From an uncultured bacterium (lineage in GTDB: Bacteria; Patescibacteriota; Minisyncoccia; Phycocordibacterales; PALSA-1337), in contig OY969557.1 of assembly GCA_963701025.1 (NCBI GenBank), forward strand, positions 640,090-704,089: a stretch of DNA of 64,000 nucleotides, given 5' to 3'. The notes beneath the pieces are model-generated. The model saw nothing but the letters and a program-made list of their open reading frames with translations, ran no database searches and was not told the origin of the DNA. Position 1 is the stretch's first letter; every line of letters begins with the position of its first letter. Positions 1 to 64,000 of this stretch are shown here, piece by piece. The translations under genes were made by a program, and so were the position numbers.

Positions 1-142
1 TCTCGGCTCTGCCTGCCATAAGAGAGATCCTCAAAAATCGGCGCGGTCGCTGATCGAGAGCATGGCCCATGCGCCGTGGTATAATGTCGCCGTGCATACG
101 TCAGCTTTCTTCAAGCTATTCCCCCCGCCGAAATTCCTCCTC

Positions 143-1042
143 ATGTCCCATGCGGGGCTGGACATCTCCGATGACGCGGTCCGTTTCATCCAGTATTCTC
201 GGCGTAATGGTTCTTTCGTCATAGCGAAATACGGTCATGTCGACCTTCCTCCCGGCCTTGTCGAGAGCGGCGACGTCAAAGACGAGAAAAAGTTCGGAGA
301 CATCCTAGCCGGCATAGCCCGTGAGCACGGCATATCGTACGCCAAGATATCGATCCCAGAAGAGAAAGCCTACCTGTTCGAGACAGACGTGCCCTCCGGC
401 GACTACAAAGCAGTCAACCAGAATATAGAGTTCAAGCTCGAGGAAAATATTCCGCTCGCCGCACCCGATGCGGTCTTTGCTTTCGATCTCTTGCCTACGG
501 AAGCGGGCAAGCCCCGGCGCGCCAGCGTCTCAGCCATACCCAAAAGCTACATCGAGCGCATGATGAAGCTCTTGAATGAAGCAGGCATCATACCGCTCGC
601 CTTTGAGACGGCTCCGCGGGCCATAGCCCGGATCGTCTCGGACGGTGTTTCCGGGGCGTCTATCGTCATTCACGCCATGAGCCGCAAAACCGGCGTATAT
701 GTCGTATCAGGAAGCGCGGTAGGATTTACCTCGACCATCGCGGCAGGCGCCGGCGACGTCGACGCGGCCGCATACGTGACTGCTCTTGCCGCGGAAGTGC
801 GCCAAGTCTATACGTACTGGTTGTCTCGGGGCGATACGGCCGGTGCGCCATTGAAGAGCGTCACTGTGGTCGGCGTCTTCGCCGAGCGCACGGCTCCCGC
901 TCTGCGTGGAAAAGTGTCTGACATTCTGCCAGTCACCATAGCCGATGTCTGGCGAGAGGTCTTCCGCCTCGAAAGATACGTGCCGCCGATCACCCGGGAA
1001 GACTCGCTCGAATACGCGCCCGCCGCCGGCCTAGCCATGTGA
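143..1042 (+). CDS. pilM: Type IV pilus assembly ATPase-like protein PilM (actin/FtsA fold)
   Basis: ORF 62..1042. Internal Met followed by GLDISDDAVRFIQY resembles the PilM N-terminus LGIDIGSxSIK. Size about 300 aa. It is followed by PilN/PilO-like single-TM proteins in the same orientation. Confidence 0.65.
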   Translation: MSHAGLDISDDAVRFIQYSRRNGSFVIAKYGHVDLPPGLVESGDVKDEKKFGDILAGIAREHGISYAKISIPEEKAYLFETDVPSGDYKAVNQNIEFKLEENIPLAAPDAVFAFDLLPTEAGKPRRASVSAIPKSYIERMMKLLNEAGIIPLAFETAPRAIARIVSDGVSGASIVIHAMSRKTGVYVVSGSAVGFTSTIAAGAGDVDAAAYVTALAAEVRQVYTYWLSRGDTAGAPLKSVTVVGVFAERTAPALRGKVSDILPVTIADVWREVFRLERYVPPITREDSLEYAPAAGLAM

Positions 1043-1055
1043 CGCATCATATACC

Positions 1056-1586
1056 ATGAATTACACATTCCTTCCTGAATCCGAACGAAAGAACATCGCG
1101 CGCGATTATCACATCCGCGTGGCCATCGTCGGCTTGTTCTTCCTGTCGCTTGCCTTTCTCGTCGGCGTTGCCGCCCTCTTCCCGGCCTATGTCCATGCCA
1201 TGCTAGAGGAACGCCTTCATCTCAAGGATGTGGCCACGCTCAATCAGACGGGCGGTGCCGAAGCTCTCTCGTCGGCGGAGAACGACCTGTCCGGCAGCGC
1301 CGCGCTCATGTCCGTTCTCTCCGGATCGATCGTGCCGGCGCCATTCTCCTCGACGGTCGAGGACATCGCTTCCGAGAGAGGCGCCGTGGAAGTGAGTTCG
1401 TTCTCCCTTTCGCGGGCTGCGTCGTCAACCTCCATCGTCATAGAGGGGTCGGCACCGACGCGCGCCGCCCTGCTCGCTTTCAAGGATCGTCTGGTCGCCC
1501 TCGCTCCGGGCATATCCGTCAACCTTCCTGTATCGGAGCTAGCCCGCGACACGGATATCCAGTTCTCCATCGAGATCACCGAATAA
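1056..1586 (+). CDS. pilN: PilN-like pilus assembly protein (N-terminal single TM, periplasmic domain)
   Basis: N-terminal xFLPESERK then a hydrophobic helix (IVGLFFLSLAFLVGVAALF), as in PilN INLLP+TM. Lies in the pilM-N-O gene order. The 9-nt gap after pilM suggests an operon. Confidence 0.5.
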   Translation: MNYTFLPESERKNIARDYHIRVAIVGLFFLSLAFLVGVAALFPAYVHAMLEERLHLKDVATLNQTGGAEALSSAENDLSGSAALMSVLSGSIVPAPFSSTVEDIASERGAVEVSSFSLSRAASSTSIVIEGSAPTRAALLAFKDRLVALAPGISVNLPVSELARDTDIQFSIEITE

Positions 1587-1590
1587 GGCC

Positions 1591-2154
1591 ATGAAACATC
1601 CTCACAGCCATATCCCATTCCTCATACTCTCCATCGCCATTTCGGCGACCGTGGTCGCGCTCTATGCCTACATAGTCCATGCCACTGCGGCCTCCGTTCG
1701 CCAAGCGAATCTGGCCCGCGATATCGTGCTCGCCGAGAAATCCGATCAATCGGAATCAGCGACCCTCTCGGGGATCGCTTCTTCCACGGCGCCTTTGCGG
1801 GCTCGCCTGGCATCATTCTTCGTTCCGGCCGACGATGTCGTCGCTTTCATCACGGTGTTGGAGTCCATCGGTCCGCAGTCCGGAAGCGCGGTCTCCATCG
1901 CCTCTATAGACGCCGACTCCCTTGCCGGAAGGCCCGCCGGCACCATAGGCGCGGTCCGCGCGCATATAGACGTTCACGGCGGATGGTCCTCGGTCATGCG
2001 CGCTCTGGCTCTCGCCGAGCGCATGCCTTATGCCGTTTCCATAGATCACGTACAGCTCGATTCTTCGTCGGCCGGCCCCGCTAACGGACGCTCATGGAGC
2101 CTGTCATTCGATATACAGGCGGATATGATCGTCCGGGCGCCGGCCGCTTCTTGA
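1591..2154 (+). CDS. pilO: PilO-like pilus assembly protein
   Basis: Single N-terminal TM (FLILSIAISATVVALYAYIV), about 190 aa, position after pilN. Assigned by synteny only. Confidence 0.4.
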   Translation: MKHPHSHIPFLILSIAISATVVALYAYIVHATAASVRQANLARDIVLAEKSDQSESATLSGIASSTAPLRARLASFFVPADDVVAFITVLESIGPQSGSAVSIASIDADSLAGRPAGTIGAVRAHIDVHGGWSSVMRALALAERMPYAVSIDHVQLDSSSAGPANGRSWSLSFDIQADMIVRAPAAS

Positions 2155-2159
2155 TTCAC

Positions 2160-2459
2160 ATGAAAAGATTATTCCACTTTTGGCATATGATCGGCGACGA
2201 CCCATTCATTGATTGGTCCATCATCCTTGCGCTATCGGTTGTCGCCGCCGCTATCCTCGTAGCCGTCGGGGCCTCCGTATACGTCGATGGCGCCGCGGAG
2301 CTCGCGTCGCCGCCCCAGATCTCCCCTGCGATCAGCCAGGCCTCGCATTTCGACATCCAAAGCCTCGATCGCATCACGGGCGCATTTGACGCCCGTGCCG
2401 CCGAGAGGGTACTGTTAGACAAGGCCTATAGCGGGCCGCCGGATCCGTCCCTCCCGTAG
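2160..2459 (+). CDS. small membrane protein (pilus-cluster associated, hypothetical)
   Basis: Internal start MKRLFHFW. One TM (ILALSVVAAAILVAVGASVYV). The 3' end overlaps the start of the tRNA by about 10 nt, so the true stop may be earlier. Confidence 0.3.
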   Translation: MKRLFHFWHMIGDDPFIDWSIILALSVVAAAILVAVGASVYVDGAAELASPPQISPAISQASHFDIQSLDRITGAFDARAAERVLLDKAYSGPPDPSLP

Positions 2460-2521
2460 TTCAATGGATAGAACAGGAGACTTCTAAGCTCTTGATGGGG
2501 GTTCGATTCCCTCCGGGAGGA
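2450..2521 (+). tRNA. tRNA-Arg (anticodon TCT)
   Basis: Cloverleaf read by eye: acceptor CCTCCCG/CGGGAGG, D-arm GTTC-AATGGATA-GAAC, anticodon loop CTTCTAA, T-arm GGGGG-TTCGATT-CCCTC, discriminator A. One mismatch at the pair closing the anticodon stem. Confidence 0.7.
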
Positions 2522-2643
2522 CAAGTTATCGTTGGGGTGCCTGACGGTTGGAGGGTGTGAATTAGTCGCCATTGCGCGCCTGCGTCGCGTGCTATACTGG
2601 TGGAGGTCACTTTTCTTATCAATTAACAGCTAATTCAATAAAT

Positions 2644-2874
2644 ATGAAAGCAGTACACATGATCGCCTTCATCCTCGTCATCATCGGGGGATTGAACTGG
2701 GGCCTCATCGGCATCAACTCCGGTTGGAATGTCGTCAACCTCATCTTTGGTTCGATCGGATGGCTCGAAAGCCTGATCTACATCTTGGTCGGCCTGTCCG
2801 CCCTCTATCTCGTCTTCACGCACAAGAAGACCTGCAAGAATTGCGACAAGGGCGCCGGAGCTCCGCAGATGTAA
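2644..2874 (+). CDS. DUF378 family small membrane protein
   Basis: Two TM helices with the GGLNWGLIG motif characteristic of DUF378 (YuiB-like). Start chosen at MKAVHMIAFIL. Confidence 0.6.
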   Translation: MKAVHMIAFILVIIGGLNWGLIGINSGWNVVNLIFGSIGWLESLIYILVGLSALYLVFTHKKTCKNCDKGAGAPQM

Positions 2875-2955
2875 TCGAAGTTTGCGCCGCATCGGCCGCG
2901 ACTTTGGAAGATCGCCTCATTCGGGGCGGTTTTTCATTCCGCGGATGTGGTGCGC

Positions 2956-3291
2956 TTATTTAAACTCGTAATAGCGGCGCTTTCTCGTTCCGGCGGCTCT
3001 TGGTGCGGTCACCGCCGCTTCGGCTGACGCCTTCGCACTGGTTATGACCCCCATTTCTTCCAGGAATTTCAGTACGCGGTAAATAGTTGAAATTTTCATT
3101 TCCGGCATTGAAGACATGATGTCTTCGGCGCAGAGCGGTGTACGGCTTTGTCGGAAGAGGTCGAGGATCGCTATCCTAGGCGCGGTTATCTTTAATCCTT
3201 CCCCACGAAGGTGATATTTGCTCGGTATACGTCTCCTCGCATTTTTTCTGTCTTCTTCGCTGATGGGCATGATATTTTTTGGAGTTTTCAA
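2956..3291 (-). CDS. Fur-family transcriptional regulator, N-terminal winged-helix domain only (truncated Fur-like)
   Basis: ITAPRIAILDLF...STIYRVLKFLEEMGVI matches the Fur DNA-binding domain (LPRLKILE...TVYRVL..F...G.I). At 111 aa it is too short to include the metal-binding and dimerisation domain. Confidence 0.5.
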   Translation of the reverse strand: MKTPKNIMPISEEDRKNARRRIPSKYHLRGEGLKITAPRIAILDLFRQSRTPLCAEDIMSSMPEMKISTIYRVLKFLEEMGVITSAKASAEAAVTAPRAAGTRKRRYYEFK

Positions 3292-3470
3292 GTATAGCGG
3301 TTTGGTGGGGGTTGGGGGTGTCTCTTTTACATGCCTTTTTCTAATTGGGAATTAAGGTTATTTTTTCAACGAGAATAAGCCGCATTATTAAAGCAGAAGA
3401 GTCTTAATTCCCATTTAGAGAAACATACCTTTCCGAGTATCCCATGCCCCTCCAGAAAAGGCTCAAACCT

Positions 3471-3546
3471 GGTGCGCGCTCAAGGATTCGAACCTTGGAC
3501 CTGCCCGATGTAAACGGGATGCTCTACCAACTGAGCTAAGCGCGCG
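3471..3546 (-). tRNA. tRNA-Val (anticodon TAC), CCA encoded
   Basis: Reverse complement is GCGCGCT TA GCTC AGTTGGTA GAGC A TCCCG TTTACAT CGGGC AGGTC CAAGG TTCGAAT CCTTG AGCGCGC A CCA. All arms are canonical; there is one 27:43 mismatch. Confidence 0.85.
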
Positions 3547-3586
3547 CGTTTTTGCGCTTGTCCATAGACTAGCGTATATTCAAGGC

Positions 3587-4402
3587 ATGAGCAATGAAAT
3601 AAATATCCTCTATGAAGACGCCGACATCGTCGCTATCGACAAGCCGTCGGGGCTCATGGTGCATCCGGATGGCAGGTCAAAAGGGCCATTCCTGACGGAT
3701 TGGATCGCGCGAAGATTTCCCGAGGCGGCTACCGTCGGCGAGTCGTCGCGTGCGCCTGACGGCACGGAGATAGTCCGTCCCGGCATCGTCCATCGCCTCG
3801 ACAGGGAAACTTCGGGCGTCCTCCTCGTCGCAAAAACTTCAGCAGGCCATACCTGCCTGAAACAGCAGTTCAAAGACCGCACCATAAAGAAAAAATACGT
3901 TGCTTTCGTCTGGGGTGATCTCGAAGAAGAGTTCGGCACCATAGACCGGCCCATCGGCCGGAGTACGAATGACTTCCGCAAATGGTCCGCCCAGCGCGGC
4001 GCCCGCGGCGACCTGCGCGACGCCGAGACCTATTGGACTAAACTCGGTTACGCTACCATCGGAGAAGCCCGCGACCAGCAGTCCTTCACCTTCATGGAAG
4101 CCGAGCCCAAGACCGGCCGCACCCACCAGATCCGCGTGCATTTCGCCGCGATCCAGCATCCCGTCGTGGGCGACACCCTCTATGGGCCCAATCGCCCGAA
4201 AGCTCTCGGCTTTGAGCGCACCGCCCTCCACGCGCGTTCCATCGAGTTTGACACTGTGGCAGGGAAGCGGATCCGTGTCGAAGCGCCCTTGCCGGAGGAT
4301 TTTGTGAAGGCGTGTGCGATCACTGGAGTTAAAATGGGGCGTGACCTCTCGCCAGTGTTCACTGATACAAAGAAGGAGGATGATTACCTGGGAAAATTGT
4401 AG
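3587..4402 (+). CDS. RluA-family 23S rRNA/tRNA pseudouridine synthase (no S4 domain)
   Basis: VAIDKPSGLMVHP and the catalytic HRLDRETSGVLLVAK motif, plus the C-terminal HQIRVHFA...P..GD.LYG region typical of the RluA/RluD family. Confidence 0.85.
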   Translation: MSNEINILYEDADIVAIDKPSGLMVHPDGRSKGPFLTDWIARRFPEAATVGESSRAPDGTEIVRPGIVHRLDRETSGVLLVAKTSAGHTCLKQQFKDRTIKKKYVAFVWGDLEEEFGTIDRPIGRSTNDFRKWSAQRGARGDLRDAETYWTKLGYATIGEARDQQSFTFMEAEPKTGRTHQIRVHFAAIQHPVVGDTLYGPNRPKALGFERTALHARSIEFDTVAGKRIRVEAPLPEDFVKACAITGVKMGRDLSPVFTDTKKEDDYLGKL

Positions 4403-4410
4403 TTTTTGAT

Positions 4411-4995
4411 TTGATTCAAGAGTATAATCCCTTCCGTATGCTTATGGAAGGAAAAGTAAGACCAGTAGAGATTCCCGACGCGCATTTTCAGAAGGTCAAG
4501 GATTCTGTTGAGAAGCTCTACAAAGAAACTGTATCTGTCGAGTGTCCATATCTCAAAGATACGGTTAATTTCAACGCGCGTGGGCTGGATCATATCAAGT
4601 TCAAAGCTTGGAATAAGCCTCGTTTTAAGTTCGACCAATATATGAGGCTAAAACTATTTCATCTGGTGCCGGAGATACTCCGTCGATCTCATACGGTACA
4701 AGGAGTTTGGGAGCGGAAGGAGTGGGTACGCCAAAAGAAGCATGGCAAATGGGAAAAGATCCCTAAAGATGTCGCGTATTACGAATTCATAGCCGTCATC
4801 AGCCATGCCCGCATCAAGATAGTGATCAAAGAAATCGAAGGCGGACAAAGATTCTTCTGGAGCATCATTCCGTTCTGGAAGATGAATGAGATTACCAGAG
4901 AAAGGAAACTGTACGACGAAGAATTGGAGCACGATGGCAATATCGTCAGTGATTTGGATGTCCTGGATATAAAGCAAAAATCACCAGTTGCCTGA
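4411..4995 (+). CDS. hypothetical protein in low-GC islet
   Basis: 194 aa ORF with a clear GC drop relative to its flanks and no recognisable motif. A strong palindromic structure follows the stop (4996-5060). Confidence 0.45.
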   Translation: MIQEYNPFRMLMEGKVRPVEIPDAHFQKVKDSVEKLYKETVSVECPYLKDTVNFNARGLDHIKFKAWNKPRFKFDQYMRLKLFHLVPEILRRSHTVQGVWERKEWVRQKKHGKWEKIPKDVAYYEFIAVISHARIKIVIKEIEGGQRFFWSIIPFWKMNEITRERKLYDEELEHDGNIVSDLDVLDIKQKSPVA

Positions 4996-5259
4996 TGACT
5001 TTTGTGAGCACTTGGCTGCGGCTTGATTGGCCGCGGGAGAGCCGAAGCCCTCACAAGTGCCACGGGGAAGTGTAGCAGGTTGAGAAAGGATTTCAATACT
5101 TGACATTTTATATTATAAATGCTATAAACAAAGCATAAGATTTAGCATAAAGCTTCATCTGGCCATTAGTGGATATTCTCTATCCACACCGTAGAGCGTC
5201 GAATGTTTCGGCATCGCGGTCCATACAGGTAATGGGGAATCTCTTGAAAGGAGATAAAC

Positions 5260-5718
5260 ATGAGAACAAGAAACCGAGACGAACTGCACCTTCTCAACTT
5301 GGCCAATAATTCTATGGGGAAAATGGGCCTGACCTACGAACGGATGGTCGAGCTCAGGCACCCATCCGACTTGTATCGTTATCTCGATGCACAATCGTCT
5401 GGCATCAATGAAATAATTGACGAGATGAATTATGGCACCCTTGCTCGAATCATTGTTTGTGCTATTAGCCGGTGTGAACAGACGGAATACAGGGGCTGTC
5501 CAATATCGTCTGTTTGTAGCCGTGACATATATTCAGAAACCAATCAGGGTTGGTATATCCTTAAGGAATATGCAAAACGTGTTTTGGTCGCTACCATGGC
5601 AGACATCCTTGTTACGGAAAGTATTCTAAGGCTTGGGCCGGAGAAATCCCCCTGGGGAGGTGGTGGAGCGCCTCGACAAAAGATGATCGAATTCGTAAGG
5701 AGAAATAGAATCAAGTAG
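5260..5718 (+). CDS. hypothetical protein in low-GC islet
   Basis: 152 aa ORF with an RBS-like GGAGATAAAC ahead of the ATG. No recognisable family. Ends in a Gly-rich tail. Confidence 0.4.
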   Translation: MRTRNRDELHLLNLANNSMGKMGLTYERMVELRHPSDLYRYLDAQSSGINEIIDEMNYGTLARIIVCAISRCEQTEYRGCPISSVCSRDIYSETNQGWYILKEYAKRVLVATMADILVTESILRLGPEKSPWGGGGAPRQKMIEFVRRNRIK

Positions 5719-5850
5719 CCTTAACTTTATAGGCTAGCCCGACACAATCTAAGTGTTGGGCTTTTTCTTTACATCCCGCCCAAAGAATGCTTAAATAAAC
5801 CCCCTACGACGCGGCATCAGCCAGCTGGCGGATGCCGCGCCTAACCATTC

Positions 5851-7677
5851 ATGGACAAGCAACAGATACGCAACATAGCCATCATCGCTCACGTTGACCA
5901 TGGCAAGACCACCTTGACGGACGCCATCATGGCCCAGTGCGGCCACGGGGACGAGGGCTCAATGGACTCGAACGCGCTAGAACAAGAGCGCGGCATCACC
6001 ATTTACGCCAAGAATACTTCGGTCAATTACAAGGGCACGAAGATCAACATAGTGGATACGCCGGGCCACGCGGATTTCGGCTCGGAGGTGGAGCGCGTCC
6101 TGCGTTCTATCGACACCGTCCTCCTCGTCGTGGACGCCCAGGAAGGCCCGATGCCGCAGACGCGCTTCGTATTGAAAAAGTCCCTCGAACTCGGCCTGAA
6201 CCCGATCGTCATCATCAACAAGATAGACAAACCCGCGGCGAACCCGATGCGCGTGCACGATGAGATACTGGAGCTATTCATCGAGCTCGGCGCACATGAC
6301 AAACAAATAGATTTTCCGACCGTCTACGCCATCGGTCGTCAGGGTATAGCAAAGATGAAGCTCACTGATGATTCCAAAGATTTGACCCCGCTTCTCGATA
6401 CTATATTGAGCCATGTGCCACCGGCCAATACGCCGGAACAGTCGAAACTGCCTCTGGCCGCCCAGGTTTTCAACCTTGGTTATGACAATTTTCTCGGTCG
6501 TCTGGCCGCGTGCCGCATATACGACGGCGTCATCCGTGACGGACAAGAAGTATTCGTCAAACAGATCGGCAGCGCCACGACCAAAGGCAAGCTGACCAAG
6601 CTTTTCACCTATGAGGGCAAGAAGCGAGTCGAGATCCCGGAAGCCTTCGCCGGCGACATCGTCATGGTCGCTGGCCTACCCGACATATATATCGGAGAGA
6701 CTATCACCGACAATGAGGTCTCGCCGGCATTGCCCGCCATCAAAATCGACGAGCCGACCATCAGCCTCGATTTCCTGGTCAACAATTCTCCCTTTGCCGG
6801 CAGGGAAGGCAGGTTCGTCACCGGCCGTCAGATCCGCGAGCGCTTGGAAAAGGAGCTCGAGGTCAACGTCGGCCTCAAGGTCGATTTTTCCGCCAGTGAA
6901 TTCTTCAAAGTCTATGGCCGCGGCGAGCTCCACGTGGCCATTCTCCTCGAGAACATGCGCCGCGAAGGGTATGAGCTCCAGGTCTCCCAGCCGCAGGTCA
7001 TTTTTAAGAAGGAGAAAGGAGAAGGGAGTGTGGAGAATGGAAAGGAAAAAATTCTCGAGCCGTTCGAAGAGCTGACCATCGACATTCCCGAAGCGTATTC
7101 CGGCGCCGTCATCGAGAAGCTCGGCAAGCGCAAAGCCATCATGACCGACATGAAGACCAAGGACGGCCATTCGCGCATGCTCTTCGAGATCCCGACCCGC
7201 GGATTACTCGGCTACCGCAACGCATTCACCATCGACACCAAAGGCGAGGGCATATTGGCCAGTCGTTTCACCGAATTCAAGCCTTACGCAGGCGAGATAG
7301 AAAAGCGCGAGACGGGCTCCATGACTTCCATGGCTTCCGGAAAGACTCTTGGCTTCTCGCTCTGGAATCTCCAGGATCGCGGCCGCCTGTTCGTCAGACC
7401 GGCCGTGGAAGTCTATGAGGGCATGGTCATAGGCGACACCGCCAAAGGCGATGATCTAGACGTCAACCCCACCAAGGGCAAACAGCTGTCCAATATGCGC
7501 TCGTCCGGCAAGGATGAGGCTCTCATGCTCGTGCCGCCGTACGAATTGACCATCGAGCGCGGCCTCGAGCTCATGCGTGAAGATGAGTACTTGGAAATCA
7601 CGCCAAAGAGCGTGCGCTTGCGCAAGAAGTTTTTGACCGAATTGGACAGGGCCAAGTCAAAGAGGAAGGATTTGTAA
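5851..7677 (+). CDS. typA: Translational GTPase TypA/BipA
   Basis: G1 AHVDHGKTTL, G3 DTPGHADF, G4 NKID, and collinear EF-G-like domains II/III/V across 608 aa. Diagnostic for TypA/BipA. Confidence 0.92.
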   Translation: MDKQQIRNIAIIAHVDHGKTTLTDAIMAQCGHGDEGSMDSNALEQERGITIYAKNTSVNYKGTKINIVDTPGHADFGSEVERVLRSIDTVLLVVDAQEGPMPQTRFVLKKSLELGLNPIVIINKIDKPAANPMRVHDEILELFIELGAHDKQIDFPTVYAIGRQGIAKMKLTDDSKDLTPLLDTILSHVPPANTPEQSKLPLAAQVFNLGYDNFLGRLAACRIYDGVIRDGQEVFVKQIGSATTKGKLTKLFTYEGKKRVEIPEAFAGDIVMVAGLPDIYIGETITDNEVSPALPAIKIDEPTISLDFLVNNSPFAGREGRFVTGRQIRERLEKELEVNVGLKVDFSASEFFKVYGRGELHVAILLENMRREGYELQVSQPQVIFKKEKGEGSVENGKEKILEPFEELTIDIPEAYSGAVIEKLGKRKAIMTDMKTKDGHSRMLFEIPTRGLLGYRNAFTIDTKGEGILASRFTEFKPYAGEIEKRETGSMTSMASGKTLGFSLWNLQDRGRLFVRPAVEVYEGMVIGDTAKGDDLDVNPTKGKQLSNMRSSGKDEALMLVPPYELTIERGLELMREDEYLEITPKSVRLRKKFLTELDRAKSKRKDL

Positions 7678-8078
7678 TTCAGTTGCGGGTCAAATGGTGG
7701 AAATGGGCCACGAAGTTTGGTTGGTTTGAAGTTCGGCACTTTAGTCAACTAAAGTGGAATAAAAAAGCCCCGCGCGCGAGCGAGAGGTCTCGGAACACAC
7801 CAAGGCTATTCAGAATGGCGCGACACCCACAATATCGGGCCTATTCGGTTTACATGATATTGCCTGTATCCATAGAGGCCGCCGCCGATGATGATCACTG
7901 CCACCAGTATTATGATTGCTTTCATAAACCAAATTTTTTTGTTCTCTCTACCGATTGCTGGCAGAGTCGCCTTTTCAAAGGGCATTGTTTACCGCATGTT
8001 TGCTGTTTAAAAACAGACTAGCATAAAAAGGAGACTTGTCAAGTACCATTCACAAGTATTAGCTGATACAATTCGCTC

Positions 8079-8327
8079 ATGATTCAAGACTTTCTTACAT
8101 CGAACCTCAACAAGGCTGTCTATGAGATGATAGACGGCGATAAGCGGTTTTACGGAGAGATAAAGAGTTTGCGCGGCGTATGGGCTGTCGGTAAAACCCT
8201 TGAAGAATGCCGTCTCAATCTTATGACTGCAATAGAAAGCTGGCTTGTGTTTCGTCTGAAAAGGAATCTGGCGATACCTAATTTCAAAATCCGTGGCAAA
8301 CAACTGCCAGTGAGTAAATATGCCTAG
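8079..8327 (+). CDS. hicB: HicB-family (UPF0150) antitoxin-like protein
   Basis: FYGEIKSLRGVWAVGKTLEECRLNLMTAIESWL matches the HicB N-terminal RNase H-like fold signature (F.A.IPELPGC...G.TLEEA..N..EAI..WL). No C-terminal DNA-binding domain. Confidence 0.6.
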   Translation: MIQDFLTSNLNKAVYEMIDGDKRFYGEIKSLRGVWAVGKTLEECRLNLMTAIESWLVFRLKRNLAIPNFKIRGKQLPVSKYA

Positions 8328-8541
8328 ATTGTACGCAGTTTCTTGGGGAACTTTTGTCAAGAAGATGAGATTTTTGGGTTGGAGCGGTCCAAGTCAGGAA
8401 GGTAGGCATCCAGTGATGGCGAGGGGTGATGTGTCGGTGATAATACCCAACCCTCATCGAAAAGATATCGGTATAGATTTGCTAGTTAGGATATTAAGAC
8501 GGGCGGGAATATCTAGAGGTGAGTGGTTGGGGGGAAAATAG
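8320..8541 (+). CDS. hicA: HicA-family mRNA interferase toxin-like protein
   Basis: KKMRFLGWSGP...GRHPVMARGD.SVIIPNPHRKDIGIDLLVRILRRAGIS follows the HicA dsRBD-like pattern (L...GW.....GSHH.F.HP......VP.H..KDL..G.L..IL.QAGL). Overlaps hicB by 8 nt, so the two are translationally coupled. Confidence 0.55.
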   Translation: MPRLYAVSWGTFVKKMRFLGWSGPSQEGRHPVMARGDVSVIIPNPHRKDIGIDLLVRILRRAGISRGEWLGGK

Positions 8542-8570
8542 ATCAGATGCGATAGTATTTCCTTCCTCGC

Positions 8571-9545
8571 TTATTTCCAATGCGTCTTTATGTATTCCTG
8601 CGCCTCGCTCATGGAGAAAGGCTGGGTCGAATTGCCGACGCGGACGAAGAATTCCTCTTTATTATCGGGGCCTTGAAGATACGCCGGTTTATGGCTCTCA
8701 CGGACATTCACCATGCATATGTCTCGCCCTTCTATGGATTCGAACGCGATGCTGACGTATTTGGCGAATGAGAGCCCGATGAGAGTCTTTATGAGCATGT
8801 TCACGTGATTTTCAAAGCCGTCGCGGTTCTTCTTTGGCAGGGCGTTATAATCTTTTTCCAGCCCGGCGATCGTGCTATTGTCCCCGACTCCTATCAATAG
8901 AGTTCCGCCGTCGGCATTCAGAAAACCGACGATGGTCTTCAGGACCATGCGTTCCATTTCCTTGCTGACCTCGCCCTTACGGATGTCATAACGCAAAGTC
9001 TCCTTGAATTCCAGGAATAGGCCTTCGCCCCGCTCGATCAGGGCTTTTGCGTCATGAGTGACCAATCTTCCTGAAGCCGCTTGCACCGACTGCTTGACGA
9101 TGTGCAGGTATTCCTCGAAATTACCGATATTCTTGAGCTTGGTAGTCCGGCCGTTCGCGTGCTCGAGTATGATGGTGCCGTGATACATCATGCGTGACAG
9201 TGGCGATTGATAGAGCTCGACAGAGGTCACGTCGGAAAGGCTTACCGCCTTGCGCCTCCGGAAGAAAAGACCGGATTTTCGAATGATCTCTTTTTCATAT
9301 ATTTCGTAATGAGAGAAGTACCAGTCGAGGAAGAGTAGGAGGATATAGACCAGTTGGAAGAGCGAAAAAGATAGTACCAGGAACACGTGGAAAGTGATAT
9401 ACATGTGTATCGGCCAGGAATTATAAAGAGCCTCGTAGTTTTCGGCGAATTTCGCGAGATAGATGAAGGCTGCCGCCAGAAATTCCATCACCAGGACGTT
9501 TCGGATGAAGACCAGCGGTCCCTCTTTTACGACGATGCGGCGCAT
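8571..9545 (-). CDS. membrane-anchored bPH_2 (DUF304/YdbT-like) domain protein fused to an AlbA_2 / Schlafen-like putative DNA-binding domain
   Basis: N-terminus has 3 TM helices then KSGLFFRRRKAVSLSDVTSVELYQSPLSRMMYHGTIILE (bPH_2 signature). C-terminus has EGLFLEFKETL...KTIVGFLNADGGTLLIGVGDNSTIAGL, which is the AlbA_2 / Schlafen-type divergent AAA core. Confidence 0.55.
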   Translation of the reverse strand: MRRIVVKEGPLVFIRNVLVMEFLAAAFIYLAKFAENYEALYNSWPIHMYITFHVFLVLSFSLFQLVYILLLFLDWYFSHYEIYEKEIIRKSGLFFRRRKAVSLSDVTSVELYQSPLSRMMYHGTIILEHANGRTTKLKNIGNFEEYLHIVKQSVQAASGRLVTHDAKALIERGEGLFLEFKETLRYDIRKGEVSKEMERMVLKTIVGFLNADGGTLLIGVGDNSTIAGLEKDYNALPKKNRDGFENHVNMLIKTLIGLSFAKYVSIAFESIEGRDICMVNVRESHKPAYLQGPDNKEEFFVRVGNSTQPFSMSEAQEYIKTHWK

Positions 9546-9873
9546 GCTCTTATAGTATCACGGCCTTCGACTTTCCGGCGCGTCCTTTTCCTTGACTGCG
9601 CCGTCGTTTTCGCCTACCATCAAGCCAGTTTCGGTTCCTCACCCGTGTTGCGGCCTGAAGGAGGAAATACTTGGACTACCTACTTGTGAAGTCTTTTTCC
9701 CCAAGATAAGCACTTCAAAAAAGGTCGTACACAAACAAGGCCGCAGCACTTCAATTTCGAGTCCGATCTCAAATCAAAGGCGCTCCCAGTCGAGCGCCTT
9801 TTCTCATGGCGCGTTCCAGCGGCACGCATAAATCTTGATTATTCATCGGCTCCGTGATAAGCTCACCCTCACC

Positions 9874-10359
9874 ATGGCAACCAAAGTCGTCTCTCCCGTC
9901 AACGTCGAACACCGCGCCGCGCTGGACATCCGTCCCGGCGATACGGTCCGCGTCTGGCAAAAAGTCCAGGAAGACAAGGGCAAATTCCGCCTGCAGGCCT
10001 TCGAGGGCCTAGTCCTCGCCAGGAAGCACGGCCGCGAAGCCGGCGGCACTTTCACCGTGCGCAAAGTCATCGACGGCATCGGCGTCGAGCGCATCTTCCC
10101 CCTGTATTCGCCCATGATCGACGAGGTCGAGATGGTGCGCCGTTCCAAGGTCCGCCGGGCCAAGCTTTATTTCGTCCGCCGCAAAGCCGCCAAGGAGATC
10201 CGGCACCAGATGCGCCGCATCATGGCGGCAAAGTACGAAGAGGAGGCTCCGCCAGCTGGCGGACCAGCGGTCGCGAGTGTTGTTCCTACTGCCGCTCCGG
10301 CTGACGCTTCCGCCGCGGTCATTGCGGAGGCGCCCAAAGCCGAGACTACGAAAAAATAA
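9874..10359 (+). CDS. rplS: 50S ribosomal protein L19 with Ala/Pro-rich C-terminal extension
   Basis: [26 protein letters not shown]....FTVRK...[27 protein letters not shown] is the L19 signature. Start set at MATKVV; the ORF track starts 39 nt earlier. Confidence 0.85.
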
Positions 10360-10398
10360 CGATATCTGCTATAGTTCACGAGTACTTTGCGAATGAAC

Positions 10399-10482
10399 GC
10401 GCGGGTGGCGAAACTGGTAGACGTTTACGCTTGAGGTGCGTAAGCCCTTACGGGCGTGGAGGTTCGATTCCTCTCCCGCGCA
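10399..10482 (+). tRNA. tRNA-Leu (anticodon GAG), long variable arm
   Basis: Acceptor GCGCGGG/CCCGCGC, D-arm TGGCGAAACTGGTAGACG, anticodon stem TACGC/GCGTA with loop TTGAGGT, extra arm, T-arm GGAGG-TTCGATT-CCTCT. Confidence 0.8.
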
Positions 10483-10575
10483 CATGTGATTCTGGCTCCC
10501 ATACTCCGCTTCGCTCCGTTTGGGAGCTTCGCTCGGACTGAAAGTCCAAACGAGCTTGTCCTTTCATCCTCGCTC

Positions 10576-10646
10576 GCTCCCATAGTTTAATGGATAGAAC
10601 GCGAGCCTCCGAAGTTCGCGGTCCAGGTTCGATTCCTGGTGGGAGC
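10576..10646 (+). tRNA. tRNA-Arg (anticodon CCG), copy 1
   Basis: GCTCCCA TA GTTT AATGGATA GAAC G CGAGC CTCCGAA GTTCG CGGTC CAGG TTCGATT CCTGG TGGGAGC A. Confidence 0.8.
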
Positions 10647-10758
10647 ACATGTGATTCTGGCTCCCATACTCCGCTTCGCTCCCATACTCCGCTTCGCTCC
10701 GTTTGGGAGCTTCGCTCGGACTGAAAGTCCAAACGAGCTTGTCCTTTCATCCTCGCTC

Positions 10759-10830
10759 GCTCCCATAGTTTAATGGATAGAACACGAGCCTCCGAAGTTC
10801 GCGGTCCAGGTTCGATTCCTGGTGGGAGCA
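10759..10830 (+). tRNA. tRNA-Arg (anticodon CCG), copy 2 (one substitution in D-arm/position 26)
   Basis: Same cloverleaf as copy 1 with GAACACGAGCC in place of GAACGCGAGCC. Preceded by a duplicated spacer. Confidence 0.8.
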
Positions 10831-11100
10831 CAAATTCGCGAAAAACTCGGAATCGCCCGAAAAAGGCGAAAGCACATCACAATGCGGAGGGCGGGGCGGC
10901 ATTCCTCCCCAGACCCCTCCTGCCGCCCCGCCCGCTTCATTGTTGGCGTTTTTGGGGATTTCGGACACGAAGGCGAAGGGTGCACGAGGCGAAAAAACGA
11001 GGGCGCGGTCGCGGAGGAGTGGGTTCGAACCGACCTTTTGGAAAAATTCCCGAATTTTCATCTGATCATCGCTCCTCGCCAAAATACCGGCTTGTTTACA
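10831..11100. repeat. GC-rich structured repeat, module P1, copy A (abuts 3' end of tRNA-Arg)
   Basis: About 95% identical to the reverse complement of 13893-14100. Contains a long imperfect hairpin GCGGAGGGCGGGGCGGCA-loop-TGCCGCCCCGCCCGC. The 10773..11117 and 10822..11109 ORFs inside it are treated as spurious. Confidence 0.6.
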
Positions 11101-11171
11101 GTCGTTTAGGAAGTTGACTACCGGTTCGAACCGACTCGACGAGACGCGTCCGAAAGCTACCAATTTGTCTT

Positions 11172-12387
11172 TCAAAATCTGCTTTTCGGTAGACGAGCTT
11201 GTTTTTGGTAGTCTTGATATTCTTCCAGCGTCAAAGCGTTCTCAAGATAAGCGGTCATAAGTTTGTCGAGCTTGGCATCAACAGCCGTGACTTCAGCATT
11301 CACTTTTTGAATTTGGTCTTTTGAGGAATTGTTGTCTTCAGCTTTCTCTTTCTCAACCTCGGCAATGAGCCAATCGGCCACAGCATCAGACAACGATACT
11401 TTCTCCAGTTCCGTTTTGATCATATCGGTCATAGCCTCCTCGCGGACATACTTTTGCGAGCATGGTCCCTTCCTTTTGGTACATCGCAAGTAGTTATGGC
11501 CTTTCTGCGTCTCGGCGGTGATGGAACAGCCGCATTCGCCGCACTTGAATAGTCCGCGATATACATACGGTTTCAAACCACCACCGTGCTGAGGTTTGCT
11601 TTTTCTGCGTCATCATCTCCTGGCAAGTGTCAAAAAGCTTCTTCGTGATGATAGGCTCATGCTTACCTTCGTAAAACTCGCCGCCCACGTACATGAGTCC
11701 ATGGTACAGGGTATTTTTGAGAAGAGATTGATAGTTGGAAATGGAAAGCTCTTTTCCCGTATGGCTTCTTAAGCCAAGAGTGCCCATGACCTTCTTCAAT
11801 CCAGAGAGGGTGTAGTTGCCGGAGCCGTATGCTTCAAACATTTTCCTAATAAGCGGAGCTCTATCAGGATCGACAATGATCGATTTGCTTTTCTTGTCCC
11901 ACAGATATCCCATCGGAGCTTTATGCGGCCAGATGCCATTCTTCAATTTCTGACGATAACTGCGTTTGATATTCTCCGAGAGGTTGTCGACAAAATATTT
12001 ACTCTGGCCGAAGGCAATGGAGAGCATGAATTTGCCCTGCGGAGTTGCATCAAACCAGAATGTCGGGAACTTGAGATCCGTAATCATGCCGGTATCCACG
12101 AGATATATCACCTTACCTCCATCAACCGAGTTGCGAGCTAAACGATCTGGATGCCATGCGAGGATACCAGAAGCCTCACCGGCCTCTATACGCTCCAACA
12201 TCTCCGCGAATACAGGCCTGCCCGGTACTTTCGCCGTTTGTTTCTCGACGAAAATATCAACGACCTCCAGTTGCTCTTTTTTGGCGAGCTCGCGCAGCTC
12301 GGAGAGCTGGTCGGCAAGCGATCTCACTTGCCGATCCTCGGTGTCGGTAGACTTTCTGGTATAAATAAAATATTTTTTCTCACTCAT
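11172..12387 (-). pseudogene. large serine recombinase (resolvase catalytic domain, recombinase domain, zinc ribbon, coiled-coil), interrupted by a frameshift
   Basis: ORF 11494..12387 has the N-terminal YTRKSTD..Q..SL..Q resolvase motif with catalytic Ser plus a recombinase domain. ORF 11172..11576 has the zinc ribbon (KPYVYRGLFKCGECGCS...YLRC) and a coiled-coil. The frames switch at an A5 run (cagaaaaagc, about 11590-11600). Confidence 0.75.
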
Positions 12388-12481
12388 GGATACATTTTAC
12401 CATTTTTCAGTGAAGTCAAGAAAAGTTCATAAGAAGGGGATAGAAATACATTCATACGAATTTTCGTTGACTACTTGACAC

Positions 12482-13000
12482 ATGACCATATTTGATATAG
12501 TTTCTAAATCAGAAAGGATTAGAATTATGAAAAATCGAATTGTAGTGACTGTTCTTCACGACATGGCTGGCAGTTTGTATGAGCAGGGTTGGCGGAATGG
12601 CCTATTTAGGCCGATCGCTCATATGTCGCTTGGGTATGGCTCGGATGGATGCAAAGACACGGAGGTGGATTTCGCCGAATCAATCACATTCCTTGTGGAA
12701 GCTGTCAACGATGAAAAATCGCGAGTATTGGTTCTTGGAACCTGTCCGCGGACCATTACATCATCATGGATCAAAGCTGCTGAATTGGTTATCAAGGGGA
12801 GCGACGTCAAAACAGTCGTTATACCCATTGCCAAGCTTCTTAACAGGGACATGAGCAACCCGATGATTGACGGCTCGATCATCTTTGTTGATAAGTCAGG
12901 CATTTTCAGGATCGAAAAGCCCGGCCATATGTTAGCAAATGATTTTGTCGAGGTATTCTCTCAGAGTGCCAGACTCTTCAATCAACAAGTGTCTGGATAA
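12482..13000 (+). CDS. hypothetical protein (moderately low GC)
   Basis: 172 aa ORF with no recognisable motifs. Followed by an intrinsic terminator. Confidence 0.4.
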   Translation: MTIFDIVSKSERIRIMKNRIVVTVLHDMAGSLYEQGWRNGLFRPIAHMSLGYGSDGCKDTEVDFAESITFLVEAVNDEKSRVLVLGTCPRTITSSWIKAAELVIKGSDVKTVVIPIAKLLNRDMSNPMIDGSIIFVDKSGIFRIEKPGHMLANDFVEVFSQSARLFNQQVSG

Positions 13001-13020
13001 TACACTTTCTCAAATCACAA

Positions 13021-13049
13021 AGGTCCGGTCATCATACCCGGCCTTTTTT
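13021..13049 (+). terminator. Rho-independent terminator after 12482..13000
   Basis: GGTCCGG tcatcatac CCGGCC followed by TTTTTT. Confidence 0.5.
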
Positions 13050-13051
13050 AA

Positions 13052-13635
13052 TTCCAAGGAAACCCCGCATGAGGAAGACGCATGGCTTCCGAAATGCGGG
13101 GATGAATTGGTCCATCTGCGTATCGCCTCCGGAGGAGGCGACATGGTACGCTAAAGGTTCCATGAGGACCCGAAGCTTAAACCACTCGGTATATCAGACT
13201 CAATATCACATTGTCTGGGGCACGAAGTATCGCAGGAAGTACCTGAAGGACTATGTAAACACCGAATTCAGGCTGGCCTGCTGGGAAGTAGTGAAGAAAT
13301 ATCCCACGCTCTTCATACATACGGTAAACACGGACAACGATCATATCCACCTCCAGATCGAGATACCACCGAATATGTCTGTGGCTGCCGTCGTCAAGGC
13401 ACTTAAGATCGAATCGAGCGTGAGGCTCAAGAAACGATTCAAATTCATCAGGGAGATGTACATCGACGGCAGCATCTGGAGCGTGGGGTATTTTGTCTCC
13501 ACCATCGGCCTAAACGAAACTCAAATCAAGAATTACATACAATACCAAGGCAAGAAGGACCTCGGCCACACCCTCCGCATACGCTTCGGGTCCTCGTGAC
13601 CCTAAAAGGAAACCCCGCATGAAATGCGGGGAGGA
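13052..13635 (+). mobile_element. IS200/IS605-family insertion sequence (tnpA only), with subterminal hairpins
   Basis: Left end AAGGAAACCCCGCATG...CATGCGGGG is a compound hairpin (13063-13101). Right end AAGGAAACCCCGCATGAAATGCGGGG is a perfect 8-bp hairpin (13613-13631). Both ends share the AAGGAAACCCCGCATG sequence and bracket a Y1 transposase gene. Confidence 0.65.
13162..13599 (+). CDS. tnpA: IS200/IS605-family transposase TnpA (HUH Y1 transposase)
   Basis: YHIVWGTKYRRKYL, the HUH motif DHIHLQIEIPP, and the SIWSVGYFVSTIG region with catalytic Tyr. About 145 aa, typical TnpA size. Confidence 0.8.
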   Translation: MRTRSLNHSVYQTQYHIVWGTKYRRKYLKDYVNTEFRLACWEVVKKYPTLFIHTVNTDNDHIHLQIEIPPNMSVAAVVKALKIESSVRLKKRFKFIREMYIDGSIWSVGYFVSTIGLNETQIKNYIQYQGKKDLGHTLRIRFGSS

Positions 13636-13649
13636 GGTCATTATACTTA

Positions 13650-14300
13650 AAATTATTTCATAACACACGTACCGCCGAGAAGCGGTCGACTTCCGCTTCT
13701 CCTCACGGACTTTTGTTCGCGCCCGGCGGATGTCGGTGCGGCGGAGCACCCCACGGTCGCCCAAAAGCGACGGTGGAAGGTGCGAGAGCCGTACGGACAG
13801 ACGCTCCGGGCGCGCCACAGGCTCTGTGGAAGCGGAAGTGGGCCGCTTCGAGCCACTGCGATGATTGCGATCTGCGTTTGCGATGAAAGATAAATAAGCC
13901 GGTGAGAATCCGACTCCTCCGCGACCGCGCCCTCGTTTTTTCGCCTCGTGCACCCTTCGCCTTCGTTCCGGAAATCCCCAAAAACGCCAACAAGGATGCG
14001 GGCGGGGCGGCAGGAGGGGTCTGGGGAGGAATGCCGCCCCGCCCTCCGCATTGTGATTTGCTTTCGTCTTTTTCGGGCGATTCCGAGTTTTTCGCGAATT
14101 TGTGCCGATTCCTGAACAAAGTTCGAACCTTTTTCGCCGAAAATCCGACATGAATGGTTGCGCCTTCGCTCTGCTCGGCGCGGTGAAAGGGCGGACGGAG
14201 GACTGGGGGTGTGGGGGAAGGACTCCGTCCGCCCTTCCTCTTCGTTTTCGCGCGCCGCCGTGCCGGTTTTTTCGGGCGGGGGCGCTGAAATCTTATCCAC
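13650..14300. repeat. composite GC-rich structured repeat, copy B (modules H + P1 + P2)
   Basis: H module at 13677-13852 is bounded by hairpins GAGAAGCGG-TCGACTT-CCGCTTCTC and GAAGCGG-AAGTGGG-CCGCTTC. P1 at 13893-14100 matches the reverse complement of 10831-11060. P2 at 14100-14290 contains the perfect 12-bp hairpin GGGCGGACGGAG...CTCCGTCCGCCC and matches the reverse complement of 23171-23395. Three overlapping minus-strand ORFs in all three frames are taken as GC artefacts. Confidence 0.6.
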
Positions 14301-14383
14301 ATATAAGGAAATTGACATTTAGATAAGGATACGCTACCCTTACTAATATGGTATGTATTTACATACAGAATTAATTTATCACT

Positions 14384-14602
14384 ATGAATCAAGATCAAAA
14401 AAGAGAACGATTTAAACGCTTAGGAGTACAGCGTACGAACGCTGTTTTACAGAAGCTAAAAGTGCTTGGCAATTGTTCGAATAGAAGCGCTTATAACTAT
14501 ACCGAGGAAGAAATCAATAAAATCTTTTTAGAGGTTGAACGCCGGGTTCGTGAGACCAAAGCAAAATTCCACTTTCCTAAGAATAAAGAATTTAAACTAT
14601 GA
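14384..14602 (+). CDS. small basic protein, translationally coupled to downstream GHKL ATPase
   Basis: 72 aa and Lys/Arg-rich. Its stop overlaps the next ATG (ATGA). Begins a sharply low-GC islet immediately after the GC-rich repeat. Confidence 0.45.
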   Translation: MNQDQKRERFKRLGVQRTNAVLQKLKVLGNCSNRSAYNYTEEEINKIFLEVERRVRETKAKFHFPKNKEFKL

Positions 14603-16965
14603 AAAATGAGGATATTAAGAATCTTGCTCTTGCATTAGTTAAGGCAGATACAGAGAAAGAGGTTGTTAAAGTCTTAAAAGATTTTTATCTTTGGGATGAC
14701 CAAAAATCTTGGAAGGAAGTTGATCAAAGCGCAGGAAACTGGTCAACAATCGGGAACCAACAAAGTGCGCCCGACACTGCACTTGTCGAGAAGATAATTA
14801 ATTCGGTCGATGCAGTATTAACACGGGAATGTCTAAGGGAAGGCATAGACCCCAAAAGTGACGCGGCACCTAAAAGTATCGTAGAAGCTCAAAAAAGATA
14901 TTTTGGAATCCATAACGGAAAACTTTCTAGTATTGATGCCAATATGAGAGCGAGTATCGCGGAGAATATTTTTCTTGTCGCTACTGGCGATAAGACAAAT
15001 CCCTCCTACTCAATAATTGACTTAGGAGAAGGTCAATCACCGGAGTCTTTTTCTGATACCTTTCTGTCTCTGAATAGAGGAAATAAAAGTAATGTTCAAT
15101 TTGTACAAGGAAAGTTCGGAATGGGCGGTACGGGAGTTTTCAGATTTGGCAGTCCGGAACATAACCTTCAATTAATAATTTCTAAAAAAGATCCCTCTAT
15201 TAAGTTTGGTAAGAAAAGCGAACAATGGGGGATGACCGTCATTAGACGTATTCCTCCGACTGGACAAATGCGAAGTTCAATTTTTACATATCTTGCTCCA
15301 AATAACAGCGTTCTCTCTTTTACTGCACAATCCCTACCTCTTTTGCCGGGAAAACACCCCAATGCTTACTCGAATCAGCTTTCGTGGGGGTCATTTATAA
15401 AGATCTATGAGTATGATCTCGTCGGCCTTAAAAGTAACGTACGATTTGATTTGTTTTATCGTCTATCATTGCTTTTGCCAAATATAGCTTTACCAATAAC
15501 TCTTTGTGAGCGAAGAGATTATAACGACAAAGATGGTAAAACGAGGGATATGAAGATTACCATGTCTGGATTAAGTGTTCGTCTTGACGAAGACAAAAGA
15601 GATAATCTTGAAGAGGATTTTCCCAGCACAGGTGAATTAAGTGTAAAAGGTCAGAGAATGGATTATTCAATATATGCTTTTAAAAAAGATCGCAGGAGGA
15701 CTTATTCAGGAAATGAAGGCGTTGTGTTTACTGTAAATGGTCAGGCTCATGGCTTTTTACCAAAAACATTTTTTGAACGCAAGGCAGTTGGCATGTCGTA
15801 TCTTTCCGATAGCATCCTTATTCTCATTGACTGTTCGAAGATTGACAGAAGAAGACAGGAAGATTTATTTATGAACAGCCGTGATCGTCTTAGCGGCGGA
15901 CCACTTCAAAGTGAAATTGAACAGCAATTAGAGGAAATCATTAAAAATCACCAAGGCCTCCGGGCATTAAGAGAGAAGAGACGCAGAGAAGATATTGAGA
16001 ATAAATTACAAGATTCAAGACCGTTGGCGGAAGTTCTCGAAAACATAATAAAGAAATCTCCATCTCTATCAAGTCTATTTACGCAAGGAGTAAGGATAAA
16101 AAATCCTTTCAATCTTGCCGGTGCAACGGAAAATGGGAAGTTTAAGAGTAAAAAATTCCCGACTTATTTTGAGCTGACGAAGAAATATCCAGCTGAAAAA
16201 CCAAAATCATGCCCTATTAACAACAGGAAGTTTCGTATTCAATTTGAGACTGATGCGGAGAATGATTATTTCAATCGAGATAAAGAGCCGGGTGGTATAA
16301 CTGTTAAGATAAACGGGGGCACTATTGAAGACTATTCGCTTAATCTATGGAATGGATTGGCAACTCTGAATATTGAGATTCCCAATACGGTAAAAATTGG
16401 GGATATTCTCTGTTTTTCAACAGAAGTAATAGATCATACACGAGTAGAGCCATTTTCTAACGAATTTTGTATAAAAATTGAAGAATCTCAAAAAGACGGG
16501 GAAGGAAAAAATGGTGATAGGAAAAAATCTTCAGGAAAGAAATCTGGCGAGGGAAGGAAAAAGCCCACATATCTTGATATTCCGAATGCTTGGGAAGTAC
16601 GTAGAAATGAATGGGACAAGCACAGCTTTGATGACAAGAGTGCTTTGAAGGTTGTAGATGCGGGGGAAGAGTCCGGGTACGATTTTTATATCAACATGGA
16701 TAATGTCTACCTCCAGATGGAAATCAAGGAGAATATAAAGGTTGACCCCAAGCTTCTGGAAGCAAGATTTAAGTATGGAATGGTTTTGCTAGGTATCTCG
16801 CTACTTGATTTTGAAGAGAAGAATAAGAAAACAGAAAGTCAATCCTCAAGAGAAAATGATAACATGTCAATCTTTGATAAAATTTTACTTTTTTCGAGAG
16901 CAATTTCCCCGACACTGCTCCCGATGATTGCCTCACTTGGAGATTTACAGCTAGGAACAGAGTAG
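14599..16965 (+). CDS. large GHKL/Bergerat-fold ATPase (Hsp90/MORC/sacsin-like HATPase) with long uncharacterised C-terminal region
   Basis: N-box VEKIINSVDAVL (E..N..DA), G1 box IIDLGEGQS (D.G.G), G2 box GKFGMGGTGVF. 788 aa with a Lys-rich low-complexity segment near residue 640. Low-GC islet. Confidence 0.6.
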   Translation: MKNEDIKNLALALVKADTEKEVVKVLKDFYLWDDQKSWKEVDQSAGNWSTIGNQQSAPDTALVEKIINSVDAVLTRECLREGIDPKSDAAPKSIVEAQKRYFGIHNGKLSSIDANMRASIAENIFLVATGDKTNPSYSIIDLGEGQSPESFSDTFLSLNRGNKSNVQFVQGKFGMGGTGVFRFGSPEHNLQLIISKKDPSIKFGKKSEQWGMTVIRRIPPTGQMRSSIFTYLAPNNSVLSFTAQSLPLLPGKHPNAYSNQLSWGSFIKIYEYDLVGLKSNVRFDLFYRLSLLLPNIALPITLCERRDYNDKDGKTRDMKITMSGLSVRLDEDKRDNLEEDFPSTGELSVKGQRMDYSIYAFKKDRRRTYSGNEGVVFTVNGQAHGFLPKTFFERKAVGMSYLSDSILILIDCSKIDRRRQEDLFMNSRDRLSGGPLQSEIEQQLEEIIKNHQGLRALREKRRREDIENKLQDSRPLAEVLENIIKKSPSLSSLFTQGVRIKNPFNLAGATENGKFKSKKFPTYFELTKKYPAEKPKSCPINNRKFRIQFETDAENDYFNRDKEPGGITVKINGGTIEDYSLNLWNGLATLNIEIPNTVKIGDILCFSTEVIDHTRVEPFSNEFCIKIEESQKDGEGKNGDRKKSSGKKSGEGRKKPTYLDIPNAWEVRRNEWDKHSFDDKSALKVVDAGEESGYDFYINMDNVYLQMEIKENIKVDPKLLEARFKYGMVLLGISLLDFEEKNKKTESQSSRENDNMSIFDKILLFSRAISPTLLPMIASLGDLQLGTE

Positions 16966-17029
16966 CCAGAAATGTTGATAAAAGAAAACAGAACAGGTTT
17001 GATATGATAAAATTACACTCTGTCGAATT

Positions 17030-17791
17030 ATGCAAAAACTTTTCATCAAAAACCGTAAGGACCAGAAAATCGCCGTCGTCATAGATCAGCCCGCCAAAGC
17101 GCGTGGTATGGCTTTCGTGACCCACGGTCTGGGCGGATTCAAGGAACAGGCCCACATCCGAACCATGGCGCAAGCTTTTCTCGATAACGGCTATACCGTG
17201 GTGACATTCGATACCACGAATACATTCGGCGAAAGCGACGGAAGCTATGACGATGCCACCGTAACCAATTATTCTGAAGATCTCGAGGATGTCGTAGCTT
17301 GGTCAAAAAGCCAACCGTGGTACATGGAACCATTCTGTCTGGCCGGACACAGCCTGGGTGCCATTTCTGTCGCCCTGTATGCCCAGAAATATCCGAAGCT
17401 CGTCAAAGGCCTGGCTCCAATCTCCACGGTAGTATCAGGCAAATTAAGCATGGACAGGGAGAAAGATTTCGATGGTTGGAAGAAAAAGGGGTATCAAGAA
17501 AAGATCAGTAACTCAAAGCCTGGTCTTGTCGGCAAGCTCAAGTGGTCGCATATGGAAGATCGGCTCAAATATGATCTCTTGCCAAAAGCAAATCTCCTGA
17601 CCATGCCGGTCTTGATGATAGTCGGCTCAGAAGATGTGCCTACGCCAGTGCGTCATCAGCAAATACTCTACGACGCATTGCCTGGCAGGAAAGAGATGTA
17701 TGTCATAGAAGGATCGCCGCATACATTCAGAGATGAGAAGCATCTGAAGCAGGTGTACCAACATTTTGATAAGTGGATTAAGACTTTATAA
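17030..17791 (+). CDS. alpha/beta-fold hydrolase (dienelactone hydrolase / S9-like)
   Basis: HGLGG oxyanion region, nucleophile elbow GHSLG, late acidic residue (GSEDVP) and His (SPHTF) in canonical order. Confidence 0.75.
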   Translation: MQKLFIKNRKDQKIAVVIDQPAKARGMAFVTHGLGGFKEQAHIRTMAQAFLDNGYTVVTFDTTNTFGESDGSYDDATVTNYSEDLEDVVAWSKSQPWYMEPFCLAGHSLGAISVALYAQKYPKLVKGLAPISTVVSGKLSMDREKDFDGWKKKGYQEKISNSKPGLVGKLKWSHMEDRLKYDLLPKANLLTMPVLMIVGSEDVPTPVRHQQILYDALPGRKEMYVIEGSPHTFRDEKHLKQVYQHFDKWIKTL

Positions 17792-17800
17792 TTTAACCAT

Positions 17801-18337
17801 ATGTCCATCACTCTTATTTTTGAAGCTCACGGCACTACATTCGATAACGAAGCACATTTGTCTTCGGGCTGGAATGATGTGGCGTTGTCGCCGCTTGGAG
17901 AGAAGCAGTCAAAAGAGATGGGCGAACGCTACAAGGAAGATCATTTCGATGCTATTTTCTGCTCTGACCTACAGCGCGCCTATCACTCAGCCGAGATCGC
18001 TTTTGGTGATAAGTTTCCAATCATACAAGATAAGCGCTTACGTGAATGCGACTATGGCGACTTTACACAAAAGCCGAGTGAAATCGTAGATGCGGAAAAA
18101 CCAAAGCACATCACGGTGCCATTTCCTCGCGGTGAAAGTTATATACGGACTACACACCGAATGGGGTTATTTATCGATCACTTGAAGAAAAATTATGACG
18201 GTAAACGCGTCATGGTCATCGGCCATCGCGCTACACAGTATGGCATTGAAAACATCGTAAACGGCGTGCCGCTCGAACAGCTTGTTACCACGCATTTCAA
18301 GTGGCAGCCGGGGTGGAAATATGAGCTAAACAAATAA
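17801..18337 (+). CDS. histidine phosphatase (phosphoglycerate mutase-like) family protein
   Basis: N-terminal AHGTT..N (RHG-like motif with Arg replaced by Ala), ..G..D..LS..G..Q, DAIFCSDLQRAYHSAEI, and a later VMVIGHRATQ. Overall PGM-fold architecture. Confidence 0.55.
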   Translation: MSITLIFEAHGTTFDNEAHLSSGWNDVALSPLGEKQSKEMGERYKEDHFDAIFCSDLQRAYHSAEIAFGDKFPIIQDKRLRECDYGDFTQKPSEIVDAEKPKHITVPFPRGESYIRTTHRMGLFIDHLKKNYDGKRVMVIGHRATQYGIENIVNGVPLEQLVTTHFKWQPGWKYELNK

Positions 18338-18339
18338 TT

Positions 18340-18777
18340 ATGAAAAATTGTGTATATTGCACATTGCCGGAAATACAAGCCAGAAGAGTTACAGAGAACA
18401 AACTCGCTGTAGCTTTTCCGACTAATATTCCGATAACTCCTGGACACATGCTTATCATTCCGAAAAGATGCGTTGCACGCTATGAAGATTTAACAAGCGA
18501 TGAGAAAAATGCAATCGAGGAACTCCGAATGAAGATCGTTGGTGCTCTGAAGAAGGTATTTGGCGCGGAGGGTTTTAATTTTGCATGGAATGATGGCAAA
18601 CTTGCAGGTCAATCCATTCCGCATTTTCATTTACATATAATCCAGAGAAAACACGGTGATACAGGTATTCTTGAATATGAGCCAAGGAAGTTTATCTACA
18701 GACCAGGTGAACGAGAGACTTCTCCAGAGGAGGAACTGCTTGCGATAAGTGAGCTAGTCAAAAAGGAGATAAAGTAA
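18340..18777 (+). CDS. HIT (histidine triad) family protein
   Basis: Histidine triad HFHLHII plus the upstream P..PGH.L.IPKR motif. Confidence 0.85.
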   Translation: MKNCVYCTLPEIQARRVTENKLAVAFPTNIPITPGHMLIIPKRCVARYEDLTSDEKNAIEELRMKIVGALKKVFGAEGFNFAWNDGKLAGQSIPHFHLHIIQRKHGDTGILEYEPRKFIYRPGERETSPEEELLAISELVKKEIK

Positions 18778-18791
18778 AAATCTTAAAATAT

Positions 18792-19505
18792 ATGCAAATC
18801 GAATCAAAACAACAAATTCTCGCTCGACGGAAAGAGCTTGAGCAAGAGATCGTGGAGATGCTCGAAGAAACCGAGAGCAATTTCGAGCTTGCCGACGTGC
18901 TCGATGCCATATACGAGGAAGAGGAGAACGACGATATGACGAAGATCATAGCCATGTTCGACAATGGCGACATGAGCCAATTGAGCAATGTCCTTGAACT
19001 GGTTACCGATGCCTGGAATTATTTCCCCCATAAAGCTCTGGGCGGGATATCCCCGTCGGAGAAATCATTGGAATACGCAGAGAAGCATCCGACGAAGACA
19101 AAAAGCAAGAAAGGAGTGGATACCATGCCTCGCGTTTGCGTCGGCAACAGGGAGATGTCATGGGACGAGCATCAAGCCATGCTCAAGGAAATGGCAAGGG
19201 CTCAGGAACCATTCAAGAAGTGGATTTCTGGTGTGCTCGCGGATTACCGGTCGTTCTTGAAGCAGGAGAGATTGTCAGCCAAGATGGTTGATAAGCATTA
19301 CTTCATCGCCGAGACATTTTTCGACAGGGTTCTGTGGCTGGGCTGGGTGAATTTCGGAAGCATCAGAAAGGAATTCACTAGCGATGAGTTTCCAAAGTGG
19401 TGGAAGACGCATGTAGTCGCTTCTGGGATTGATGATTCGAAAGAAGTTAAAAATTCCGTGCGTAAACTGGTTGATTTTATAGAGGCTAAATATGTTGTTA
19501 AGTAG
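18792..19505 (+). CDS. hypothetical protein (acidic N-terminal coiled region)
   Basis: 237 aa ORF with good coding periodicity and no recognisable motif. Confidence 0.45.
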   Translation: MQIESKQQILARRKELEQEIVEMLEETESNFELADVLDAIYEEEENDDMTKIIAMFDNGDMSQLSNVLELVTDAWNYFPHKALGGISPSEKSLEYAEKHPTKTKSKKGVDTMPRVCVGNREMSWDEHQAMLKEMARAQEPFKKWISGVLADYRSFLKQERLSAKMVDKHYFIAETFFDRVLWLGWVNFGSIRKEFTSDEFPKWWKTHVVASGIDDSKEVKNSVRKLVDFIEAKYVVK

Positions 19506-19538
19506 CCGAAGTTGCCATAACTATCGTATAATAAATTT

Positions 19539-20183
19539 ATGAGCACCAACATCGATTATTGGGAAAAAGTCTTGGAAAATCCGACGCCTGACTTCAAGGC
19601 TCTTTTCGACGCGGAATTGACTTACATTCGGTCGCGCGTTCCGGGGAATTCCAAAGTTCTCGAGATCGGTTGCGGTAATGGCAGGAATATCAGGTCTATC
19701 GCCGAATTCACGAAGGACATCATCGGAATCGACAACGATCCGAAAGCGGTCGAAGACGCACAGAAGAACCTCGCCGGATTTTCAGGCGTAAAGATAATGC
19801 TGGCCGACGTTCTCGATCTGCCGTTCCCAGATAAATCTTTTGACGTCATGATATTCTTGGATACTCTGGTCAACATGAAAGAAAACAAAGTCCAAGCATT
19901 GAAGGAGATGAGCAGGGTGTTGACGGATGACGGCAAAATAATCATCAGCGTATATTCCGAGGACGCTTTCGATGCGCGCATGGACATTTACAAGATAGTG
20001 AATGCTCCCATAAACAAGACCGAAGGCACGAAAGTCACGTTCGACGAAAGTCTTGCGGCGAATGTATCGGAGCAGTTTAGCAAAGAAGATATAGAAGGTT
20101 TGGCCGATCAGTCTGGATTGAATCTTGTCGATTGTAAAAAAGTGCCAGGAATCGCGTATATTTGTACGCTAGCCAAAAAATAA
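19539..20183 (+). CDS. class I SAM-dependent methyltransferase
   Basis: Motif I VLEIGCGNGRN, motif II acidic IDNDP, motif post-I/III FDVMIF. 214 aa. Confidence 0.8.
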   Translation: MSTNIDYWEKVLENPTPDFKALFDAELTYIRSRVPGNSKVLEIGCGNGRNIRSIAEFTKDIIGIDNDPKAVEDAQKNLAGFSGVKIMLADVLDLPFPDKSFDVMIFLDTLVNMKENKVQALKEMSRVLTDDGKIIISVYSEDAFDARMDIYKIVNAPINKTEGTKVTFDESLAANVSEQFSKEDIEGLADQSGLNLVDCKKVPGIAYICTLAKK

Positions 20184-20246
20184 AACCCGCCTACGGTTAG
20201 AACGTAGTGCGGGTCGTGAATTTGCGTATTACTTCTGGGAACATGA

Positions 20247-20537
20247 TTATCCCCCAAGCTCACTTGCGGTCGGAATGCGCACCGGGAAGGCACATCCGCC
20301 CGGATTATCGCAGACCTTCTCGAAGTTATCGAAGGCAGCCTGCGATTTCGGACCAAGTTTGGTTCGTGCTGGTTTATTGAGTTTTTCGAGATCAGCGCCG
20401 AATTCCTCGATGATCGCCTTTCGCACCTGCTTGAAGCTTTCATTCAGGGCTGTTCGGCGTTCGGCCGTGTAGCCGAACATCATGCTCGAATATTGCTCCT
20501 GGTTTAATTTGATGCAGACGTCGCCTAAGGTAGACAT
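20247..20537 (-). CDS. hypothetical small protein, downstream of membrane transporter gene in same orientation
   Basis: 96 aa ORF, 28 nt after the stop of 20566..20973 on the same strand. Confidence 0.35.
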   Translation of the reverse strand: MSTLGDVCIKLNQEQYSSMMFGYTAERRTALNESFKQVRKAIIEEFGADLEKLNKPARTKLGPKSQAAFDNFEKVCDNPGGCAFPVRIPTASELGG

Positions 20538-20565
20538 AATTTTCTTTTTGTTTTTGGTTGCTTGT

Positions 20566-20973
20566 TTACCGTGTCAGTAATATCGCCGCGGTGAAAGCCA
20601 TGACGAAACCGATGATTTTTGAAGGACTCATACCTCCATTCATGATGGCATAATTCATCGCCGGTATAGTCGTCTGAACGACGATCATAATAACGAACAA
20701 CATGCCAACATTTTCTTTGGTAGCTTTCGCAAGCATACCATTGAAGAACAAAACACCAATAGCTCCAGCAATCCCGGCAGCCGCGACCATTTTCCAATTG
20801 ATTCCATCCATGCTTTTCAATCCGCCAAGAGCGAAAGGAAGGACACAGACAAAGACGATTAGAGAAAAAAAGGCCGATGATACATTTCCCGTCATTTTGC
20901 TCCGATTCATGAAGAGCGGCCATAGTCCAAAGAACACTCCGGCTAGGGCAGCTTTAATTTGCAAACTATTCAT
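20566..20973 (-). CDS. EamA-like / DMT-superfamily half-transporter (4 TM)
   Basis: 135 aa with four hydrophobic helices, Gly-rich TM segments, and DMT/EamA-like spacing. Confidence 0.55.
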   Translation of the reverse strand: MNSLQIKAALAGVFFGLWPLFMNRSKMTGNVSSAFFSLIVFVCVLPFALGGLKSMDGINWKMVAAAGIAGAIGVLFFNGMLAKATKENVGMLFVIMIVVQTTIPAMNYAIMNGGMSPSKIIGFVMAFTAAILLTR

Positions 20974-21010
20974 ATTATTTCCTTGGTTAAGGGTTTGTTG
21001 TCAAAGTTCA

Positions 21011-21076
21011 AACTCTCAGGATTCGCGACATCAGTGTCGTAAACCCAGTTAAGTGGGGAATATTGCTATTCCCCAT
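21011..21076 (-). promoter_or_regulatory. conserved structured 5' leader element, copy 1 (upstream of 20566..20973)
   Basis: Minus-strand transcript: hairpin GGGGAAUAGCAAUAUUCCCC, then CUUAACUGGGUUUACGACACUGAUGUCGCGAAUCCUGAGAGUU. Shares the core with copy 2 at 21577-21650. Confidence 0.45.
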
Positions 21077-21120
21077 GAGCGGTGTTTTGGTAGCCACTTC
21101 ACTACCGCCGGCAGTCAAGA

Positions 21121-21537
21121 CTAACCGGACTTATTCATGATGTAACTCTCGTCAGCCGCCGCATTGAGCTCGTAGGGAGTGTCGAAGAAGAAATCTCCTA
21201 GCTTCTGTCCCTTGACCCAGATTTGGCGTTGCCACGGTTGCTTCTGCACCAAGGCCTTCTCCTGTTCGATGATTCCTTCGTCGAGCGTTGTTTCCTGGTG
21301 ACCGACGATGCGGACGAACCGGAACAGCTTCTTCTCCTTGCCCCAAGGGTCCGGTATTCCGGCTTCCTCGGGAGCGATAATGTAGATGAAGTATTTGGCG
21401 CTCGGCTCGGTGGGTTTGTTTTCCCACCAAGGAACGTCTTGTTCTCCGGCTACACGGATCAGGAGTTGTTTGTTCTGGGCAGTTTGTTGCTTGTCCATTC
21501 CGCGACCATGCGCTCTGATGATTGGCAATCGATTCAT
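21121..21537 (-). CDS. hypothetical protein
   Basis: 138 aa ORF, same strand as and immediately upstream of the EamA-like gene. Each has its own copy of the conserved leader. Confidence 0.45.
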   Translation of the reverse strand: MNRLPIIRAHGRGMDKQQTAQNKQLLIRVAGEQDVPWWENKPTEPSAKYFIYIIAPEEAGIPDPWGKEKKLFRFVRIVGHQETTLDEGIIEQEKALVQKQPWQRQIWVKGQKLGDFFFDTPYELNAAADESYIMNKSG

Positions 21538-21576
21538 TGGTATCTCCTATGGTTGAATTGTTGACTCAAAGAACTG

Positions 21577-21650
21577 AACTCTCAGGATTCGCGACTGAAG
21601 TGTCGTAAATCCAGTTGAGTCGGGAAACGCTGTTTTGAGGCGTTTCCCGA
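21577..21650 (-). promoter_or_regulatory. conserved structured 5' leader element, copy 2 (upstream of 21121..21537)
   Basis: Minus-strand transcript: hairpin UCGGGAAACGC-CUCAAAACA-GCGUUUCCCGA, then CUCAACUGGAUUUACGACACUUCAGUCGCGAAUCCUGAGAGUU. The inner stem CGAC/GUCG has compensatory loop changes relative to copy 1. Confidence 0.45.
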
Positions 21651-21671
21651 TTGAAGCTTACACATCAGCGA

Positions 21672-22067
21672 TCACTTCCGGATGGCGAGTATCGCCCGAT
21701 CATTGTATTCCGATTGGCCGACGGTGGTGGTCGAGTTGGCATGCCATGCTTGGACAAGCCTGACCATCGTGCCGTTGGTTATCGTGTTGTCCGTCGTCAC
21801 CGCGTAGCGAGCATAGCTGTTCGCGTCGGTGGCTTTCGGCGACATGACCCGGACGAGGCTCACACCCTTGCTGTTGGTGATGACCAATGTCACCATCCAA
21901 TCGCCTTCGTCTTTGATGCTCGCGCTCATGGATGCAATATTGTCTTCGGATGTGAATCCGGCCGGTAACGGCGTTCTCGCGCCGACGACTACCGCATAGA
22001 TGACGGCACCGATGACGATATTGATAAGGACGAGCACTACTGCGACTCTAATCATTTCACGTTTCAT
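21672..22067 (-). CDS. hypothetical exported/signal-anchored protein
   Basis: N-terminal hydrophobic helix (IRVAVVLVLINIVIGAVIYAVVV), 131 aa. Confidence 0.45.
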   Translation of the reverse strand: MKREMIRVAVVLVLINIVIGAVIYAVVVGARTPLPAGFTSEDNIASMSASIKDEGDWMVTLVITNSKGVSLVRVMSPKATDANSYARYAVTTDNTITNGTMVRLVQAWHANSTTTVGQSEYNDRAILAIRK

Positions 22068-22373
22068 AGTTTTTCTCCATTTGATTGTTTACTGCAGTTG
22101 CGATTCCCTAAGTTAAATTGTTTGCCTAAATGGGGAACCGATTTCTACAGTAAACAGAAGTGATTACCTTTTAAAGAGCTTACCTGTTAAGTATAGCATA
22201 CCACAACATAAAAGTCAATAGCTGTCCAATTTTCTAGTGGCTCTACCAAGCCATGGAAATAGACCGAATCTAAGCCAAATTAAAGAGTTTGTGGCTCACC
22301 GGAATCAGTCTGTGGCTCAATCCAACCGTTTGAGGCACAAGGATTTAAACGCTGACAGTGATAGAATGACTAA

Positions 22374-22964
22374 ATGGACGATGAAAACACTCAAAATGTG
22401 CCAGCTCCAGAACCGTCTACGCCTGGGCCTGAACCTGCTCCGGAGGAGTCTGTTGCAGCAATAATTCCTGAACCAGTGACACCTTCAGAGCAATCAGCGG
22501 CTGAAAGTACTTCTGTTGACCCGGTGGCGCAGGCGGAGCCTGTGACTGAACCAGTGCCAATCACTGAACCAACATCTGATCAAGAATCAACTCCTGTGTC
22601 CGCGCCGGCGGCACAAACGCCGACGGAGCCGTGGACGCAATCGCCGGCGCAATCGCCACAAGCTCCGATATCTGCGCCGTCAACGCCAGTAGTACCTCAA
22701 ACTCCACCAACTTTCACTCAATCAACTCAATTTCGTGACATCCAAGCTCATGGACGCATTAAAATCCAAGAGCACAGACAGAATAAGTTAGAAAAGATCA
22801 TCGAATATGCGCAGAAGAAGCAAACCATCACCAACGACGAAGTCCAGAAGCTCGTGCGCGTCTCCGACGCTACAGCCACCAGATATTTGGTCGATTTAGT
22901 AAAGCAAGGTCGTCTGGTCCGTGAAGGATCCCCGCGACATGCGATATATCGATTTGTGCGCTGA
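22374..22964 (+). CDS. Pro/Thr/Glu-rich low-complexity protein with C-terminal winged-helix DNA-binding domain
   Basis: First 120 aa are PEPxP/T-rich. The last 60 aa (ITNDEVQKLVRVSDATATRYLVDLVKQGRLVREG) resemble a wHTH. Flanked on both sides by GTGGCTCAATCCAACCG-ATTGAGCCAC hairpin motifs. Confidence 0.5.
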   Translation: MDDENTQNVPAPEPSTPGPEPAPEESVAAIIPEPVTPSEQSAAESTSVDPVAQAEPVTEPVPITEPTSDQESTPVSAPAAQTPTEPWTQSPAQSPQAPISAPSTPVVPQTPPTFTQSTQFRDIQAHGRIKIQEHRQNKLEKIIEYAQKKQTITNDEVQKLVRVSDATATRYLVDLVKQGRLVREGSPRHAIYRFVR

Positions 22965-23009
22965 TTAGGTCTTGTGGCTCAATCCAACCGATTGAGCCAC
23001 AGTGATCTT

Positions 23010-23400
23010 GAGAAGCGGTCGACTTCCGCTTCTTCCGTCAATCGTTATTCGCGTCCGGCGGAACGTCGGTGCGGCGGAATGCAATGAAGCCGCACGGACT
23101 GACGCAAGGACGCGCCACAGAACTCTCTGAAGCGGAAGTGGGCCGCTTCGACTATGTGACGATTGTGATTATGCTATGATTTCCATATCGAACCCGCCCC
23201 CGCCCGAAAAAACCGGCACGGCGGCGCGCGAAAACGAAGAGGAAGGGCGGACGGAGTCCTTCCCCCACACCCCCAGTCCTCCGTCCGCCCTTTCACCGCG
23301 CCGAGCAGAGCGAAGGCGCAACCATTCATGTCGGATTTTCGGCGAAAAAGGTTCGAACTTTGTTCAGGAATCGGCACAAGTATTTGTGAGCTATAATCAG
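23010..23400. repeat. composite GC-rich structured repeat, copy C (modules H + inverted P2)
   Basis: H module at 23010-23151 has the same terminal hairpins and conserved core CGCGYCCGGCGGA..GTCGGTGCGGCGGA as copy B. Region 23171-23395 is the reverse complement of P2 (14100-14290) at about 98% identity. It overlaps the 5' part of ORF 23176..23658 as annotated. Confidence 0.6.
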
Positions 23401-23403
23401 GCC

Positions 23404-23962
23404 ATGCTCTATACCCGCAAAGGCGACTCCGGCACGACCAAGGATTTTAAATCCGGTCCTGGCGTGCGCAAATCGAAAAGCTCCTGTCAGACGGAAGCTC
23501 TTGGCGCACTGGACGAGCTCAATTCTTTTTTAGGCTTGGTGAAAGTAAAGTGCGCGGAAATTCCCCGGACTATAAGCGGTAAAAAGTTCAGCGATATCGT
23601 CTTTCTGGGCGCAAAATTGCCTCTTCTCCATTCAGGCGGAGATAGCCGGAGCCGATAAGAGGGTGGGGCAGGCGAAAGTCACGGAAATGGAAGGTTGGAT
23701 CGACGCGGCGGAAAAGGAACTGCCACCGATCAAGACATTCTTCATATCAGGCGGCACTGAATTGGCAGCGCTCTTCGATATCTCCCGCACCTTGGCCCGC
23801 GCGGCCGAGCGCCGCGTCGTGGCCGGCACCGACAGCGGCGAGCTTTCGGTCGACCCCGCCACTCTCGCGTTCATGAACCGCCTATCTTCGCTGTTCTACG
23901 CCCTGGCTCGACTAACTAACCACAAATCTGGTATAACTGAACAGCCGCCGACGTATCAGTAG
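23404..23962 (+). pseudogene. PduO-type ATP:cob(I)alamin adenosyltransferase, apparent +1 frameshift
   Basis: N-terminal YTRKGDSGTT...EALGALDELNSFLGL (PduO/MMAB signature) is in frame 1, from 23404. C-terminal MEGWIDAAEKELPPIKTFFISGG...LARAAERRVV...NRLSSLFYALAR is in frame 2 (23663..23962). The switch lies near 23580-23600, next to an A5 run. Confidence 0.7.
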
Positions 23963-23981
23963 ATCACGGCGGCTACAATAT

Positions 23982-24053
23982 GGTGACTATAGTTTAGTGG
24001 CAAAACTCCTCTCTGTGGCAGAGGCGTCGCGAGTCCGATTCTCGCTAGTCACC
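23982..24053 (+). tRNA. tRNA-His (anticodon GTG) with encoded G-1
   Basis: G-1 then GTGACTA TA GTTT AGTGGCA AAAC T CCTCT CTGTGGC AGAGG ... GCGAG TCCGATT CTCGC TAGTCAC C. Extra 5' G and C73 are the His identity elements. Confidence 0.85.
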
Positions 24054-24175
24054 CAATTCTCGAGTTTAAAATATTCAAATAAAAACGTTAAAAAGAAGCA
24101 TTTTATGCCGTATCTTCACGATTATCCTTGTAAAACAGTGAAAATTGAGCTTTTTATAGCTTATTTCACTGATAT

Positions 24176-24204
24176 TTGACAATAAGTGGTGAAAAGACTA
24201 TAAT
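24176..24204 (+). promoter_or_regulatory. sigma70-type promoter for fic gene (consensus -35 and -10)
   Basis: TTGACA (24176-24181), 17-nt spacer, TATAAT (24199-24204), 25 nt upstream of the ATG, in an AT-rich intergenic stretch. Confidence 0.55.
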
Positions 24205-24228
24205 GGCCAGTAAGTTTTAATATAAAAC

Positions 24229-25131
24229 ATGGCTACCACTAAACCAATCAAAGAGAGGCTCCAAGACCTCAAGAAGGAATATGACACTCTTCGCCAAGGC
24301 AAGGAGTCGCTTTTAGTGCTTGTTGATGAGGCTGAAGTAGCAGAGGCGGTCTATAACTCGAATGCGATCGAAAACTCAACCCTTACCCTTAAGGAAACGG
24401 AGAAGATTCTCTTGGAGATGGAAGTTGCTCGAGATGTGTCGGTCCGGGAAGTATTCGAAGCAAAGAATCTTGCGCGTGTTGTTGCTTACATCAGGACTAA
24501 AGCACAAGAGTCTGAAATAAATAAAGAGACGATTTTACTTCTCCATAAAATGCTTATCGGTGGCATCGATGACGGCATTGCCGGACGCTTTAGAAAAATT
24601 GGTGAATACGTAAGAGTGGGGACTCATGTTGCTCCTGCGCCAGAACACGTCGAAAGAATGATCGAGGCGGCACTTCTTGAATACACTGCACACCTCGGTG
24701 ATTATTTCGTAGACAAGATTTCAAAGTTTCATCTCGAGTTTGAAACAATCCATCCATTCAACGATGGCAACGGTCGTATTGGTCGTGTCTTGATTAGCTA
24801 CCAATTCCAGCGTCTTGGCTTTCCCGGAATCATAATTCGTGACAAAGAAAAGAAGGATTACTACAGTACCTTTGCCGAATACCGTGACAAGAAGACAGCA
24901 AAAAAGATGGAGAAGATTCTCGCGCTCTCACTTATGGAGTCTCTACACAAGCGAATGACATACCTCAAGGGTGAGAAGATCATTCCTCTTTCGGATTATG
25001 TAAAACAGAATTATAAATCCGGTCCAGCTCTTGCTAACGCGGCACGTCGGCAGAAGATTCCTGCCTTCAGGGAGAAGGGGGTATGGAAGATTGCGGAGAA
25101 TTTTATATATGAAGGCGCAACGCAAAAATAA
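24229..25131 (+). CDS. Fic family protein (AMPylation/adenylyltransferase-type Fic domain)
   Basis: Fic motif HPFNDGNGRIGR (HPFx[DE]GNGRxxR), about 300 aa. Confidence 0.85.
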   Translation: MATTKPIKERLQDLKKEYDTLRQGKESLLVLVDEAEVAEAVYNSNAIENSTLTLKETEKILLEMEVARDVSVREVFEAKNLARVVAYIRTKAQESEINKETILLLHKMLIGGIDDGIAGRFRKIGEYVRVGTHVAPAPEHVERMIEAALLEYTAHLGDYFVDKISKFHLEFETIHPFNDGNGRIGRVLISYQFQRLGFPGIIIRDKEKKDYYSTFAEYRDKKTAKKMEKILALSLMESLHKRMTYLKGEKIIPLSDYVKQNYKSGPALANAARRQKIPAFREKGVWKIAENFIYEGATQK

Positions 25132-25938
25132 ACCTATGGATAAAGACTATTCGCAATTCTCAAAAGAGGAGCTTCTCCCGTCCGAAATAAAAAATGCGCA
25201 TTGTTTTTACAGTGCGCACATCGGCAAGACGAACTTCGCTGGATCTATGTCGCCTTTTTGACCAAATCGAGGTTTTCAAGATTCCAGTAGGGATAGCTCG
25301 ACTTGCCCTTGTGCTTGCCCGTTCTGTTTCTTACGGCGACAGCGACGCAGCAACTATGTGAGGGTAGAAGTTCACCATTACGCCCCCTGACAATGCCGAA
25401 CATGCCAGAAATACGATTGCGAACCTCCATACCAGGTTTCAATTTACCTTTTCTTACCATAATCATCCTTTGGTTAGAACTATTCGCACCTAATAATACC
25501 ATGTAAGAGAAGCATTTTGAGCTCAAACCTGATATACTTCAGGCATGATAAAAAGCAAAAGACAATTGGAGTTGGCCCTTAGTTTTTGGATAGGGATCGG
25601 CTTGATGAGCATAATAAATATTTGGAAGATCGATTACGATCAGCACGCGTCTTCATATTCTTGGATCATGTTCTGGGTTTCTGTTATTTTCATGATTGTA
25701 TGCGTGATCTTGATAAAATTTAAAAAATATCATGCAGAATAAAAGGCCTCTGTACGTATATGTGATCGCGGTAGCCGTCGTATGGGCGATCATACTCGGC
25801 ACCATGTGGGCATTGGGCCACACCGACACTTTCTACTCGGCTGTCTCGGTATGCGGAGGCTTTGCCCTCGGGATGCTGGCCATGTACATAGCCGTGCATA
25901 TCTACCGGTGGAAATAGGGTGGATCGTCTTGCGACCTC

Positions 25939-26088
25939 TTATAGGACCTTCTGCCCCCTGATGAGCCGCACTAGGATCATGATGATAGCCACGACCAGCA
26001 GGATGTGAATAAACCCACCCAAGGTATAAGAGGTGACGACACCTATGAGCCAGAGAACGATGAGGATGACCGCGATGGTTGTGAGCAT
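25939..26088 (-). CDS. DUF3309-like (lmo0937-family) 49-aa membrane peptide, not in ORF track (<60 aa)
   Basis: Reverse-complement translation MLTTIAVILIVLWLIGVVTSYTLGGFIHILLVVAIIMILVRLIRGQKVL. Two TM hairpins typical of this small-protein family. Confidence 0.45.
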   Translation of the reverse strand: MLTTIAVILIVLWLIGVVTSYTLGGFIHILLVVAIIMILVRLIRGQKVL

Positions 26089-26102
26089 GTGCGTATTGGT
26101 TA

Positions 26103-26513
26103 ATGGGTAATGGGGTAATTATACTACAAGACGGCGCGGGAATGATCGTATTACAGATTCGGTGGTATACTAGCCCCATGATCGCGCTTGGACAGGAACA
26201 GCATTTGGGTAGGAGGACATTCATGCTTTTGCTGTCGCGCAAGGCCGCGACGGGCATAGTCCTCTTGGCGGCGGCGCTTTTCCTGCTGGTCTTGCAGAGC
26301 TCGCTCGCTCTGGGCATCGCCGGTGCCATGTCCTTAGGCGGGCCCATCAGCCGTTCCTTGGCTGATAACATATCAGGCGGCATCTCCTATATTGGCCTCC
26401 TGGTATTTCTCGTCGGCATCATCGCTTTTCTCATAGGCTTCATAGTGACCTTGCTCGAGTATCGCAATTACACTTTTACCCTGTCCTTGATGATTGCAAT
26501 CGGGCCAGAATAA
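26103..26513 (+). CDS. hypothetical membrane protein (likely starts at internal Met about 26223)
   Basis: Three or four TM helices. Last GC-rich gene before the AT-rich region begins at about 26515. Confidence 0.4.
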   Translation: MGNGVIILQDGAGMIVLQIRWYTSPMIALGQEQHLGRRTFMLLLSRKAATGIVLLAAALFLLVLQSSLALGIAGAMSLGGPISRSLADNISGGISYIGLLVFLVGIIAFLIGFIVTLLEYRNYTFTLSLMIAIGPE

Positions 26514-26930
26514 ATCTCCCTTACGAAATTCATCGTAATTAAAAAGTAATGAAGGATCACGGACGGGGGTATTATCGGCGTCCAAAAATAAAACTTCTTC
26601 AAACGACGAATGAAGAATTGCGAAAGCTGATTTTCCATAATCCGTTGAGGGTTCTATGGCGATGCTTCTTTCTGACTTCATAAGAATCGATAAATTCTAC
26701 ATCTAAATCACGACAAATTTCTATGAAAAGAGCATCATATTCCTTCTCTCCGAGATAGAAACATTGGATAGGCAATTTACAGCCGTGAAATCGTAATTGT
26801 TTGAATAAAACGTACGAGACTTGGGAACCATTTTAGACCTCCTCCGCTGGTTACAATTCCTCTACCTTTGTAAGTATCTGGATAGTCTGAGATGGAATTC
26901 ACGAACTCTTTAAGATTGGGAGGTGTCATA
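26373..26930 (-). pseudogene. GT-A fold glycosyltransferase (DxD, mannosyl/galactosyl-transferase-like), split between frames
   Basis: Reverse-complement frames give an N-terminal GRGIVTSGGGLKWFPSLVRFIQTIRFHGCKLPI (about 26600-26930) and a DxD segment VLFLDADNTPVRDPSLLFNYDEFRKGDLFWPD (ORF 26373..26681). Confidence 0.4.
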
Positions 26931-26941
26931 ACTTAAATGAG

Positions 26942-27611
26942 TTATTTTAATAGAACATTATGCCTTCCAAGATTGCAATTTCTGTTATTTGGACACTCTT
27001 CGACGATAATTTTCTTGCCTAATCCGTATGCAATCGCAAGAGGACAAGATTGATTTCCCACGAATATATCAGCGGCCTGTATGACTCTGGCAACTTCGAA
27101 AAGGTTTGGTGTCTCATAAAAATCCACTTTCCCAAATTTTTTCTCGAATGCAACATGCTCATCTTTCTGTCCGATTAACACAGCCTGCTCTCGATAATTT
27201 GACCAATTTAACATACCAGGATAACGAACTGATTTATGCAATATGATTCGACTTACGAATTTAGGCTCTATGTTAGAAAGCCAAGGGAGATGAAATATTT
27301 GTGGCCCTAATTTTTGTTCGGTTGCTTGGGCTAATGCGAGAGAAATGTTAATGTTTCTGTAATGTTGCCTCCAATGATCGCCGTCAATACAAGAAATCGA
27401 TGGATCATAAGGCAACACATCTGCGATGTACGGTTGTAATTTCAAGAGTGGAATTATCTTGGCGGCGTGTTCCGCATTAAAACGACATCGCGTATCAGAT
27501 CGTTCTTTATGATAAAAAATCGTTTGCTCGTCGAACGTATCATACCAATATTTGAGGATGGGTAGGGCGTAAATCGTATCACCGAAAGTCCCCGCCGTGA
27601 CTAAAATGTTT
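26942..27611 (-). CDS. glycosyltransferase family 9 (heptosyltransferase)-like protein, no canonical start codon in frame
   Basis: In-frame N-terminus ILVTAGTFGDTIYALPILKYW resembles the GT9 ILVIR.SALGD..L..P motif, but the only ATG (27612-27614) is out of frame by 1 nt. Annotated ORF 26942..27445 starts at a TTG. Confidence 0.4.
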
Positions 27612-27662
27612 CATCGGAACTCTCCTATTGATTAGTGGTAGAATATCTGCAATAATATAGAT

Positions 27663-28151
27663 ATGAAAAAAATAAAATTAACACAGGGTCAATTTGCACT
27701 CGTAGACGATGAAGATTTTGCATATCTTAACCAATGGAAATGGCACGCTATTCTCAAGAAAACTACTGGAAACTATTATGCTTGCAGGTCAGAAAAAGGA
27801 AAGCGTCTATGGATGCATAGAATCATCATAAATCCAAAAAACAATCAAGTTACTGATCATATCAATCATGATGGATGTGACAACAGACGTAATAACTTAC
27901 GACCTTGCTCTCCTGCCGAAAATAGCCGCAATAAGATGCAAGGGAAACGTAAAAATGGTGGTAAATATAAAGGTGTATATAGGCGGACAAAAAACGGCAA
28001 ACCTTTAGCAACTTGGCGAGCACAAATCAGGTATGAAAAAAGATTATATAATCTCGGTAGTTTTAATTCAGATATTGAAGCAGCAATAGCCTATGATATT
28101 GCTTCTCAAGTATTTTTTGGGAAATTTGCAAAACCTAATTTTAATTTATGA
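27663..28151 (+). CDS. HNH homing endonuclease with AP2 DNA-binding domain
   Basis: HNH motif TDHINHDGCDNRRNNLR, then the AP2 domain YKGVYRR..NGKPLATWRAQIRYEKRLYNLGSFNSDIEAAIAYDIASQVFFGKFAKPNF. Confidence 0.85.
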   Translation: MKKIKLTQGQFALVDDEDFAYLNQWKWHAILKKTTGNYYACRSEKGKRLWMHRIIINPKNNQVTDHINHDGCDNRRNNLRPCSPAENSRNKMQGKRKNGGKYKGVYRRTKNGKPLATWRAQIRYEKRLYNLGSFNSDIEAAIAYDIASQVFFGKFAKPNFNL

Positions 28152-28695
28152 GAATTTCTGTTTCAACTTTAACGCTCGACAACTGGCATAAGTTACGGGC
28201 AGTTAATCAAGGAAGATTTTTTGATTATTGCAAAAATTTCAATTATACTTCTTCTTATCATTTTGATAAATGGCCACTAATCTTGCATTAGGGTATTCAA
28301 AAATTGTGTCTTTTCGCAGGCTAATTGACGACCATGACTATATGTTATGGGTGGATGGTGATACAATTTTTGCTCATTTTGTGGCCCTTGAATCTTATAT
28401 TGCAAGAAATGTTGACGCAGACCTATTCGTAGCGAAAGATTTAAACGGGATTAATGCTGGTGTAATGATGTTCAAATGTAGTGAAAAAGTAAATAAATTT
28501 CTTGACGCTATTTGGGAGTATCCTATCGGACATAAGCATATGTGGGCAAAACAAAAGCGATAATGGATTTCACATCGCAAGAAGATTGCCCGCTAAAAGT
28601 CGAGTATCTTACTCAGAAGCAATGGAATCAATATCCAGAACTAGGGGAACCAGATTTTATCTTACATGTTCCAAAATCGTCCGCTAGAAACTAGG
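28149..28695 (+). pseudogene. GT-A fold glycosyltransferase (DxD motif), in three frames
   Basis: Piece 1 MRISVSTLTLDNWHKLRA (28149-28292). Piece 2 ORF 28270..28563 with LWVDGDTIF (DxD) and LFVAKDLNGINAGVMMF. Piece 3 28564-28695 QWNQYPELGEPDFILHVP. Start overlaps the HNH stop. Confidence 0.5.
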
Positions 28696-28711
28696 ATTGA
28701 GCAATTGAAAA

Positions 28712-29683
28712 AATATGTTTAATCCAATCCAGAAGGGTTATTCATATACCAATCGACCGTATCTTCAAGTCCTTTTTCCCAAGTAAAACGATACGTGAAT
28801 CCCATTCCTAAAAGTTTATCGGGAGAAATTGCATACCTCTTATCGTGGCCGGACGAGATGAATGGGCATCGACCAGTTTGTATTTCAAATCCTTTCCCAT
28901 AACTTCGGCAATCTTTAACGCAACTGAAAGATTATCGATTTCTTTATAGCCAGCGATATTTAATCTATCCCCATTGTTGAGATGATTTAAGGCAAAATGG
29001 GTCGCTCGACAGACATCGTTCGCATGAATCCAGTATCGACTACCGGCCTTCTTACAGGTAGAATCAGCATGGATTGTAACTTCTTCTTCATTTAATATCT
29101 TTTTTATTACCAAAGGGATAAACTTATTTGATTTTTGTTCCGGCCCATAAACATTCATACTGAATGTTGAAATAGTTGGAAGCCTATAGGTAATCCAATA
29201 TGCGTGTGCAAATTCTGCTGCCCCTGATTTACCCGCCGCGTATGGATTAGAAGGTTTAAAACAATCCCATTCATCAAATATCTCATCTCCTGGGGCGGGA
29301 CCAAAACATTCATCGGTGCTAAAATTCAGAAATTTAATCAAACCTTCTTGCTTATTCGCCCAATCAAGAAGATGTACTGTTCCTAGAACATTATCGTAAA
29401 CCATTTCAACGGGGTGGTGAATAGAATAATCCACATCACTACACGCCGCTAGGTGTGCCACATAATCAACCTGTCCAATTTTTTTAGAAATTGCCTCGTG
29501 AATCGGGGAACGTAGATCGTGGTGAACCATCTTAACCCGTTTATTATGTGGTAGTTTTTCAAGATCACCCACCGTAGAACAACGCACAAGAGCCACAATC
29601 TCATAATCTGTATTATTAAAAAAATAGTTTACAAGGTGACTACCAATAAACCCTGCGGAACCTGAAATAAGAATTCTTGTCAT
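28712..29683 (-). CDS. dTDP-glucose 4,6-dehydratase-like NAD-dependent epimerase/dehydratase (RmlB-like), frameshift near 3' end
   Basis: Rossmann GSAGFIGSHL, catalytic YAAGKSGAAEF (YxxxK). The conserved C-terminus SGHDKRYAISPDKLLGMGFTYRFTWEKGLEDTVDWYMNN is readable only after a -1 shift within about 30 nt of the ORF end. ORF track 28808..29683. Confidence 0.75.
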
Positions 29684-29779
29684 ATTCTAATGGAGAATAT
29701 CCAATAAAAAACCCTCTCAAATCCAACAAGGAAATGAGAGGGTAAATGGGTGCATTGGTGTGCAGGCCAACGCTATCTA

Positions 29780-30100
29780 TTAGAGTGTGACATAGGGTAA
29801 TTCGTACAAATGAGTGTGCAAATATCTTCCTGGAGATTCTGCGTGAATGAAATCTTCATAGGCATGGAGGCTAGTATCCTCGTACATAATTGTTGATCCG
29901 CTCAGGAATTTTACCACAATTCCTTTTGATCCATTGTTATAGGCGTAACCTACCGATTCTATCCATGACGATGAAACCCCTGTTAAATCGTATAACATCG
30001 TGAAGCCCCCATCTGCGGACCCCCGATCGTGAGAAGATTTTCTCTCCACTCCCTCAAATAACTCTTTGTACCAGTCTGGTTCAGATTCGTCAAACGCCAT
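29780..30100 (-). CDS. KTSC domain-containing protein
   Basis: SSWIESVGYAYNNGSKGIVVKFLSGSTIMYEDTSLHAYEDFIHAESPGRYLHTHL matches the KTSC domain (S..I.SVGYD.....L.V.F.SG..Y.Y..VP...Y..F..A.S.G.YFN..I). Confidence 0.7.
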   Translation of the reverse strand: MAFDESEPDWYKELFEGVERKSSHDRGSADGGFTMLYDLTGVSSSWIESVGYAYNNGSKGIVVKFLSGSTIMYEDTSLHAYEDFIHAESPGRYLHTHLYELPYVTL

Positions 30101-30629
30101 AACTTATGTATAGCATTTAGACCCACGCTGTTCAAGCGGATTACTCAACTTTAGATAATCTCAAAATCGCCCAAACAATAAAAGTACATACCACCAAAAC
30201 TCCTAATGTAACATTTAATTGGCTTTGATGTATGAATTCGATTTGAGAGTTGTTTGACAACCATCCACCATCTCGGGCAATTTCCCCTTTAGTTTGTTGT
30301 GCAAAGAATGTATACATGCCGTAAAATTGTAAAGCAATAATCGGCAACCAATCAATTTTGTAAAATTTCATCGCTGATTTCTCCTAGTTTGGAAAGGCAG
30401 AATTAGTAAAACTAATATCCAGAGAAATAATCCGACCGCGAACTCCAAATACTTCATAAATCCTTTTTATTTTGGCAATATATCAGAACTAACAATGCAA
30501 TTATTATGATTAGAAGTAGGTGCATGGATCATCCTGTAATTTTGAAAGATATATTCCCTATCGCATCGACTACAAACAAATTTGGCGACACAATTAATGG
30601 CATCGTACATGGTCGTCATCAATCGATGA

Positions 30630-30866
30630 TTATACGCTGGACAATTTTTTGGTAGGAAACTTTGATTTAAAGCCATCATATTCACATATCTTGTATCGTA
30701 AGAGGTAACGGACATATTCACTCAGACTATCATATCCTTGAGATTTCGCAATCTTTTTAAGTCGTTCAATTTCGGCTTTCTCCATCCAAGTTACCAGCCC
30801 TCTTGTTGATTCTTTATGCATGTATTTCCTTTCTTTTTTCGACAAATTGTATGATGCAACCACCAT
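30630..30866 (-). CDS. possible ribbon-helix-helix (CopG/Arc-like) small protein
   Basis: EIERLKKIAKSQGYDSLSEYVRYLL resembles the RHH pattern. Overlaps a neighbouring small ORF, so uncertain. Confidence 0.3.
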   Translation of the reverse strand: MVVASYNLSKKERKYMHKESTRGLVTWMEKAEIERLKKIAKSQGYDSLSEYVRYLLRYKICEYDGFKSKFPTKKLSSV

Positions 30867-31040
30867 CGATTCTTGTAAATTTTATTAGCATATCTCGACG
30901 ATAGGCTGCTGTTCTGCGTTGCCCTAAATTGGGAGGTGCTGGATTTATAGTCAATTCCTTTGAGCAGTTTCCAACAGCTTCCATTGGCCCAATCATTCCA
31001 AGGATATTTTTTGGTAGATCGAACTTCAAAATCCACCTGC

Positions 31041-31826
31041 TTAATTATTTCCGCCATTTTCTTCTCCGCTCATTATTTGTTTGATTTCTTGTAATTGCTT
31101 ACGAAGATTTTTCTTGCCTCTTACTTTATGGGCTGCCCGAAGTTTATCTCTCAGATAACACCCGCAAGATTTAGTTTCACCACACACTAGTCTCGCTCCT
31201 TCCACAACTTTTACTGTCCCACAGTCGCATAGACATTTCCAGAATGTCGTGTTATGCTTATTTTTATGGGAGAAATCTATTACAACATATCGATTATATC
31301 TTTGCCCAATCTCTATCCTCGGGTTTAAGCAACCGCAAGATTTTTGCCCATTCGTAAGATGCGATCCTCTCACCGTTTTATAGCTCCCACAATCGCATAA
31401 GCACAGCCAAAAACAATTGCTCCTATTATCTTTATGGGAGAAACTTATTACAACCAGCATCTCGAATCTTTGCCCAACCAAATCAGATCGACGAATAGAA
31501 TGCTTTCTATTTAATTTTTTACATTCTTTACTCCCACAGGTTTTGGTGTAACTTCTTTTTGATTTCGGGTGTAGAGCATTTTGAAGTGCCTCAGTTCTGA
31601 CCTCCACAAGTTTTCCGCAATCACAAAGACACCAATGCCAAGATTTTTTCTTGCCGCGATGATCTATCATAATAAATCGCCCAAGAATTTCCAACGCCCC
31701 AATCTTCTGGCCTGTTAAGTATACACTCATGCCACCTTCTTCAGCACTCAAATCGGGATTTTCTATTTTAGATTTGATATTTTTTGTGATTTCCCCAAAC
31801 AACTCATCGATCAGTTCGGTGTTCAT
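31041..31826 (-). CDS. phage-associated protein with three tandem zinc-ribbon modules (W.C.CDCG...V.....L..G...SCGC)
   Basis: Three repeats: WHWCLCDCGKLVEV, FWLCLCDCGSYKTV, FWKCLCDCGTVKVV, each followed by SCGC/KSCGC. Same module as in 50298..50789. Confidence 0.55.
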   Translation of the reverse strand: MNTELIDELFGEITKNIKSKIENPDLSAEEGGMSVYLTGQKIGALEILGRFIMIDHRGKKKSWHWCLCDCGKLVEVRTEALQNALHPKSKRSYTKTCGSKECKKLNRKHSIRRSDLVGQRFEMLVVISFSHKDNRSNCFWLCLCDCGSYKTVRGSHLTNGQKSCGCLNPRIEIGQRYNRYVVIDFSHKNKHNTTFWKCLCDCGTVKVVEGARLVCGETKSCGCYLRDKLRAAHKVRGKKNLRKQLQEIKQIMSGEENGGNN

Positions 31827-32125
31827 TCTTCTAATTCCTTTAGTTGTTTCTTTAACATCTTTTTCTTGAACAAGTTGTAAGTTTTACTTTTTTCTACATC
31901 TTCTTTTACGAGTTTGAGCCACTCTTCCCTATTCCGTACTTCACAAACATTCCTAATCGCCCGTTCAATTTGTCCTTTTGTCGCTGGCCCGAAAATCTGC
32001 GTTAATTGTTGGACGCTCCTACCAGCCAAAAATTGAGCAGCAATTACGCTGTCTTGTGACCAAACTTGTTCAGCGGTCATTATGCCTCTCCTTCGCATTG
32101 ACGTTCTAGGAACCGATGTCGCCAT
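31823..32125 (-). CDS. hypothetical protein (phage early region)
   Basis: 100 aa ORF overlapping the next gene by 4 nt, so coupled. Confidence 0.4.
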   Translation of the reverse strand: MATSVPRTSMRRRGIMTAEQVWSQDSVIAAQFLAGRSVQQLTQIFGPATKGQIERAIRNVCEVRNREEWLKLVKEDVEKSKTYNLFKKKMLKKQLKELEE

Positions 32126-32410
32126 CTCTACTTGCCAATTTCATTTGGCTCCTCTTTCACATAATTCAACATTATAACCTTCCACTTGAATTGCCTTAAT
32201 TCCCATCGGGCTTAATCTTTGAGAAATTTCACCATCTATCCACTCGCAAGTCGATATAAAAAGATCGCACTCTTTTTTACTTTTAAACATCACGACCTTG
32301 CTTTCTTCAAAGATTACTAATCCTCTGGTCGGATGAAAAACAACCCACGGGTGGTGGAGCATTTGACAATAATCATCCCAGTCTGCGTCATTCATTTTAC
32401 TTAACATAAC

Positions 32411-32786
32411 TCACTCTCCAATAAAATCAAGATAAAATCGGCCATTATTTGGATTAAAACTGATTCGCACCATCCTACCCTCAACTTCAACGTCAGCCCA
32501 CACACTGCCGAAGCCACCGATCAGAAATGTTGGCACCTCTAACGCTATTGGTATCGAGGCTGTCCCTGCTCCACGCACTTCACGCTTCGGCGATGCCACG
32601 CGAGCGGCCCGAAAAATCTTGATCGTTTCGTCCTTATGATCGCCCCAAAAATCCAAATCGTTTTCATGAATATTGACTAATGGCGGATCATTTTCATCTA
32701 CTCCCGCTTCAATGCAAGCCCTTACGGCCCGTAATGCGGCTTTAACTTGCTTTTCCAACTTAAACGCGATTTCTGAGGTAATGAAC
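32411..32786 (-). CDS. hypothetical protein; start moved to Met after promoter/leader
   Basis: The conserved leader GAAACG x4 ...CUCAAACCGGAGAAGCC precedes ATG (cat at 32784-32786). The N-terminal 37 aa of ORF 32411..32899 cover promoter and leader sequence, so they are discounted. Confidence 0.45.
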
Positions 32787-32835
32787 ATGGCTTCTCCGGT
32801 TTGAGTTTCGTTTCCGTTTCCGTTTCCGTTTCTAC

Positions 32836-32864
32836 ATTGTAGCATAGGGGAATACCCTTGTCTA
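32836..32864 (-). promoter_or_regulatory. minus-strand sigma70-like promoter with extended -10 (TGCTACAAT) and upstream CCACCCGAAATGGG element
   Basis: Reverse complement reads TAGACA, 17 nt spacer, TGCTACAAT. Upstream is ACCACCCGAAATGGGGATAG. Closely similar units occur at 33353-33400, 44409-44438 and 44897-44925. Confidence 0.5.
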
Positions 32865-34758
32865 TCCCCATTTCGGGTGGTTTCCAAAGATTTTTCCAAA
32901 TGGCCCTTCCGTGGGCCATGATTCGATCCGTCGCATTCCTCTACTTCTTTAGGCCAAGTTCATACTTCCCAACGACCGCAGGCAACTCATCCCAGCGATC
33001 CCAAGCGTCGGCTACTAGGTCTAGCAACTCATGGATTTTTCGTTTGCCATTTTCGGTCGTATCTCCATAAGTTGCGATCATCTTCGCCAATTCTAAAACA
33101 TGGCGACGATAATAAGTAGCCACACAATCCGTCATGTTCTTCAAGCCACGCGGACAACGCCGGATCACTCTGCAACGTCCTAGAAAATTTCTCGTCGTAC
33201 ATACCACATCTCCAAATTGTGAAAGAACTGAACGAACGGAAATGGGTGATCCCCAAATCCTCTATTACATAGTACGCAGGAATTTCCGTTTGTATAGGCG
33301 AAATCTCGAAAGATTTCGGAAATTTCTTTCCCGGTATTCCCCACGACTTCTTATATCATAGCATAAGGTGATCACCATGTATATACCCATTTCGGGTGGT
33401 GCGTAAAGATTTTTTAGAAAGGGTGATCCCTGATATTGAGACTCAGTATCAATAAGAAATAATGTTGACTAAGTTGATAATCTTACTAATGATTAAAGAA
33501 AATTTTCAGGGCCACCTGAAAGATGGATAGACATAGGTGTTCCCTTGTGTTAAAATAAAAGAAGAAAATTTATGGCCCTATATTTTTTATTTTTAAGGAT
33601 TTTGAAATGGCCAAGTCTAAAATTTGTTGCTGGTGTAAAAAGCCTATTATTGATGATAATTTTATTAAAGCGACTCACAATTACCATCTAAAATGCCGAG
33701 AAACTCAACAACGCAGAGCGGCAATGGGCCATAAAAAATGCCCAACAATAAATCGATCGATTCCAGGCGGGGAAGGTAGGAGAGTGCTTCATTCAAATAA
33801 ATCTATTCAATGATCAAGGTAATGGTTGATCGTGAGGCCATTCTTCTGTACATAACGCCGCGATCTTCGACCTGAGTTTTTCGACCATCATTATACGCCC
33901 AGCTTCAGTCAAATTTTTGTACGACGGATCAATTTGCTCGGAGAGTATCACAATTGATGTGGCTAATAGGGTGCCAAGCACATCGCAGATAAATAGTGGC
34001 CCTGTTTTCTTGTCCCCCAAATCGTGCTCTATGAGTGGGAAAATCGCATCGGATAAAGCGATCCTTCTTTTCTCCCAATTCTCTGGGGATATGCTCATTC
34101 CGATTGAATCTCTATTTCGAGCGTGAGTTCATCGAGGAGCAGACCTAATTCCTTCGCAGAAATATCGAGTTCCCGACAAATCGCGGATTTCTTTATCCTT
34201 CCTTTCGCGGTACAAGCGACTCCTGGCTCCATATAGATAAAATCTAGGAGCCGAGAATATTTACCATCGTGGAGCAAATGTAAATACTTAATTAAATCAT
34301 TGTTTATTGTTTGCGAGAGAAAATTAGTGGCCATAACTTAATTTAGTTATAACGACATTTATTTCTTCAATCCCAGAAATCCTTTTTCAATTCCATTACT
34401 TGGGGTTTATCATCGGTAAAATAATCAGGAAGACTAATGTCATAAAACACATCGTCCAATTGACAAAACCAACAAATCTCTCCATCCGTTTGATGTCCGA
34501 TTTCGTCGGTACATCGTTCACAAAATCTAATATTCATTCGTCACCTCATCCATATAATTTAATCTGAATTCCAAAACTTTAATATAAGACAAAACGGAAG
34601 AACACAATTCCATCCATTCATCGTCATCTCGATTACAAGAAATTTTCTTAAAAGCGTCCTCGGATCGCAATCTAAAATCCTCGTTCGCCGCGTCCAACAA
34701 ATCTTTAACCGGAATCAATTCCAATAACTCGTCTACGTGTTTAATTATCTCACTCATT

Positions 34759-36042
34759 TTATTCTCCTAAAAATTGTTTGTAATCTTCGTACCCGTCTTC
34801 TTTCCATATATCTTTGGAGGTATGTACCTCCATTGAAATTCTCATCCCCTCTCTGCCTAATATTTCTCGACTCGCAACCAGCATCTTCTCTTTGATCATT
34901 TCCTTTATTTTATCGATATTCGTTTCGTCACACAAGACATAGATTGCATCATGCAAAGGAAATATTATCTCTATTTTTTCCTTATGGATTAAATTTACCG
35001 CCTTCCGTAACATATCTTGAGCGGTTCCCTGAATTGGAAAATTTTGATAAGTATTAAGTTTTTTATCAGGCCAAAAAGCCCAACCCGATTTCAATAAAAT
35101 ACAATCGCCATTTTCATATTTTTCTTTGAGACGATTCCTGAAATCCCAATAATTAGTATAAAGTTCATGATGACAATTTCTCAATTCCGTAACTTGTTCT
35201 GAATCAATTCCAAGATTAATCGCCGCTTTTTCTACACCCATACCATAACCAACTCCAAGTATAAATGCCTTACTTATTTTTCTTGGAATTTTTAACCCTG
35301 TCTGTTTTGTAAAAGCCTCATACACATCTCCCGTTAAATATGCCTCGATCATATTATCATCTTTTGACATACAAGCAGCAACAAAAAATTCTTGCGTAGA
35401 ATAATCTGCTGAAATAATAGCCTTCCCTGGTTCAGCCCTAATTAACGCTCTTAACCATTTACTTTGGGCTGGAATGAAAGTTTTTGTTGGTGGAGCATTT
35501 CTGGATGTGAGTGTCCCAAATGCATTAAAATAACAACGAATTCTATCGTCTTTCCCTACTGCTTTATCGAATTCTTTTTTAGACGCCGGGCTATAGGCGG
35601 CCATTTCTCTTTTTAGTTTCTTTGTTGTTCTAAAAAGCTCAATTTCCCGTAGATTTTCATAATCTTTTAATACTTTATCTTCTGTTGAATATTTTCCTCC
35701 TTTTGTAAGTGGCCAAGTATCTTGTAAATTCTTACTACAAACAAATTGATTAAATAAGTAATCCTTTTTCTGATACTCTGGTTGGATTCCTAATTCTTTT
35801 TCTACTTTTGTTTGTTTTTTCAATTCATAAAATTTATAAACTTTGTTGCATTCTTCTATTGAATGTCTTGTCACTCTCTCAAAATTATTTGATAGATTCT
35901 GGATTGCTTTTCGATCAATCGGAATTCCTACCGACTCAATCTTCGCTAAATCTACACACCATTGTCCACGATTATGCTGAAATTGTTTTATGTTGCGAGG
36001 ATTTTCTGGACGATATAGGAGTTCTTCGAGAGCATTTGTCAT
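34759..36042 (-). CDS. family A DNA polymerase, polymerase (palm/fingers) domain
   Basis: Motif A ISADYSTQEF (DYSQIELR-like), motif B RKISKAFILGVGYGMG (R...K...F...YG), motif C PLHDAIYV (HDE-like). Confidence 0.8.
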   Translation of the reverse strand: MTNALEELLYRPENPRNIKQFQHNRGQWCVDLAKIESVGIPIDRKAIQNLSNNFERVTRHSIEECNKVYKFYELKKQTKVEKELGIQPEYQKKDYLFNQFVCSKNLQDTWPLTKGGKYSTEDKVLKDYENLREIELFRTTKKLKREMAAYSPASKKEFDKAVGKDDRIRCYFNAFGTLTSRNAPPTKTFIPAQSKWLRALIRAEPGKAIISADYSTQEFFVAACMSKDDNMIEAYLTGDVYEAFTKQTGLKIPRKISKAFILGVGYGMGVEKAAINLGIDSEQVTELRNCHHELYTNYWDFRNRLKEKYENGDCILLKSGWAFWPDKKLNTYQNFPIQGTAQDMLRKAVNLIHKEKIEIIFPLHDAIYVLCDETNIDKIKEMIKEKMLVASREILGREGMRISMEVHTSKDIWKEDGYEDYKQFLGE

Positions 36043-36108
36043 TTCTGATACAAAGCGGGAAGGTAATGAATATCAGACATACAATATTTTATAATGTCTA
36101 CTTGCTCT

Positions 36109-36537
36109 TTATCTGTATATTCTTTTTTTGTCCTGTAATATCAAAGCACGCATCTCGTCTTTTAGGTGGGGATCAGAGTCAACGCCAAGGAACTTCAATT
36201 TTGCATTGATGAGCTTGCATTGCGTTCTACCATAATCTACTTTTATTAATGTATCATCCTCTAATGAAACATATTCAGGTTCATCATATTTGGAATAATA
36301 TTTTTTCTTCCATTTTTCTGTTTTTTTATCTTGATGCCATTGCCAGCCATATTTCCAATCAGTTTCATTCACCAATTGTCTGAATTCAGCGTGAAGGTCA
36401 ATCCATTCATATTTATCTGGGTCAATTCCTAACGAAAGAAAGCATCTGATTTCCGCAATTACTGCATAGCCTACACAGGTTTCTCCCTCTAATGCTTGCA
36501 TTCGTTTTTTGAATGCATCTAGGGATTGATCTAACAA
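36109..36537 (-). CDS. putative N-terminal segment of the family A DNA polymerase (same frame, separated by two stops)
   Basis: 142 aa ORF in the same reading frame as 34759..36042. Separated from it by TAA at 36109-36111 and TGA at 36073-36075, which are 12 codons apart. Confidence 0.35.
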   Translation of the reverse strand: MLDQSLDAFKKRMQALEGETCVGYAVIAEIRCFLSLGIDPDKYEWIDLHAEFRQLVNETDWKYGWQWHQDKKTEKWKKKYYSKYDEPEYVSLEDDTLIKVDYGRTQCKLINAKLKFLGVDSDPHLKDEMRALILQDKKRIYR

Positions 36538-37236
36538 CCAATAATTTTCTATTGGTTGATCTTCAACCTAAGGGAGCAACAAAATACCCTTTGTTGCCGT
36601 TCATTGCTTTGGGTAAATTCAAAGTCGAGGTAAATCATATTGTGAAATTATTATCCTTAATGTTGAGGTTGGATAGTGCCATGATTCGTGAGTAACTTTC
36701 CACTTCCATTTAAATTCTTCACATAATGTTTCAATCTCTATTAAATTCTTCTTCTGTAATATGATAAGGTTCAGTAACAAAATGTTGAACTCCATCTTGG
36801 GTAATGTGACCACAATGATCCATCCATTGACGATTACCACCCCTAAAAAGTTTTTTATATTTACTCTCAAACCATTTAGGAGTTTTATATTTGGTTTGTA
36901 GTTTCTTTTTTCTTTAACGGTTATCGGGCTTTATTGACTTCCTGATTCTCGTATCTTACAAGAAATTTATCCCCCGGTTTCCCACATACTGGTTCCCATT
37001 TACCACCAATATCTTTTTGCTTACCTTCTAAAATTTCTCTAACTTCTTTTGATAATGATTCTATCATTTAATTCTCCAGTGTTTCAAAATTACTTTTTTG
37101 GATTGCTTTTTTACAAATCAAATAAACTCCACCATCACTGTCACATAATTTTTTCTCCTTTAATTTGTCATGGAAATTAGAAATATTTAAGTAGATATTT
37201 TTCATACCCATTGTTCACACACCATTTCATATTTTT

Positions 37237-38110
37237 TTAGATTTTATTAACATCACTGGCTGCTTGCTGCCTGCCATAATTTTCATAACCAATCCATAAT
37301 TCAAAAGTCCCTTTGGCTCTATACCCTTCTTGAATTTCCTCTTTTGTTTCCCATAAAGGATGATCTACCGTCATTGGCACATTATCCTCTTGATTGATAG
37401 ATTGCCATAAATCAAGAAAAGGGAAATCATAAATTTCACGAGTTAAATACTTTGTACTTACCGCCCCAATCATCTCATATTCCCACATTCTGCGTTGCCC
37501 TGTTTGATCTGGGGCAATAACATAAATGTGTTGGTTGCTAGTGAAGAGCAAAAGAGAAAATTTTAGGAATCCTTTGGTATTGTTGCGTGAAAAATACACG
37601 ATTTGCAAATTCTCTACATTGCGTAATATTTTTGAATTGGTTCATTTGGGCACCATTCAAACTTGCTTGCTCTTTGCCACCCGGTTCGCTGATAATCAAA
37701 ACATAATTGGTAGAACCAAAAACAAAAAATTGATCTTTGAACATATCTTCAAAATTCATTTCAGCCGTATAGCCATAGAGTGGCCCTTCTATCTCACATT
37801 TATCGTAATAGTGAGGGCCGCCGCGTGTCAGTAAAGAGGCAATTGTATCTTTGCCAGTTCCTTGCGATCCTTTGAAATTGATAAACATATCATAAAAAGT
37901 TGGCAATTGATAAACAGATTTTTTTGTATTCGTCATCCAATGTTGCAAAATGATTTTATTAATCTCGCTTGGTTCAATGTGAGCCAACTCAAAAAAATTA
38001 TGAGATAAATCATCAAACTTATACTTTTTATTATACTGTAATTTTTCCTGCAATTCGTTGAGTTTTTCAAATTTGTTATCCAAACATACAGCCTCAAACA
38101 TATCCACCAA
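37237..38110 (-). pseudogene. P-loop NTPase, D5/SF3-helicase-like (putative primase-helicase), split between two frames
   Basis: ORF 37538..38110 has Walker A FKGSQGTGKDT and a Walker-B-like YVLIISEPGG. ORF 37237..37608 continues in another frame, overlapping 37538-37608. Confidence 0.45.
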
Positions 38111-38234
38111 ATATCTTCTTTCTTTTGCAAGGGGTAAGCCCGTTGTCCATCAATGATAGGAATGTTGTTATTGTATTCCATAACCCCCTCTTTAAGACGG
38201 ATTATTGCATCTGCCCGATTACAAGGAATATTCC

Positions 38235-38612
38235 CTATCTTGAATTTGCTGTGTTCAAACTAGATATTTTTTTGAGTAATAATTTCTTTGCATAAATCTT
38301 TGTACCTTGCCTCTGTTGTCCAACTAAAAGTAATGTATGGTGTCGTTCATCCTTTTCTTTTAGAAATTTTTTAAGATTCTCTATAAACTGATCAAGGCTG
38401 ATTGCTTGTTCTGAGTGTTTTTGGGAATATTCCAAAAACATTTGAGGTAATTGATCTCTACCTGAGTGGCTATTCGCATTATGATGTAGCCATTTACCCC
38501 CAACAAATTTATACTTCTCTAAAATTTCATCAAATTCATCTTGTTTCATACATCTCCAATAAAAAAAGCCGTTGGTAGTCATTTGTTTTGCGAACAATAG
38601 AACTACTACCAA
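38235..38612 (-). CDS. hypothetical protein (replication module)
   Basis: 125 aa ORF upstream of the D5-like NTPase on the same strand. Likely internal start at MKQDEFDEIL. Confidence 0.3.
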   Translation of the reverse strand: MVVVLLFAKQMTTNGFFYWRCMKQDEFDEILEKYKFVGGKWLHHNANSHSGRDQLPQMFLEYSQKHSEQAISLDQFIENLKKFLKEKDERHHTLLLVGQQRQGTKIYAKKLLLKKISSLNTANSR

Positions 38613-40699
38613 CAGCGATTACGATTTAGTTGTCACGTTGGCAAAACAAAGATTAACATAAATCAAAAGTGGAAGCAAGAGAAATATAGAAAAATAATGA
38701 AAAATATTTTTGAGGTGTACAACTAAAAAGTTATTAACTGAATTTTTAGAGGGTAAAAAAAGGGCCTTTTTTTTGCTTTAACTCTTTATGTGGAAATACT
38801 TTATATCAAAAAATAAGGCAAAAATCCCATTTCTTAGTATATACTTTATGATCTAGGACTACACTAGTTAGTAGTTGATTTGACTCCAAGGTTGGTCTAT
38901 AGAATTCTAAAAAAGGAAGAGCGATATTTGTAATCTGCCCATCTTAACATTTTGACTATAATATAAATTATTCTGCATTTTACCAGAATTTTTTGATATA
39001 ACCTTCGATTATACAAGTTAAGTCAATTTTGACTTCCTAACTTTTTTACTAAGGACTTTTATTTATGGCTAGTTTAGAGTATGAAGCGTTAAATCTCGAA
39101 GAATGCGTGGTGCCAAAGAGGGCTATCCTATAGCAAAAACGAAGATCGACCAGAAATTTATGTTAAATTGCCCCCGAACGGCGGTTATGCGCCGGCAACG
39201 TCTAAAATTTAACCCTAAAGTTCCGAACACCTCGTTCTATGCTTGGACGCGATTGCATTATTTGAGCAGTGGCGATAAGCAATTTGCGGTACATTGCCCT
39301 AAAGACAGACCTGATGCCCGTACAGGAGCATTGGCAGTTGGTGATTGGAGAATCCTGATAATATTACAATAAGTTGTGGCAGGACAGCCTGAAAGTCGAA
39401 GGTAAGGCTCGGGACGATATACAAGGTTTGGCAAGACGATTAAAACCTGATCCAGCGAATATTATTACAACACGAAGGTCATTGAATCCTACGACTAGAA
39501 ACAAGGTAAACTAGAGGTTCCCCAAAACGCTCTGATTTTATCCGTAGGCCTGCAATTGCATAGTAAAATCCAACTTAATATCTCGGGGACGCAGACTCTG
39601 GATTTGAGGGATTTGGAGACATTACTAATTTGGAATCCGGTCGTAATTTCAAGATTATCAAAAGATGGTCAAGGGAAACGGAAAGCAGTTTCCGAATTAC
39701 GATCAGTCTGTTTTCCTCGAACCGTCCCCTTGCGAAGATTGCGTGCCGTACCTCGAAACGCGGCACGATCTTACCACGATTAGAGCTTTGAAATCCGAGG
39801 ACGATCTTGAACTGGCATTAAAACGTCATTTGGGTCTACTCACCGATGATTCGGAATTCGATTTTCTACAAAACTAAAAAATTGGATCAGGTTCTTTCCA
39901 ATTTTAAACCCCTATTGGCTCCTTAGATTGTTTCTATTGAGCCACAGGGTTTATATTATTTTATATTTAAACAATACCATTTATTAGGATTTAATCATGT
40001 CAGAAGAAATTAGTCTCAAGAGTCAATGGGGAGAAACAAATTATACTGTCCATTGCAAATTTATAACTCCATGTTTGGGCACGTCGCCCGAAAACCAAGC
40101 GATCTGGAGGAACTATGTTGCGACCAAGTGGAGCAAAGAACTGAAGAAGGAGGGTCTTTCCGAAGAGGAAATATCCGCAAAACTGGACGCGGAGCAGTTG
40201 GAGGTCGCGGATTACACCGACGATGCCACAGGTAAGACGGTATTCCTCAAGGACGATATAGGATATTATATTAAAGCGTATATGGTTCGCGGGTTCCTAC
40301 GAAATTGGCCGCTACTATGAAGCAATTTGGGGCGATGAACCAACTGAAATCGGTCGTAAGTAAGTATTTGTTTGTGTATGGGGTTGAGGACTCCACAAAA
40401 ATTTATCTCGCTGGAGCAGATGCGAAATTGGAGATTTGTGAACGTCCGTTACGAGCGTCCACACCTCAAGGGGAACGAACCTCAATTTCTCACGGAAGAA
40501 ATCCCTCCAGAGACCAAATTTTCATTTAAAATTAAGACTCTCCACTATCAAATCCCAACGAATACGATTGTTAAGTTGTTGCAATACGGAGAATTAGTAG
40601 GATTAGGGTGTTGGAGAAATTCCGGGAGATGGTAGGTTCGTCGTAACGAAATTGATTAAGGAAGATTAAGTGAATGTGTCCCCATGACACGCAACGTAG

Positions 40700-41123
40700 A
40701 GTCGAATAAAGTTTAGTGTATGAACCGTTTAGTTATGTATACGTAAGGCATGGTAGAGTATTGTACAAGTAAAGTTGCGTGTAGTGAAGGTAAAGTAAGG
40801 TATAGTCTAGTTAAGTAAAGTGGTACTGTTATGCCGAGAAAGATTTGGTAAAGGCACTGTTATGTGATTAGAAGTAATGTGGAGGTATGGTTCTGCATCG
40901 TCATGTTAAGGTCTAGGTATGTAAGGTGGTGTATAGTGAAAGTAAAGTATGGTGTGGAAGTGTATAGTAGTGGGTATGTAAGGTGATGTATACTTAATTT
41001 TGGTGAAGGTAAAGTTAGGTTGAGTGCCGTTCGTCAGGGCATGGTCTGTCATGTAAGGGATTGTAGTATTAGGTTGGGCCAAGCTGGAGTATAGTGAGGT
41101 AATGTGGTGTGAATGGATAATCC
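40700..41123 (+). repeat. C-depleted G+T-rich degenerate repeat tract (GTAAGGTG / GGTAAAGT / GTATAGT units)
   Basis: About 420 nt with about 5% cytosine on the + strand. Built from reiterated GTAAGGT, GTGAAGGTAAAGT, TATGTAAGGTG and GGTATAGT units. Has no ORF and ends at an intrinsic terminator. Confidence 0.6.
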
Positions 41124-41165
41124 CGTAGATTAAAGTTTTATTCCTTAATCTACGGGATTTTTTAT
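41122..41165 (+). terminator. Rho-independent terminator (plus strand)
   Basis: CCCGTAGATTAAAG-loop-CTTAATCTACGGG followed by ATTTTTTATT. Confidence 0.6.
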
Positions 41166-41600
41166 TGTATTTAATTTACGCAAACTTTCCAAAAAATTCA
41201 GCGGCTTTGAGATTAAATTGTTCTGCCTCTTCTTCAGAATCATAGTAGCCGAGAAAATATTGCTTATAGCCACAAGTAATTTTATAAACCATCTTTTATT
41301 GTCTTTATCCCAACTTACTCCTTTGTATTGAGATGATGTAGGCTTACCATTTCTCCAACTATTCTTTATTTTCATTGTGGTGGTTTTCTTGATGATTACA
41401 AATGCTCGAATTTTCTCGTTTATTATCTAAAGCGTTATGATTAATGTGATCAACAGCTTCTTCTTTTTTGCATTCATGATAAATCTAGCCATATAAACTT
41501 TCTTACTTTCCATGTTGGTTACGGCGTAGAGGAATATCCATTCCATTTTAAATACCAATTAAAAGGTAATACTTTTCATATTTTTCATCATCTCAAATAT
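41145..41600 (-). pseudogene. degraded HNH-AP2 homing endonuclease
   Basis: Reverse-complement frames give AVDHINHNALDNKRENS (HNH motif) at about 41430-41480, then in another frame the AP2-like YKGVSWDKDNKRWFIK (ORF 41145..41375). Confidence 0.45.
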
Positions 41601-41699
41601 TGGTTTGTCTTTTGTTGGTATTTCTTTCATAACTATATTATACTATGCTTTTCTAATTGGAATAAGAAGATTTATTGTTGCTCGCTAAATACGAACCGC

Positions 41700-42830
41700 A
41701 CTCATTAATAAATTTATCGATACTCCTTATCTTAATTTTTCTCCTCGACCAGATTCAGTCCCAGAATGGGATCAAGAATTAGAGTGTTTCAGTTGTGCAG
41801 CGAGCAGACAGCGTTTATCAATAATAAAGATTTAGGAATTTCAGTTGTACTTGGGGGTAATGGTAGCGGTAAAGATTTTACCGGGTATTATAAGATGGTA
41901 AAATAATTACTGACGTCACCTCCAGTTGATCTTGCTAAATTTTGGGTAGTTAATGAATCCATGTCGGTGGTAGGAGCCTCTTGGCAGGAACATGGAAGAA
42001 TGTTTTTTCATGATCAATTAATAGAGCATATTGAGTGGTATAAACGGTCAAGTTTATATCCTAAAGCAATTATTTTAAAGCCACACCCAGCGAACGGTAA
42101 TCGATATAAAATAGAGTTTCATCGTATCAGCAATCAGTGGGGGCTTTCGTTGGTGTATCTCACACCGTTGGAATGTGGCTAAAGGAATATGTCAATATGT
42201 TTTTGGTTAAAGAAAGTATGAGAGGTAGAGAAATTTAAAACTCAATTCCTGGGTAAGTATTATAACTTTGACACCAGATTAGCTCAACCCAGAACTTAAG
42301 GAAATTTTAACAATCAACAAGCCCATCCAACTTTTAAGTTTTACCTATAATACAGAAAAGAATACTGCTATTAAAAATTTGGAATGGATTAATTCGATTT
42401 CGATTGATCGTAGAGCATCTCGATTATATGGATTTTTTTCTCACCCAGAAGGAAGAATATTTAAGGAATTCGATTGAAAAAAACATATTATTCCGAGGCG
42501 ATCTTTAAATCTGCCCAAGATCTATTATCTTGGTGTTGACTTTGGATCGACTTCAGCCCACAACACGGCTGCAATTGGGTTGCGGAAGAGAATCCAAAAT
42601 ATATTGTTTATGACGAATCTATGATTAGCCGAGAATTTATCGCAGATAAAAGTTAATCATATTAAAGAAAGAACAGCCAACCTTGAACCGCAAACATTGG
42701 GCATAGGACACTATTCGGGGATTCAGCAGCGAATCAAGAACGAATGGAATTAAGTAAATCGTGTTTTACCCCTGACATCATGGAGAAAAGAACCAGTTGT
42801 GGTAGCAGACACATTGCGTGAGAACTCTAT
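41700..42830 (+). pseudogene. terminase large subunit remnant (ATPase Walker A and nuclease-domain fragments, multiple stops)
   Basis: Fragments across frames include ISVVLGGNGSGKDFTGYYKMVK* (Walker A, about 41850-41920), ORF 41961..42182, YYLGVDFGSTSAHNTAAIGLRKR (about 42520-42590) and ENLSQIKVNHIKERTANLEPQTLGIGHYSGIQQRIKNEWN. TAA, TAG and TGA stops all occur between the pieces. Confidence 0.45.
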
Positions 42831-43330
42831 TCCTTCAAAATAAAATTAGTTCATTATGGATCTTTGATCTAAACATTTCATAAGTTAAATCAAGGTAATA
42901 ACCAATTGAGGGACCACAAATGAGATTAACCGAAAAAGAGAGAACCATGAACTTTGGTGGACAGTCTCTAAGGTGTCTTATATCTCCATAAAATTGAACC
43001 ATAAAATTAATCATAAACAAATCGGGAAACCAATAACATTTCCGAGAGCATTTGGATGGGAGAGATACTATATTAATCTCCAACGTCAAGCAATAATGAT
43101 CATATAACACTAACGTCAAGCAGGAGCCTATGAATACGACAACAAAATGGAAAAGAACTGAGATCGAGAGCTCATCAAGCCGCTCAAAGTCCCGAAGCGG
43201 GGGGAGACGCTTGGAAAGAGCGGCTGTCCAAGCAAGGGACGAAGCCCCCCCACCCCCCGAGAGGAAGGAAAAATAGATTGCTCCGGCCGGGGTGGTAAGG
43301 CCAAAGCCCGTGAAGGTAAATAAAAGTGCA

Positions 43331-43555
43331 CTATTCTGGTCGAGATGGGGGATTTTTATTATATTCGAGTCGTTCTGCAAAGCCCCCCACTTCCATGTTT
43401 TCACCACCGCCAAATACTGCTGTGACAATCCCCGTAATCACCCACCTTTGGTTGGGCAAGGGCGTGGCGGATACACATCCGCCATTTTGCAGTTCTCGCA
43501 TCCCGTGGCCTTCGCAGCAATCACAAAGTTGTGGCATCTTGCTCGGTTTCATCAC
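43331..43555 (-). CDS. small Cys-rich protein (CDCCEGHG)
   Basis: 74 aa ORF preceded by the conserved leader AAACCCAAAGGUGAAGUG-ATG. Confidence 0.45.
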   Translation of the reverse strand: MMKPSKMPQLCDCCEGHGMRELQNGGCVSATPLPNQRWVITGIVTAVFGGGENMEVGGFAERLEYNKNPPSRPE

Positions 43556-43841
43556 TTCACCTTTGGGTTTTGCATTGTGTCATTGTTAGTAGTCCCATCA
43601 CAGGAGAGATTCGCCAGCCAATCGGAGCGGATGCGTCTGACGCCTGCTCCCTTGACATCCGCTCTGGCTTCCGACGCTGTATCAACGGCTTTGCTTCGTC
43701 AAGGCGGCGAAGGGAACCTGGATTCCCCCCGCTTTATCTAATACACATCCCATCGCCACCAACATTTTATACGCATCAGCCGAACGAGCTTGCGAATTTT
43801 TGCACTCGTACATTACATCACCTTTGGGTTTGAGTTCGTAT

Positions 43842-44113
43842 TCAGTCATCGGAGTCCTCCGCCAAATCCCAAGCCGATTGGTATAGGTCGTCGTCGGCGT
43901 GGACTACTTCGCTTGCCCGATAGTTGCCCGCTCGGATGAAGCTCTCCATTTCGCTGGCTGGCATATCATATACGGCTTTCGCCTGTGGATACTCGGCTTC
44001 GCATAGTTCGATCATTGTTGCCAGTGCCGTTTCCTGATCGGCTTCGCTTTCGGGGCCATCGAAAAAATAATCTGTATCAACCAATACGATGTGTTTTTCG
44101 GTTTCGCTTTTCA
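43842..44113 (-). CDS. small acidic protein; start moved to MKSETEKH after conserved RBS
   Basis: GAAAGGUGAAGCG-AUG leader. ORF track 43842..44180 would begin inside the upstream leader. Confidence 0.45.
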
Positions 44114-44130
44114 TCGCTTCACCTTTCTTT

Positions 44131-44370
44131 CTATTTGTTGGTTTTTTGATTTCCGCTCTCGTTTTCCTCTCTGCTTCCACAACCGCCGCCCCCCTTTGGG
44201 CAAGTGTGCATCACATACCACTTTTCGCCGCAACGCTCGCAAGTGGTGTAGTCGCTCGGCTTCAATTCAGGGGGCTTTGTTGATCGTGGCCCAGCACAAT
44301 CATCACACAAAAGCCCCATACCACTTTTACGATACGCTCCCGACGATCCACAATTAGAACAAGTTGCCAT
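44131..44370 (-). CDS. small zinc-ribbon protein (CSNCG...CDDC...CERCG...HTC); start moved to MATCSNCG
   Basis: Promoter TTGCAA, 17 nt, TGGTACAAT and leader GAAACGGAAACGAAACUCAAACCCAAAGGUGAAGCG lie just upstream of ATG (cat at 44368-44370). The upstream part of ORF 44131..44544 translates that promoter and leader. Confidence 0.5.
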   Translation of the reverse strand: MATCSNCGSSGAYRKSGMGLLCDDCAGPRSTKPPELKPSDYTTCERCGEKWYVMHTCPKGGGGCGSREENESGNQKTNK

Positions 44371-45052
44371 CGCTTCACCTTTGGGTTTGAGTTTCGTTTC
44401 CGTTTCATCATTGTACCATAGGGGAACACCCATTGCAAGCGAATTCCGAAAAGATTTCAGAAAAAAATTTCCCCCACCTTTTGAGGGGTGGAAGAGAGCT
44501 TCGGTTGATGCTTGTAAAAGATACTTCAAAGGATCAGCGATCATAGCCTCGTAGCCAAGATAGGTTCGTCACCCGTCTTTCCAACATAACGGGGAACTCA
44601 TTTCTGCCGAATTGGTTGCCCCCTGCTAATCCCACATACCGACTGACCACAAACCGCCCATCCAGATAGCCAACACTAGATTCTCCGCGCTTGCGACATT
44701 TTCGCAGACTTTTTTCGAGGCGATTTCGACCGCGTACCAGCATCGTGCTGTTTCCAGGTCCATCATCTTTGCCTCAATCAAGTCGGCCAAACTAGAAATC
44801 CTTCTACGATCCGAGGACGCTTGCCATAAATTTCACGGCTTGTCATTTTTCGTTCCCTTGTTCGATCGGGTCGGCGAAGTGCCTTCCCACGCTTACATTA
44901 TAGCATAGGGAACACACCTGTCCAGCAAAATCAGGGAAATTCCGAGAAATTTCCAAGAAGATAATCGTGCAAAATGCCCTAGACCTTTGTACCAATGACC
45001 TCTTCTTTCGCCCTGGAAAGGCTAATTTTTTACGATATATAAGGGTCAGGGA

Positions 45053-45986
45053 TTGGGGAAGCGAGATTCGCCTCGGCTTGTAAGTTTTATGCTAAAAAAT
45101 AGTAAACAAAAAAGAATGGAAAATCAACTTATTCGACAGGCGTTGAATAATGGCTGGGATGTTCCGCCAAAGATAAAGAAAAAGGCCGTTAAGATGATGG
45201 AGAAAATCCTCGATGCACCTGACAAATATTCAGGCAAAGTTGTAGTGCAGGCTGCAAATACTCTCGTCAAAATGAATCCACCTACGATTACATCGCATGT
45301 ACAAGTCGATCAGACGAGCGAGGATTTATCAGAAATATCTCGTGATCCAGAAAAATATATGGCTTTGATGCAAGAAAAACTAAAAGAAATAAAGTCATTT
45401 AACTCCGATAATGGTGTAGAGCAAGTGGCTAAAGATGGAACATTTTATGAAGCAATCAGGAAAGCCGAATTTCGAGGGGAAGCCGAATTTCGAGGAGATG
45501 ATCTTGAGCCTGACTCAGAGGGTTGAAGCCCTTGAACGGAGCGTAAATCAGCCCTCCAATCGAGATAGATTATTCAATAAAATAAAAGAAGAGGAGAACG
45601 ATGGAAAACGAGTTCGACGAATTGAAAAGAAAATAAACAAGATGGAGGAGAGATTGAACAAAGTGGACGGGAAGCCGAAGGCTTGTAAGATAAATAAATC
45701 TATTATTGCAAATCCTTCGGATTCCCCGATCCCTCCACGATTGACCTTAGAATCAGTCAGTCATAAAGTGGAAGAAATTGAGAGATTACTCGATACCTCT
45801 CACGATCATATTCACGAGATGACGAAAAATTCGGAATACGAATTACAAAATAAAATAAGTAATCTTCAAGATCGGGTCGATCATGTTTCGTGGCGATGTG
45901 GAGGAAATACTTTTTTTAATTTATTCTTATTGGGTTGTGCAATATTTTGGGTTGTTGAACATTATCATTTATTTGGAGTAAAGTGA
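45053..45986 (+). CDS. coiled-coil protein with C-terminal TM helix; frames switch at an 18-nt tandem duplication
   Basis: ORFs 45053..45526 and 45435..45986 overlap in different frames across the tandem repeat gaagccgaatttcgaggg/gaagccgaatttcgagga (45467-45503). The C-terminal hydrophobic segment is FFNLFLLGCAIFWVV. Confidence 0.4.
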
Positions 45987-48034
45987 TGCCCTGGCATGTT
46001 CGTAAAAAAGGAAATAAATATCAAATTGTAAAAACCAGCACTGGTAAAGTGGTGGGCACTTCGGATTCAAAAGCGAAAGCAGAGGCATCAATCAGAGCGA
46101 GGGAAGCGGGGGAAGCCAACGGCTTGTGAGATAAATAAACCTATTTTTGTAAATCCTTCGGATTTCGGCGGGAGCAAATGAAAAATAAATGGATAATCGA
46201 AAAATTAAAGCCGACCGAAGATATGATATGGGCGACTGAATATTGGAAAAGATGCAATATTATTGCTCATAATGTGCGGATGGGAACAGCAACAATAACG
46301 GTAAATAATAGTGGGGTAACAATCTCGATAAATAATAACGGAATTCGACTAAAAAGAAAATAATGATAGTACAAGTATTCAACTCTGTAAGCGGGAAGTG
46401 GGAGGAACAGATAAGGTTCCAAGGGCGATCGGTTTTGTCGCATTTCGACCCGAATCCTGAGCCGATGTCGAGTGATGTGAGGATGCCCGATTTGATGGTG
46501 GGAGAACATAAAGTTGTATATGATCCGAAACTTGATCGGTAAATCCGAAGGAAATAGCAGGGGTTTGATATAACCTCCATTGAAGGTCTACATTTCTTCC
46601 TAAGAACTATGAAAAGAAATGATTAATATAAAGGAAAAGCATACAGCAACTTGGAAATGGAAATGGAACTGCAACCGTATAATCCGCAAGAGCCTGGAAG
46701 TTTATTTTTTTGTCCCTCATGCCTTTGGTAATAAATGGCATCAATACATTAAAAATAAAGGAATAACTCAATGTAATGGAATATTGTGGAATGATTGGCG
46801 TGATTTTTTGAAAACAGACAATTGTGTAAATGAACAAAATATGGAAGATTATTTGCTTAAAATTTATGGAGAGGCGTTGTGATTATACTTTAAGTGACTA
46901 TAAGGAACTCAATGACCATCGATAAAAATATACTTTATGTTTTGGCTGGAATCTTAGCTCTTGTTCTCGGCTGGAAATTCTATTTGGAGCCTGAAATTGA
47001 AGCCAATATTTTAGATAAAATAAGTCAAAGACAGGAACTTTATACGCCATACAAGCCAAAACCTCATTGGCGAGATAATGACCTTGATAATATGAGTCAA
47101 GATGAAGATGGTGCGAATGATGCAGTCGATCCAAACATAAAGAAAAAAGTAATACCTTCTCCAAGATTTCAGCAAGCCCCTTTTCAAAACGGTCAAAATT
47201 GTCCGAATTGCCGTCCGAACTCGCCGTATTAAGGAAGATATGTACAGAATTGTATTAAAATCTGGAGTTAAAATAGAAGTTGATTCAGTGGACGAGTTGA
47301 AATCGCTTGTCAATCTTCTTGATAATCAAAAAGAAAATCATAATGTTCCGCCAGCAATTGAAGAGGCTATGCGTAGGGACTTGCAAGATAATTTCGGGGA
47401 TCGGCTTGCAAGTCCCACCGAACAAGCATTAACTAAAAATGGTTCAAGAATTCCTCAAGGCGATATGTTAAGAAAAATCTTTCAAGATAAGAATGGGGAT
47501 CGAAGTGGGTAAGTAATCGGAAAGGCAAATCCGAAGGATTTCCGACTCACATATTCTTTAATACCCAATCATAATGTTCAGGGGCGAATTTTCTCAACCA
47601 ATGGGTAAACCAGATTCCATTTCTATGGGCTGAATAACGACCGAATACATGGCAAGAAGGGCATAGGCTAATTCCGTTAATCAACAATAAACTGAATTCT
47701 TTATATTGTTTTTTATCAAGAGATGATGAGCATTCAGGTGCGTTGTCTTCCCGCATACGAGACACTTCCCATCTCGCTCTCGGATTGCTTTAGACCATTC
47801 TCTAAGGGTCATCAACAATCCTTTCTTTTATTTTACCTGTGGCCCAATAGTTCGGGAGCATTTCCCTCAATTCTTTTTCTAATCTTTCTGAATTCGCAAT
47901 ACGATTCCCATGTATATCAATAAAATATCCTTCCCCAGTGGTCAATGAACTTCTCCAACTAACTTGCCGTCTTCAAATTGATATATTTTATCGAATTGTC
48001 TAACATAACTGATAATATCTTTCATTATATTCCT

Positions 48035-48594
48035 TTAATCTTTCTTTCCAATAAAACTGATTTGGCAGATTGCATTCTTCATGGTTTGATCTTCAATTCC
48101 TTTATTATAATCAAAATTAAGTATTTCGGGTGTTACAATCATTGAATTAAGTCCATAGGCTGCAAAGTATCCAGAGAGAATGCTGGCGTCCCAATGATTA
48201 TCCCTCCCAACTTGTTTTCGAGACAGCCAATAAGAAAAGAATGTTTGTGATCCAAGTTGAATTTCGGAGGCCAAGTGCATTTCTCGTAATAAATGTATTC
48301 AGGAACCACGATGTACATCCACCCACCGACTTTTAGTATGCGACACCAATTCTTTATAGTTTCAGGAATGTCCCTCATATGTTCAAGGCAATGAGAAGAA
48401 TAAACATAATCATAAGTTTCATCGGGGATATTTGACATTAATTGAGCATCCCCATGTCCTAATTCCCGATCAAAAGGTTCTGCTCCTTCGAGACAATCTG
48501 GCCCGCAACCAATGTCAATTCCTCTACCTTGAAAGTAGCGATCAAAATGGCCCCAAGATTTGCGAATATTTTGTAATTTTTTAGTTTCGTTCAT
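48035..48594 (-). CDS. class I SAM-dependent methyltransferase (Methyltransf_11-like), frameshift near 48280
   Basis: ORF 48139..48594 has motif I GIDIGCGPD, DYVYSSHCLEHM, and KVGGWMYIVVP. It continues in ORF 48035..48280. Confidence 0.6.
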
Positions 48595-49610
48595 ACAATC
48601 CTCGAATTGCCTTTGGAGGCGTAAATGAATTTACGATATGTTCAAAGCCTTCTTGCCAATGATCTCGCCTGTGTTGTGATTGCCAAGACCATTCGGATGC
48701 AACAAAATCCCTCATATTTAGAGGAACTTCAAGGGCTGCTCCGATCGCTGCTTCCCAATTATCATGCCAAGCGATATACCCCGTCACCCCATCTTGGATT
48801 ACTTGATTATATGGATATGCATCCGATGCCACTACCGTCAGTCCGAGTGCCCACATTTCTTGAACTCTAAGAATCGACTTACAAACATTAAATTCATCAT
48901 TATGGAGGGGAGCAAGTCCGACACTACATTGAGTTGCAATATAATTAATACTTTCGTGATATACGGGAAAGTTCACCATCGGATAATAAAAAAACATTCT
49001 CTCCGATTGGATCAGTATGCACGTTTATTCCTTTTGCGGATATTCTTGTATTCTGCCTTGGAGTCAGTCCGAGAAAATGGAATTCAGTATTTGGCATCTT
49101 AGTGGTTATGTCACCGAGATGATCCAGATCAGCAAGATGCGTAGGACTTCCGCTCCATAGGCAACCTTTTTTAGTTCTTTGAGGTGCCTCGTACTCATCC
49201 ACATCAATAAGATTTGGAAGGATGTCAGCATTCTTTAATATTTTTGCGAGAGGCTCGGTGGTAGTCCAACGAAAATCTGCGGTATCGAGGCATTGACGAA
49301 GTCCGTATAAATCCATCTTACCTATGTGGCGAGTACAAGGATTGTCAGGGTGAATACTAAAAAAATTGTCGTCATTGGTCCAACAGAGTCGGGTGAATCT
49401 TGCCAGTTCCAAGATACCAGGAACGCTCGCAGGTTCGGGACAATTAGCAAAACAATAACACTGGCAATTTTCAGTTGTTTTTATTATTTTTTGCTCTAAA
49501 GAAATGCCCTTCTTCATTAGCGGTTCTCGAAGCCACCTTATCGGCAACTCGGCTCGTAAAAAATTTAATGTGAGACTTCCTAGAGGAAAGTTCATTATTA
49601 TTCTTTTCAT
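48581..49610 (-). CDS. glycosyltransferase group 1 (GT-B)-like, split in two frames
   Basis: ORF 48581..48997 has a GT1-like C-terminal region (SVGLAPLHNDEF...LRVQEMWALGLTVVASDAYPYNQVIQDGVTGYIAWHDNWEAAIGAAL). ORF 48945..49610 is the N-terminal part. Confidence 0.45.
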
Positions 49611-50297
49611 ATTTTAAGGGAGTAATTATATCTCCAACCTTTTCCCATCATCGCCAGAAAGACTTACCATATTTTTATTAATACTAGCCATTTTTGTTAT
49701 GCGTTTACCCAAGTTCCTTTCTCGGTTCCACATGCATTGGGATGCGTAATTTTTAAACTTACTAACATCAATTTTTTTAATCTTAGGGGCCTCTGACTCG
49801 GGCACATTTTCTTTAATTATCGTTTCTAACTCATTTTCTTCTTCAAGCCCAAATTTACTTTTTCTAGCCCCGTGATGTTTTCTATTTTTCCAATCAGTTT
49901 CAAGTTGATTTATTTTTATCAGGGTTGATCCACTCGTATATCTTTTTGCGATCTCAAATGAATTTTCAAGGTGTAGGAATCGCTTGTAATAACATGCCGC
50001 TGAATACATGTCAATCAAAATTTCTTGAGTGATGTCATCAAAACTATCTTTTATTGTTTGAGAATTACCTCTCACCAACTTATGGGAAATAAAATAAGCC
50101 AATTTAGCATACTGATTATGGAGATCGACATACTGTTCTTCTGACAACTTGTATTTGATGAATATAAAATTAGTGCTAGACATACTGATTGATCCTTTTT
50201 GGAGTCGTTAGAATTCTTTCAATAGTCCAGCCACGCTTAATGCGGGTATTGAAGGCCTGAATGCTAATTCCTATTTCTTTTGCCCATTCTCGTCTAG

Positions 50298-50789
50298 TTA
50301 AACTTTTTTTATTGAAAGTAATTTTAGATCGGCGTTTATTATTTTGTTGCTGGAAATTATTCGCCCATCTACAATTGTTTTTACAATATCCTTTATCGTT
50401 ATCAACTCTATCAAGGGATAATCCTTTTGCTTATCGCCCATATCGTTATAGAAAACATTAAAGTCCAGCCATTCCTCGCAGATTTTTATTCCTCTACCTC
50501 CATAATCTTTATAGCCAGTATGGTTTTGGTTAAGGCACCTTTGTTTCATTCCACACCAAATGCTATAGACATCATCATACGCTTTACCGTGTTTGGTTGC
50601 AACTTTTATACGTTGGCATCCGCAAGAATATTGGTGTCTTTGGATAAGATTGCTTCCAAATATTTCTTTTTCTTTTCCGCAATAATTGCATCTGCACATC
50701 CAGAACCATCTTTTACTTTTATCTTGACGGGTAGGATAAAGAGCAGTTAGTCCACCGAAAGTTTGATTTGTTATATCTTTACGTGGCAT
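50298..50789 (-). CDS. phage homing-endonuclease-like protein: zinc-ribbon module plus YGGRGI/HNH_3-like region
   Basis: FGGLTALYP...WFWMCRCNYCGKEKEI...SCGC module, then YSIWCGMKQRCLNQNHTGYKDYGGRGIKICEEWLDFNVFYNDMG. Paralogous to 55230..55754. Confidence 0.55.
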   Translation of the reverse strand: MPRKDITNQTFGGLTALYPTRQDKSKRWFWMCRCNYCGKEKEIFGSNLIQRHQYSCGCQRIKVATKHGKAYDDVYSIWCGMKQRCLNQNHTGYKDYGGRGIKICEEWLDFNVFYNDMGDKQKDYPLIELITIKDIVKTIVDGRIISSNKIINADLKLLSIKKV

Positions 50790-50816
50790 AAGTAAGATTA
50801 TACACTAAATAAACAT

Positions 50817-52244
50817 ATGACTCAAGAAAATAATGGTAAAAGTAATGGGAAAAGCAGAGTATCTCTTCACGGTTTATTCGACCGCACTCGTGAGAATCTT
50901 CCTCATCGCTTAACGCCTGCCTCAAAGATTGATTACGAATCGGGTTTCGTATCGCTTGTCAATCCTTCAGGAGGTAAGGATCAATACGGTAATATTTACT
51001 ATGCCTCGGACATAAGTTTACAAGGCCCAAATCAGGCGAATACATATCGAATGATCTATGACCTTTCTATTTTGGCCCCGCTATTTGAGGTTTTTTATGC
51101 GTTGTGTTCTCTTCCTTATTCCGTATTACCTTATGATATAAAAGATTCCAGGCAGAAGTATGCGGCGGACAGTATTAAAGGTATTCTGGATGAATGGCCA
51201 GAATTCCAATCATTTATGATGAACCTTGCCTGGGCGATCTATTACGGGCGACAAGGAGCAGTTATTGATTATGATTGGGATTTCAGTTACGGACCTCGAA
51301 AGATGATCCCAAAAGGCTGGTTCCCAGTACACGGAGATACTTTACTTTTTGATTCATACGGGTTTGCGGGAATTCTTACTGGCCCTTGGAATGCAGACAT
51401 CGAAAAAGAAAGATATTTCAGTTGCGTAGAAGGATGGGGAGTAAGAGTGCCTCCTCAAGAGAAAGAGGCTTGGGTAGTCCATAGCAATCTTAAACTCCCA
51501 GGTGAGTGGCGGGATTATAGAACTGGCGGCAGGGTGTGGGGACAAGGACTCAGAGATTTTCTCTATCCAACATACATCGCTAAAAACGCTCTTTGGGATA
51601 ATATTTACCAATTTTGCGATTCGTTTGGCAACCTTGGAAGAATAATTTATTATTATGAATTTGGCTCTGATCCTTCGTATCAGACGATGGCGGATGCAGC
51701 CCAGAAAGCGATGACAAGTTATACCCTCTTACTTCCCCGTCAAGCGGGACAGAAAGATGCGGCAGAAGGGGTCGAAGTTGTGCAACCTCCAAGTGGCCTT
51801 ATGGACCTCGTTAGAATGATTGAAAAATTTGAGAGTTGGAATAGGTTGGCGATCTGCGGACAGGAACTAACCGCGGAATCCCACAACACAGGCTTAGGTT
51901 CTAAGACTGCCCATACTCATCAGTCTACTTTTGCACGATTGATTAACTTTCACGCTCGCCAACTTCAAGGCACAATTACTCAGCAAATGGTGCGAGTCCT
52001 TCAGAAATATAACGGGTTTAGTGATGTCCCTCCTCTTCGATTTGAATTTAGTTTAGATTTGCGAGACTCCCAAGAGAAGATCGAGTCTGCATTAAAACTT
52101 CATCAAATGGGCGTTGTTATTGACCAGAATGAGCTTTTACAGGCCGCTGGCTTCGAGATTCCAACCGAACTCGGACTTGATACTGGGAAAGAAGATGTCA
52201 CCGATGTAGAGAATGATATTGGTGCGTCAACTGGGGTAGATTAA
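50817..52244 (+). CDS. phage portal protein (DUF935/Mu gp29-like)
   Basis: 475 aa, first gene of the structural block after the terminase remnant. Acidic C-terminus. Length and position fit a portal; the family call is tentative. Confidence 0.6.
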   Translation: MTQENNGKSNGKSRVSLHGLFDRTRENLPHRLTPASKIDYESGFVSLVNPSGGKDQYGNIYYASDISLQGPNQANTYRMIYDLSILAPLFEVFYALCSLPYSVLPYDIKDSRQKYAADSIKGILDEWPEFQSFMMNLAWAIYYGRQGAVIDYDWDFSYGPRKMIPKGWFPVHGDTLLFDSYGFAGILTGPWNADIEKERYFSCVEGWGVRVPPQEKEAWVVHSNLKLPGEWRDYRTGGRVWGQGLRDFLYPTYIAKNALWDNIYQFCDSFGNLGRIIYYYEFGSDPSYQTMADAAQKAMTSYTLLLPRQAGQKDAAEGVEVVQPPSGLMDLVRMIEKFESWNRLAICGQELTAESHNTGLGSKTAHTHQSTFARLINFHARQLQGTITQQMVRVLQKYNGFSDVPPLRFEFSLDLRDSQEKIESALKLHQMGVVIDQNELLQAAGFEIPTELGLDTGKEDVTDVENDIGASTGVD

Positions 52245-52327
52245 AAATTTCTATGTGAACAATTAGATATACATAGTATAACCCTGCAAGATCACGAAAA
52301 GAATAGGAAATTTGGAACATAAAAAAC

Positions 52328-53422
52328 ATGTTTAAGACTTACGAAAACGTACCGCTTTTTCACGAACTTACAGATGTAGATTCTAATGGGAACATTATCG
52401 ATTTCAATAAAGAAAAATTGGAGCAACTAGTAAAAAATACTAACAATGCAATCGAGGATGGAGAGTTTCCTTCAATAATTGTTGAGGGACCGAAAGGAGA
52501 TCAACATGGCGGTCCACGACCTTCAATCGGACACATTGACCATATGTGGCTGGGGAAACGTAAAAATAAACATACCGTATTTGGAAGGTTACAAGTGCCT
52601 GAAGATAAAACATACCTTCTCGATTCTTTCCCAAAACGCTCTGCGGAGATTAAACCAACTAAAAATATTCTGACAAGCCTTGTTGTGCTTGGCTCAAATC
52701 CTGCATTAAGTTTAGGTAATTTGTATTCTCATGGAATGCAAACTATGACATATTCAGGCGGAAAAGTAATGGCGACCACAATACATAAAAATAAGGACAA
52801 TATGGAAGACGGAAAAATTTTATCTGACGAACTTAAAGAGGCCATCATGGGCCTGATTGAAGAATCTGACATGTTCAAATTCTATCACGACCTTATGAGC
52901 AAAGAAGTCGAAATCTGTGAAGAGGAATCCAAGACAGATGCAAAAGAAGATGCTGAGATGAAAATGGATATGGCAAAGGACGCCGAAGGCCGAGACCCAG
53001 AAGAGGAAAAATCTGATAAAGTTGAAGATGAAGAGGAAGAAGGGACTGCCCCCAACGGGAAAATGGAACACCCTGAAAAAGTTGAAGAAGAGGAACATGA
53101 GCCTGAGATGAAAAAGAAAAGGGAAGAAGAAGCCGCTAAGTATTCAGCCGTGGAAATGGAACTTCGCCAAGCACGGGCTGACTTGCGATTGCTGAAAAGG
53201 AAGGACGCCCTTCAGCATCTTTCTACCGAGGGTTATACCTTCAATCTCGATGAAGAATTGAATGGGAGCATTGATCTCGATGACGACAACTTCGGAAAGC
53301 ATGTTGTGGAAAAAATCAAGAAATATTCTGGTCGTGCCCCGATTGGAGTTAAAGTCTCAGATGAATTGAGTCGTGCCCCGATCGATAAAACTGGACCTAC
53401 CCAAAAGAATTGGGTGAGTTGA
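52328..53422 (+). CDS. putative scaffolding protein (acidic Glu/Lys-rich coiled-coil), possibly fused to head-maturation protease-like N-terminal region
   Basis: Central 120 aa are extremely E/K/D-rich (EEEEHEPEMKKKREEEAAK). Lies between portal and capsid genes. Confidence 0.5.
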   Translation: MFKTYENVPLFHELTDVDSNGNIIDFNKEKLEQLVKNTNNAIEDGEFPSIIVEGPKGDQHGGPRPSIGHIDHMWLGKRKNKHTVFGRLQVPEDKTYLLDSFPKRSAEIKPTKNILTSLVVLGSNPALSLGNLYSHGMQTMTYSGGKVMATTIHKNKDNMEDGKILSDELKEAIMGLIEESDMFKFYHDLMSKEVEICEEESKTDAKEDAEMKMDMAKDAEGRDPEEEKSDKVEDEEEEGTAPNGKMEHPEKVEEEEHEPEMKKKREEEAAKYSAVEMELRQARADLRLLKRKDALQHLSTEGYTFNLDEELNGSIDLDDDNFGKHVVEKIKKYSGRAPIGVKVSDELSRAPIDKTGPTQKNWVS

Positions 53423-53520
53423 CGAACTATTGCCTTGCGAATGGTTTAGATTTTCGACAAGAATATTTCAAGAAATGGAATTAATATAATAAATAAAATT
53501 AGAGTTTAAAAGTAAAACAA

Positions 53521-53594
53521 TTTAACGAAGGCGAGAGCCTGAGATAAAAATAAAAAAAGGAATTTAACGAGCCTCACGGCTCAACGGAAGTAAA
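53521..53594 (+). promoter_or_regulatory. duplicated about 75-nt leader, copy 1 (upstream of DUF2190 gene)
   Basis: TTTAACGAAGGCGAGAGCCTGAGATAAAAATAAAAAAAGGAATTTAACGAGCCTCACGGCTCAACGGAAGTAAA-ATG. About 93% identical to 54015-54091. The GAGCC-loop-GGCTC hairpin lies just 5' of the RBS. Confidence 0.5.
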
Positions 53595-53984
53595 ATGAGT
53601 TTTCAAGCCCCAAATAGAACATACACCGCAGGTGGCACAATTAATCAGGGAACTTTCGTGACTCTGTCCGAAGATTTTATTGTTGTGCAAAGTACCACTG
53701 GTGATTCTCCGATTGGTGTGACGGACCTCGGTGCGGTGGATTTTCAGTCAACCCATCTTGCCGTAAGCGGCCAGCAAGTTTCTGTTTTTGGTACTGCACA
53801 AGAATGCTGGTTGACTCTTGGGAGCGGTGGATGCAATCCTAATGTTCCACTGAAATCGGACACGAGTGGAAATGCGATTGCAGCAAGTTCGACAAACAAG
53901 ATTGGTGCTTGGAGTTTGGAAGGTGGATCGGCGGGGACTTTAATTCACGCTCGCGTTGCTGCAACAGGGGAATTCACTCCGTAA
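53595..53984 (+). CDS. DUF2190-family phage head protein (decoration/cement-like)
   Basis: 129 aa with Gly/Thr/Val-rich beta-rich composition (TAGGTINQGTFVTLSEDFIVVQSTTGDSPIGVTDLGAV). Sits immediately upstream of the major capsid gene. Confidence 0.55.
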   Translation: MSFQAPNRTYTAGGTINQGTFVTLSEDFIVVQSTTGDSPIGVTDLGAVDFQSTHLAVSGQQVSVFGTAQECWLTLGSGGCNPNVPLKSDTSGNAIAASSTNKIGAWSLEGGSAGTLIHARVAATGEFTP

Positions 53985-54014
53985 TAAATATTAGTTTACG
54001 TTTAATAAGGAAAG

Positions 54015-54091
54015 TTTTAACGAAGGCGAGAGCCTGAGATAAAAAATAAAAAAAAGGAATTTAACGAGCCTTACGGCTCAACGGAAGTAAG
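54015..54091 (+). promoter_or_regulatory. duplicated about 75-nt leader, copy 2 (upstream of major capsid gene)
   Basis: Near-identical to 53521-53594, including hairpin GAGCCTTACGGCTC and RBS GGAAGTAAG-ATG. Confidence 0.5.
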
Positions 54092-55206
54092 ATGCCAGTT
54101 TTTAATCCAGTCAATTATCCGAGTCAGGGTACTGTATACGTTCCAGCTGCAGACCAAAATCTGCGGAGCAACTATTCCAGAAACCCGAACAGCTACGCTG
54201 TGAATCGCGTTGCGACAATTAACAATGTTGCTAAAGAGCAATTTAAGTATCTTGCTTTCGATCCGGGTGCTGCATCTCGAATTCCTTTGTCGAGTGATTC
54301 TCATCTGGATAGCCGTCTTTACGCTTGGAATGCCAATGCTGATCCGGTTAAAAACTTCTCCAAGAAACAATCTTTCCAGCCAGCAATGACTCAACGCTAC
54401 GGTGTTGAATTTATTATTGATCAGTTGACGATTGATCAAGCAGAGTGGCCGATCATCGCCGATCATGCGACAGACGGTGCAAACGTGCTGATGACAAATC
54501 GTACCCTTAATGCTTATACCACGCTTGGTAATTCCGCCAACTGGGTTGATTTCGGTAATAACAGTATTAATAACGCAACTGCAACCAGCCTCGGTGGGGG
54601 TTATTTCTCTGCTGGTACTAACACTAACCCGTACTTGCAACTTGGTTTGTCGGCTGCTGTGCGTTCGATTGAACGAGGCACTAACGCGGTTGGCAATGCA
54701 AATATTATCGTCGCCTTAATGTCCCCCACCGTAGCGATGGGTATTGCCCCCTCCGCAGAGTATAGAGGGTATTTGGCCAACAGTGTTTACGCTTTGCCTT
54801 ATCTTAATGAGGCACTCAAGTCTGATGCTCTTGGGATGAATAATTTAACGAATCAGGCATTTCGTTACGGTTTGGGACCAAATGTACGGCATCGACGTGG
54901 TTGTGGACCCAACAGTGGTTAATTTAAGCTTCTGAAGGACAACCAAATGATTTTGTTTATCTTTGGGATGCGGTTGCTCCGAATAGCATGGTTTTAATGT
55001 CTCGTCCAGGCACACTTGAAGCACCTCTCAACACGATGAGTTGCTTGACGAACGGACTTTATGCCGACTTGACAACCGTGATTGAAGCAAAACCTTTGTA
55101 TCAGAGAACGAATGGCGTGATCTCTGACAACTATGTATACATCCTACGTCCCCAGTTGGGTTATCTCATCACCTCCGTATTAAGCTCGTTTAATCCGGCT
55201 AACTAA
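54092..55206 (+). CDS. major capsid protein (lambda gpE-like family suspected), interrupted by frame changes near 54900-54990
   Basis: ORF 54092..54922 (276 aa) plus ORF 54988..55206 (72 aa) in a different frame. An intermediate frame reads YGIDVVVDPTVV. Position after scaffold and DUF2190 genes. Confidence 0.55.
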
Positions 55207-55229
55207 GTTTCCTTTTAAGAAGTGCTTTC

Positions 55230-55754
55230 TTAAAGATCAAGCCTCTTTGAATGAAGAGGCTTTTTTATTGCTTCTTCAAAAGAATAACCATAAACAAAAA
55301 TACGATTACGAAGAGTGGTATATTTAATACCTAATCTTTTGGAAATCTCATATAGAGTTAATTCTTCTCCTTGAAAAGGATAAAGAATAATATTTCCTTT
55401 ATTCGTATTTTGAATTGAATATGAGGACCATCGTATATTTCCAGGAACATAATCTTCATTTGAATTTATTCGATCAAGAGTAGTTCCCTCGGGTTTCTGG
55501 CCAAGATTTTCTAAAATCCATTTTTCAAATTCTTTGAAATCGTTTATCCAATCCTCGAATACTTTTATTCCTTTCCCGCCATAGTAAGAATAAACTGAAT
55601 GATTAGGATTTAGACATCTCTGTTTCATTCCTATCCATGTGTTGTACAGCGGGGATTTCTTATTTCCGCCGTTTCTCCGTACTCTACCCTCAGTTCTACG
55701 AAGATATGCTTCGTGATGACTTAATTTATCTTTTTCTTTATCTTTGTATGGCAT
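55230..55754 (-). CDS. homing-endonuclease-like protein (YGGRGI motif plus HNH_3-like TLDRINSNEDYVPGNIRW)
   Basis: LYNTWIGMKQRCLNPNHSVYSYYGGKGIKVFEDW then GTTLDRINSNEDYVPGNIRWSS, which matches the SLDRIDNNGNYEPGNCRW signature. Starts MPYKDKEK. Confidence 0.55.
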   Translation of the reverse strand: MPYKDKEKDKLSHHEAYLRRTEGRVRRNGGNKKSPLYNTWIGMKQRCLNPNHSVYSYYGGKGIKVFEDWINDFKEFEKWILENLGQKPEGTTLDRINSNEDYVPGNIRWSSYSIQNTNKGNIILYPFQGEELTLYEISKRLGIKYTTLRNRIFVYGYSFEEAIKKPLHSKRLDL

Positions 55755-56188
55755 TTTGGTTTACCTTCTTCATTAAGTTCGATCTTTTCAAAATCATAAC
55801 ATAAAAGATCGCCCGCTTCTACCGACCTATGACAGATCGCACATAGAACGGTGCATTTGTTCAATTCTTGTATCAAATCTTTTCGAGAACGAAATCCAGA
55901 TGAGGCGAGAGCGAACGACTTTGCCATTGGATTAATATGATGACAATCCAGATGGTAGGGTTTCAATTCACCGCAATTACAATTAGGGTTCAAGCAACCA
56001 TATGATTCTTTTATAGATGCAATCCATGCTCTGGTCTTTTTCGCCCTTATTGATGACCGATTACTACGTTTTCTTCTAACTTCTGGGTTTTTACCGTATT
56101 CTTTCTGAAAAACCTTAATTTTTATTTTATGTTTCTCATAATATCGTTTGTTTGCGGGTTTTCTATCTTCTTTGTTTTTATAAGGCAT
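55721..56188 (-). CDS. HNH endonuclease
   Basis: CNCGELKPYHLDCHHINP...NKCTVLCAICH is the classic HNH Cys/His pattern. Starts MPYKNKED. Confidence 0.8.
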   Translation of the reverse strand: MPYKNKEDRKPANKRYYEKHKIKIKVFQKEYGKNPEVRRKRSNRSSIRAKKTRAWIASIKESYGCLNPNCNCGELKPYHLDCHHINPMAKSFALASSGFRSRKDLIQELNKCTVLCAICHRSVEAGDLLCYDFEKIELNEEGKPKCHTKIKKKIN

Positions 56189-56388
56189 TCATTAGTGGAG
56201 TTAAGTCTGAATAGTTATTTTCCATTCTCCATCATAAAAAATCCTCTTTGACATTGTTCATCTTCTCTAGAAGACTTTGTGAAATGAAATCCCCTATAAT
56301 GATCTTTTATCTGGTAAAGACCTTTATATTCTGGAGTGTTTGTATCGTGAAAAAACATCATTCCTTTAGGTTTAATGACTCGTATGTG

Positions 56389-56766
56389 TTAATCAATAGA
56401 ATCTGTAAAATGATCTGCATCAGATATAAGGAAATCATATTGATAATCTCGGCAATGGGATAAGAAATTTTTTTCGTTTGAAGCTATTACTGATACACCT
56501 TCATTTTTTAATGTTTCTGCCCAATTAGGTTCACGCCCGCTGTAATCCCACCAATTATCTACACAAGTTAATTTACCGATCTTATTGTACTCAATACAAT
56601 GGATTGCAACGAATGTACAATATCCTGTACCTACGCCAAGTTCTAGGATATTCATTGGCTTATAAGACAATAATGTACCAGCAAGAAGGACACCGTGAGC
56701 AAGATCAACAGCGGTATTTCCATTCGGAGATACTTTTAGATAATCGAATAAATCATTCAATGGCAT
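56389..56766 (-). CDS. class I SAM-dependent methyltransferase (O-MTase family 3-like, small)
   Basis: Motif I ILELGVGTGYCT, acidic CVDNWWD. 125 aa. Sits between two HNH genes. Confidence 0.65.
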   Translation of the reverse strand: MPLNDLFDYLKVSPNGNTAVDLAHGVLLAGTLLSYKPMNILELGVGTGYCTFVAIHCIEYNKIGKLTCVDNWWDYSGREPNWAETLKNEGVSVIASNEKNFLSHCRDYQYDFLISDADHFTDSID

Positions 56767-57290
56767 ATTTTATGTATTGGGGAGCCATTTTGATCGAGGT
56801 TGCAGCGTTGTAATAAAGAACAATCTAAATCTTTATAAGTCGCCATTCTATGACAAAAACAACAAAGTATGCAGCATTTGTTTATTTCTCTTATTAGAAT
56901 TTCAATTTTTCGTGTCGAAACCTTTGATAGATTAAATTCTTTTTCTTTAGGGTTGATGTGATGAAAATCCAAACAATAATCTAAAACCTTTTCTTTGAAT
57001 TCACAATTTGGATTTTGACATCCATAATGAAGTTTAATAATTGAAAGGAATTCTTTTTGTTTCACCCTATTTCTTTTGCCTCTTCTACGCCCAACTTCTG
57101 GAGTTTTTGCGTGACACTTGCGATTTGCTTCTCGACATTTTTCGGCATTATCCTCTCGCCATTTTTTAAAATATCCCAGTCGTTGACGTTTATCATTGTA
57201 TTGTTTATCTCTTGCCCTATATTTCTCTATATTATGTTCTCTGTATCGCCTTTGGCATTCTCTACGTTTTTTGGGGTCTTTGTAAGGCAT
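56757..57290 (-). CDS. HNH endonuclease
   Basis: YGCQNPNCEF...LDFHHINP...NKCCILCCFCH. Starts MPYKDPKK, paralogous to 55721..56188. Confidence 0.8.
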   Translation of the reverse strand: MPYKDPKKRRECQRRYREHNIEKYRARDKQYNDKRQRLGYFKKWREDNAEKCREANRKCHAKTPEVGRRRGKRNRVKQKEFLSIIKLHYGCQNPNCEFKEKVLDYCLDFHHINPKEKEFNLSKVSTRKIEILIREINKCCILCCFCHRMATYKDLDCSLLQRCNLDQNGSPIHKICH

Positions 57291-58655
57291 TCTTCCATTT
57301 TACCCGAAGAATGATGTATAAGCAATACATAAGTTATGCCAAGTTATGCAACACCTGCGGATATGTTGAATTTCTACGATGTCAATACTGTTGGCCGATT
57401 GGTGAACAACACGGGCACGCCAGAATTCTCTCAACTACTCACAGACCCCAATCTGGCAGCGATTTATCTTCTTCCTCTGGCACAGTTCTTTCTTATTGTT
57501 TACGAGGAGGAATATATTCCGACGCTCAATTGCAAGCATTGACTGATATAAGTCAAGAATGGTTGAAACAATTAGTTTGCGATATTGCTATCTGGAGGTG
57601 CGTGTTACGTCGCGGGTTGCCCATCAGTGAGTATCCACAATGCCAACTTGCTCTACAATCTCTCGCTGCTCTTGCCGCAGGTCAGCAATTGTTTAATGTT
57701 GCAACGGTAATAGAAGCAGGAAATATGGTCATGATCCAGTTGTTACAATTGGGCAAATATTGAGCCAAAATTATACCAGGAATCGTATTTACTTTCTTCC
57801 TCAGCAAACTGGTGCCCAACAGCAATGGGGCGGAGCCACAAATACAGGTGCGGGAAACTAAATATAACAGAAAATCAAAACAAGGAAATAAATGAGTCTT
57901 TACGAACAATCCAGCGTGGCTACGATAGTTAATGGCACAGCCCTCTTAATGGTTGCTCAAACGCAATTAGGTGGTGGCTACCCAGGAGATTTTGCGAGTG
58001 GTTCTCCAACTGGTGATACTTATACGATTCTTGGAGTAACTTCTGCGGACGGAGTAAAACTCCATCGCATGACACATCTCAAGACCAATTTTTACGGATC
58101 CTCGTGGCCCTGCGGTCGAAGATCAACGAATTAATTTGGGAGTCGATGGATTTCTTGAGTTTGATTTATTTCAGTATGACCAAGATACTTTATGGACCTA
58201 CATCGAACAAGGTGCCGCATCTCTGGACTCAGCCGGTAATCCAACAGGTTTTGGTGTGAATATCGGAAATTTAATGTACGATAATTACAATCTTCAAAAT
58301 GCGTCCAATCTAACCAGTTGCCTGTGGGTAGGTGCCCCTAAAAATCTATATGATCGTGGACGACTTTCCTTTATTTTCCCGAGGACATTCGTAGAAAACG
58401 ATCAGAACATAGGCTCTCCATTGGGGATAATTTGTCAGTGCATATGCGAATTCATTTCAATCCCGATGCTAGTGGCTTCGCTTACTATAGATTCCCAATT
58501 AATGAGTTTAACGCTCCAACAATTAACACAGAAATTACTGTGAATATTGATACGTTTGCGTATAGTACCGACCCATCGTAGAAAATTATTACTCTATTAA
58601 TTCATGGCTGAATTCTTTGAATATGAGGTAGAGGGCATTTAGAAAAGTTGACGCG

Positions 58656-59246
58656 GTGCGTCTCCTCCTTGATTGGCAAAACTCTTGCGATGCAAAAGTC
58701 CAATCTGGGCTTTTGAAATTGATGGACAACCCCCGACTTGGTGATCTTATTGCTCCAAAAGAAAATGAAACCGAAGAGGAAACGATCGCCCGCAATGCCG
58801 CAAATGATTTGACTTTAAAATTTAATGATCAGATTATTAAAGGGCAATTGTCCGCGATAGATGCTCTGAAAGGATTGTTTCGTAAGATTCTCGACATTCC
58901 ACCATATGAATTTAGAGATGGTGTAGATTTTGGCATGACGGATACAAAACTCGAAGAACTCATCGCTCGATGGTGGGTTGAAATGGCAACTGAAAAAAAA
59001 AATACCGAGTTAGAGCCATCCTCGCCACATTCTACAAAACTACCCAGACGATCAAAAAGAAGAAAGTTAGGATATTTTTTAAATCTCGAAACTGCACTCG
59101 CATGGCAATCCCGACCAATTATCGAAGGGATTGCCATTTCTCTTGGGGGAATCAGCAAAGAATGGTTGTCCTCTTTTATCGACTCCCCAGAACTTCTTGA
59201 CCAAACTTATAAGTCAATTCAATCGAGAGTAAAGAACCCTAAATAG
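58656..59246 (+). CDS. hypothetical protein (possible tail assembly chaperone by position)
   Basis: 196 aa ORF immediately upstream of the tape-measure-like gene. Confidence 0.35.
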   Translation: MRLLLDWQNSCDAKVQSGLLKLMDNPRLGDLIAPKENETEEETIARNAANDLTLKFNDQIIKGQLSAIDALKGLFRKILDIPPYEFRDGVDFGMTDTKLEELIARWWVEMATEKKNTELEPSSPHSTKLPRRSKRRKLGYFLNLETALAWQSRPIIEGIAISLGGISKEWLSSFIDSPELLDQTYKSIQSRVKNPK

Positions 59247-59321
59247 GTAGATAAGGAGAATCCCATTAGCGACGACATCTTTCAAAGCATATATCAAGAG
59301 CAAGTAAAACACAATGAGTTA

Positions 59322-60803
59322 TTGAATAACTTATTGCAGAGGATCAGCCCGACATCGAGCGGAACGGCTGGTGTCAAAGGTGGCTCTACTCAAAATCCTA
59401 TAAGTCTTGTTACGGACTTCGCCAACAAATTTGGTGGCCCGATCACTAAAACATTTGCCAAAATCATTACAGATTTACAACGAACATTCGAGGGCATTGC
59501 CAAAAATTTTGTTCCAAATATGACAAAAGGGGCGAGCAATAGTTTTGCTAAAAATCTTGTTGCCGATCTTACAGGTGGAGCGATAATGGCAAAAGTAATA
59601 AAAGGTAGAGAAGGTGGTCGAAAAGGGAGTTTAAAAGATATTTATAGTGAAATTTTTAAAGCAAAAGATTCATCAAAAGGAACAAAAGATTATTTATCTA
59701 ATCTTTTTAAAGCAAAAGAGCGGCCCAAGACTTATGCAGATGCTTTACAAAAAAGTATTTTTGATAGGCACACAGAGTTGACGTACAAAAGAATGCATAA
59801 ATTTGATTACCTAAGAAATAATGTTGGCAAGATTGGTAAATTCGCCTCAATGGGATTTGATCGAGCAAAGGATTTTTTACGTCCAGGTTTTGGAGCGGCT
59901 AATTCACTACTCGGGAAAGCGGGGTATGGATTGAAGGAGTTTGGGAAATTCTTTTATCAAGGACTTGAGCCAATCCCAGAAGAATCAAAAAATTTATTTC
60001 AACATTTTCGTAAACAAATTGGCCCTGTATGGAAATTTGGACAGCAAGGATTGAATGTCGCAAAAGGTTCAGTATCTCGAATGTTTGGCGGGGGCGGAGG
60101 TAGTGAGGCAGCGACAGAAGTAGCAGGCGGAGCAGGAGGAGGAATTGGAAGCGGAATTGGAGCGGCCGCAGGGGCAGGAGGAGGTGGAATTGGGGGTGGA
60201 GGTGGAGCCGCCGCAGGGGCAGGTGGAGGTGGAATCTTTGGGTTTGTCACTGCCCATCCAGTTGCAACGGCTACAGTGGCTGTTATTGCCACCTTTGCGG
60301 GACTTGTTAAAGTTGGACAAATGCTTATCGAGAGTCAAAGAAAAATTGCTGGGCTAAACGGGCAAACTGCTGCGGCTTTTGCTCAATATGACATACGAAC
60401 ATTACAAAGAAATATAATTTCGGCTGGGGCAACCTCTTCGACTACATCGGGCTTATTGGATGCAATGACCGATCTTCAAGATGAATTAAGACCTATTAAA
60501 GATGGAATAAATAATGTGGTAAATGTCTTGGAGATTGGTGTATTGAAATTACTAGAAGGAATTTTGAAAGGTATTAATTTCTTGACTTTGGGTAGTATCA
60601 GTGAGGAAGACCGCACTAGAAAGGTAGATTGGCTTAATAATCCTTTTGAAAGACCGTTTAAATTTTATGATCCTCGATCCAGTGGATTACAATGGCAGAC
60701 TACACCTCAAGGTACTGGATTTAGTGGATATAGAAGTAATGGCATAGGACCTCATGGCCCTCTTGGAGGATTTTTATTAATCTCATCTGGATTAAGAGTA
60801 TAG
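59322..60803 (+). CDS. tail tape-measure-like protein (Gly-rich segment plus hydrophobic helix)
   Basis: GGGGSEAATEVAGGAGGGIGSGIGAAAGAGGGGIGGGGGAAAGAGGGG followed by FGFVTAHPVATATVAVIATFAGL. Position fits, but at 493 aa it is shorter than usual. Confidence 0.5.
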   Translation: MNNLLQRISPTSSGTAGVKGGSTQNPISLVTDFANKFGGPITKTFAKIITDLQRTFEGIAKNFVPNMTKGASNSFAKNLVADLTGGAIMAKVIKGREGGRKGSLKDIYSEIFKAKDSSKGTKDYLSNLFKAKERPKTYADALQKSIFDRHTELTYKRMHKFDYLRNNVGKIGKFASMGFDRAKDFLRPGFGAANSLLGKAGYGLKEFGKFFYQGLEPIPEESKNLFQHFRKQIGPVWKFGQQGLNVAKGSVSRMFGGGGGSEAATEVAGGAGGGIGSGIGAAAGAGGGGIGGGGGAAAGAGGGGIFGFVTAHPVATATVAVIATFAGLVKVGQMLIESQRKIAGLNGQTAAAFAQYDIRTLQRNIISAGATSSTTSGLLDAMTDLQDELRPIKDGINNVVNVLEIGVLKLLEGILKGINFLTLGSISEEDRTRKVDWLNNPFERPFKFYDPRSSGLQWQTTPQGTGFSGYRSNGIGPHGPLGGFLLISSGLRV

Positions 60804-62764
60804 ATAGTATTATGGCATACCCAAGACAAAATTCAAACCAATATTATCCTTTTACCATTTACTATGGTGGAATCCAAATCCCTTATAATCAAAGTAATTT
60901 TTCTATGAACCAGTTTATGATGAGAATAATATAGATTTTGGACACAATCATATTACCATCACAGCGAATTGCATAATTAATCCAGAATTATTCTATACTC
61001 TTAATCCAGATGCTCTCTGGGGTAAACCAATGCAAGTGGGGCAGAATGATGGGACTTATGGTTGAGTAGTTCAAATCCATTAAATAATGCACAATATTTA
61101 CAAATTATAAACGATCTACTTAATCTTCCTAGACAAAGATTAATTTATACCGATGCAAAAGGTTTCCCAATTATCGATACTGGGGCAACCGATGAAAACA
61201 ATAGAAACCGATTGCAGAAATGGGCCGCTCGTAAAAGCTAATGCTTTTGAATTAGATGGATTAACAATAATTGCAAACATAAAAATTGAATGTTGGTTAA
61301 TCAAATGTTTATGCGGGTCTGATTATTCCGATGAAACTACAGAAACATCTCCTTCATTACTTTTGTCTAATCGTTGGTCTATGAAGCAAGATATTGACCA
61401 AGAAGGATTGAGTACCTATACGACAACTGGCTATATGATTTTTAGGACTGACATACAAAATATTTTTGGGTCTGATAATAAATTTCTCAATCCAATAGCA
61501 GGACAGGTCAGTTTAAATCCGGCTTTATTCAGAGGGCTGCCATCCCCTATAACATGGATTTACCCTAATTGTAACCGAATAGCCCAAAATTTTTCTGGAA
61601 GTCCTCAGAACGATGTTCCGATGCGACTGGCAAATTGTCGATAAAGAATTTTATCGTCCAGGAGTTAATGGTTTAACTACTTGGGACGGAACATGGGAAC
61701 AAAGTTGCAAGATAGTTGATGACGGGGGGAATGCTTCTGGTAGGGTCATAGGAGTATTCAGTGCCACAGGTAAAGGATCAACTGCAACATCTAAGCAAGA
61801 AATTTTTTCGACATTAATGACTTGCAGCCTTTTCTAGGATTACCCCCCAAGATATTTTAATGAATTGGAATGTTGTGGAAGGATTGAGAGACAATACAAT
61901 TCAAATTAAACTTCAAGTTCTGATGGTCCAAAGAACAGCAACCCCCGCATCGACATCTTCTTCTGCCAACGGGGCAACGGCGGGGGTAAATGCTGGGGCT
62001 GGTGGCTCAGTGATCACTGCCATCCAACAGCAATTTAAACCTGGACAAACTGCATTGTTTGATAATTTTAGATTAAGAATAATGGGACTTACTTCCTGAG
62101 ATGCTGGCAATCCACAAAATGCTTACGGGATTGGTGGTCAAGTATATCCTTTTGATTTGTCTCCACAATCAACTAATATTTCTTCCAACCCTACTCCTCA
62201 AAATAATTTGACAGTTGTTGGGCCATATAATAACCCGCATTATCGTTATACTAATATCCAAACAGTCAACAATATTCAAAATTTACCCCCTTTTGAAAGT
62301 AATGTACCCTTACTTTCTGTATTATTTGCTAATTACATCAATACTTCTCTAGCAAATAATTATTGTACTTCTAGTTCACAACAACCTGGGGCATCTCCAA
62401 TCAAATAAATACAAAAAATGGGGGAATTCAAGCCAATGCAGCCGCTATTCAAAATGCTTATCAGGCAACTTCCAATCAATATCCTGCTTACAATGTAGAT
62501 TCAGGAAGTGGGAGTAGTTCTACTAATTCTTCGCCTACAGGGAATGGGGGTGGTGCCCCAGTAGCACCTATTAATGTGGCAGGAATTATGCAATCAACTG
62601 CCCAAGCGATAGAAATAACATTTATCAAACTGGATTAGGGATAGCATCTGTAGCAATTGGTGTGTTCAACGCTATAAAGCAATTATTACCTATCGTAAGC
62701 ACTGATCTTTAGCCTCCAAGGTACACCGCGCACGATGTATGTGCATTACAAATTAGAATAGGAA

Positions 62765-63346
62765 ATGGTGGAGGACCACGGAATTCTTCAACTTCCTTTG
62801 ATGACAGATACTAATGGGGTTACTTGTGATTTTGTACAAGTAAGACAACCTGTAAGTAGAGTAAGAGTTTATTGGGAAGCGGCCCGAATGAATTATCCGC
62901 CCCAAGTTCCTGCCCCAGGAATTCCTCAAACCGCATATACCCAACTTGGAGGAAGAATCTTAATGCAGAATATAGAATTTATGCCTGATGGGCAAAATCG
63001 GGTGTTCTATATGAGTGGAGAATGGATATACGGAGTGAATTGCTATTTAAACCTCGGAAATAATCCTTTACAATTTCCGATGACTCCGTTAGATATTAAA
63101 GGTCTTAATGCTCCAAATAATAACACTAAAACAAGTCAAGCCCCAGGGGATAGTGCTCAAGGTGCTTTTATTGGTGAACTTTCCTGGTACAAATTTGTGG
63201 CAACCTTCAATTTGCACCCCGAATACAGGGACTGGTGGGCAATATGGGGGGAATTCGTCTTATGGATTAGGAAATGCGACATTAGCGGCTTTGTGGCCGA
63301 GCGGACCAATCACTTCAAATATTACCGCTGCACAAGCAAATCCTGA
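62765..63346 (+). CDS. hypothetical tail/baseplate-region protein
   Basis: 193 aa ORF in a region where neighbouring tail ORFs are fragmented (61153-62408). Confidence 0.3.
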   Translation: MVEDHGILQLPLMTDTNGVTCDFVQVRQPVSRVRVYWEAARMNYPPQVPAPGIPQTAYTQLGGRILMQNIEFMPDGQNRVFYMSGEWIYGVNCYLNLGNNPLQFPMTPLDIKGLNAPNNNTKTSQAPGDSAQGAFIGELSWYKFVATFNLHPEYRDWWAIWGEFVLWIRKCDISGFVAERTNHFKYYRCTSKS

Positions 63347-64000
63347 ATAAAAATATAAATGTTTTGGGGGTAAATCAAGGAAATGTGGTGGTTGCCCCAT
63401 CAGGTGTTGCCCAACAAAACGCAAATGGAACATTTACTTATACTCAAATACCATCCTTTGACGATTGATACATATAGTAAGGAAATAAATGATTAATTTT
63501 ACAAATTTATTCACAGGTTTAGGGCGTGTAGGATTTATGTTCAATTCCCAGAACGCCTACGCGGCTACCACTATTCCCACAAATACTGCAGCAATATTTT
63601 CTGATTTGTCTGGATACATTGCCCAACTTGGTACTCTTCAACAAGATTCAATCGCTTTACAAGGTTTTTCAAGATCATTCAATTCAAACGATATTCAACA
63701 AATTACCCAAAATGTGATCATACAGGTCGTGAATGCTGATGTCCCCCAAATCAATACGAGTTTATTTCCTGCTCTGGTAGAACTTATATCGCAAATGTCG
63801 GGAGATAGTCAAAGTATTCCATCAAATACGGTTTCTGCTTCTTATACCGCGAACGCAAACAACATTGGAACAGGACAAGTTGTAATCAGTTATAAAAATC
63901 AATTAGGTCAAGTTTATCAGATGCCATATGACGAGACGCTAACTCTCACCTGCACTTCTGATTCATATACTGGCGGTCAAACGGAGGGCAATGAATTATT

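Follow-up and report, generated by a model that had tools for sequence, protein, structure and literature searches.

[quoted passage not shown] NusB/NusE reads nucleotides 1-8 of BoxA, which in E. coli are UGCUCUUU (PMC3177189). As references we used the E. coli rrn BoxA UGCUCUUUAACA and the gamma-proteobacterial consensus GYTCTTTAANA (PMC5725501). Outside of rRNA operons BoxA is found in the 5' UTR of suhB and other gamma-proteobacterial genes (PMC5725501) and in the leaders of CRISPR arrays (PMC7665894), where it controls premature termination or expression (PMC5725501, PMC7665894). Composite intergenic motifs of another kind, the ∼100-bp PeSLs of T4-like phages with their GC stem-loop, border ORFans in hyperplastic regions, where they bring about a modular shuffling of gene cassettes (PMC2839356, PMC4122927).

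The 64-kb stretch of DNA analysed here (the window) carries on its minus strand one operon of ∼2 kb, comprising four small genes, a single sigma-70 promoter and a single canonical terminator (Table 1). Promoter (10 of 12 matches in the promoter scan) and BoxA-like motif are followed by the 131-aa gene, a module, the 138-aa gene, a second module, the EamA-like gene, the 96-aa gene and the terminator, which folds with -18.5 kcal/mol (z=-3.8). Each module of ∼90 nt consists of a variable hairpin (HP1), a conserved hairpin and an 8-nt stretch that matches BoxA. We propose, at roughly even confidence, that this repeated leader is a nut-like signal of the rrn type, made up of a boxB-like hairpin and BoxA and loaded anew between the cistrons. 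No Pfam family matched the 131-aa and 138-aa proteins, the latter having a single homologous cluster among 5.8 billion proteins. The third gene product matches Pfam EamA with E=6e-4, short of the curated cut-off, and several of its 52 homologues have a precomputed PF00892 match. The 96-aa gene has no hairpin-BoxA element ahead of its start.

Table 1 Features of the operon in the order of transcription
Feature	Position	Strand	Basis or remark
Operon promoter, sigma-70 type	22190..22218	-	TTGACT, 17 nt, TATACT; TG ahead of -10
Promoter-proximal BoxA-like motif GCUCUUUAA	22171..22179	-	9/9 to GYTCTTTRA
Gene 1, 131-aa orphan, N-terminal membrane anchor	21672..22067	-	ORF list
HP1-A hairpin CGGGAAACGC...GCGUUUCCCG	21621..21649	-	Folding
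Conserved hairpin A, boxB-like	21578..21620	-	Covariance model hit, covariation, RNAalifold
BoxA-like motif A GUUCUUUGA	21566..21574	-	9/9 to GYTCTTTRA; 3 nt past hairpin
Gene 2, 138-aa orphan	21121..21537	-	ATG at 21537
Conserved 3' trailer of the 138-aa cassette, UCUUGACUGCCGGCGGUAGUGAAGUGGCUACCAAAACACCGCUCA	21076..21120	-	Recurs with the gene elsewhere
HP1-B hairpin GGGGAAUA-GCAA-UAUUCCCC	21055..21074	-	Folding
Conserved hairpin B, boxB-like	21012..21054	-	Covariance model hit, covariation
Degenerate BoxA-like motif B GAACUUUGA	21001..21009	-	7/9 to GYTCTTTRA
Gene 3, 135-aa four-helix EamA-like membrane protein (DMT half-size)	20566..20973	-	ATG at 20973
Gene 4, 96-aa orphan	20247..20537	-	28 nt past gene 3
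Intrinsic terminator, canonical	20175..20213	-	11-bp GC hairpin, then UUUUAUUUUUU

The initial annotation of this DNA had described a duplicated leader forming a cis-acting structured RNA on the minus-strand transcript. Both copies lie where it placed them, each with HP1, conserved hairpin and a tail that runs up to the ATG, and they share 78% identity over 134 aligned columns with a nearly identical 45-nt core; the 17-mer AACTGGRTTTACGACAC occurs twice in the 64 kb compared to 0.2 expected occurrences. Folding of both leader regions is far beyond that of shuffled sequences (z about -4). The family covariance model recovered copy A with 73 bits (E=1e-15) and copy B with 66.8 bits (E=5e-14), while a search with the filters off gave no third copy anywhere in the window. 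The conserved hairpin comprises 43 nt in the window copies and has a stem of 11-12 bp. It pairs as ACUC / AACU / GGAUUU A CGAC-loop-GUCG C GAAUCC / UGA / GAGU in copy A and as ACUU / AACU / GGGUUU A CGACA-CUGA-UGUCG C GAAUCC / UGA / GAGU in copy B, which has two more G-U pairs. The change in the inner stem that had been taken for compensatory between the two copies is one-sided (A.A vs A-U), and true compensatory changes appear only once copies from other genomes are included.

Further instances with covariation, which had been suggested as a check of the element, do exist: the family comprises 41 distinct copies on 30 non-redundant Saccharibacteria-type contigs. Every copy is sense-oriented with a same-strand ORF on either side, and single operons have up to three copies. 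The metagenome pattern also matched a dehydrogenase coding region in L013, L018, L022, L023, L025 and L033, and these matches were discarded. Across the family the main stem is 98% paired with two-sided changes at 7 of its 11 pairs, values attained by none of 500 shuffles, and sliding the register of the stem lowers pairing to 20-48%. RNAalifold recovers the same hairpin fold. The outer stem has to be redrawn, as the register CUCA/UGAG of the initial annotation is 76% paired in the family, with two pairs broken in ∼45% of the copies, whereas ACUY/RAGU is 98% paired and never covaries. The base of the hairpin is conserved in sequence (ACUY, A6, U8, A48, GAGU), in contrast to the covarying upper stem and the unconstrained loop. 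The element had matched no known riboswitch class by eye, and Rfam 15 returned no family, only tRNAs and noise, both for the window region at gathering and with E up to 10 and for 35 loci at gathering.

Since G-U pairs occur at three stem positions on the gene strand only and the loop varies from 4 to 10 nt, a fold of the transcript is favoured over a double-stranded DNA operator. An operator for a dimeric repressor was rejected on the same grounds and because the internal copies have no promoters: no -35/-10 pair was found within or past the internal units, and promoters stand only at operon heads. In L017 a TTGACA-18-TACAAT promoter lies 17 nt ahead of the hairpin, and HP1 and the ACUY strand are absent, which implies that the element is transcribed and not itself a promoter. 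An alternative promoter (TTTACGACAC, recalling the T7/SP6 type; sigma-54 and ECF patterns by eye) was likewise discarded, because the stem covaries instead of being conserved in sequence and the element in L017 already has an ordinary promoter immediately ahead of it. A REP/MITE-type repeat, which is expected in either orientation and independently of gene starts, does not agree with the finding that the 43 copies without exception point in the sense direction and stand singly ahead of a gene, 24-200 nt from the start codon. Between element and start codon (24 to ∼200 nt) lie unrelated inserts. Readings as a K-turn, as a hammerhead core (CUGAUG in copy B) or as a tRNA-like minihelix (HP1, T-loop-like loops) were dropped as they apply to some copies only or have inconsistent geometry.

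The tail past the conserved hairpin carries the linear motif A-G-Y-U-C-U-U-U-R-A at a distance of 3 nt. GYTCTTTRA is matched at at least 8 of 9 positions in 32 of the 41 copies and perfectly in 19, and in 25 of these 32 copies the motif starts exactly 3 nt past the hairpin. Position by position, the counts are G 34/34, Y 31/34, U 32/34, C 34/34, U 33/34, U 33/34, U 34/34 and R 32/34. The motif is degenerate in ∼20% of the copies, including copy B of the window, whose variant GAACUUUGA is shared by the transporter orthologue in L007. In the whole window GYTCTTTRA has three matches, two of them inside this one operon. The promoter-proximal match lies in the context AGCUCUUUAAAA, which agrees with the rrn BoxA of E. 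coli at 10 of 12 positions, and is located 10 nt past the -10 box and ∼105 nt ahead of the first start codon. A hairpin-less motif 9-16 nt past a -10 box is present at 8 of 172 promoter-like sites, i.e. in the window operon and at seven other operon heads, whereas 210 permuted motifs average 0.9 such sites and only overlapping shifts of the motif itself reach 8. Past the motif no conserved GU-rich boxC was recognised, the sequence there being A-rich or consisting of other hairpin modules; to our knowledge, boxC is not established as universal. As the window and the fetched loci contain no rRNA genes, the match to BoxA refers to the E. coli and gamma-proteobacterial consensus, and it may be convergent because BoxA comprises only 8 nt.

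Upstream of the conserved part each module has HP1, a perfectly paired hairpin of arbitrary sequence. It runs right up to the conserved part, ending 0 nt ahead of A1 or pairing with it in 41 of the 42 copies. HP1-A is GC-rich with 10-11 bp, HP1-B has 8-9 bp, and both directly adjoin the conserved element. Neither is followed by a U-tract: the sequence continues with ACUCAACU or ACUUAACU, having 2-4 U per 8 nt, and the terminator scan had no match at the HP1 positions, so that HP1 was rejected as an intrinsic terminator. Since this organism ends its operons with canonical U-tract terminators, HP1 without a U-tract is a signal of a different kind. HP1-A is part of the cassette of the upstream gene: in the strain variant L046 upstream gene and HP1 are different ones, while the core is identical.

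The initial annotation had assumed a riboswitch- or attenuator-like element controlling a small co-regulated set that includes an exporter, and had recommended looking for ligand-related genes behind other copies. Instead, dozens of unrelated orphans are found there. The proteins encoded downstream of the element comprise 29 mutually unrelated ones, of which 27 have no Pfam family and 28 no PHROG, and the exporter is just one among these unrelated genes. Its orthologues in L001 and L002 have an ordinary promoter in place of the element, so the transporter gene occurs both with and without it. Next after the 138-aa gene comes the transporter gene in the window, a 98-aa gene in L003 and a 131-aa gene in L011, and the gene ahead of it differs among the window, L046 and L003. 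The trailer UCUUGACUGCCGGCGGUAGUGAAGUGGCUACCAAAACACCGCUCA accompanies the 138-aa gene also in L003, L004, L011 and L046 with a different next gene each time, and related trailers were detected in L008, L012, L030, L039 and L045. The orphan genes are thus swapped between genomes along with their modules. In L011 homology begins only 16 nt ahead of the ATG, and the breakpoints fall at several module boundaries, which fits homologous exchange as a by-product but not a dedicated site. A phage or plasmid origin was rejected, as IMG/VR, INPHARED and PLSDB gave no matches and the cassette genes have hardly any PHROG assignments.

With the rrn signals of E. coli the element shares a hairpin with G-Y-U-C-U-U-U-R only a few nt behind it, its location at the transcript start and in internal spacers, and its sense, transcribed orientation; the presence of the rrn signal in both leader and spacer regions parallels the renewed supply seen here. 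In contrast to the rrn operons, the element precedes translated orphan genes instead of rRNA, has no recognised boxC, is conserved in sequence at the hairpin base, and adjoins a strong hairpin lacking a U-tract at its internal copies. The conserved base (ACUY, internal loop, GAGU) is not accounted for by the known rrn boxB. Moreover, the E. coli rrnTAC uses NusA/B/E/G, S4 and SuhB, whereas for the present element we infer the binding of Nus factors. A motif in a non-rRNA 5' leader near the promoter is also typical of the BoxA of suhB and of CRISPR leaders; those are single and promoter-proximal, while the present one, in Patescibacteria, is reiterated between cistrons and linked with both a covarying hairpin and a cassette-like exchange of genes. 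Like the lambda nut site it is bipartite, consisting of a linear BoxA and a hairpin, but the nut site has the order BoxA, spacer, boxB and depends on the N protein, whereas here the hairpin comes first, the location is chromosomal and no N-like protein is known. In polyketide operons of Firmicutes a small conserved leader hairpin recruits the elongation factor LoaP for processive antitermination. The present hairpin is similarly small and conserved, but LoaP systems carry a single copy in each operon, do without BoxA and encode a dedicated NusG paralogue close by; we saw none of these traits here.

Among the alternative explanations, an intercistronic site for RNA processing or stability appears unlikely, although several features would fit. 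An endoribonuclease would cut either where HP1 meets ACUY or within the internal loop; HP1 would shield the 3' end of the upstream mRNA and the conserved hairpin the 5' end of the downstream one from 5'-to-3' decay, and the U-rich tail would aid translation. Pairing of this tail with the RBS in the manner of an anti-SD is weak and variable in distance. Two abutting stable hairpins typify processed intercistronic spacers such as the RNase III sites of T7, and HP1 adjoins or pairs with A1 in all copies but one. The lone copy without HP1 and the ACUY strand (L017) starts at a promoter, where processing is needless. Such a function, which could coexist with that of BoxA, leaves unexplained why the tail equals BoxA and why its motif stands alone after promoters, in the window ∼105 nt from the start codon, and compared with classical RNase III sites a stem of 11-12 bp is short. 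The combination of a conserved base, a covarying upper stem and a free loop is typical of hairpins recognised by proteins, and many copies per lineage ahead of unrelated genes could likewise mark an orphan-gene regulon under a dedicated RNA-binding regulator other than NusB/S10, e.g. a specialised LoaP-like NusG paralogue, whose action depends on a leader hairpin, or a factor that represses or activates translation. We regard this as quite improbable. No candidate factor stands consistently beside the arrays, where MurJ, LepA, a TrmB-like HTH protein, a serine recombinase and orphans were the neighbours inspected, and among the single-stranded parts it is the BoxA-like motif that varies least, a motif found at promoters without the hairpin as well. 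For a riboswitch or ligand-responsive attenuator serving the exporter and its neighbours speak the conserved, covarying 5' structure without Rfam match and the small DMT/EamA-like transporter as one of the downstream genes. Nevertheless, we give this reading hardly any chance: the downstream genes have no common function, operons contain several copies, the fold amounts to a simple hairpin whose loop varies, neither a U-tract terminator nor a demonstrable SD-sequestering platform follows, and transporter orthologues often lack the element.

The differing neighbours of the 138-aa gene on both sides (window, L003, L011, L046), the transporter with and without element, and the ORFan nature of the cassettes also invite an explanation at the level of DNA, with the modules acting solely as a recombination scaffold, either as PeSL-like patches of homology or as attC-like recombinase sites, and with no regulatory RNA role. 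Like PeSLs, the element lies beside ORFans and at the points where cassettes are exchanged. However, each PeSL unit contains a sigma-70 promoter while here only the first gene has one, and PeSLs are phage elements, whereas the present internal units consist of hairpin and BoxA on a bacterial chromosome. The likeness to integron attC sites extends to a structured element between promoter-less, same-strand, mostly orphan cassettes and to a short outer stem, internal loop, inner stem and variable tip. In contrast to attC sites, R''/R' boxes are missing, the AAC triplet varies (AAC, TAT, AAT, TAC, AAA, CAT), and the invariant GTT is followed by CAG, TAG or TGA instead of the R' purines. Furthermore, there are no extrahelical bases, it is the sense strand that folds, homology continues past GTT, and neither intI nor attI was found near the arrays among the neighbours inspected. 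The attC reading therefore fails on R boxes, folding strand, integrase and cassette boundary. Sense-strand-specific G-U pairs and helix-preserving covariation point to selection on the folded strand, all copies are oriented as the gene, a RYYYAAC/GTTRRRY box pair and an adjacent integrase are lacking, and the homology starting 16 nt before the ATG in L011 fits exchange as a by-product, all of which makes a pure scaffold highly improbable. Only slightly less remote, and still very unlikely, seems a chromosomal platform of portable orphan cassettes that have their own antitermination signals and are moved by a dedicated, hairpin-recognising mechanism at the level of single-stranded DNA or RNA. 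The precise hairpin/ACUY junctions may then serve as bounds and Nus antitermination may replace the cassette promoter, and such a platform may be integron-like in function with an unrelated mechanism. A serine recombinase was present 4 kb off and in L005 only.

Under the proposed reading as a hairpin-BoxA antitermination signal, NusB and the ribosomal protein S10 (NusE) would bind the nascent BoxA RNA, for which AGUUCUUUGAGU is the candidate target, and together with NusA and NusG would render RNA polymerase resistant to pausing and termination. The modified polymerase could then pass the HP1 hairpins and factor-dependent termination inside the foreign-looking orphan genes, with the signal being supplied anew after every HP1. 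Gene, 5' hairpin-BoxA leader and 3' HP1 would form a portable expression cassette, the conserved modules of which may double as homology patches for cassette exchange between genomes. The cultivated Saccharibacterium S. epibionticum has annotated NusA, NusB and NusG, and its NusB is classified as ES/GD (essential or growth-defect) across the Tn-seq columns (PMC10633639 supplements). Among the gene-table rows listed for this organism Rho and SuhB were not found; the absence of Rho, if real, would leave antitermination without a clear target. tblastn for Nus or rho genes had no match in the window and the fetched genome fragments. Translated genes usually need no antitermination. As the BoxA of E. 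coli suhB represses rather than promotes expression (PMC5725501), the effect of the present element may be of either sign.

Whatever its function, the element represents a well-supported structured RNA family new to Rfam, with 41 copies and seven covarying pairs, and suggests the appearance of BoxA in a poorly studied phylum. If the BoxA reading is true, Nus antitermination, classically a matter of rRNA and phage, would be systematic in protein-coding operons of Patescibacteria, with a signal that recurs between cistrons and forms a portable unit with each gene. Such a system would provide a testable handle on the expression and exchange of orphan genes in these ultrasmall symbionts.

The minus-strand leaders of the gene for a 138-aa orphan and of the EamA-like transporter gene show 78% identity across an alignment of 134 columns and share an almost identical 45-nt core, of which a 17-mer occurs twice in 64 kb (0.2 expected). 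This bears out the duplicated leader noticed in the initial annotation. Each copy (A and B) of the element consists of HP1, a variable perfect hairpin, followed by a conserved 43-nt hairpin and a BoxA-like motif, and both leader regions fold much more stably than shuffled controls (z ~ -4). From promoter to terminator the features form one operon (see table).

Features of the minus-strand operon that carries copies A and B
Feature	Position	Strand	Remark
Promoter TTGACT (22218-22213), 17 nt, TATACT (22195-22190)	22218-22190	-	operon head
Promoter-proximal BoxA GCUCUUUAA	22179-22171	-	10 nt after TATACT
131-aa membrane-anchored orphan	22067-21672	-	
HP1-A, perfect GC hairpin CGGGAAACGC...GCGUUUCCCG	21649-21621	-	
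Hairpin A, conserved, imperfect	21620-21578	-	
BoxA A	21574-21566	-	
138-aa orphan	21537-21121	-	
Conserved trailer	21120-21076	-	
HP1-B, perfect GC hairpin, different from HP1-A: GGGGAAUA...UAUUCCCC	21074-21055	-	
Hairpin B, conserved, imperfect	21054-21012	-	
Degenerate BoxA B	21009-21001	-	
EamA-like gene	20973-20566	-	
96-aa orphan	20537-20247	-	
Canonical terminator with U-tract	20213-20175	-	operon end only

Similarity is also seen over the first ~20 nt of the two coding sequences, which are otherwise unrelated (21517-21537, ATGAATCGATTGCCAATCATC, vs 20953-20973, ATGAATAGTTTGCAAATTAAA; minus strand), and both proteins begin MN.L.I; leader homology, or a preference in translation initiation, may reach into the ORFs. 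Divergent from the operon lies a gene (22374-22964, plus strand) for a 196-aa protein with a long low-complexity, Pro/Thr/Ser/Glu-rich N-terminus and a C-terminal winged-helix/DUF977-like HTH, which could be a local regulator.

A pattern scan of GTDB species genomes returned 7 contigs (4 titled Candidatus Saccharibacteria, the rest uncultured MAGs), and one of metagenomes 34, of which 6 (L013, L018, L022, L023, L025 and L033) were chance matches in a short-chain-dehydrogenase-like coding region (GGATTTACGAYGGCAARGAGTTCGCGAATCCACCGAGTT) unrelated to the element. A covariance model built on 33 copies recovered further divergent ones, giving 43 hits, 41 of them distinct, from 30 non-redundant sources; run on the window with filters off, it found the two copies and no others. 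Same-strand arrays of 2-3 copies, one per small gene, occur in L003, L005, L014 and L015, among other loci. In L003 and L004 the element stands ahead of the orthologue of the 138-aa orphan; behind that gene comes another copy, which precedes a different gene of 98 aa, and further on there is a divergent third copy. Orthologues of the EamA-like transporter in L001 and L002 lack the element and have a canonical TTGACN-17-TATAAT promoter in that place. Two copies (L031 2330-2440, minus strand; L029 584-700, plus strand) carry a ~60-nt insert after GAGUU; in L031 the 3' half of the hairpin appears again behind the insert (CGCGGAUUCAUAGAAUU), with GCUCUUUAA next. The module is therefore open to interruption or partial duplication.

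The conserved hairpin folds as ACUY / 4-nt internal loop / GGRUYU / A.C / CGAY(N) / loop / (N)RUCG / GRAUCC / 3-nt internal loop / RAGU, and RNAalifold on an unfitted MAFFT alignment gave the same fold. The main helix is 98% paired, and when the copies are aligned with the model, 7 of the 11 pairs have changed on both sides with pairing kept, values reached by none of 500 shuffles. Covariation in further instances, which the initial annotation had named as a check, is present in the family. Sliding the partner strand by 1-3 columns lowers pairing to 20-48%. Divergent copies exchange whole blocks (CGAC/GUCG for CAAC/GUUG or UGAUC/GAUCG; GGAUUU/GAAUCC for GAGUCU/GGAUUC), G-U pairs are confined to three positions, all on the gene strand, and the loop varies freely in both sequence and length: most copies have a tetraloop (GAAA, GUAA and UUCG among them), and the longest loops reach 10 nt. 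Together these features indicate a folded transcript under selection, and we reject a double-stranded operator because of the covarying helix, the gene-strand G-U pairs and the free loop. The outer register first proposed, CUCA/UGAG, is poorly kept (76% paired across the family). The ACUY/RAGU register is 98% paired and never covaries, so that the lower stem is a conserved sequence rather than a proven helix.

Among the 42 copies with enough upstream sequence, 41 have an HP1 of 7-13 perfect base pairs and arbitrary sequence, which ends exactly at the first conserved nucleotide of the hairpin (A1) or pairs with it. Its mean folding energy is -13.7 kcal/mol, and it is followed by ACUCAACU or ACUUAACU with no U-tract. 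HP1 moves with the upstream gene: the strain variant L046 has another upstream gene and another HP1, despite a core and 138-aa gene identical to those of the window. The sole exception, L017, lacks both HP1 and the ACUY strand and has a TTGACA-18-TACAAT promoter 17 nt upstream of the main hairpin; it follows that the element is part of the transcript rather than a promoter in its own right. One HP1 family (GGAGCAAGGUCCUAUCCCUUGCUCC; L015 6010-6036 and L044 6200-6228, both minus strand; L036; L005 7667-7693; upstream in L029/L032) resembles a tRNA T-arm/acceptor minihelix in its 7-nt loop and stem. Since other HP1 families lack this likeness, we draw no functional conclusion from it.

The most conserved single-stranded stretch starts 3 nt after the hairpin and is followed by an A-rich stretch. 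Its nine positions read A (28/34), G (34/34), U or C (31/34), U (32/34), C (34/34), U (33/34), U (33/34), U (34/34) and G or A (32/34). Because the pattern scans fixed parts of the motif, constancy at those positions among the first 33 copies is in part built in; the model-derived divergent copies and the promoter-proximal motifs do not have this bias. GYTCTTTRA is matched at 8 or more of 9 positions in 32 of 41 copies and perfectly in 19; the gamma-proteobacterial BoxA consensus is GYTCTTTAANA (PMC5725501). Judged by its sequence, the tail corresponds to the known BoxA (UGCUCUUUAACA in E. coli rrn, GGCUCCUUGGCA in Aquifex), of which NusB/NusE reads nucleotides 1-8 (PMC3177189). E. coli rrn leader and spacer signals comprise a boxB-like hairpin, BoxA and boxC in that order (PMC6614801), and the element has the same order of hairpin, then BoxA.

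The motif also occurs, without the hairpin, 9-16 nt after the -10 box of sigma-70 promoters that head element-bearing operons; in the window it reads AGCUCUUUAAAA in context, with 10/12 identity to E. coli BoxA. GYTCTTTRA matches the window three times, as expected by chance, two of them in this operon. Over all loci compared, GYTCTTT follows 8 of 172 promoter-like sites, against a mean of 0.9 for 210 motif permutations; the only permutations to equal 8 are overlapping shifts of the motif itself. Promoter and BoxA head arrays in L007/L019, L008, L009, L015, L024 and L032; in L014 the site lies downstream of the three copies, at the contig end. At the level of sequence comparison, the promoter-proximal motifs are independent support for the BoxA reading.

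Strong hairpins without a U-tract precede each internal copy. BoxA would recruit NusB-S10, which together with NusA and NusG would make RNA polymerase resistant to pausing and termination at HP1 and within genes, and every spacer would supply the signal afresh, as happens in rRNA operons. We give such a Nus/BoxA-type function an even chance of being correct. In gene tables of the cultivated Saccharibacterium Southlakia epibionticum, NusA, NusB and NusG are annotated and NusB is scored ES/GD across Tn-seq columns; Rho and SuhB were not found in these possibly truncated tables (PMC10633639). In cyanobacteria, which have no Rho, BoxA is conserved ahead of CRISPR arrays (PMC7665894), so that absence of Rho would not exclude BoxA function. 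As BoxA represses suhB in E. coli (PMC5725501), the effect here could be positive or negative. Processing and stabilisation of the RNA at the junction between HP1 and ACUY, a reading compatible with that of BoxA, best explains the exactness of this junction and L017; we consider it rather unlikely.

Less probable again is an operator for another RNA-binding factor, which would recognise the conserved hairpin base. A purely recombinational scaffold, like attC or the PeSLs of T4-like phages, conserved intergenic regulatory motifs that shuffle ORFans (PMC2839356, PMC4122927), appears improbable. The element was not found in phage and plasmid collections, the pattern scan matched none of the IMG/VR viral contigs, and the arrays have chromosomal surroundings with MurJ, LepA and tRNAs adjoining. 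We hold the riboswitch of the initial annotation for very improbable. That annotation had recognised no known class, and searching the leaders against Rfam 15 gave only noise up to E = 10; the conserved hairpin is absent from Rfam.

The 29 different proteins encoded downstream include 27 without a Pfam family and 28 without a PHROG. One of the 29, a 193-aa protein whose gene (L017 817-1395, minus strand) follows the one hairpin-BoxA copy that is promoter-proximal, contains a region like the RNA polymerase alpha C-terminal domain (PF03118, E=5e-15). The 138-aa gene has three different followers and three different predecessors across genomes; in L011 it opens the operon and has a promoter of its own, a BoxA of degenerate sequence and a further hairpin module, and homology to the window begins just 16 nt before the ATG. 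Other conserved hairpin modules are found repeatedly in two places, ahead of HP1 and in the stretch from BoxA to the ribosome-binding site. Leaders and trailers are thus mosaics of shared modules, and the genes move as cassettes, with exchange at several module boundaries.

One leader module, GGCUUUAAGCAGGUGCGCCUUUGAGCACCAG with the hairpin GGUGC...GCACC, recurs in front of unrelated genes, after BoxA and ahead of the ribosome-binding site (L010 70-110; L029 1180-1215; L036, L015, L009, L024, L032, L034, L012; L011 1600-1640, minus strand, where the leader is promoter-proximal and lacks the main hairpin). A second, a ~55-nt hairpin GUUUAAAGUGACUUCGAGAAA...UUUUCGAAGUCGCUUUAAAC, directly follows BoxA (L005 7095-7160; L008 4715-4775; L016, L028, L039; L032 ~2030-1975, minus strand), and a third is UUCGUCAUAGCAGA...UCUGCUAUGACGAA (L003 1845-1895, L015, L035). 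The conserved 3' trailer GGUAGUGAAGUGGUUACC(U)AAAACACCRCUCA stands ahead of HP1 in the window, L003 (1724-1760), L012, L030, L039, L045 and L008. Its small hairpin AGUGGU...ACCACU covaries. In some genes the trailer runs over the final codons and the stop, giving unrelated proteins a common C-terminal ...SEV(I/S)T. A noncoding region 81% identical between L009 (~2340-2760) and L024 (~1560-2000; both minus strand) comprises two hairpins, GUUCUUUGA or GUUCUUUAA, ~250 nt without a conserved ORF, and a long hairpin with U-tract; it had no Rfam match up to E = 1 and is possibly a small RNA of unknown kind that carries a BoxA-like leader of its own. In L005 a large serine recombinase (793-2458; Resolvase, Recombinase and Zn-ribbon domains) adjoins a tRNA gene ~4 kb from the three-copy array, which may be bordered by an integrated element; no such recombinase was seen at other arrays.

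BoxA outside rRNA is already known from suhB and other genes (PMC5725501) and from CRISPR leaders (PMC7665894); the literature searched contained no mention of BoxA together with Saccharibacteria or Patescibacteria. What is new is the combination: a covarying hairpin with BoxA is reiterated between cistrons, every internal copy abuts the 3' hairpin of the preceding gene, and the setting is the chromosomal orphan-gene operons of Patescibacteria.

Follow-up and report, generated by a model that had tools for sequence, protein, structure and literature searches.

Widespread gene decay in a probable cryptic prophage with Mu-like head genes from an uncultured bacterium

The prophage remnants Rac, e14, DLP12 and Qin of Escherichia coli K-12 are integrated, particle-defective and vertically inherited, often lie beside tRNA genes, and have mostly been shortened by deletion, while often retaining an integrase and some expressed genes. 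In Patescibacteria (Paceibacteria), prophages of ~44 kb, some of them with group-1 glycosyltransferase cargo, were kept as 'high-quality' viral genomes by CheckV (PMC12455944). An intact uncultivated relative of the element described here, with all genes whole, is represented by contig logan:SRR16915460_1789480 (41.9 kb; L001/L082). Both share the order TerL (terminase large subunit), glycosyltransferase (on the minus strand), portal, scaffold, a protein of ~126 aa, capsid, adaptor and tail, with protein identities of 27-47%. In contrast to the element in the window (the whole 64-kb stretch of DNA analyzed), where no integrase was found, the relative carries a 193-aa tyrosine integrase and a TerS-like protein beside TerL; its GC content is 50%, and its 827-aa D5_N/DUF5906 primase-helicase has no similarity to the replication module of the window. 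In another contig, logan:SRR18577680_9062 (L084), a VapE-like/DUF5906 helicase lies directly upstream of a 665-aa family A DNA polymerase (PolA), as in the window. The two polymerases share 36% identity (tblastn), whereas the L084 helicase has no detectable similarity to the window remnant and the other L084 genes are unrelated.

A low-GC island extends from ~25.2 kb to the end of the window (39% GC vs. 50% in the host flank; Table 1), and its dinucleotide signature, the same in degraded as in intact parts, differs from that of the flank. The left flank is host-like: the first 24 kb contain tRNAs and long intact genes at 50% GC, the translations of which suggest PilMNO, TypA and L19. Flank and island are linked by a single 876,331-bp NCBI/ENA contig, on which both TypA and the portal of the window occur as exact protein matches. 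The pseudogene-rich island begins just past a tRNA-His and a Fic gene, and its right end lies beyond the window. Its early and replication genes lie in one module on the minus strand and its head and tail genes in another on the plus strand, and the phage structural, packaging and replication genes form a contiguous block. The gene classes listed in a first-pass annotation were all found at about the places proposed (Pfam, PHROG and tblastn matches). The phage-like region that it had drawn at 30100-64000 was likewise present, with its start displaced from 30.1 kb to ~25.2 kb, and the large protein that it had taken for a zinc ribbon turned out to be an HNH-endonuclease-family repeat protein.

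Table 1. Coordinates of the features of the island and of the adjacent tRNA gene, counted from the first nucleotide of the window.
Feature	Coordinates	Strand	Basis or remark
tRNA-His(GTG)	23983..24054	+	ARAGORN, Rfam; final feature of clear host type ahead of the island
Island left arm	25200..30100		Pfam matches and GC drop
Glycosyltransferase fragments (left arm)	26373-26681, 28270-28563		Pfam
HNH-AP2 endonuclease (left arm)	27663-28151		Pfam
NAD-dependent epimerase (left arm)	28808-29683		Pfam
KTSC-domain protein (left arm)	29780-30100		Pfam
Small early gene block	30141..34757	-	Includes the HNH-family repeat protein and the RHH-like gene
RHH-like gene	30630-31057	-	RHH_1 weak, E=0.07; overlapping ORFs in different frames
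HNH-endonuclease-family repeat protein	31041-31826	-	phrog_374 E=1e-41
Promoter and leader repeat unit	32798..32895	-	Extended -10 (TGCTACAAT)
PolA pseudogene	34759..36650	-	Pfam PF00476 E=1e-25; phrog_17 E=4e-44
VapE/D5-like (SF3) helicase remnant, two overlapping frames	37237..38110	-	phrog_1313 E=1e-7
C-depleted (6-8% C), G/T-rich stretch	40650..41166	+	~7 GTAARGT motifs
HNH-AP2 homing-endonuclease remnant, two frames	41179..41528	-	tblastn with the L085 HNH
TerL pseudogene	41692..42894	+	tblastn with 20 TerL homologues, frames 1, 3, 2, 1
Higher-GC block of small genes with a common ribosome-binding leader	43334..44544	-	Repeat family D9
SAM methyltransferase	48139-48594	-	Pfam
Group-1-type glycosyltransferase pseudogene	48581-49610	-	Pfam; frameshift near 48992
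HNH endonuclease	50298..50789	-	phrog_374 E=2e-42
Portal (Mu gp29 type), intact	50817..52244	+	PF06074 Portal_Mu; phrog_113
Acidic scaffold, intact	52328..53422	+	Homology to the L001 374-aa gene, zero lesions
129-aa head protein, intact	53595..53984	+	phrog_673
Major capsid gene (predicted HK97 fold), broken	54092..55206	+	331 homologues
Inserted block: three putative HNH-type endonuclease genes and a putative methyltransferase-like fragment	55230..57290	-	ORFs
Mu gp36-like head-tail adaptor pseudogene	57336..57831	+	Frameshifts near 57463 and 57723
Tail-module gene homologous to the 155-aa protein of L001	57976..58543	+	Frameshifts near 58081 and 58404
Tape-measure-like protein, Gly-rich repeat, open ORF	59322..60803	+	
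534-aa-type tail protein remnants, at least 5 ORF pieces	61080..63346	+	
Tail-fibre-like ORF, open, runs past the window end	63489..64000	+	

The segment from ~25.2 kb to beyond 64 kb is very probably a single decaying, integrated tailed-phage genome of at least 39 kb that has lost its function. When compared with intact homologues, at least eight genes proved to be frameshifted, interrupted by in-frame stops, or both: besides TerL, these were PolA, the helicase, the glycosyltransferase, the major capsid, the adaptor, the 155-aa tail-module gene and the 534-aa-type tail gene. The defective (cryptic) prophage proposed in the first-pass annotation on the strength of the terminase thus gains firmer support than was then argued, and the damage, which had been placed in TerL, affects at least seven other genes. 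The mean longest ORF per base was 183 aa in the island and 288 aa in the host flank; intact relatives reached 350-630 aa, and shuffled sequence gave 60 aa, close to what was seen between 38 and 48 kb. GC content decreased with damage (34-36% in TerL, PolA and the helicase vs. 41-48% in the intact head genes), while that of the intact relative was uniform (49-54%). The low GC may reflect AT-biased mutational drift.

The degradation of TerL (PF03237 Terminase_6N type) was borne out by frameshift-aware alignments against intact homologues, in which at least four in-frame stops (TAA at 41904 and 42236, TAG at 42280, TGA at 42475) and at least five frameshifts were found, with no continuous frame including the nuclease domain. 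Walker A is present (GGNGSGKD, aligned to GGTGSGKS of homologue P0006), as is the first nuclease Asp ('VDFG'). Walker B is mutated, 'GYWVDEQ' of the homologue corresponding to 'GMWLKEY' in the window ('WVDE' to 'WLKE') at a site where D173 and E174 are invariant in the family. The C-terminal 70-140 residues are unrecognizable, nothing being identifiable beyond residue ~390 of 460. The homologue family carries the terminase large subunit annotation in cultured phages, and the window copy has at most 25% identity to annotated terminases. Supply of TerL in trans, which had been suggested as a way for the element to remain active, no longer offers an escape, because capsid, adaptor, tail and polymerase are broken as well and would need supplying too.

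In the replication module, the PolA pseudogene keeps a 427-aa open ORF of the polymerase domain (34759-36042), preceded by in-frame stops at 36073 (TGA) and 36109 (TAA), across both of which the homologues, all single proteins of 614-701 aa, can be aligned; a frameshift near 36565 was detected with the L084 polymerase as reference. Matches of the helicase remnant to VapE-like_dom (E=3e-4) and DUF5906 (E=0.02) both miss the Pfam cut-offs. Its assignment would agree with a putative Walker A (GSQGTGKD) in the ORF at 37538-38110 and, in the ORF that overlaps it (37237-37608), a 'FTSNQ...RR' resembling motif C, both read as motifs, and N-terminal helicase debris probably reaches ~38.7 kb.

Among the head genes, the portal aligned over its full length to homologue P0003 with zero lesions and had no match among 50,697 phage records. 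The scaffold possibly includes a protease part, as its L001 homologue has a weak protease match. The major capsid gene is interrupted by 1-nt frameshifts at two places, near 54878 and near 54933. A full-length homologue (P0070, 53% identity) gave an AF2 model with a pLDDT of 90.4 that matched many phage capsid structures with a probability of 1.0 (Foldseek vs. PDB), and through this modelled homologue the HK97 fold is predicted for the window copy, which aligned over residues 3-369. The L001 homologue of the adaptor matches PF07030 (Phage_Mu_Gp36) and phrog_195; together with the match of the portal to Portal_Mu (gp29, PF06074), this links the head module to that of Mu. A Mu-like transposable phage was nonetheless rejected, as only the head genes are Mu-like and a MuA/MuB-type transposase was not found in a Pfam scan of ORF fragments; the element is not a transposable phage because its replication genes are PolA and a VapE/D5-like helicase. 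In the tail module, lesions in the 155-aa gene rest on a low-scoring alignment and are held with moderate confidence, the L001 homologue of the tape-measure-like ORF has a weak phrog_1272 match, and the 534-aa-type gene has at least three frameshifts and two stops.

Small, cargo and endonuclease genes occupy much of the remaining island. The left-arm glycosyltransferase matches span only positions 79-157 of 273 (Mannosyl_trans3) and 132-174 of 238 (Glyco_transf_34) of the profiles, and the left-arm HNH-AP2 gene has 41% identity to the HNH gene beside the closest capsid homologue (L085). The RHH-like gene looks split over two frames. Three other copies of the promoter and leader repeat (33352-33414, 44384-44431 and 44879-44918; families D5, D7 and D13) were detected, and the promoter scan recovered 4/4 copies with TG preceding the -10. 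In the higher-GC block, the zinc-ribbon protein probably starts at 44364. A terminator made up of a hairpin and a T-run (41112-41166) closes the C-depleted stretch, which had no match in Rfam and was not seen upstream of TerL in 13 relatives. The glycosyltransferase pseudogene is homologous, in two frames joined by one frameshift, to a 352-aa glycosyltransferase of L001. In this relative the capsid and adaptor genes are adjacent, the block inserted between them in the window being missing; within that block, the HNH genes are suggested by resemblance to the one at 50298-50789, and the segment at 56389-56766 reads as a methyltransferase-like fragment.

No integrase, recombinase or transposase domains were detected in the Pfam scan of ORF fragments, and tblastn of the L001 integrase against the window gave zero matches, in agreement with the earlier remark that no integrase is visible. 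The integrase appears to have been lost, unless it lies beyond 64 kb. The tRNA-His gene is a candidate integration site with a presumed att role; a second copy of its 3' end, a duplication that the first-pass annotation had proposed to look for, was not found within the window. Elsewhere in the window, a frameshifted serine recombinase was observed at 11.2-12.4 kb, 13 kb outside the island.

The active phage would have combined a minus-strand early and replication module, comprising small regulators driven by the four extended -10 promoters, the VapE/D5-like helicase and PolA, with a Mu-like plus-strand module of TerL, portal, scaffold, 129-aa protein, HK97-fold capsid and gp36-like adaptor, followed by a tail module, and would have carried several homing endonucleases together with cargo genes for sugar modification. 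With frameshifts or nonsense mutations in at least eight of its essential genes, the element would now be unable to replicate, package DNA or build particles. A phage with such lesions could not propagate, and the element would therefore be inherited passively, copied with the chromosome in which it is integrated.

It is quite improbable that the lesions are sequencing or assembly errors, removable by polishing, in a functional prophage or in a phage contig that was fused to host sequence. A single 876-kb contig could stem from long reads, and the glycosyltransferase frameshift adjoins a run of seven T. However, the capsid and adaptor frameshifts, like most lesions, fall outside long homopolymers, many of the lesions are in-frame stops of the substitution type, with TAA, TAG and TGA all represented, and TerL also lacks the Walker B aspartate and a recognizable C-terminus. 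Error would further have to spare several long genes nearby, namely the portal (1.4 kb), the tape-measure-like ORF (1.5 kb), TypA of the host (1.8 kb) and a host ORF of 2.4 kb, and would not account for a GC content that follows the degree of damage.

The distribution of lesions was uneven. The portal, scaffold, 129-aa head protein and tape-measure-like ORF are open, with 0 lesions per kb in ~4.4 kb, vs. ~10 per kb in TerL and 1-10 in their neighbours. This is not predicted by simple uniform neutral decay, the chance of zero lesions in 4.4 kb being ~0.003 at ~1.3 lesions per kb (a rough estimate). These genes, which also have the highest GC of the island, might be kept by the host while the rest decays, yet such partial domestication seems decidedly improbable, since a particle-like product would require the capsid, adaptor, terminase and tail genes, which are broken. 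We know of no system that uses a portal and scaffold alone. Moreover, the light damage to the capsid gene (two indels, at 53% identity to the intact homologue) fits recent, stochastic decay in the head module.

That the genes are truly intact under an alternative code with a reassigned stop, or through programmed frameshifting, is scarcely tenable: recoded phages are known, also in lineages related to ultra-small bacteria (PMC12455944), and TerL and PolA contain several TGA codons in frame, but TAA, TAG and TGA all occur in frame inside single genes, no frame lacks just one stop type in 1-kb bins, many +1 and +2 frameshifts are found besides the stops, no tRNA, and hence no suppressor tRNA, was found by ARAGORN between 24.1 and 64 kb, and the intact genes are normal under code 11, no single reassignment opening all the broken ones. 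Equally hard to credit is restoration by splicing of genes split by mobile introns, inteins or homing-endonuclease insertions, for although six or seven HNH/AP2-type endonuclease genes occur in the island, including the 2.1-kb block between capsid and adaptor, they sit between genes and never inside, the TerL, capsid, PolA and adaptor fragments abut with shifts of 1-2 nt and nothing intervening, and Rfam revealed no group I/II introns at gathering thresholds in the whole window, nor at E<=1 between 38.5 and 48.2 kb.

The element is thus an ordinary cryptic prophage of a new, poorly sampled phage lineage, and the island documents a lineage with essentially no cultured relatives. At least two of its fragments, one of PolA (427 aa) and one of the capsid protein (178 aa), stand as separate proteins in public collections, and flagging them as pseudogene fragments would avert mis-annotation. 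The size of the 876-kb contig would suggest an ultra-small bacterium as host and, with the gene content read as PilMNO, gives a hint of Patescibacteria. If the host is both streamlined and ultra-small, the tolerance of ~40 kb of pseudogenes would inform how fast dead DNA is purged, and would bear on whether such genomes host temperate phages. A more specific joint reading is unlikely: a Mu-like-headed temperate fossil of an uncultured lineage in a Patescibacteria-type host, with a lineage-specific packaging or replication signal in the C-depleted GTAARGT repeat upstream of TerL, in which pseudogenes of at least 39 kb would make up at least 4.4% of an 876-kb genome and the portal, scaffold, head-protein and tape-measure genes would have been kept by selection rather than chance.

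Compared with the E. coli K-12 remnants, the cryptic prophage described here keeps nearly its whole gene order, but has frameshifts and stops throughout and no visible integrase. With the Patescibacteria prophages it has in common a similar size, glycosyltransferase cargo and, if the 876-kb contig is the whole genome, a small-genome host; whereas those prophages were rated 'high-quality' by CheckV, the element in the window is pseudogenized.

The window consisted of two parts of different composition. The host-like flank, from base 1 to ~24,000, had a GC content of 49.8%, six tRNA genes and long intact genes, including those whose translations we take to be PilM/N/O-like proteins, a 608-aa TypA/BipA and ribosomal protein L19, together with a 788-aa ORF. 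From ~25.2 kb to the window end (hereafter, the island) GC fell to 39.3%, and the dinucleotide signature shifted between the two parts (CC/GG 1.21 vs. 0.96; CG 0.97 vs. 1.22). Within the island this signature was equal in heavily degraded and intact parts, as fits a single foreign element. Exact copies of both the portal and the TypA protein of the window were recorded on one 876,331-bp NCBI/ENA contig, so that the deposited assembly joins the two parts in a small chromosome-sized contig; judging by the size of this contig, the host may be of Patescibacteria type.

Repeats and mobile-element genes were also observed in the host flank. A tandem duplication (155 nt at 99% identity, 10495-10832) includes tRNA-Arg(CCG). 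Immediately beside it, on the minus strand, ORFs 11494-12387 and 11172-11576 read in translation as two parts of a large serine recombinase broken by a frameshift, and an IS200-like TnpA, likewise read from the translation, was found at 13069-13599. The arrangement looks like a separate small mobile element with an att-type duplication. Two inverted-repeat pairs, 10828-11023/13910-14105 (196 nt, 96% identity) and 14100-14284/23195-23379 (185 nt, 100% identity), the latter bracketing an 8.9-kb segment of lower GC (14.3-23.2 kb), have contiguous middle copies (13910-14284), a pattern that points to earlier inversions in the host flank, or to an invertible or composite element there.

All gene classes named for the island in the first-pass annotation were recovered by Pfam, PHROG and tblastn searches and by homology to L001, an intact uncultivated phage contig (logan:SRR16915460_1789480, also L082). 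One identity changed: the large "zinc ribbon" was present as an ORF but encodes an HNH-family repeat protein, and the ORFs taken for RHH and zinc-ribbon proteins were found with weak family matches. In the minus frames of 30.1-39 kb, the polymerase (PolA) was the sole Pfam match. The capsid gene had no match in Pfam and PHROG profile searches; the structure predicted for its full-length homologue P0070 (pLDDT 90.4) matched HK97-fold capsid proteins at probability 1.0, and through this modelled, 53%-identical protein the gene of the window is predicted to be of the HK97-fold type. A near-identical 77-nt leader (plus strand, 89-95% identity), carrying a small GC hairpin and a ribosome-binding site, was observed upstream of both the 129-aa head gene (53521-53597) and the capsid gene (54016-54094).

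Genes and gene remnants of the island, in window positions, with the evidence for each
Feature	Positions	Strand	Evidence
RHH-like ORF	30630-30866	minus	RHH_1 E=0.07, weak
HNH-family repeat protein	31041-31826	minus	phrog_374 E=1e-41
Family A DNA polymerase	34759-36650	minus	Pfam PF00476 E=1e-25; phrog_17 E=4e-44
P-loop helicase remnant	37237-38110	minus	phrog_1313 "DNA helicase" E=1e-7; VapE-like_dom and DUF5906 sub-threshold
TerL remnant	41692-42894	plus	tblastn with 20 TerL homologues; cultured-phage family members annotated terminase large subunit
Zinc-ribbon ORF	near 44.3 kb	minus	weak Pfam matches
Portal	50817-52244	plus	PF06074 Portal_Mu; phrog_113
Acidic scaffold	52328-53422	plus	homology to L001
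129-aa head protein	53595-53984	plus	phrog_673
Capsid gene	54092-55206	plus	331 homologues, 330-360 aa
Tape-measure-like ORF	59322-60803	plus	ORF call and L001 comparison
Tail fragments	61.1-63.3 kb	plus	ORF pieces and L001 homology
Tail-fibre-like ORF, continuing past the window end	63489-64000	plus	

Lesions were mapped by tblastn and by frameshift-aware dynamic-programming alignment of homologous proteins to the window DNA. The coding remnants of TerL were spread across frames 1, 3, 2 and 1, with in-frame stops at 41904 (TAA), 42236 (TAA), 42280 (TAG), 42475 (TGA) and 42622 (TGA) and at least five frameshifts under a conservative penalty; the invariant pair of Walker B was altered ("WLKE" in place of "WVDE"), the final 70-140 residues were unrecognisable, and the Walker A motif (GGNGSGKD) was retained, as was the first Asp of the nuclease (VDFG). 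PolA homologues are single proteins of 614-701 aa, which aligned over 92% of a reconstruction crossing the stop codons 36109 (TAA) and 36073 (TGA); a different frame encodes the N-terminus (shift near 36565), with more stops upstream. The helicase has its Walker A in one ORF and a motif-C-like "FTSNQ...RR" (our motif reading) in an overlapping ORF of another frame. A single frameshift was found in the glycosyltransferase gene (near 48992), two in the adaptor gene (57463, 57723) and two in a low-scoring alignment of a 155-aa tail-module homologue, while the capsid gene, aligned with P0070 over residues 3-369 at 53% identity, carries two mutually non-compensating 1-nt shifts (54878, 54933). The 534-aa-type tail gene is in at least five pieces, with at least three shifts and two stops, the left arm (25.2-28.6 kb) holds glycosyltransferase domains as fragments only, and the HNH-AP2 gene at 41179-41528 occupies two frames. 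Portal, scaffold and the 129-aa protein were full length and without lesion, and the tape-measure-like ORF has an open 493-aa frame; shifts in the latter (59949, 60038), from a weak alignment with L001, were discounted as low-complexity artefacts.

Decay was measured as the mean length of the longest stop-to-stop ORF over each base. This value was 183 aa for the island, 288 aa for the host flank and 352-630 aa for three intact related contigs; shuffled island sequence gave 60 aa, and the 38-48 kb stretch 83-145 aa. The 45-48 kb stretch had no family-level matches and looks frameshifted; a 55-nt segment (45669-45723) is duplicated at 46110-46164 (plus strand, 89% identity, 441 nt apart) within overlapping ORFs. 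Pieces of the broken genes stand alone in public protein collections, as a 427-aa PolA (P0027, 34759-36042) and a 178-aa capsid protein (P0069, 54386-54922), and the source annotation appears not to flag the broken PolA and capsid genes as pseudogenes.

Real pseudogenisation was favoured over artefact as the origin of these lesions. It is unlikely that they are products of sequencing or assembly, or that a phage contig was misjoined: the glycosyltransferase shift, alone, adjoins a run of seven T, but the capsid and adaptor frameshifts lie outside long homopolymers, TAA, TAG and TGA stops created by base substitution, rather than indels, account for many of the lesions, and in TerL a catalytic residue and the C-terminus are gone as well. 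Only a few kb from the lesions, long genes are intact, as are the host genes. GC also declines with damage, from the head genes (portal 44%, 129-aa gene 48.5%, capsid gene 46%) to TerL (36%), PolA (34%) and helicase (34%), against a uniform 49-54% in the intact relative; such a gradient would arise if AT-biased mutation had acted longest on the genes inactivated first. Moreover, a genome so damaged can no longer propagate as a virus; its persistence therefore implies passive inheritance in the chromosome, which argues against a free-phage contig joined by misassembly. A context-specific deaminase signature was considered and rejected, the dinucleotide odds ratios being alike in degraded and intact parts, with no striking depletion.

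At ~1.3 lesions/kb, the chance of finding none in ~4.4 kb is ~0.003 (a rough estimate), a scarcity that domestication of the lesion-free head genes by the host could explain. Such domestication is nevertheless improbable, since to our knowledge no function uses portal and scaffold without capsid, adaptor, terminase and tail, and a capsid gene so lightly damaged points merely to a later onset of decay in the head module. Stop-codon reassignment, which would leave the genes intact, was rejected with hardly any residual doubt: TAA, TAG and TGA are all in frame within TerL and PolA, per-frame stop counts revealed no frame lacking just one stop type, frameshifts are abundant, and the island has no tRNA. 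Splitting of genes by introns or inteins fails just as clearly, because the gene fragments abut with shifts of 1-2 nt, Rfam gave no intron (tRNAs were the sole matches at gathering thresholds, with none at E<=1 in 38.5-48.2 kb), and the numerous HNH genes sit in the gaps between other genes rather than within them. The defective (cryptic) prophage that the first-pass annotation had proposed from the broken TerL is thus supported and, since the lesions reach beyond TerL, extended to the entire element, which is dead.

The island starts directly after tRNA-His (23983-24054) and a Fic gene (24229-25131), a position in the sequence that makes this tRNA a plausible candidate attachment site. No second copy of its 3' end (GTCCGATTCTCGCTAGTCACCCA) was found within the window, and the right end of the island lies past 64 kb. 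No integrase had been seen in the first pass, and none was found here: integrase, recombinase and transposase domains were absent both from the minus frames of 30.1-39 kb and from the ORF fragments (40 aa or longer) of either strand in 38.6-41.75 kb and 42.75-48.15 kb, and the L001 integrase used as query had no match in the window. In L001 this gene lies just after TerL; the same position of the window (42.9-45 kb) is occupied by a block of higher GC, in which copies of a predicted early promoter drive small minus-strand genes, so the integrase was lost, replaced, or lies past the window end. Among the small ORFs of the island, no credible lysogeny repressor or excisionase domain was detected.

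Extended -10 promoter-like units (TGnTAyAAT, e.g. TTCCCCTATGCTACAATG) were observed on the minus strand at 32798-32895, 33352-33414, 44384-44431 and 44879-44918. Two of the four have a common leader (GAAACGGAAACGAAACTCAAACC...), which over-long ORF calls translate as "ETETKLKP"; translation probably begins at MFITSE (32.79 kb) and MATCSNCG (44.36 kb). The region 40650-41166 (plus strand), lying shortly before the TerL remnant, has the lowest C content of the window (C 6-8%, G 30-33%), with ~7 GTAARGT/GGTAAAGT motifs, some 21 nt apart, and a strong hairpin plus T-run terminator at its end (41112-41166). A repeat used in packaging or replication, or an unstructured RNA, might explain it; a structured RNA was rejected (fold z-score only -1.8, no Rfam match), and in 13 relatives the region upstream of TerL held nothing similar. 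HNH/AP2-type genes resembling homing endonucleases, or their remnants, number six or seven in the island (27663-28151, 31041-31826, 41179-41528, 50298-50789, 55230-57290). The 55.2-57.3 kb block (minus strand), with three HNH-like genes and a methyltransferase-like fragment, is an insertion between capsid and adaptor with respect to L001, and the 27.7-kb copy is 41% identical to the HNH adjoining the closest capsid homologue.

L001, the closest relative found (41.9 kb; portal 37% identical to that of the window), was taken as the yardstick for missing or broken genes. Both share the order TerL, glycosyltransferase (minus), portal, scaffold, head protein, capsid, adaptor and tail. In L001 the glycosyltransferase is of group 1 and encoded on the minus strand, the head protein has 126 aa and the capsid protein 328 aa, and the adaptor is Mu-gp36-like (PF07030, phrog_195); its 483-aa TerL is intact, whereas that of the window is broken, and it carries a TerS-like protein and a 193-aa tyrosine integrase. 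Its replication module, a D5_N/DUF5906 primase-helicase, has no similarity to that of the window, whose arrangement of a helicase adjoining PolA was also seen in another uncultivated contig (logan:SRR18577680_9062).

Neither the window, in a DNA similarity search, nor its portal protein had a match among 50,697 phage records. Identity of TerL to annotated terminases was at most 25%, and its relatives in IMG/VR, which served as comparison set, were distant (at most 35%). A search of 5.8 billion clustered proteins for portal homologues yielded only three, and a look-up of the portal by exact protein sequence gave no contig. Scans with TerL and portal alignments retrieved nothing from genome contigs and a single 3.4-kb contig from metagenomes, and the terminal tail-fibre ORF had no match in either contig collection. 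Judging from these searches, the phage lineage is poorly sampled. Patescibacteria are already reported to carry prophages of ~44 kb whose cargo includes group-1 glycosyltransferases (PMC12455944); a host of that group, the most interesting assignment, would therefore still not make the island a new kind of element. Functionally, the island is classified as a cryptic prophage, a well-known kind of object, and what is new is its lineage membership.

Follow-up and report, generated by a model that had tools for sequence, protein, structure and literature searches.

The early promoters of T4, SPO1 and phi29 are multiple near-identical strong promoters for the host polymerase, and their conservation extends beyond the hexamers. 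Phage early-promoter families head short early units, often with terminators and A-tract or UP-like DNA upstream. In the lambdoid divergent switch, promoters are located back to back, with palindromes between and within them. To our knowledge, CPR promoters have not been characterized experimentally. Cluster K mycobacteriophages carry 10-20 copies of start-associated sequences (SAS/ESAS, sequence GGGATAGGAGCCC) (PMC3203893). The stoperators of Cluster A mycobacteriophages are about 20-30 asymmetric repressor sites scattered through transcribed intergenic regions (PMC9283540, PMC6550527).

The region analyzed here, part of a 64,000-nucleotide stretch of DNA (the window), is a prophage integrated in the chromosome of a Paceibacteria (CPR) bacterium with a tiny genome. 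The prophage encodes a family A DNA polymerase, a VapE-like fragment, a Mu-type portal and HNH endonucleases. The host TypA is 83% identical to TypA of Ca. Paceibacterota MAGs. Host genes within the window mostly have no Shine-Dalgarno (SD) sequence and often look leaderless. TGnTAnAnT boxes are also found at host genes and tRNA genes of the window, and TAnnWT ends exactly 6 nt 5' of the ATG in 9 of its 66 ORFs. Decay of the prophage is possible: two in-frame stops interrupt the polymerase gene and the primase-like gene is in fragments, so the promoters described below might have ceased to matter. Scans of the viral, genome and metagenome collections returned no related copy of the cassettes and no related phage.

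Sequence analysis indicated that the early/regulatory arm of the prophage probably carries five copies of one host-RNA-polymerase promoter family (housekeeping sigma-70 / extended -10), S1 to S5. The promoters and the features around them are located as follows.

32411..32788, minus strand: first gene after S1, 125 aa, an ORFan
32789..32832, minus strand: S1 leader, with (GAAACG)x4 at 32809-32832, AACTCAAACC at 32798-32807 and SD GGAG at 32794-32797
32836..32864, minus strand: promoter S1, with -35 TAGACA (32859-32864), 17-nt spacer containing GGTATTCCC, TGC and -10 TACAAT (32836-32841)
32867..32895, minus strand: upstream block U of S1, with CCACCCGAAATGGG (32867-32880) and AAAAATCTTT, 2 nt before the -35
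32900..32919, minus strand: hairpin ATGGCCC-ACGGAA-GGGCCAT after the upstream ORF stop, a weak terminator candidate (-12.7 kcal/mol, z = -2.7)
33203..33348, minus strand: long S2 leader, about 146 nt, followed by two small overlapping ORFs (33029-33202, 32941-33135)
33355..33383, minus strand: promoter S2, with -35 TATACA, 17-nt spacer containing the palindrome GGTGATCACC, TGC and -10 TATGAT
33386..33414, minus strand: upstream block U of S2, with CCACCCGAAATGGG (33386-33399) and AAAAAATCTTT
33431..33451, no strand: 21-bp near-perfect palindrome TGATATTGAG-A-CTCAGTATCA between divergent S2 and S5
33504..33521, minus strand: hairpin TTTCAGG-TGGC-CCTGAAA with U-rich tail, terminator candidate of the upstream minus-strand operon
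33528..33556, plus strand: promoter S5, with -35 TAGACA, 17-nt spacer containing GGTGTTCCC, TG and -10 TAAAAT
33607..33813, plus strand: putative S5-driven ORF for a 68-aa basic Cys/His-rich protein, SD AAGGA
43331..44370, minus strand: S3 operon of four small unrelated ORFs
44131-44370, minus strand: S3 operon ORF 1, 79 aa, zinc-ribbon-like
43842-44114, minus strand: S3 operon ORF 2, 90 aa, acidic
43682-43813, minus strand: S3 operon ORF 3, 43 aa
43331-43552, minus strand: S3 operon ORF 4, 73 aa
44371..44406, minus strand: S3 leader, with (GAAACG)x2 at 44395-44406, AACTCAAACC, the box AAACCCAAAGGTGA (44375-44388), 4 nt and the ATG at 44370
44410..44438, minus strand: promoter S3, with -35 TTGCAA, 17-nt spacer containing GGTGTTCCC, TGG and -10 TACAAT
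44470..44495, minus strand: strong intrinsic terminator, 9-bp stem and U7 tail, ending the S4 unit
44626..44846, minus strand: S4 unit, with a 22-aa ORF (44778-44846) and a 46-aa ORF (44626-44766, SD GAGG)
44897..44924, minus strand: promoter S4, with -35 TGGACA, 16-nt spacer containing TGTGTTCCC, TGC and -10 TATAAT
44935..44954, minus strand: two 11-bp phased direct repeats, GGAAATTTC and GGAATTTCC, 5' of S4

All four minus-strand promoter-like sites described in an earlier note on this DNA are present, each with a -35 hexamer, 16-17 nt and then TGnTAnnAT; the -10 sequences given there do not follow the order of the sites. S5, absent from that note, is a fifth family member on the plus strand, divergent from S2. 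Each -35 matches 4-5 of 6 consensus positions, and the -10 hexamer is TAnAAT in four of the five promoters. The exception is S2 (TATGAT), the most diverged member, whose -35 is weak and whose spacer is divergent. S4 matches 11 of 12 consensus positions and is the first leftward promoter, in a divergent region facing the plus-strand late genes. The alignment of S1-S5 has a mean column identity of 76% and the consensus TAGACA-n-GGGTGTTCCCCTATGc-TAnAAT. TTCCC-N2-3-TGNTANAAT is matched 4 times vs 0.04 expected, every time at a site of this family. All three occurrences of GTGTTCCC in the window are inside S1-S5 family promoters, and TTCCCCTATGNTACAATG, exact in S1 and S3 and with 3 mismatches in S4, gives 3 matches (0.14 expected). 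Scanning 28.5-48 kb for the generic sigma-70 consensus gave 63 matches vs 60.8 in shuffles, with no overall enrichment. The signal comes from the additional sequence that the sites have in common; hexamer matches by themselves do not carry it. The sites are intergenic, 25-150 nt 5' of SD-bearing ORFs. Their anatomy supports S1-S5 being canonical extended -10 promoters of one sequence family.

Each promoter would head a short transcription unit, leftward from S4, S3, S2 and S1 and rightward from S5. Hairpin terminators 5' of three -35 hexamers, at distances of 36 nt (S1), 121 nt (S2) and 32 nt (S3), would separate the units of the leftward early arm. The z values of the hairpins at 32900-32919, 33504-33521 and 44470-44495 range from -1.9 to -2.7, and the one 5' of S1 has a poor U-tail. 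The ORF at 33607..33813 is antisense to the leftward operon. Among 5.8 billion proteins, the sole match to the 125-aa protein after S1 is itself.

The GAAACG-repeat leaders reported earlier are present with four and two copies, at the positions listed above. The 23-mer GAAACGGAAACGAAACTCAAACC is exact in both, in S1 and S3, vs 0.00 expected. The S1 leader is unusually unstructured, folding worse than 200 of 200 shuffles (z = +2.53). No Rfam family matches the leaders. The S1 and S3 transcripts would start with this A/C-rich, U-free (GAAACG)n-AACTCAAACC leader, which would stay unfolded and bring ribosomes to a strong SD. In S1, 5 nt separate GGAG from the ATG at 32788. Within the S2 leader, a hairpin with 8-bp arms lies at 33299-33318 and a partial copy of U, inverted, at 33233-33246.

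A start context had been described as common to five genes, whose start coordinates turned out to be 0-6 nt off. Three of the five have it exactly. The full 14-mer AAACCCAAAGGTGA is located at 44375-44388, 43818-43831 and 43557-43570, before the ATGs at 44370, 43813 and 43552 (3 matches vs 0.53 expected). The ATG at 44114 has only AAAGGTGAAGCG in common, with a partial AAAGGTGA at 44119-44126, and AACTCAAACC is shared by the start at 32788, where the SD is a different one, GGAG. AGGTGA-N4-ATG is matched 4 times (0.41 expected), all at starts of ORFs in non-paralogous genes, and AGGTGA lies 4 nt before the ATG in all four S3 operon ORFs. In this operon AAACCCAAAGGTGA would be a stereotyped translation-start element.

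The upstream element CCACCCGAAATGGG is exact at two sites only, well above chance. The earlier note placed it 1-2 nt away from these sites and 10-25 nt beyond the -35; the actual gap to the -35 hexamer is 2 nt. Its dyad is only 3 bp, and its position, about -38 to -51, would be of the activator or UP-element type rather than promoter-occluding. CCACCCGAAATGGG has two copies only, both within a 63-nt duplicated block (76% identity of S1 and S2), and is not established as an operator. The stronger candidate for a protein site common to the promoters is GGTRTTCCC, present in or beside all five. Exactly four exact copies are found in the 64 kb. Three are located in promoter spacers, at the same position in S1, S3 and S5, and the spacer of S4 has one mismatch. 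An exact inverted copy (GGTATTCCC, plus strand, 33333-33341) lies in the S2 leader, at about +10 to +20.

Sigma-70 normally does not read the spacer base-specifically. The exact box at one spacer position despite this, with exact copies confined to these promoters and the S2 leader within the window, could mean that a phage DNA-binding protein controls S1-S5 jointly through a recognition site present at each. This role could fall to the asymmetric spacer box GGTRTTCCC(C), to the upstream CCACCCGAAATGGG with phased GGAAA(T) repeats, or to both, and the switch would be centered on the divergent S2/S5 pair with the 21-bp palindrome. TTCCC-N2-3-TGNTANAAT, the linked pattern, is missing from 80 related host loci. 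(G/C)GAAA is phased at about -11, -21 and -33 relative to the -35 in block U of S1, S4 has its 11-bp direct repeats, and palindromes are found at 33431-33451 and in the S2 spacer (GGTGATCACC). We nevertheless consider such a switch rather unlikely. No regulator was found with Pfam, models, PDB or PHROG: the RHH candidate has E = 0.066 against Pfam RHH_1, below Pfam's cutoff, single-sequence models of the RHH and wHTH candidates (30630-30866, 34095-34334) reach a pLDDT of only 63 and 48, and the candidates have no PDB relatives and no PHROG matches. U occurs only twice, in the duplicated block and 5' of the -35, and common descent predicts the spacer identity equally well. In addition, TTCCCCTATGGTACAAT is also found in a promoter-like site of an unrelated 57% GC phage, so a promoter-like site can come to contain this string even where the regulator of the present phage is absent. 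It is less likely still that (GAAACG)n, AACTCAAACC and AAACCCAAAGGTGA act mainly in the mRNA, as a ribosome standby site, an enhancer or a platform for a repeated-GGA regulator (CsrA-like) or a phage factor. ACGGAAA recurs three or four times at even spacing in the leader, the SD adds a GGA, and the leader is extremely unstructured; the box is also found at starts inside the operon (43813, 43552), independent of the promoter; and the AAACCC flank goes beyond the needs of 16S pairing. SAS elements are a documented precedent (PMC3203893). However, the copies number only 3-5, the window has no csrA, no binding factor is known, and a strong SD with recent duplication may be explanation enough.

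Recent copying of one promoter-leader segment, with no coordinated function, could have occurred by illegitimate or homologous recombination in this mosaic, endonuclease-rich and partly decayed prophage. The parts are distributed as a mosaic (U, P and L in S1; U only in S2; P and L in S3; P only in S4 and S5), further intergenic blocks are duplicated in the late region, and in the element HNH endonuclease genes are numerous and replication genes are disrupted. But functional promoter positions are retained exactly while the flanks differ, each copy is correctly located 5' of an SD-bearing ORF, three have an upstream hairpin, and the plus-strand copy S5 retains the register, which makes passive copying very improbable. 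We give almost no credence to the repeats encoding the N-termini of two longer ORFs, 32411-32899 (...NGNGNGN...) and 44131-44544 (...KLKPKGE...). These ORFs exist, and at eight metagenome matches the 19-mer AACTCAAACCCAAAGGTGA appears intra-coding and without ATG context, judged from flanking sequence. Their translation would need to traverse a terminator hairpin as well as a complete promoter, however; one has TTG as start codon, and the internal ATGs have optimal SD and spacing.

Under the host-polymerase promoter family that we favor, S1-S5 would be recognized by the host sigma factor and fire. The spacer box GGTRTTCCC(C), like the upstream GGAAA / CCACCCGAAATGGG elements, may tune their strength or bind a common regulator. 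The family was probably born by internal duplication and kept by selection. Recent duplication rather than selection could explain the identity among the promoter copies. We infer that the units may form the coordinated early-gene regulon stated in the earlier note.

S1-S5 match bacterial sigma-70 / sigma-A extended -10 (TGn-TATAAT) promoters in the -35, the 16-17 nt spacer, the TG and the -10. They share the intergenic, gene-upstream placement of generic extended -10 promoters, and the host TGnTAnAAT boxes are alike. Unlike these, they have an extra shared 9-10 nt spacer box and upstream elements, which the class does not need. Compared to the early promoters of T4, SPO1 and phi29, the layout is the same, but the promoters here have unrelated sequences and number only five, and the genes of their CPR host itself look largely leaderless or SD-poor. 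S2 and S5 resemble the lambdoid switch: they are back to back, separated by about 145 bp, and palindromes occur both in the interval and inside the promoters. In contrast to it, no cI/Cro-like HTH genes are recognized and the palindrome overlaps neither promoter core.

Like SAS, the AAACCCAAAGGTGA box is 13-14 nt long and asymmetric, contains the SD core and lies 3-7 nt before the ATG, in one orientation, in the non-structural arm only, at unrelated genes, and it is absent from the examined host sequence (PMC3203893). Unlike SAS, it has 3-4 copies, no ESAS-type 17-bp inverted repeats and a different sequence, AAACCCAAAGGTGA vs GGGATAGGAGCCC (PMC3203893). The spacer box is short, asymmetric and fixed in orientation relative to transcription, similar to the Cluster A stoperators, of which one class overlaps an early promoter. 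It differs in having 5 copies confined to or adjoining promoters and no identified repressor (PMC9283540, PMC6550527). The cassette arrangement is real and non-random, yet it is a familiar kind of phage regulatory layout.

Our analysis confirmed the four minus-strand sites described in the earlier note, each with a -35-like hexamer, about 17 nt and an extended -10. These sites (S1 to S4) are real and non-random. In addition, a plus-strand promoter of the same family (S5) is located divergent from S2.

Promoter sites of the phage-like region
32864..32836, minus strand: S1, TAGACA, 17 nt, TGC-TACAAT
33383..33355, minus strand: S2, TATACA, 17 nt, TGC-TATGAT
44438..44410, minus strand: S3, TTGCAA, 17 nt, TGG-TACAAT
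44924..44897, minus strand: S4, TGGACA, 16 nt, TGC-TATAAT
33528-33556, plus strand: S5, TAGACA, spacer TAGGTGTTCCCTTGTGT, TAAAAT

All five promoters carry TAnnnT with A at its second and T at its sixth position and a TG one base upstream (TGCTACAAT, TGCTATGAT, TGGTACAAT, TGCTATAAT and TGTTAAAAT). As the -35 we took a TTGACA-like hexamer with a spacing of 16-18 nt. Each of the five hexamers has 4-5 of 6 TTGACA-related positions, and the spacers measure 16-17 nt. All five promoters are located in intergenic gaps of at least 100 nt, 25-150 nt ahead of SD-bearing ATGs. A generic sigma-70 consensus scan picks up all of S1 to S4. Judged by this anatomy, S1 to S4 are canonical extended -10 promoters, and their reading as promoters followed by leaders is well supported. 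S5 is predicted to drive a 68-aa basic Cys/His-rich ORF (33607-33813). S4 is located in the divergent gap between the early and late arms.

Overall, generic hexamer matches show no enrichment here (63 versus 60.8 in shuffles), so the case rests on sequence that the sites have in common outside the hexamers. The sites form a mosaic of an upstream block holding CCACCCGAAATGGG (U), a spacer/-10 block (P) and a GAAACG-repeat leader (L). S1 is composed of U, P and L, S3 of P and L, and S4 and S5 of P only, while S2 combines U with a spacer of its own that contains the palindrome GGTGATCACC. Alignment of S1 to S5 gives the consensus TAGACA-n-GGGTGTTCCCCTATGc-TAnAAT, with a mean column identity of 76%. 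S1 and S3 contain TTCCCCTATGNTACAATG exactly and S4 nearly so (3 matches versus 0.14 expected). The pattern TTCCC-N2-3-TGNTANAAT, which was set post hoc, has 4 matches versus 0.04 expected; S5 was independently picked up by the generic scan.

Stable hairpins are found upstream of three promoters, S1, S2 and S3.

Hairpins upstream of promoters
44470-44495, ahead of S3: strong terminator, a GC-rich hairpin followed by a U7 tail
33504-33521, about 120 nt before S2: hairpin TTTCAGG/CCTGAAA, acceptable as a terminator
32900-32919, ahead of S1: hairpin ATGGCCC/GGGCCAT, with a weak U-tail

Their positions suggest that the early arm is divided into short units.

The GAAACG repeat has the copy numbers given in the earlier note, four downstream of S1 and two downstream of S3. 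The 23-mer GAAACGGAAACGAAACTCAAACC is found exactly downstream of both promoters (0.00 expected). The S3 leader is unstructured, and so is the S1 leader, which folds worse than 200 of 200 shuffles (z = +2.53). The S2 leader, about 146 nt long, is unlike the others. It contains a hairpin with 8-bp arms (33299-33318) and inverted partial copies of the U element and of the spacer box, GGTRTTCCC(C).

A translation-start box, the 14-mer AAACCCAAAGGTGA, occurs exactly three times, with one further partial copy. AGGTGA-N4-ATG occurs four times versus 0.41 expected, and AAAGGTGA is a putative pairing partner of the 3' end of the host 16S rRNA. We regarded as SAS-like a conserved box that includes an SD and lies a few nt before the starts of unrelated genes, in one orientation and in a non-structural arm. 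Here the box is always 4 nt ahead of the ATG, on the minus strand, between 43.5 and 44.4 kb. The proteins encoded behind boxes of this type have no obvious similarity by eye and no family matches in common. The box is repeated inside the S3 operon before unrelated small genes, and would therefore act at the level of translation. Five small genes had been proposed to share this start context. The full 14-nt box is present in three of them, whereas the gene at 44114 has AAAGGTGAAGCG only and the gene at 32788 has AACTCAAACC with a GGAG SD. The start coordinates proposed for the five genes needed correction; the ATGs are located at 32788, 44370, 44114, 43813 and 43552.

The earlier note proposed CCACCCGAAATGGG as an operator. 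Exact copies are found only at 32867-32880 and 33386-33399, within a 63-nt block shared by S1 and S2 at 76% identity. The element is indeed common to two sites, but it ends 2 nt from the -35 rather than lying 10-25 nt beyond it. At about -38 to -51, it contains a dyad of just 3 bp, and there are two copies. The spacer box is more widely shared. GGTRTTCCC occurs exactly only four times in 64 kb. Three of these copies occupy the same spacer position in S1, S3 and S5, and the fourth, in inverted orientation, falls at about +10 to +20 in the S2 transcript. The S4 spacer carries the box with a single mismatch. The box is asymmetric, is located in or near all five promoters and is absent from the late region. 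Stoperators would be dispersed in many copies through transcribed regions; here the four exact copies and one near copy are all in or beside promoters. Other potential protein sites include a near-perfect 21-bp palindrome between S2 and S5 (33431-33451), a second palindrome at 33367-33376, and (G/C)GAAA elements repeated near -11, -21 and -33 upstream of the -35 hexamers; two 11-bp-phased repeats belong to S4. GGTGATCACC and GAAATCTTT alone are not enriched. This distribution suggests that the spacer box is a better operator candidate than CCACCCGAAATGGG. We infer any role of the spacer box and the upstream elements from these positions, and treat the operator and regulon parts of the original idea as hypotheses.

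A common regulator that reads the spacer box, the U block or both may explain these identities, as sigma-70 rarely constrains spacer bases. However, common descent accounts for the identical spacers equally, and an identical 17-mer builds a promoter-like site in an unrelated phage of 57% GC. Searches with the two small RHH/wHTH proteins named as candidate binders (30630-30866 and 34095-34334) did not reveal a binding protein. The first has a weak Pfam match to RHH_1 (E = 0.066); neither has a match in PDB or PHROG, and their single-sequence AlphaFold models have low pLDDT, 63 and 48. We consider a common regulator doubtful. A wider proposal is a single immunity/early regulon of a CPR-infecting phage. 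A small phage protein would read GGTRTTCCC(C), with phased GGAAA/CCACCCGAAATGGG elements as auxiliary. On this host, with its mostly leaderless or SD-free mRNAs, the phage would also impose an SD-and-leader mode of translation by means of the AAACCCAAAGGTGA box and a (GAAACG)n leader acting as a standby site. This proposal is rather unlikely; if true, it would give phage gene control in Patescibacteria a first model at the sequence level.

The leaders may instead bind a regulator as RNA or serve as a standby site, which we regard as improbable. A structured RNA leader or riboswitch was rejected, since the leaders are unstructured and have no Rfam match: covariance models at gathering score gave six tRNAs only in the whole window, and none in the promoter region. 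Passive duplication, which would make the repeated blocks functionless, is very unlikely. The reading of the repeats as coding sequence was likewise rejected and has a negligible probability. The preferred reading is a family of promoters with their leaders.

Genes on the host side (1-29000) and in the late region (45000-64000) are mostly without an SD. Among 66 ORFs of 100 aa or more, nine have a TAnnWT box, often with TG upstream, that ends exactly 6 nt before the ATG. By its sequence, this is the geometry of leaderless mRNAs.

Genes with leaderless geometry (examples)
8571-9545, minus strand
11494-12387, minus strand
19539-20183, plus strand
22374-22964, plus strand

Upstream of tRNA genes, TGCTATAGT and TGGTATAAC are found. 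Given these host boxes, the S promoters look like host-type promoters. Their long leaders with a strong SD differ from host genes in the window.

These features suggest a mechanism for early expression. Transcription by the host RNA polymerase and its housekeeping sigma factor would start leftward from S4, S3, S2 and S1, and rightward from S5. Terminators would keep the transcription units apart. With A/C-rich leaders free of structure and an AGGUGA box 4 nt before the AUG, translation would initiate efficiently. The sequences, spacing, statistics, hairpins and the leaders' lack of structure are direct observations; promoter firing and timing are inferred.

The phage-like DNA begins at about 29.7 kb, where GC is lower, in a source contig of 876 kb that also occurs in run ERR11718638. 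The window opens with host genes, among them six tRNA genes and those for PilM and TypA/BipA. The best matches of TypA are all from Patescibacteria, and it shares 83% identity with the TypA of Candidatus Paceibacterota MAGs. Prophages of Paceibacteria have already been reported (PMC12455944). No att repeat of at least 14 nt was found around tRNA-His. A tandem duplicate of tRNA-Arg(ccg) (10576-10831), with an identical 70-nt upstream sequence, adjoins a serine recombinase gene (11494-12387 region). This site may be an integration hotspot or the edge of a larger mobile region.

Early/replication genes lie on the minus strand, among them a VapE-like fragment and a family A DNA polymerase; late genes, one of them for a Mu-type portal, occupy the plus strand from about 45 kb.

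34759-36537, minus strand: family A DNA polymerase, one frame with an in-frame TAA (~36109) and TGA (~36070), ~12 codons apart

Most of the closer relatives have the polymerase as a single protein, roughly 610-750 aa long. The interruption points to a pseudogene or a split gene; stop-codon recoding was ruled out because both TAA and TGA interrupt the frame. The VapE/D5-like primase-helicase region (37237-38612, minus strand) is split across frames into overlapping ORFs, at least three in number, a sign that the replication module may be decaying. Between 38.6 and 43.3 kb there are few ORFs and no family matches. An iteron-like array of 21-bp period related to GTGAAGGTAAAGTAAGGT (40706-41025, seven copies plus dispersed copies) could be the phage replication origin. 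Two repeat pairs are found in the late region. A 77-nt block (53521-53597 and 54016-54094), about 90% identical and with a small hairpin, runs up to the ATG of each of two neighbouring late genes, and a separate 55-nt pair (45669-45723 and 46110-46164) is 89% identical. Free-standing HNH/AP2-type homing-endonuclease-like genes are unusually many (27663-28151, 31041-31826, 50298-50789, 55230-55754, 55721-56188 and 56757-57290), several of them on the opposite strand inside the late operon.

Close relatives of this phage were not found. In a Megablast search, the 30-45 kb stretch had no match among 50,697 phage records, and exact look-ups of window proteins mostly gave no record. The nearest polymerase relative is 35% identical and the nearest portal relatives 37-42%. 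The first gene behind S1 proved to be an ORFan in a search of 5.8 billion proteins. The 23-nt leader has no exact match in the viral or genome collections, and the promoter-plus-leader pattern has none in metagenomes. A 19-nt ribosome-binding context has no match in the viral collection and eight in metagenomes, about the number expected by chance on our own estimate; none of the eight has the ATG context or any protein in common with the window. The promoter block has two viral matches, which are promoter-like and belong to an unrelated 57% GC phage without window proteins. In these IMG/VR contigs (L083 5849-5866 and L084 746-763), the site reads TTGCAT, 17 nt, TACAAT and includes the identical spacer/-10 string TTCCCCTATGGTACAATG, by either convergence or coincidence. 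The retrieved parts of two contigs from distant relatives (L001 and L093) contain no comparable reiterated cassettes.

CPR/Patescibacteria are not cultivable alone, and to our knowledge almost nothing experimental exists on their promoters, translation signals or phage regulation. This locus provides compact, internally replicated candidate signals: the promoter consensus TAGACA-n-GGGTGTTCCCCTATGn-TAnAAT, a leader free of structure and a 14-nt start box. They may be usable as expression parts in such organisms. SD-bearing phage early genes next to leaderless-looking host genes hint at phage competition for ribosomes.

Reiterated early promoters in a phage are ordinary in themselves. Start-associated sequences are known from Cluster K mycobacteriophages (PMC3203893), and the box in the S3 operon resembles them as a translation-level box before unrelated genes. 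A phage early-promoter family with an SAS-like translation box is thus of a familiar kind, and is notable mainly for its CPR host.

Follow-up and report, generated by a model that had tools for sequence, protein, structure and literature searches.

The closest described counterparts of the locus analysed here are the systems called Viral Interference Programmable Repeat (VIPR), which are phage-borne, CRISPR-related and silence genes by RNA-guided DNA recognition (bioRxiv 10.64898/2026.04.26.720920 and 10.64898/2026.04.26.720927); all functional knowledge of them comes from type II systems and from these two preprints. They are composed of a minimal RAMP protein, Vipr, and of guide RNAs (vrRNAs) whose arrays flank the vipr gene, mostly in phages and prophages (10.64898/2026.04.26.720920). 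Each vrRNA contains 9-16 YNNGG repeats, with a conserved GGY and a hypervariable NN, followed by an invariant, structured 3' tail, in units of about 100 nt; the published search criterion is at least 4 YNNGG units, and NNNGG, YNNNG and NNNNG are recognised as alternative consensus types (10.64898/2026.04.26.720920). The arrays that flank gp039, the vipr gene of the reference Escherichia phage SUSP1, were shown by experiment to be expressed as small RNAs that are bound by Vipr (10.64898/2026.04.26.720920). In the available structures one Vipr protomer sits on each repeat: H17 and D177 read G1, R138 and W178 read G2, and Y3 is read by a pocket of which R179 is part, while the NN bases pair with the target DNA, one base being skipped per repeat, and target recognition includes a protein-built RNA-DNA triplex (10.64898/2026.04.26.720927). 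Real VIPR guides show an NN match of at least 80% to foreign DNA and none to their own contig, and a vap accessory gene is typical of VIPR operons, albeit not universal, some vap proteins having HNH domains (10.64898/2026.04.26.720920).

The window, i.e. the whole 64-kb stretch of DNA that was analysed, has a cellular left part of 27 kb (TypA/BipA, six tRNAs, Fic and an epimerase), in which two of the tRNA genes are copies of tRNA-Arg(CCG), at 10576 and 10759. Near 27 kb the GC content drops sharply, from 45-61% to 31-41%, a break that could be either a prophage junction or the trace of a chimeric assembly. The right part looks like a prophage: its minus strand has PolA and a primase/helicase-like gene, and plus-strand genes follow from about 39.0 kb, the order onward being the tract under study, a convergent HNH/AP2 remnant, a large terminase and a Mu-type portal. 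Between the divergent replication (minus) and vipr/packaging (plus) modules lies an AT-rich (~31% GC) non-coding gap at 38620-39066. The features of the locus are as follows.

39997..40669, plus strand: putative vipr gene, for a single-RRM RAMP protein of ~224 aa; several 1-2-nt indels break the frame; G-loop GLGCWR
40696..41110, plus strand: putative vrRNA array ('YNNNG' type) of ~70 degenerate pentamers; G-T (G2-Y3) invariant, the other three positions variable and poor in C
40805-40826, 40911-40932, 40968-40989 and 41089-41110, plus strand: four copies of a 22-nt semi-conserved block (repeat family D2, 77-100% identity)
41112..41166, plus strand: intrinsic terminator (inverted repeat I1) with a 15-bp stem, an 11-nt loop and U6; the T-run is on the plus strand only
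41176..41558 (41145-41560), minus strand: frameshifted remnant of an HNH/AP2-type homing endonuclease, convergent, between the array with its terminator and terL
41766..43040, plus strand: large terminase gene (terL), fragmented by indels, with a Walker-A-like 'VVLGGNGSGKD'

The HNH/AP2 remnant was recognised by a match to the phrog_99 HNH endonuclease family (E 4e-4) at 41176-41292 and by an AP2-like 'YKGVSWDKDNKRW' in 41145-41375; it is encoded on the other strand and probably does not belong to the VIPR system. Identification of terL draws on its counterpart in a related contig, L001, which matches the large-subunit families phrog_5653 (E 5e-11) and phrog_10250 (E 3e-9). Further on, between terL and the portal (43000-45000), the GC content is ~50%, compared with ~35-39% nearby, with overlapping low-quality ORFs on both strands; no Rfam match was found there at the gathering threshold.

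L001, a 46-kb metagenome contig, is 94-99% identical to the window and was the only contig returned by the first protein search, which makes it too close to gauge conservation. In both the window (33000-46000) and L001, nearly every gene, including the PolA region, vipr and terL, is split by 1-2-nt indels. Because these indels differ between the two contigs and often fall at homopolymers, the frameshifts point to the noise of an error-prone long-read assembly rather than to pseudogenes. Comparison of the two sequences identified substitutions at 2 of 122 GT anchor positions and at 20 of 310 other positions (Fisher P = 0.05, from a single relative and with both sequences noisy). Similarity searches with the 5-kb region against phage genomes, with the neighbouring ORF against viral contigs and with an exact 23-mer of the tract gave nothing.

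The preliminary description of this DNA had portrayed the tract as G+T-rich and depleted of cytosine (about 5%), and this is real: nucleotides 40700-41121 comprise 28.7% A, 6.9% C, 32.0% G and 32.5% T, against 21.7% C in the whole window, and no other 400-nt windows of the 64 kb are as low in C as those over the tract. The repeat words which that description quoted are indeed the commonest k-mers (GTAAAGT, GTATAGT, GGTAAAG and GTAAGGT), yet the true unit is a 5-nt GTNNN register and not one of 8-13 nt. When the sequence is split before each G-T, it yields ~70 units, mostly of 5 nt (GTAAA, GTAAG, GTATA, GTGAAG etc.), with a mean period of 5.25. Autocorrelation peaks at lags 5, 10, 15/16, 21, 26, 31 and 36 (z 4-7 against shuffles), and Fourier power near period 5.2 reaches its maximum over the tract (6.4, where the median of 400-nt windows across the 64 kb is 1.2 and their 99th percentile 3.2). 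The tract is an array of ~70 degenerate GTNNN pentamers in which only the G-T recurs. Tandem Repeats Finder, the kind of check that had been suggested, returned almost nothing (one 2 x 10-nt match), and exact or near-exact repeat finding left the tract nearly blank; its signal is visible as phase alone.

With a GT(+5)GT detector, which requires 7 or more GT...GT(+5) pairs in 100 nt, the array proper was delimited to 40696-41110 on the plus strand (7% C), and neither strand of the window has another of its kind. Its six runs of at least 4 YNNNG units, the longest of 6 units, all lie within 40744-41109 and none occurs elsewhere in the window, while runs of at least 4 YNNGG units are absent from both strands of the window; a G directly precedes the G-T in just 19% of the units. 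That the tract has no ORF is true only insofar as no frame is open beyond 40 aa (plus strand) or 58 aa (minus strand). The fold of the entire tract is no more stable than that of shuffled sequence (z -1.3), and the internal hairpins at its C-containing interruptions are indistinguishable from shuffles (z ~0). The strong hairpin with a T-run that had been noticed at its end was confirmed at 41112-41166 (-24 kcal/mol; z -5.37; none of 200 shuffles folds as stably), followed by U6. At the gathering threshold and at E<=1, Rfam gave sub-threshold matches on this hairpin only, with no hammerhead and no matching family.

Within the array, the four copies of the 22-nt block are spaced by 106, 57 and 121 nt; they may be the ends of vrRNA units or constant segments, and the array probably holds 3-4 guide units. 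We detected no invariant structured 3' tail inside the tract, the terminal hairpin alone being significant, and the final vrRNA may take this terminator hairpin as its 3' cap. It is further possible that a single long guide, tail-less and C-free, is made from the array, or else a set of guides that overlap.

Immediately upstream, on the same strand, the ORF at 39997-40669 ends, once its frame is repaired, with a stop codon 27 nt before the start of the array. This ORF needed frameshift repair before it could be scored. Against a non-circular HMM built from 19 members, including SUSP1 and leaving out the window and L001, the repaired protein scored 43.6 bits (E 2e-11), the alignment running through the G-loop. 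Judged by this purpose-built HMM and by weak BLAST matches, the window protein appears to belong to the Vipr family; it fell below the cut-off for phrog_4652 (E<=0.01). SUSP1 gp039 itself matched the family HMM with 69.4 bits (E 3e-23), and our detector placed an array upstream of gp039 and another, of three units, downstream, in agreement with the published vrRNA positions. In databases the family is practically anonymous: four members match phrog_4652, a family with no known function, none matches Pfam, and all 487 relatives retrieved from a 5.8-billion-protein database are called hypothetical (487/487), without a Pfam domain. For the window protein and its plus-strand neighbours, Pfam and PHROGs likewise offered no function, and the neighbouring plus-strand ORFs matched no family.

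The association between such arrays and this gene family was approached from both directions. From the DNA side, viral contigs were scanned, protein information being unused, for seven G-T dinucleotides that follow one another at exact 5-nt steps and enclose no C; written as GTDDD x6, this pattern skips the window array itself, in which one unit contains a C. The scan retrieved 120 viral loci, many of them simple microsatellites, and a subset consisting of long, degenerate, C-poor (G)GTNN arrays that are intergenic and lie on the coding strand of the flanking genes. Beside several of these arrays, the ORFs proved similar to one another and to the window ORF (39997-40640). An HMM made from five array-adjacent proteins then found the family (phrog_4652) in 18 of the 120 loci, directly beside the array. 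In 15 of these 18 the array is on the strand of the gene, typically starting 5-50 nt past its stop codon, and a second short array is often present just upstream of the gene. From the protein side, all four phages that were identified by tblastn alone (ODay, UmaThurman, Donkeykong and Cy-LDV1) have GGY-NN arrays abutting the gene. The search of related phages that the preliminary description had advised thus recovered the same kind of array beside vipr in many genomes. The pair of gene and array occupies diverse positions: between tail genes in Gordonia phage ODay, beside DNA ligase and polymerase in SUSP1, and, for mycobacteriophages and Cy-LDV1, adjoining the immunity region (for UmaThurman, Donkeykong and Cy-LDV1, the immunity or early region).

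The remaining 3 of the 18 loci have A/C-only pentamers (NCACN or NACAN) at the same positions. On the vipr coding strand, these A/C-only arrays with NCACN/NACAN cores extend over 11457-12995 in L054, 1111-1581 in L073 and ~4620-5280 in L062 (reverse strand), where they are interspersed with GC-rich hairpins. The corresponding Vipr G-loops are changed exactly at the G-reading residues (Q-Y or S-G for D-W). These three arrays are either transcribed antisense to vipr or built on a repeat core (CAC, ACA) that is absent from the VIPR preprints. Other loci of the collection show the following peculiarities: (i) in L051 (2218-3394), where the array is very long, ~11 blocks of ~15 GGTNN units each close with a conserved 'GGTAAGGAATGGTTTAATGAATTTAATT', (ii) in L029 (4588-5349), likewise with a very long array, each of six blocks is followed by an AT-rich 'TTGCAATTATTTATAA' spacer of promoter-like appearance, and (iii) in UmaThurman (L124, 3128-3451) and Donkeykong (L125, 1489-2387), the GenBank 'hypothetical protein' CDSs gp40 and gp47/gp48, respectively, lie over GGY-NN arrays beside the Vipr-like gene, and are probably mis-called protein genes.

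Compilation of these data, namely the uniqueness of the array in the window, the linkage observed from both DNA and protein, the homology to Vipr and the terminator, therefore leads us to read the tract as a guide-RNA (vrRNA) array of a VIPR system on a prophage-like element, a reading to which we give a probability of about 85%. The proposal of a transcribed GU-rich non-coding RNA thus seems to have been right in kind, inasmuch as a vrRNA-like array follows the gene on the same strand. Judged from its sequence, the array misses the canonical YNNGG and conforms to the catalogued YNNNG alternative, and would accordingly add a new, non-canonical member to a kind that was first described in 2026. 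The plus-strand terminator, the otherwise unstructured tract and the lack of a self-target with an NN match of at least 80% (the best self matches being 68-73%, for 14- and 11-unit guides) all agree with the published description of VIPR.

Set against SUSP1, the window locus shares (i) a small (~20 kDa), single-RRM RAMP gene with a C-terminal G-loop, (ii) an intergenic, same-strand pentamer array directly downstream, ending in a hairpin and a T-run, and (iii) a setting in a phage or prophage DNA-metabolism module, with PolA and an HNH gene near, no self-target at the 80% NN level and a family that is unannotated. In contrast, its repeats keep only G-Y (TNNNG) where those of SUSP1 keep GGY; its G-loop has Cys where SUSP1 has the G1-reading Asp177; and it shows no recognisable tail between units, no upstream vrRNA and no vap1 homologue. 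The variable positions also differ, with 5-8% C in the window pentamers, compared with 16-21% at the N positions of SUSP1 and ~18-20% in the surrounding prophage, and the targeting rule for the repeat type of the window is unpublished. The C depletion at the three variable positions exceeds what the conserved core demands.

As to targets, an exact 10-unit (20-base) NNx pattern gave 0 matches in IMG/VR, and approximate matching in the local loci gave nothing above shuffled controls; the exact pattern follows the published NNx rule, the rule for YNNNG arrays being unpublished. For accessory genes, a six-frame translation of the window was compared with SUSP1 vap1 and with the phrog_15946 family, and contained no homologue of either. 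The latter family, unannotated and characterised by a motif 'PLHxxFEW(N/D)D...QAR', adjoins vipr and arrays in L035 (7615-8139), L075 (reverse strand, 7837-8337), L125 (Donkeykong, 3115-3570), L064, L073 and L062, and is a candidate accessory (vap) gene.

We then compared the G-loops of 24 Vipr proteins, aligned to SUSP1, with the adjoining arrays. Where position 177 is Asp or Glu, the repeats are canonical GG-Y in all 13 loci (13/13), whereas with a non-acidic residue they are GG-Y in only 3 of 11 (Fisher P = 2e-4, with kinship among the proteins ignored). In the window the G-loop reads Cys-Trp-Arg and the repeats conserve G-T only, which would be accounted for if Trp-Arg (G2, Y3) is kept and Cys replaces the G1-reading Asp. 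The same G-T-only behaviour is seen in L035 (Ile at 177), whose Vipr is intact, and in L096 (Ser at 177). Taken with these two loci, the covariation between G-loop and repeat speaks for a variant that works and against one that has decayed, as far as sequence comparison can tell. A tentative extension is that the window locus, L035 and L096 form a functionally distinct VIPR variant, in which the reader of the first G is lost and only G-Y is sequestered; we regard this as possible, with the odds rather against it. If it were true, three bases per pentamer would be programmable instead of two, and the pairing code would differ from the published 2+1.

The chief rival is that the locus descends from a VIPR system that is decaying or no longer active, erosion accounting for both the frameshifts and the missing first G. 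The vipr frame is indeed broken at several points and the repeat consensus is weaker than the canonical one; internal tails, a vap gene (vap1 or phrog_15946) and a target were not found. Random decay would, however, erase the phase, which is held at 5 nt over ~415 nt with z up to 7, and the indels affect every gene of both noisy contigs, at differing places and at homopolymers. Moreover, L035 combines an intact Vipr and a non-acidic residue at the same position with the same G-T-only repeats, so that it has the appearance of a functional variant class, and YNNNG arrays are a recognised alternative (10.64898/2026.04.26.720920). Erosion is thus an unlikely explanation of the locus.

Less probable still is a role at the DNA level, as an iteron-like origin or a terminase pac/cos region in which the 5.25-bp phase would position a DNA-binding protein upstream of terL. 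This would suit a mean period of 5.25 bp, equal to half of 10.5 bp (half a helical turn), the place of the tract between the replication module and terL, and the three related loci with the GT-rich strand opposite the gene, which a pure RNA model does not simply predict. Yet arrays track vipr, and not terminase or replication genes, into differing genome positions (ODay, UmaThurman, Donkeykong and Cy-LDV1); those of SUSP1 are, by experiment, small RNAs bound by Vipr; array and gene are co-oriented in 15 of the 18 loci; and a plus-strand terminator caps the tract. The skew analysis that had been put forward as a check speaks the same way: the cumulative GC-skew minimum is 2 kb off, at 38-39 kb, where gene orientation switches and with which the gap at 38620-39066 coincides, and that gap is a more plausible site for divergent promoters or an origin than the tract is. 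The suggestion of an iteron-like origin or packaging site thus finds no support.

A different RNA role can be imagined in two forms, neither of which we hold to be at all probable. The first is a sponge of the kind bound by TRAP (NAG plus 2-3 nt), and NAG triplets at 5-nt spacing do occur in 40780-40825; no TRAP-like gene is linked to the tract. The second is a Rho-loading (rut) site in the C-rich, G-poor antisense RNA, blocking read-through from the HNH gene, and this RNA does contain 32% C and 7% G, with a hairpin that is a weak terminator in that direction; elsewhere, though, arrays usually lie between co-directional genes with nothing convergent, and a rut effect could be a by-product. Both forms leave the tight two-way linkage with the RAMP gene unexplained. 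That the tract is an intrinsic G-quadruplex or triplex, in DNA or RNA, as its G+T richness and strand asymmetry had suggested, is scarcely tenable, as it lacks any (G3+N1-7)x4 motif and contains just four GGG runs, all isolated, and a single two-tetrad motif, as its conserved feature is G-T and not G-runs, and as the published VIPR triplex is unrelated to an intrinsic DNA triplex.

Five further candidates were dropped in view of the two-way RAMP linkage: a site for wrapping by a small terminase in 10.5-bp phase, end repeats like those of T7, an origin that works through an R-loop, ribosome pads made of repeated Shine-Dalgarno-like motifs, and a Pro/Tyr/Thr-rich repeat protein encoded on the minus strand.

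Beyond VIPR, three known systems invite comparison. The backbone of Class 1 CRISPR-Cas (Cas7/Csm3/Cmr4 with crRNA) has a 6-nt period with one base flipped, whereas VIPR has a 5-nt period in which three bases are sequestered, carries its guide information non-contiguously and is phage-encoded. CRISPR repeats and spacers, cas1/cas2 and a second RRM are all lacking in the window; no CRISPR-type direct repeats were found in or around the tract, and the sole RAMP-like gene is the putative vipr. In the Bacillus trp leader, 9-11 (G/U)AG triplets separated by 2-3-nt spacers, over ~55 nt, are bound by the 11-mer ring of TRAP and bring about attenuation. The likeness lies in a ~5-nt periodic, unstructured RNA and an oligomeric protein with one subunit per repeat; the window array differs in its length of ~415 nt, its linkage to a RAMP gene and its invariant core, which is G-T and not NAG. 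Finally, the T7 genome ends contain short arrays of heptamers (CCTAAAG-like), irregularly spaced, that adjoin the terminal repeats. These resemble the tract as strand-asymmetric, degenerate, TAAAG-containing short repeats near packaging functions; they are not known to be linked to a RAMP gene, whereas arrays of the window type are tied to vipr in many unrelated genomes.

Under the VIPR reading, the anatomy of the locus suggests that vipr (39997-40669) and the array (40696-41110) would be co-transcribed on the plus strand, transcription stopping at 41112-41166. By analogy with the SUSP1 preprints, Vipr, a minimal Cas7-like RAMP protein, would polymerise along the RNA so as to place one protomer on every pentamer; each would grip the conserved bases and expose the variable ones, which would pair with double-stranded target DNA in a gapped manner, one target base being skipped per repeat; the outcome would be gene silencing in competing phages or satellites. 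In the window protein, Trp-Arg would hold G2 and Y3 and Cys would stand in place of the G1-reading Asp, leaving only G-T conserved. The extreme C depletion may plausibly serve to prevent G-C self-pairing within a G-rich guide.

VIPR is a newly described mode of RNA-guided DNA recognition, proposed to be older than CRISPR, of which both the protein and the RNA are unannotated in public databases. Arrays of this kind can be recognised from raw sequence by their 5-nt phase, their strand asymmetry and a neighbouring G-loop gene. The window would provide a natural case of the little-characterised YNNNG class, with Asp replaced by Cys in the G-loop, and with it a testable prediction on how the protein sets the repeat code; decoding the YNNNG rule would give more room for the design of a programmable DNA binder of very small size.
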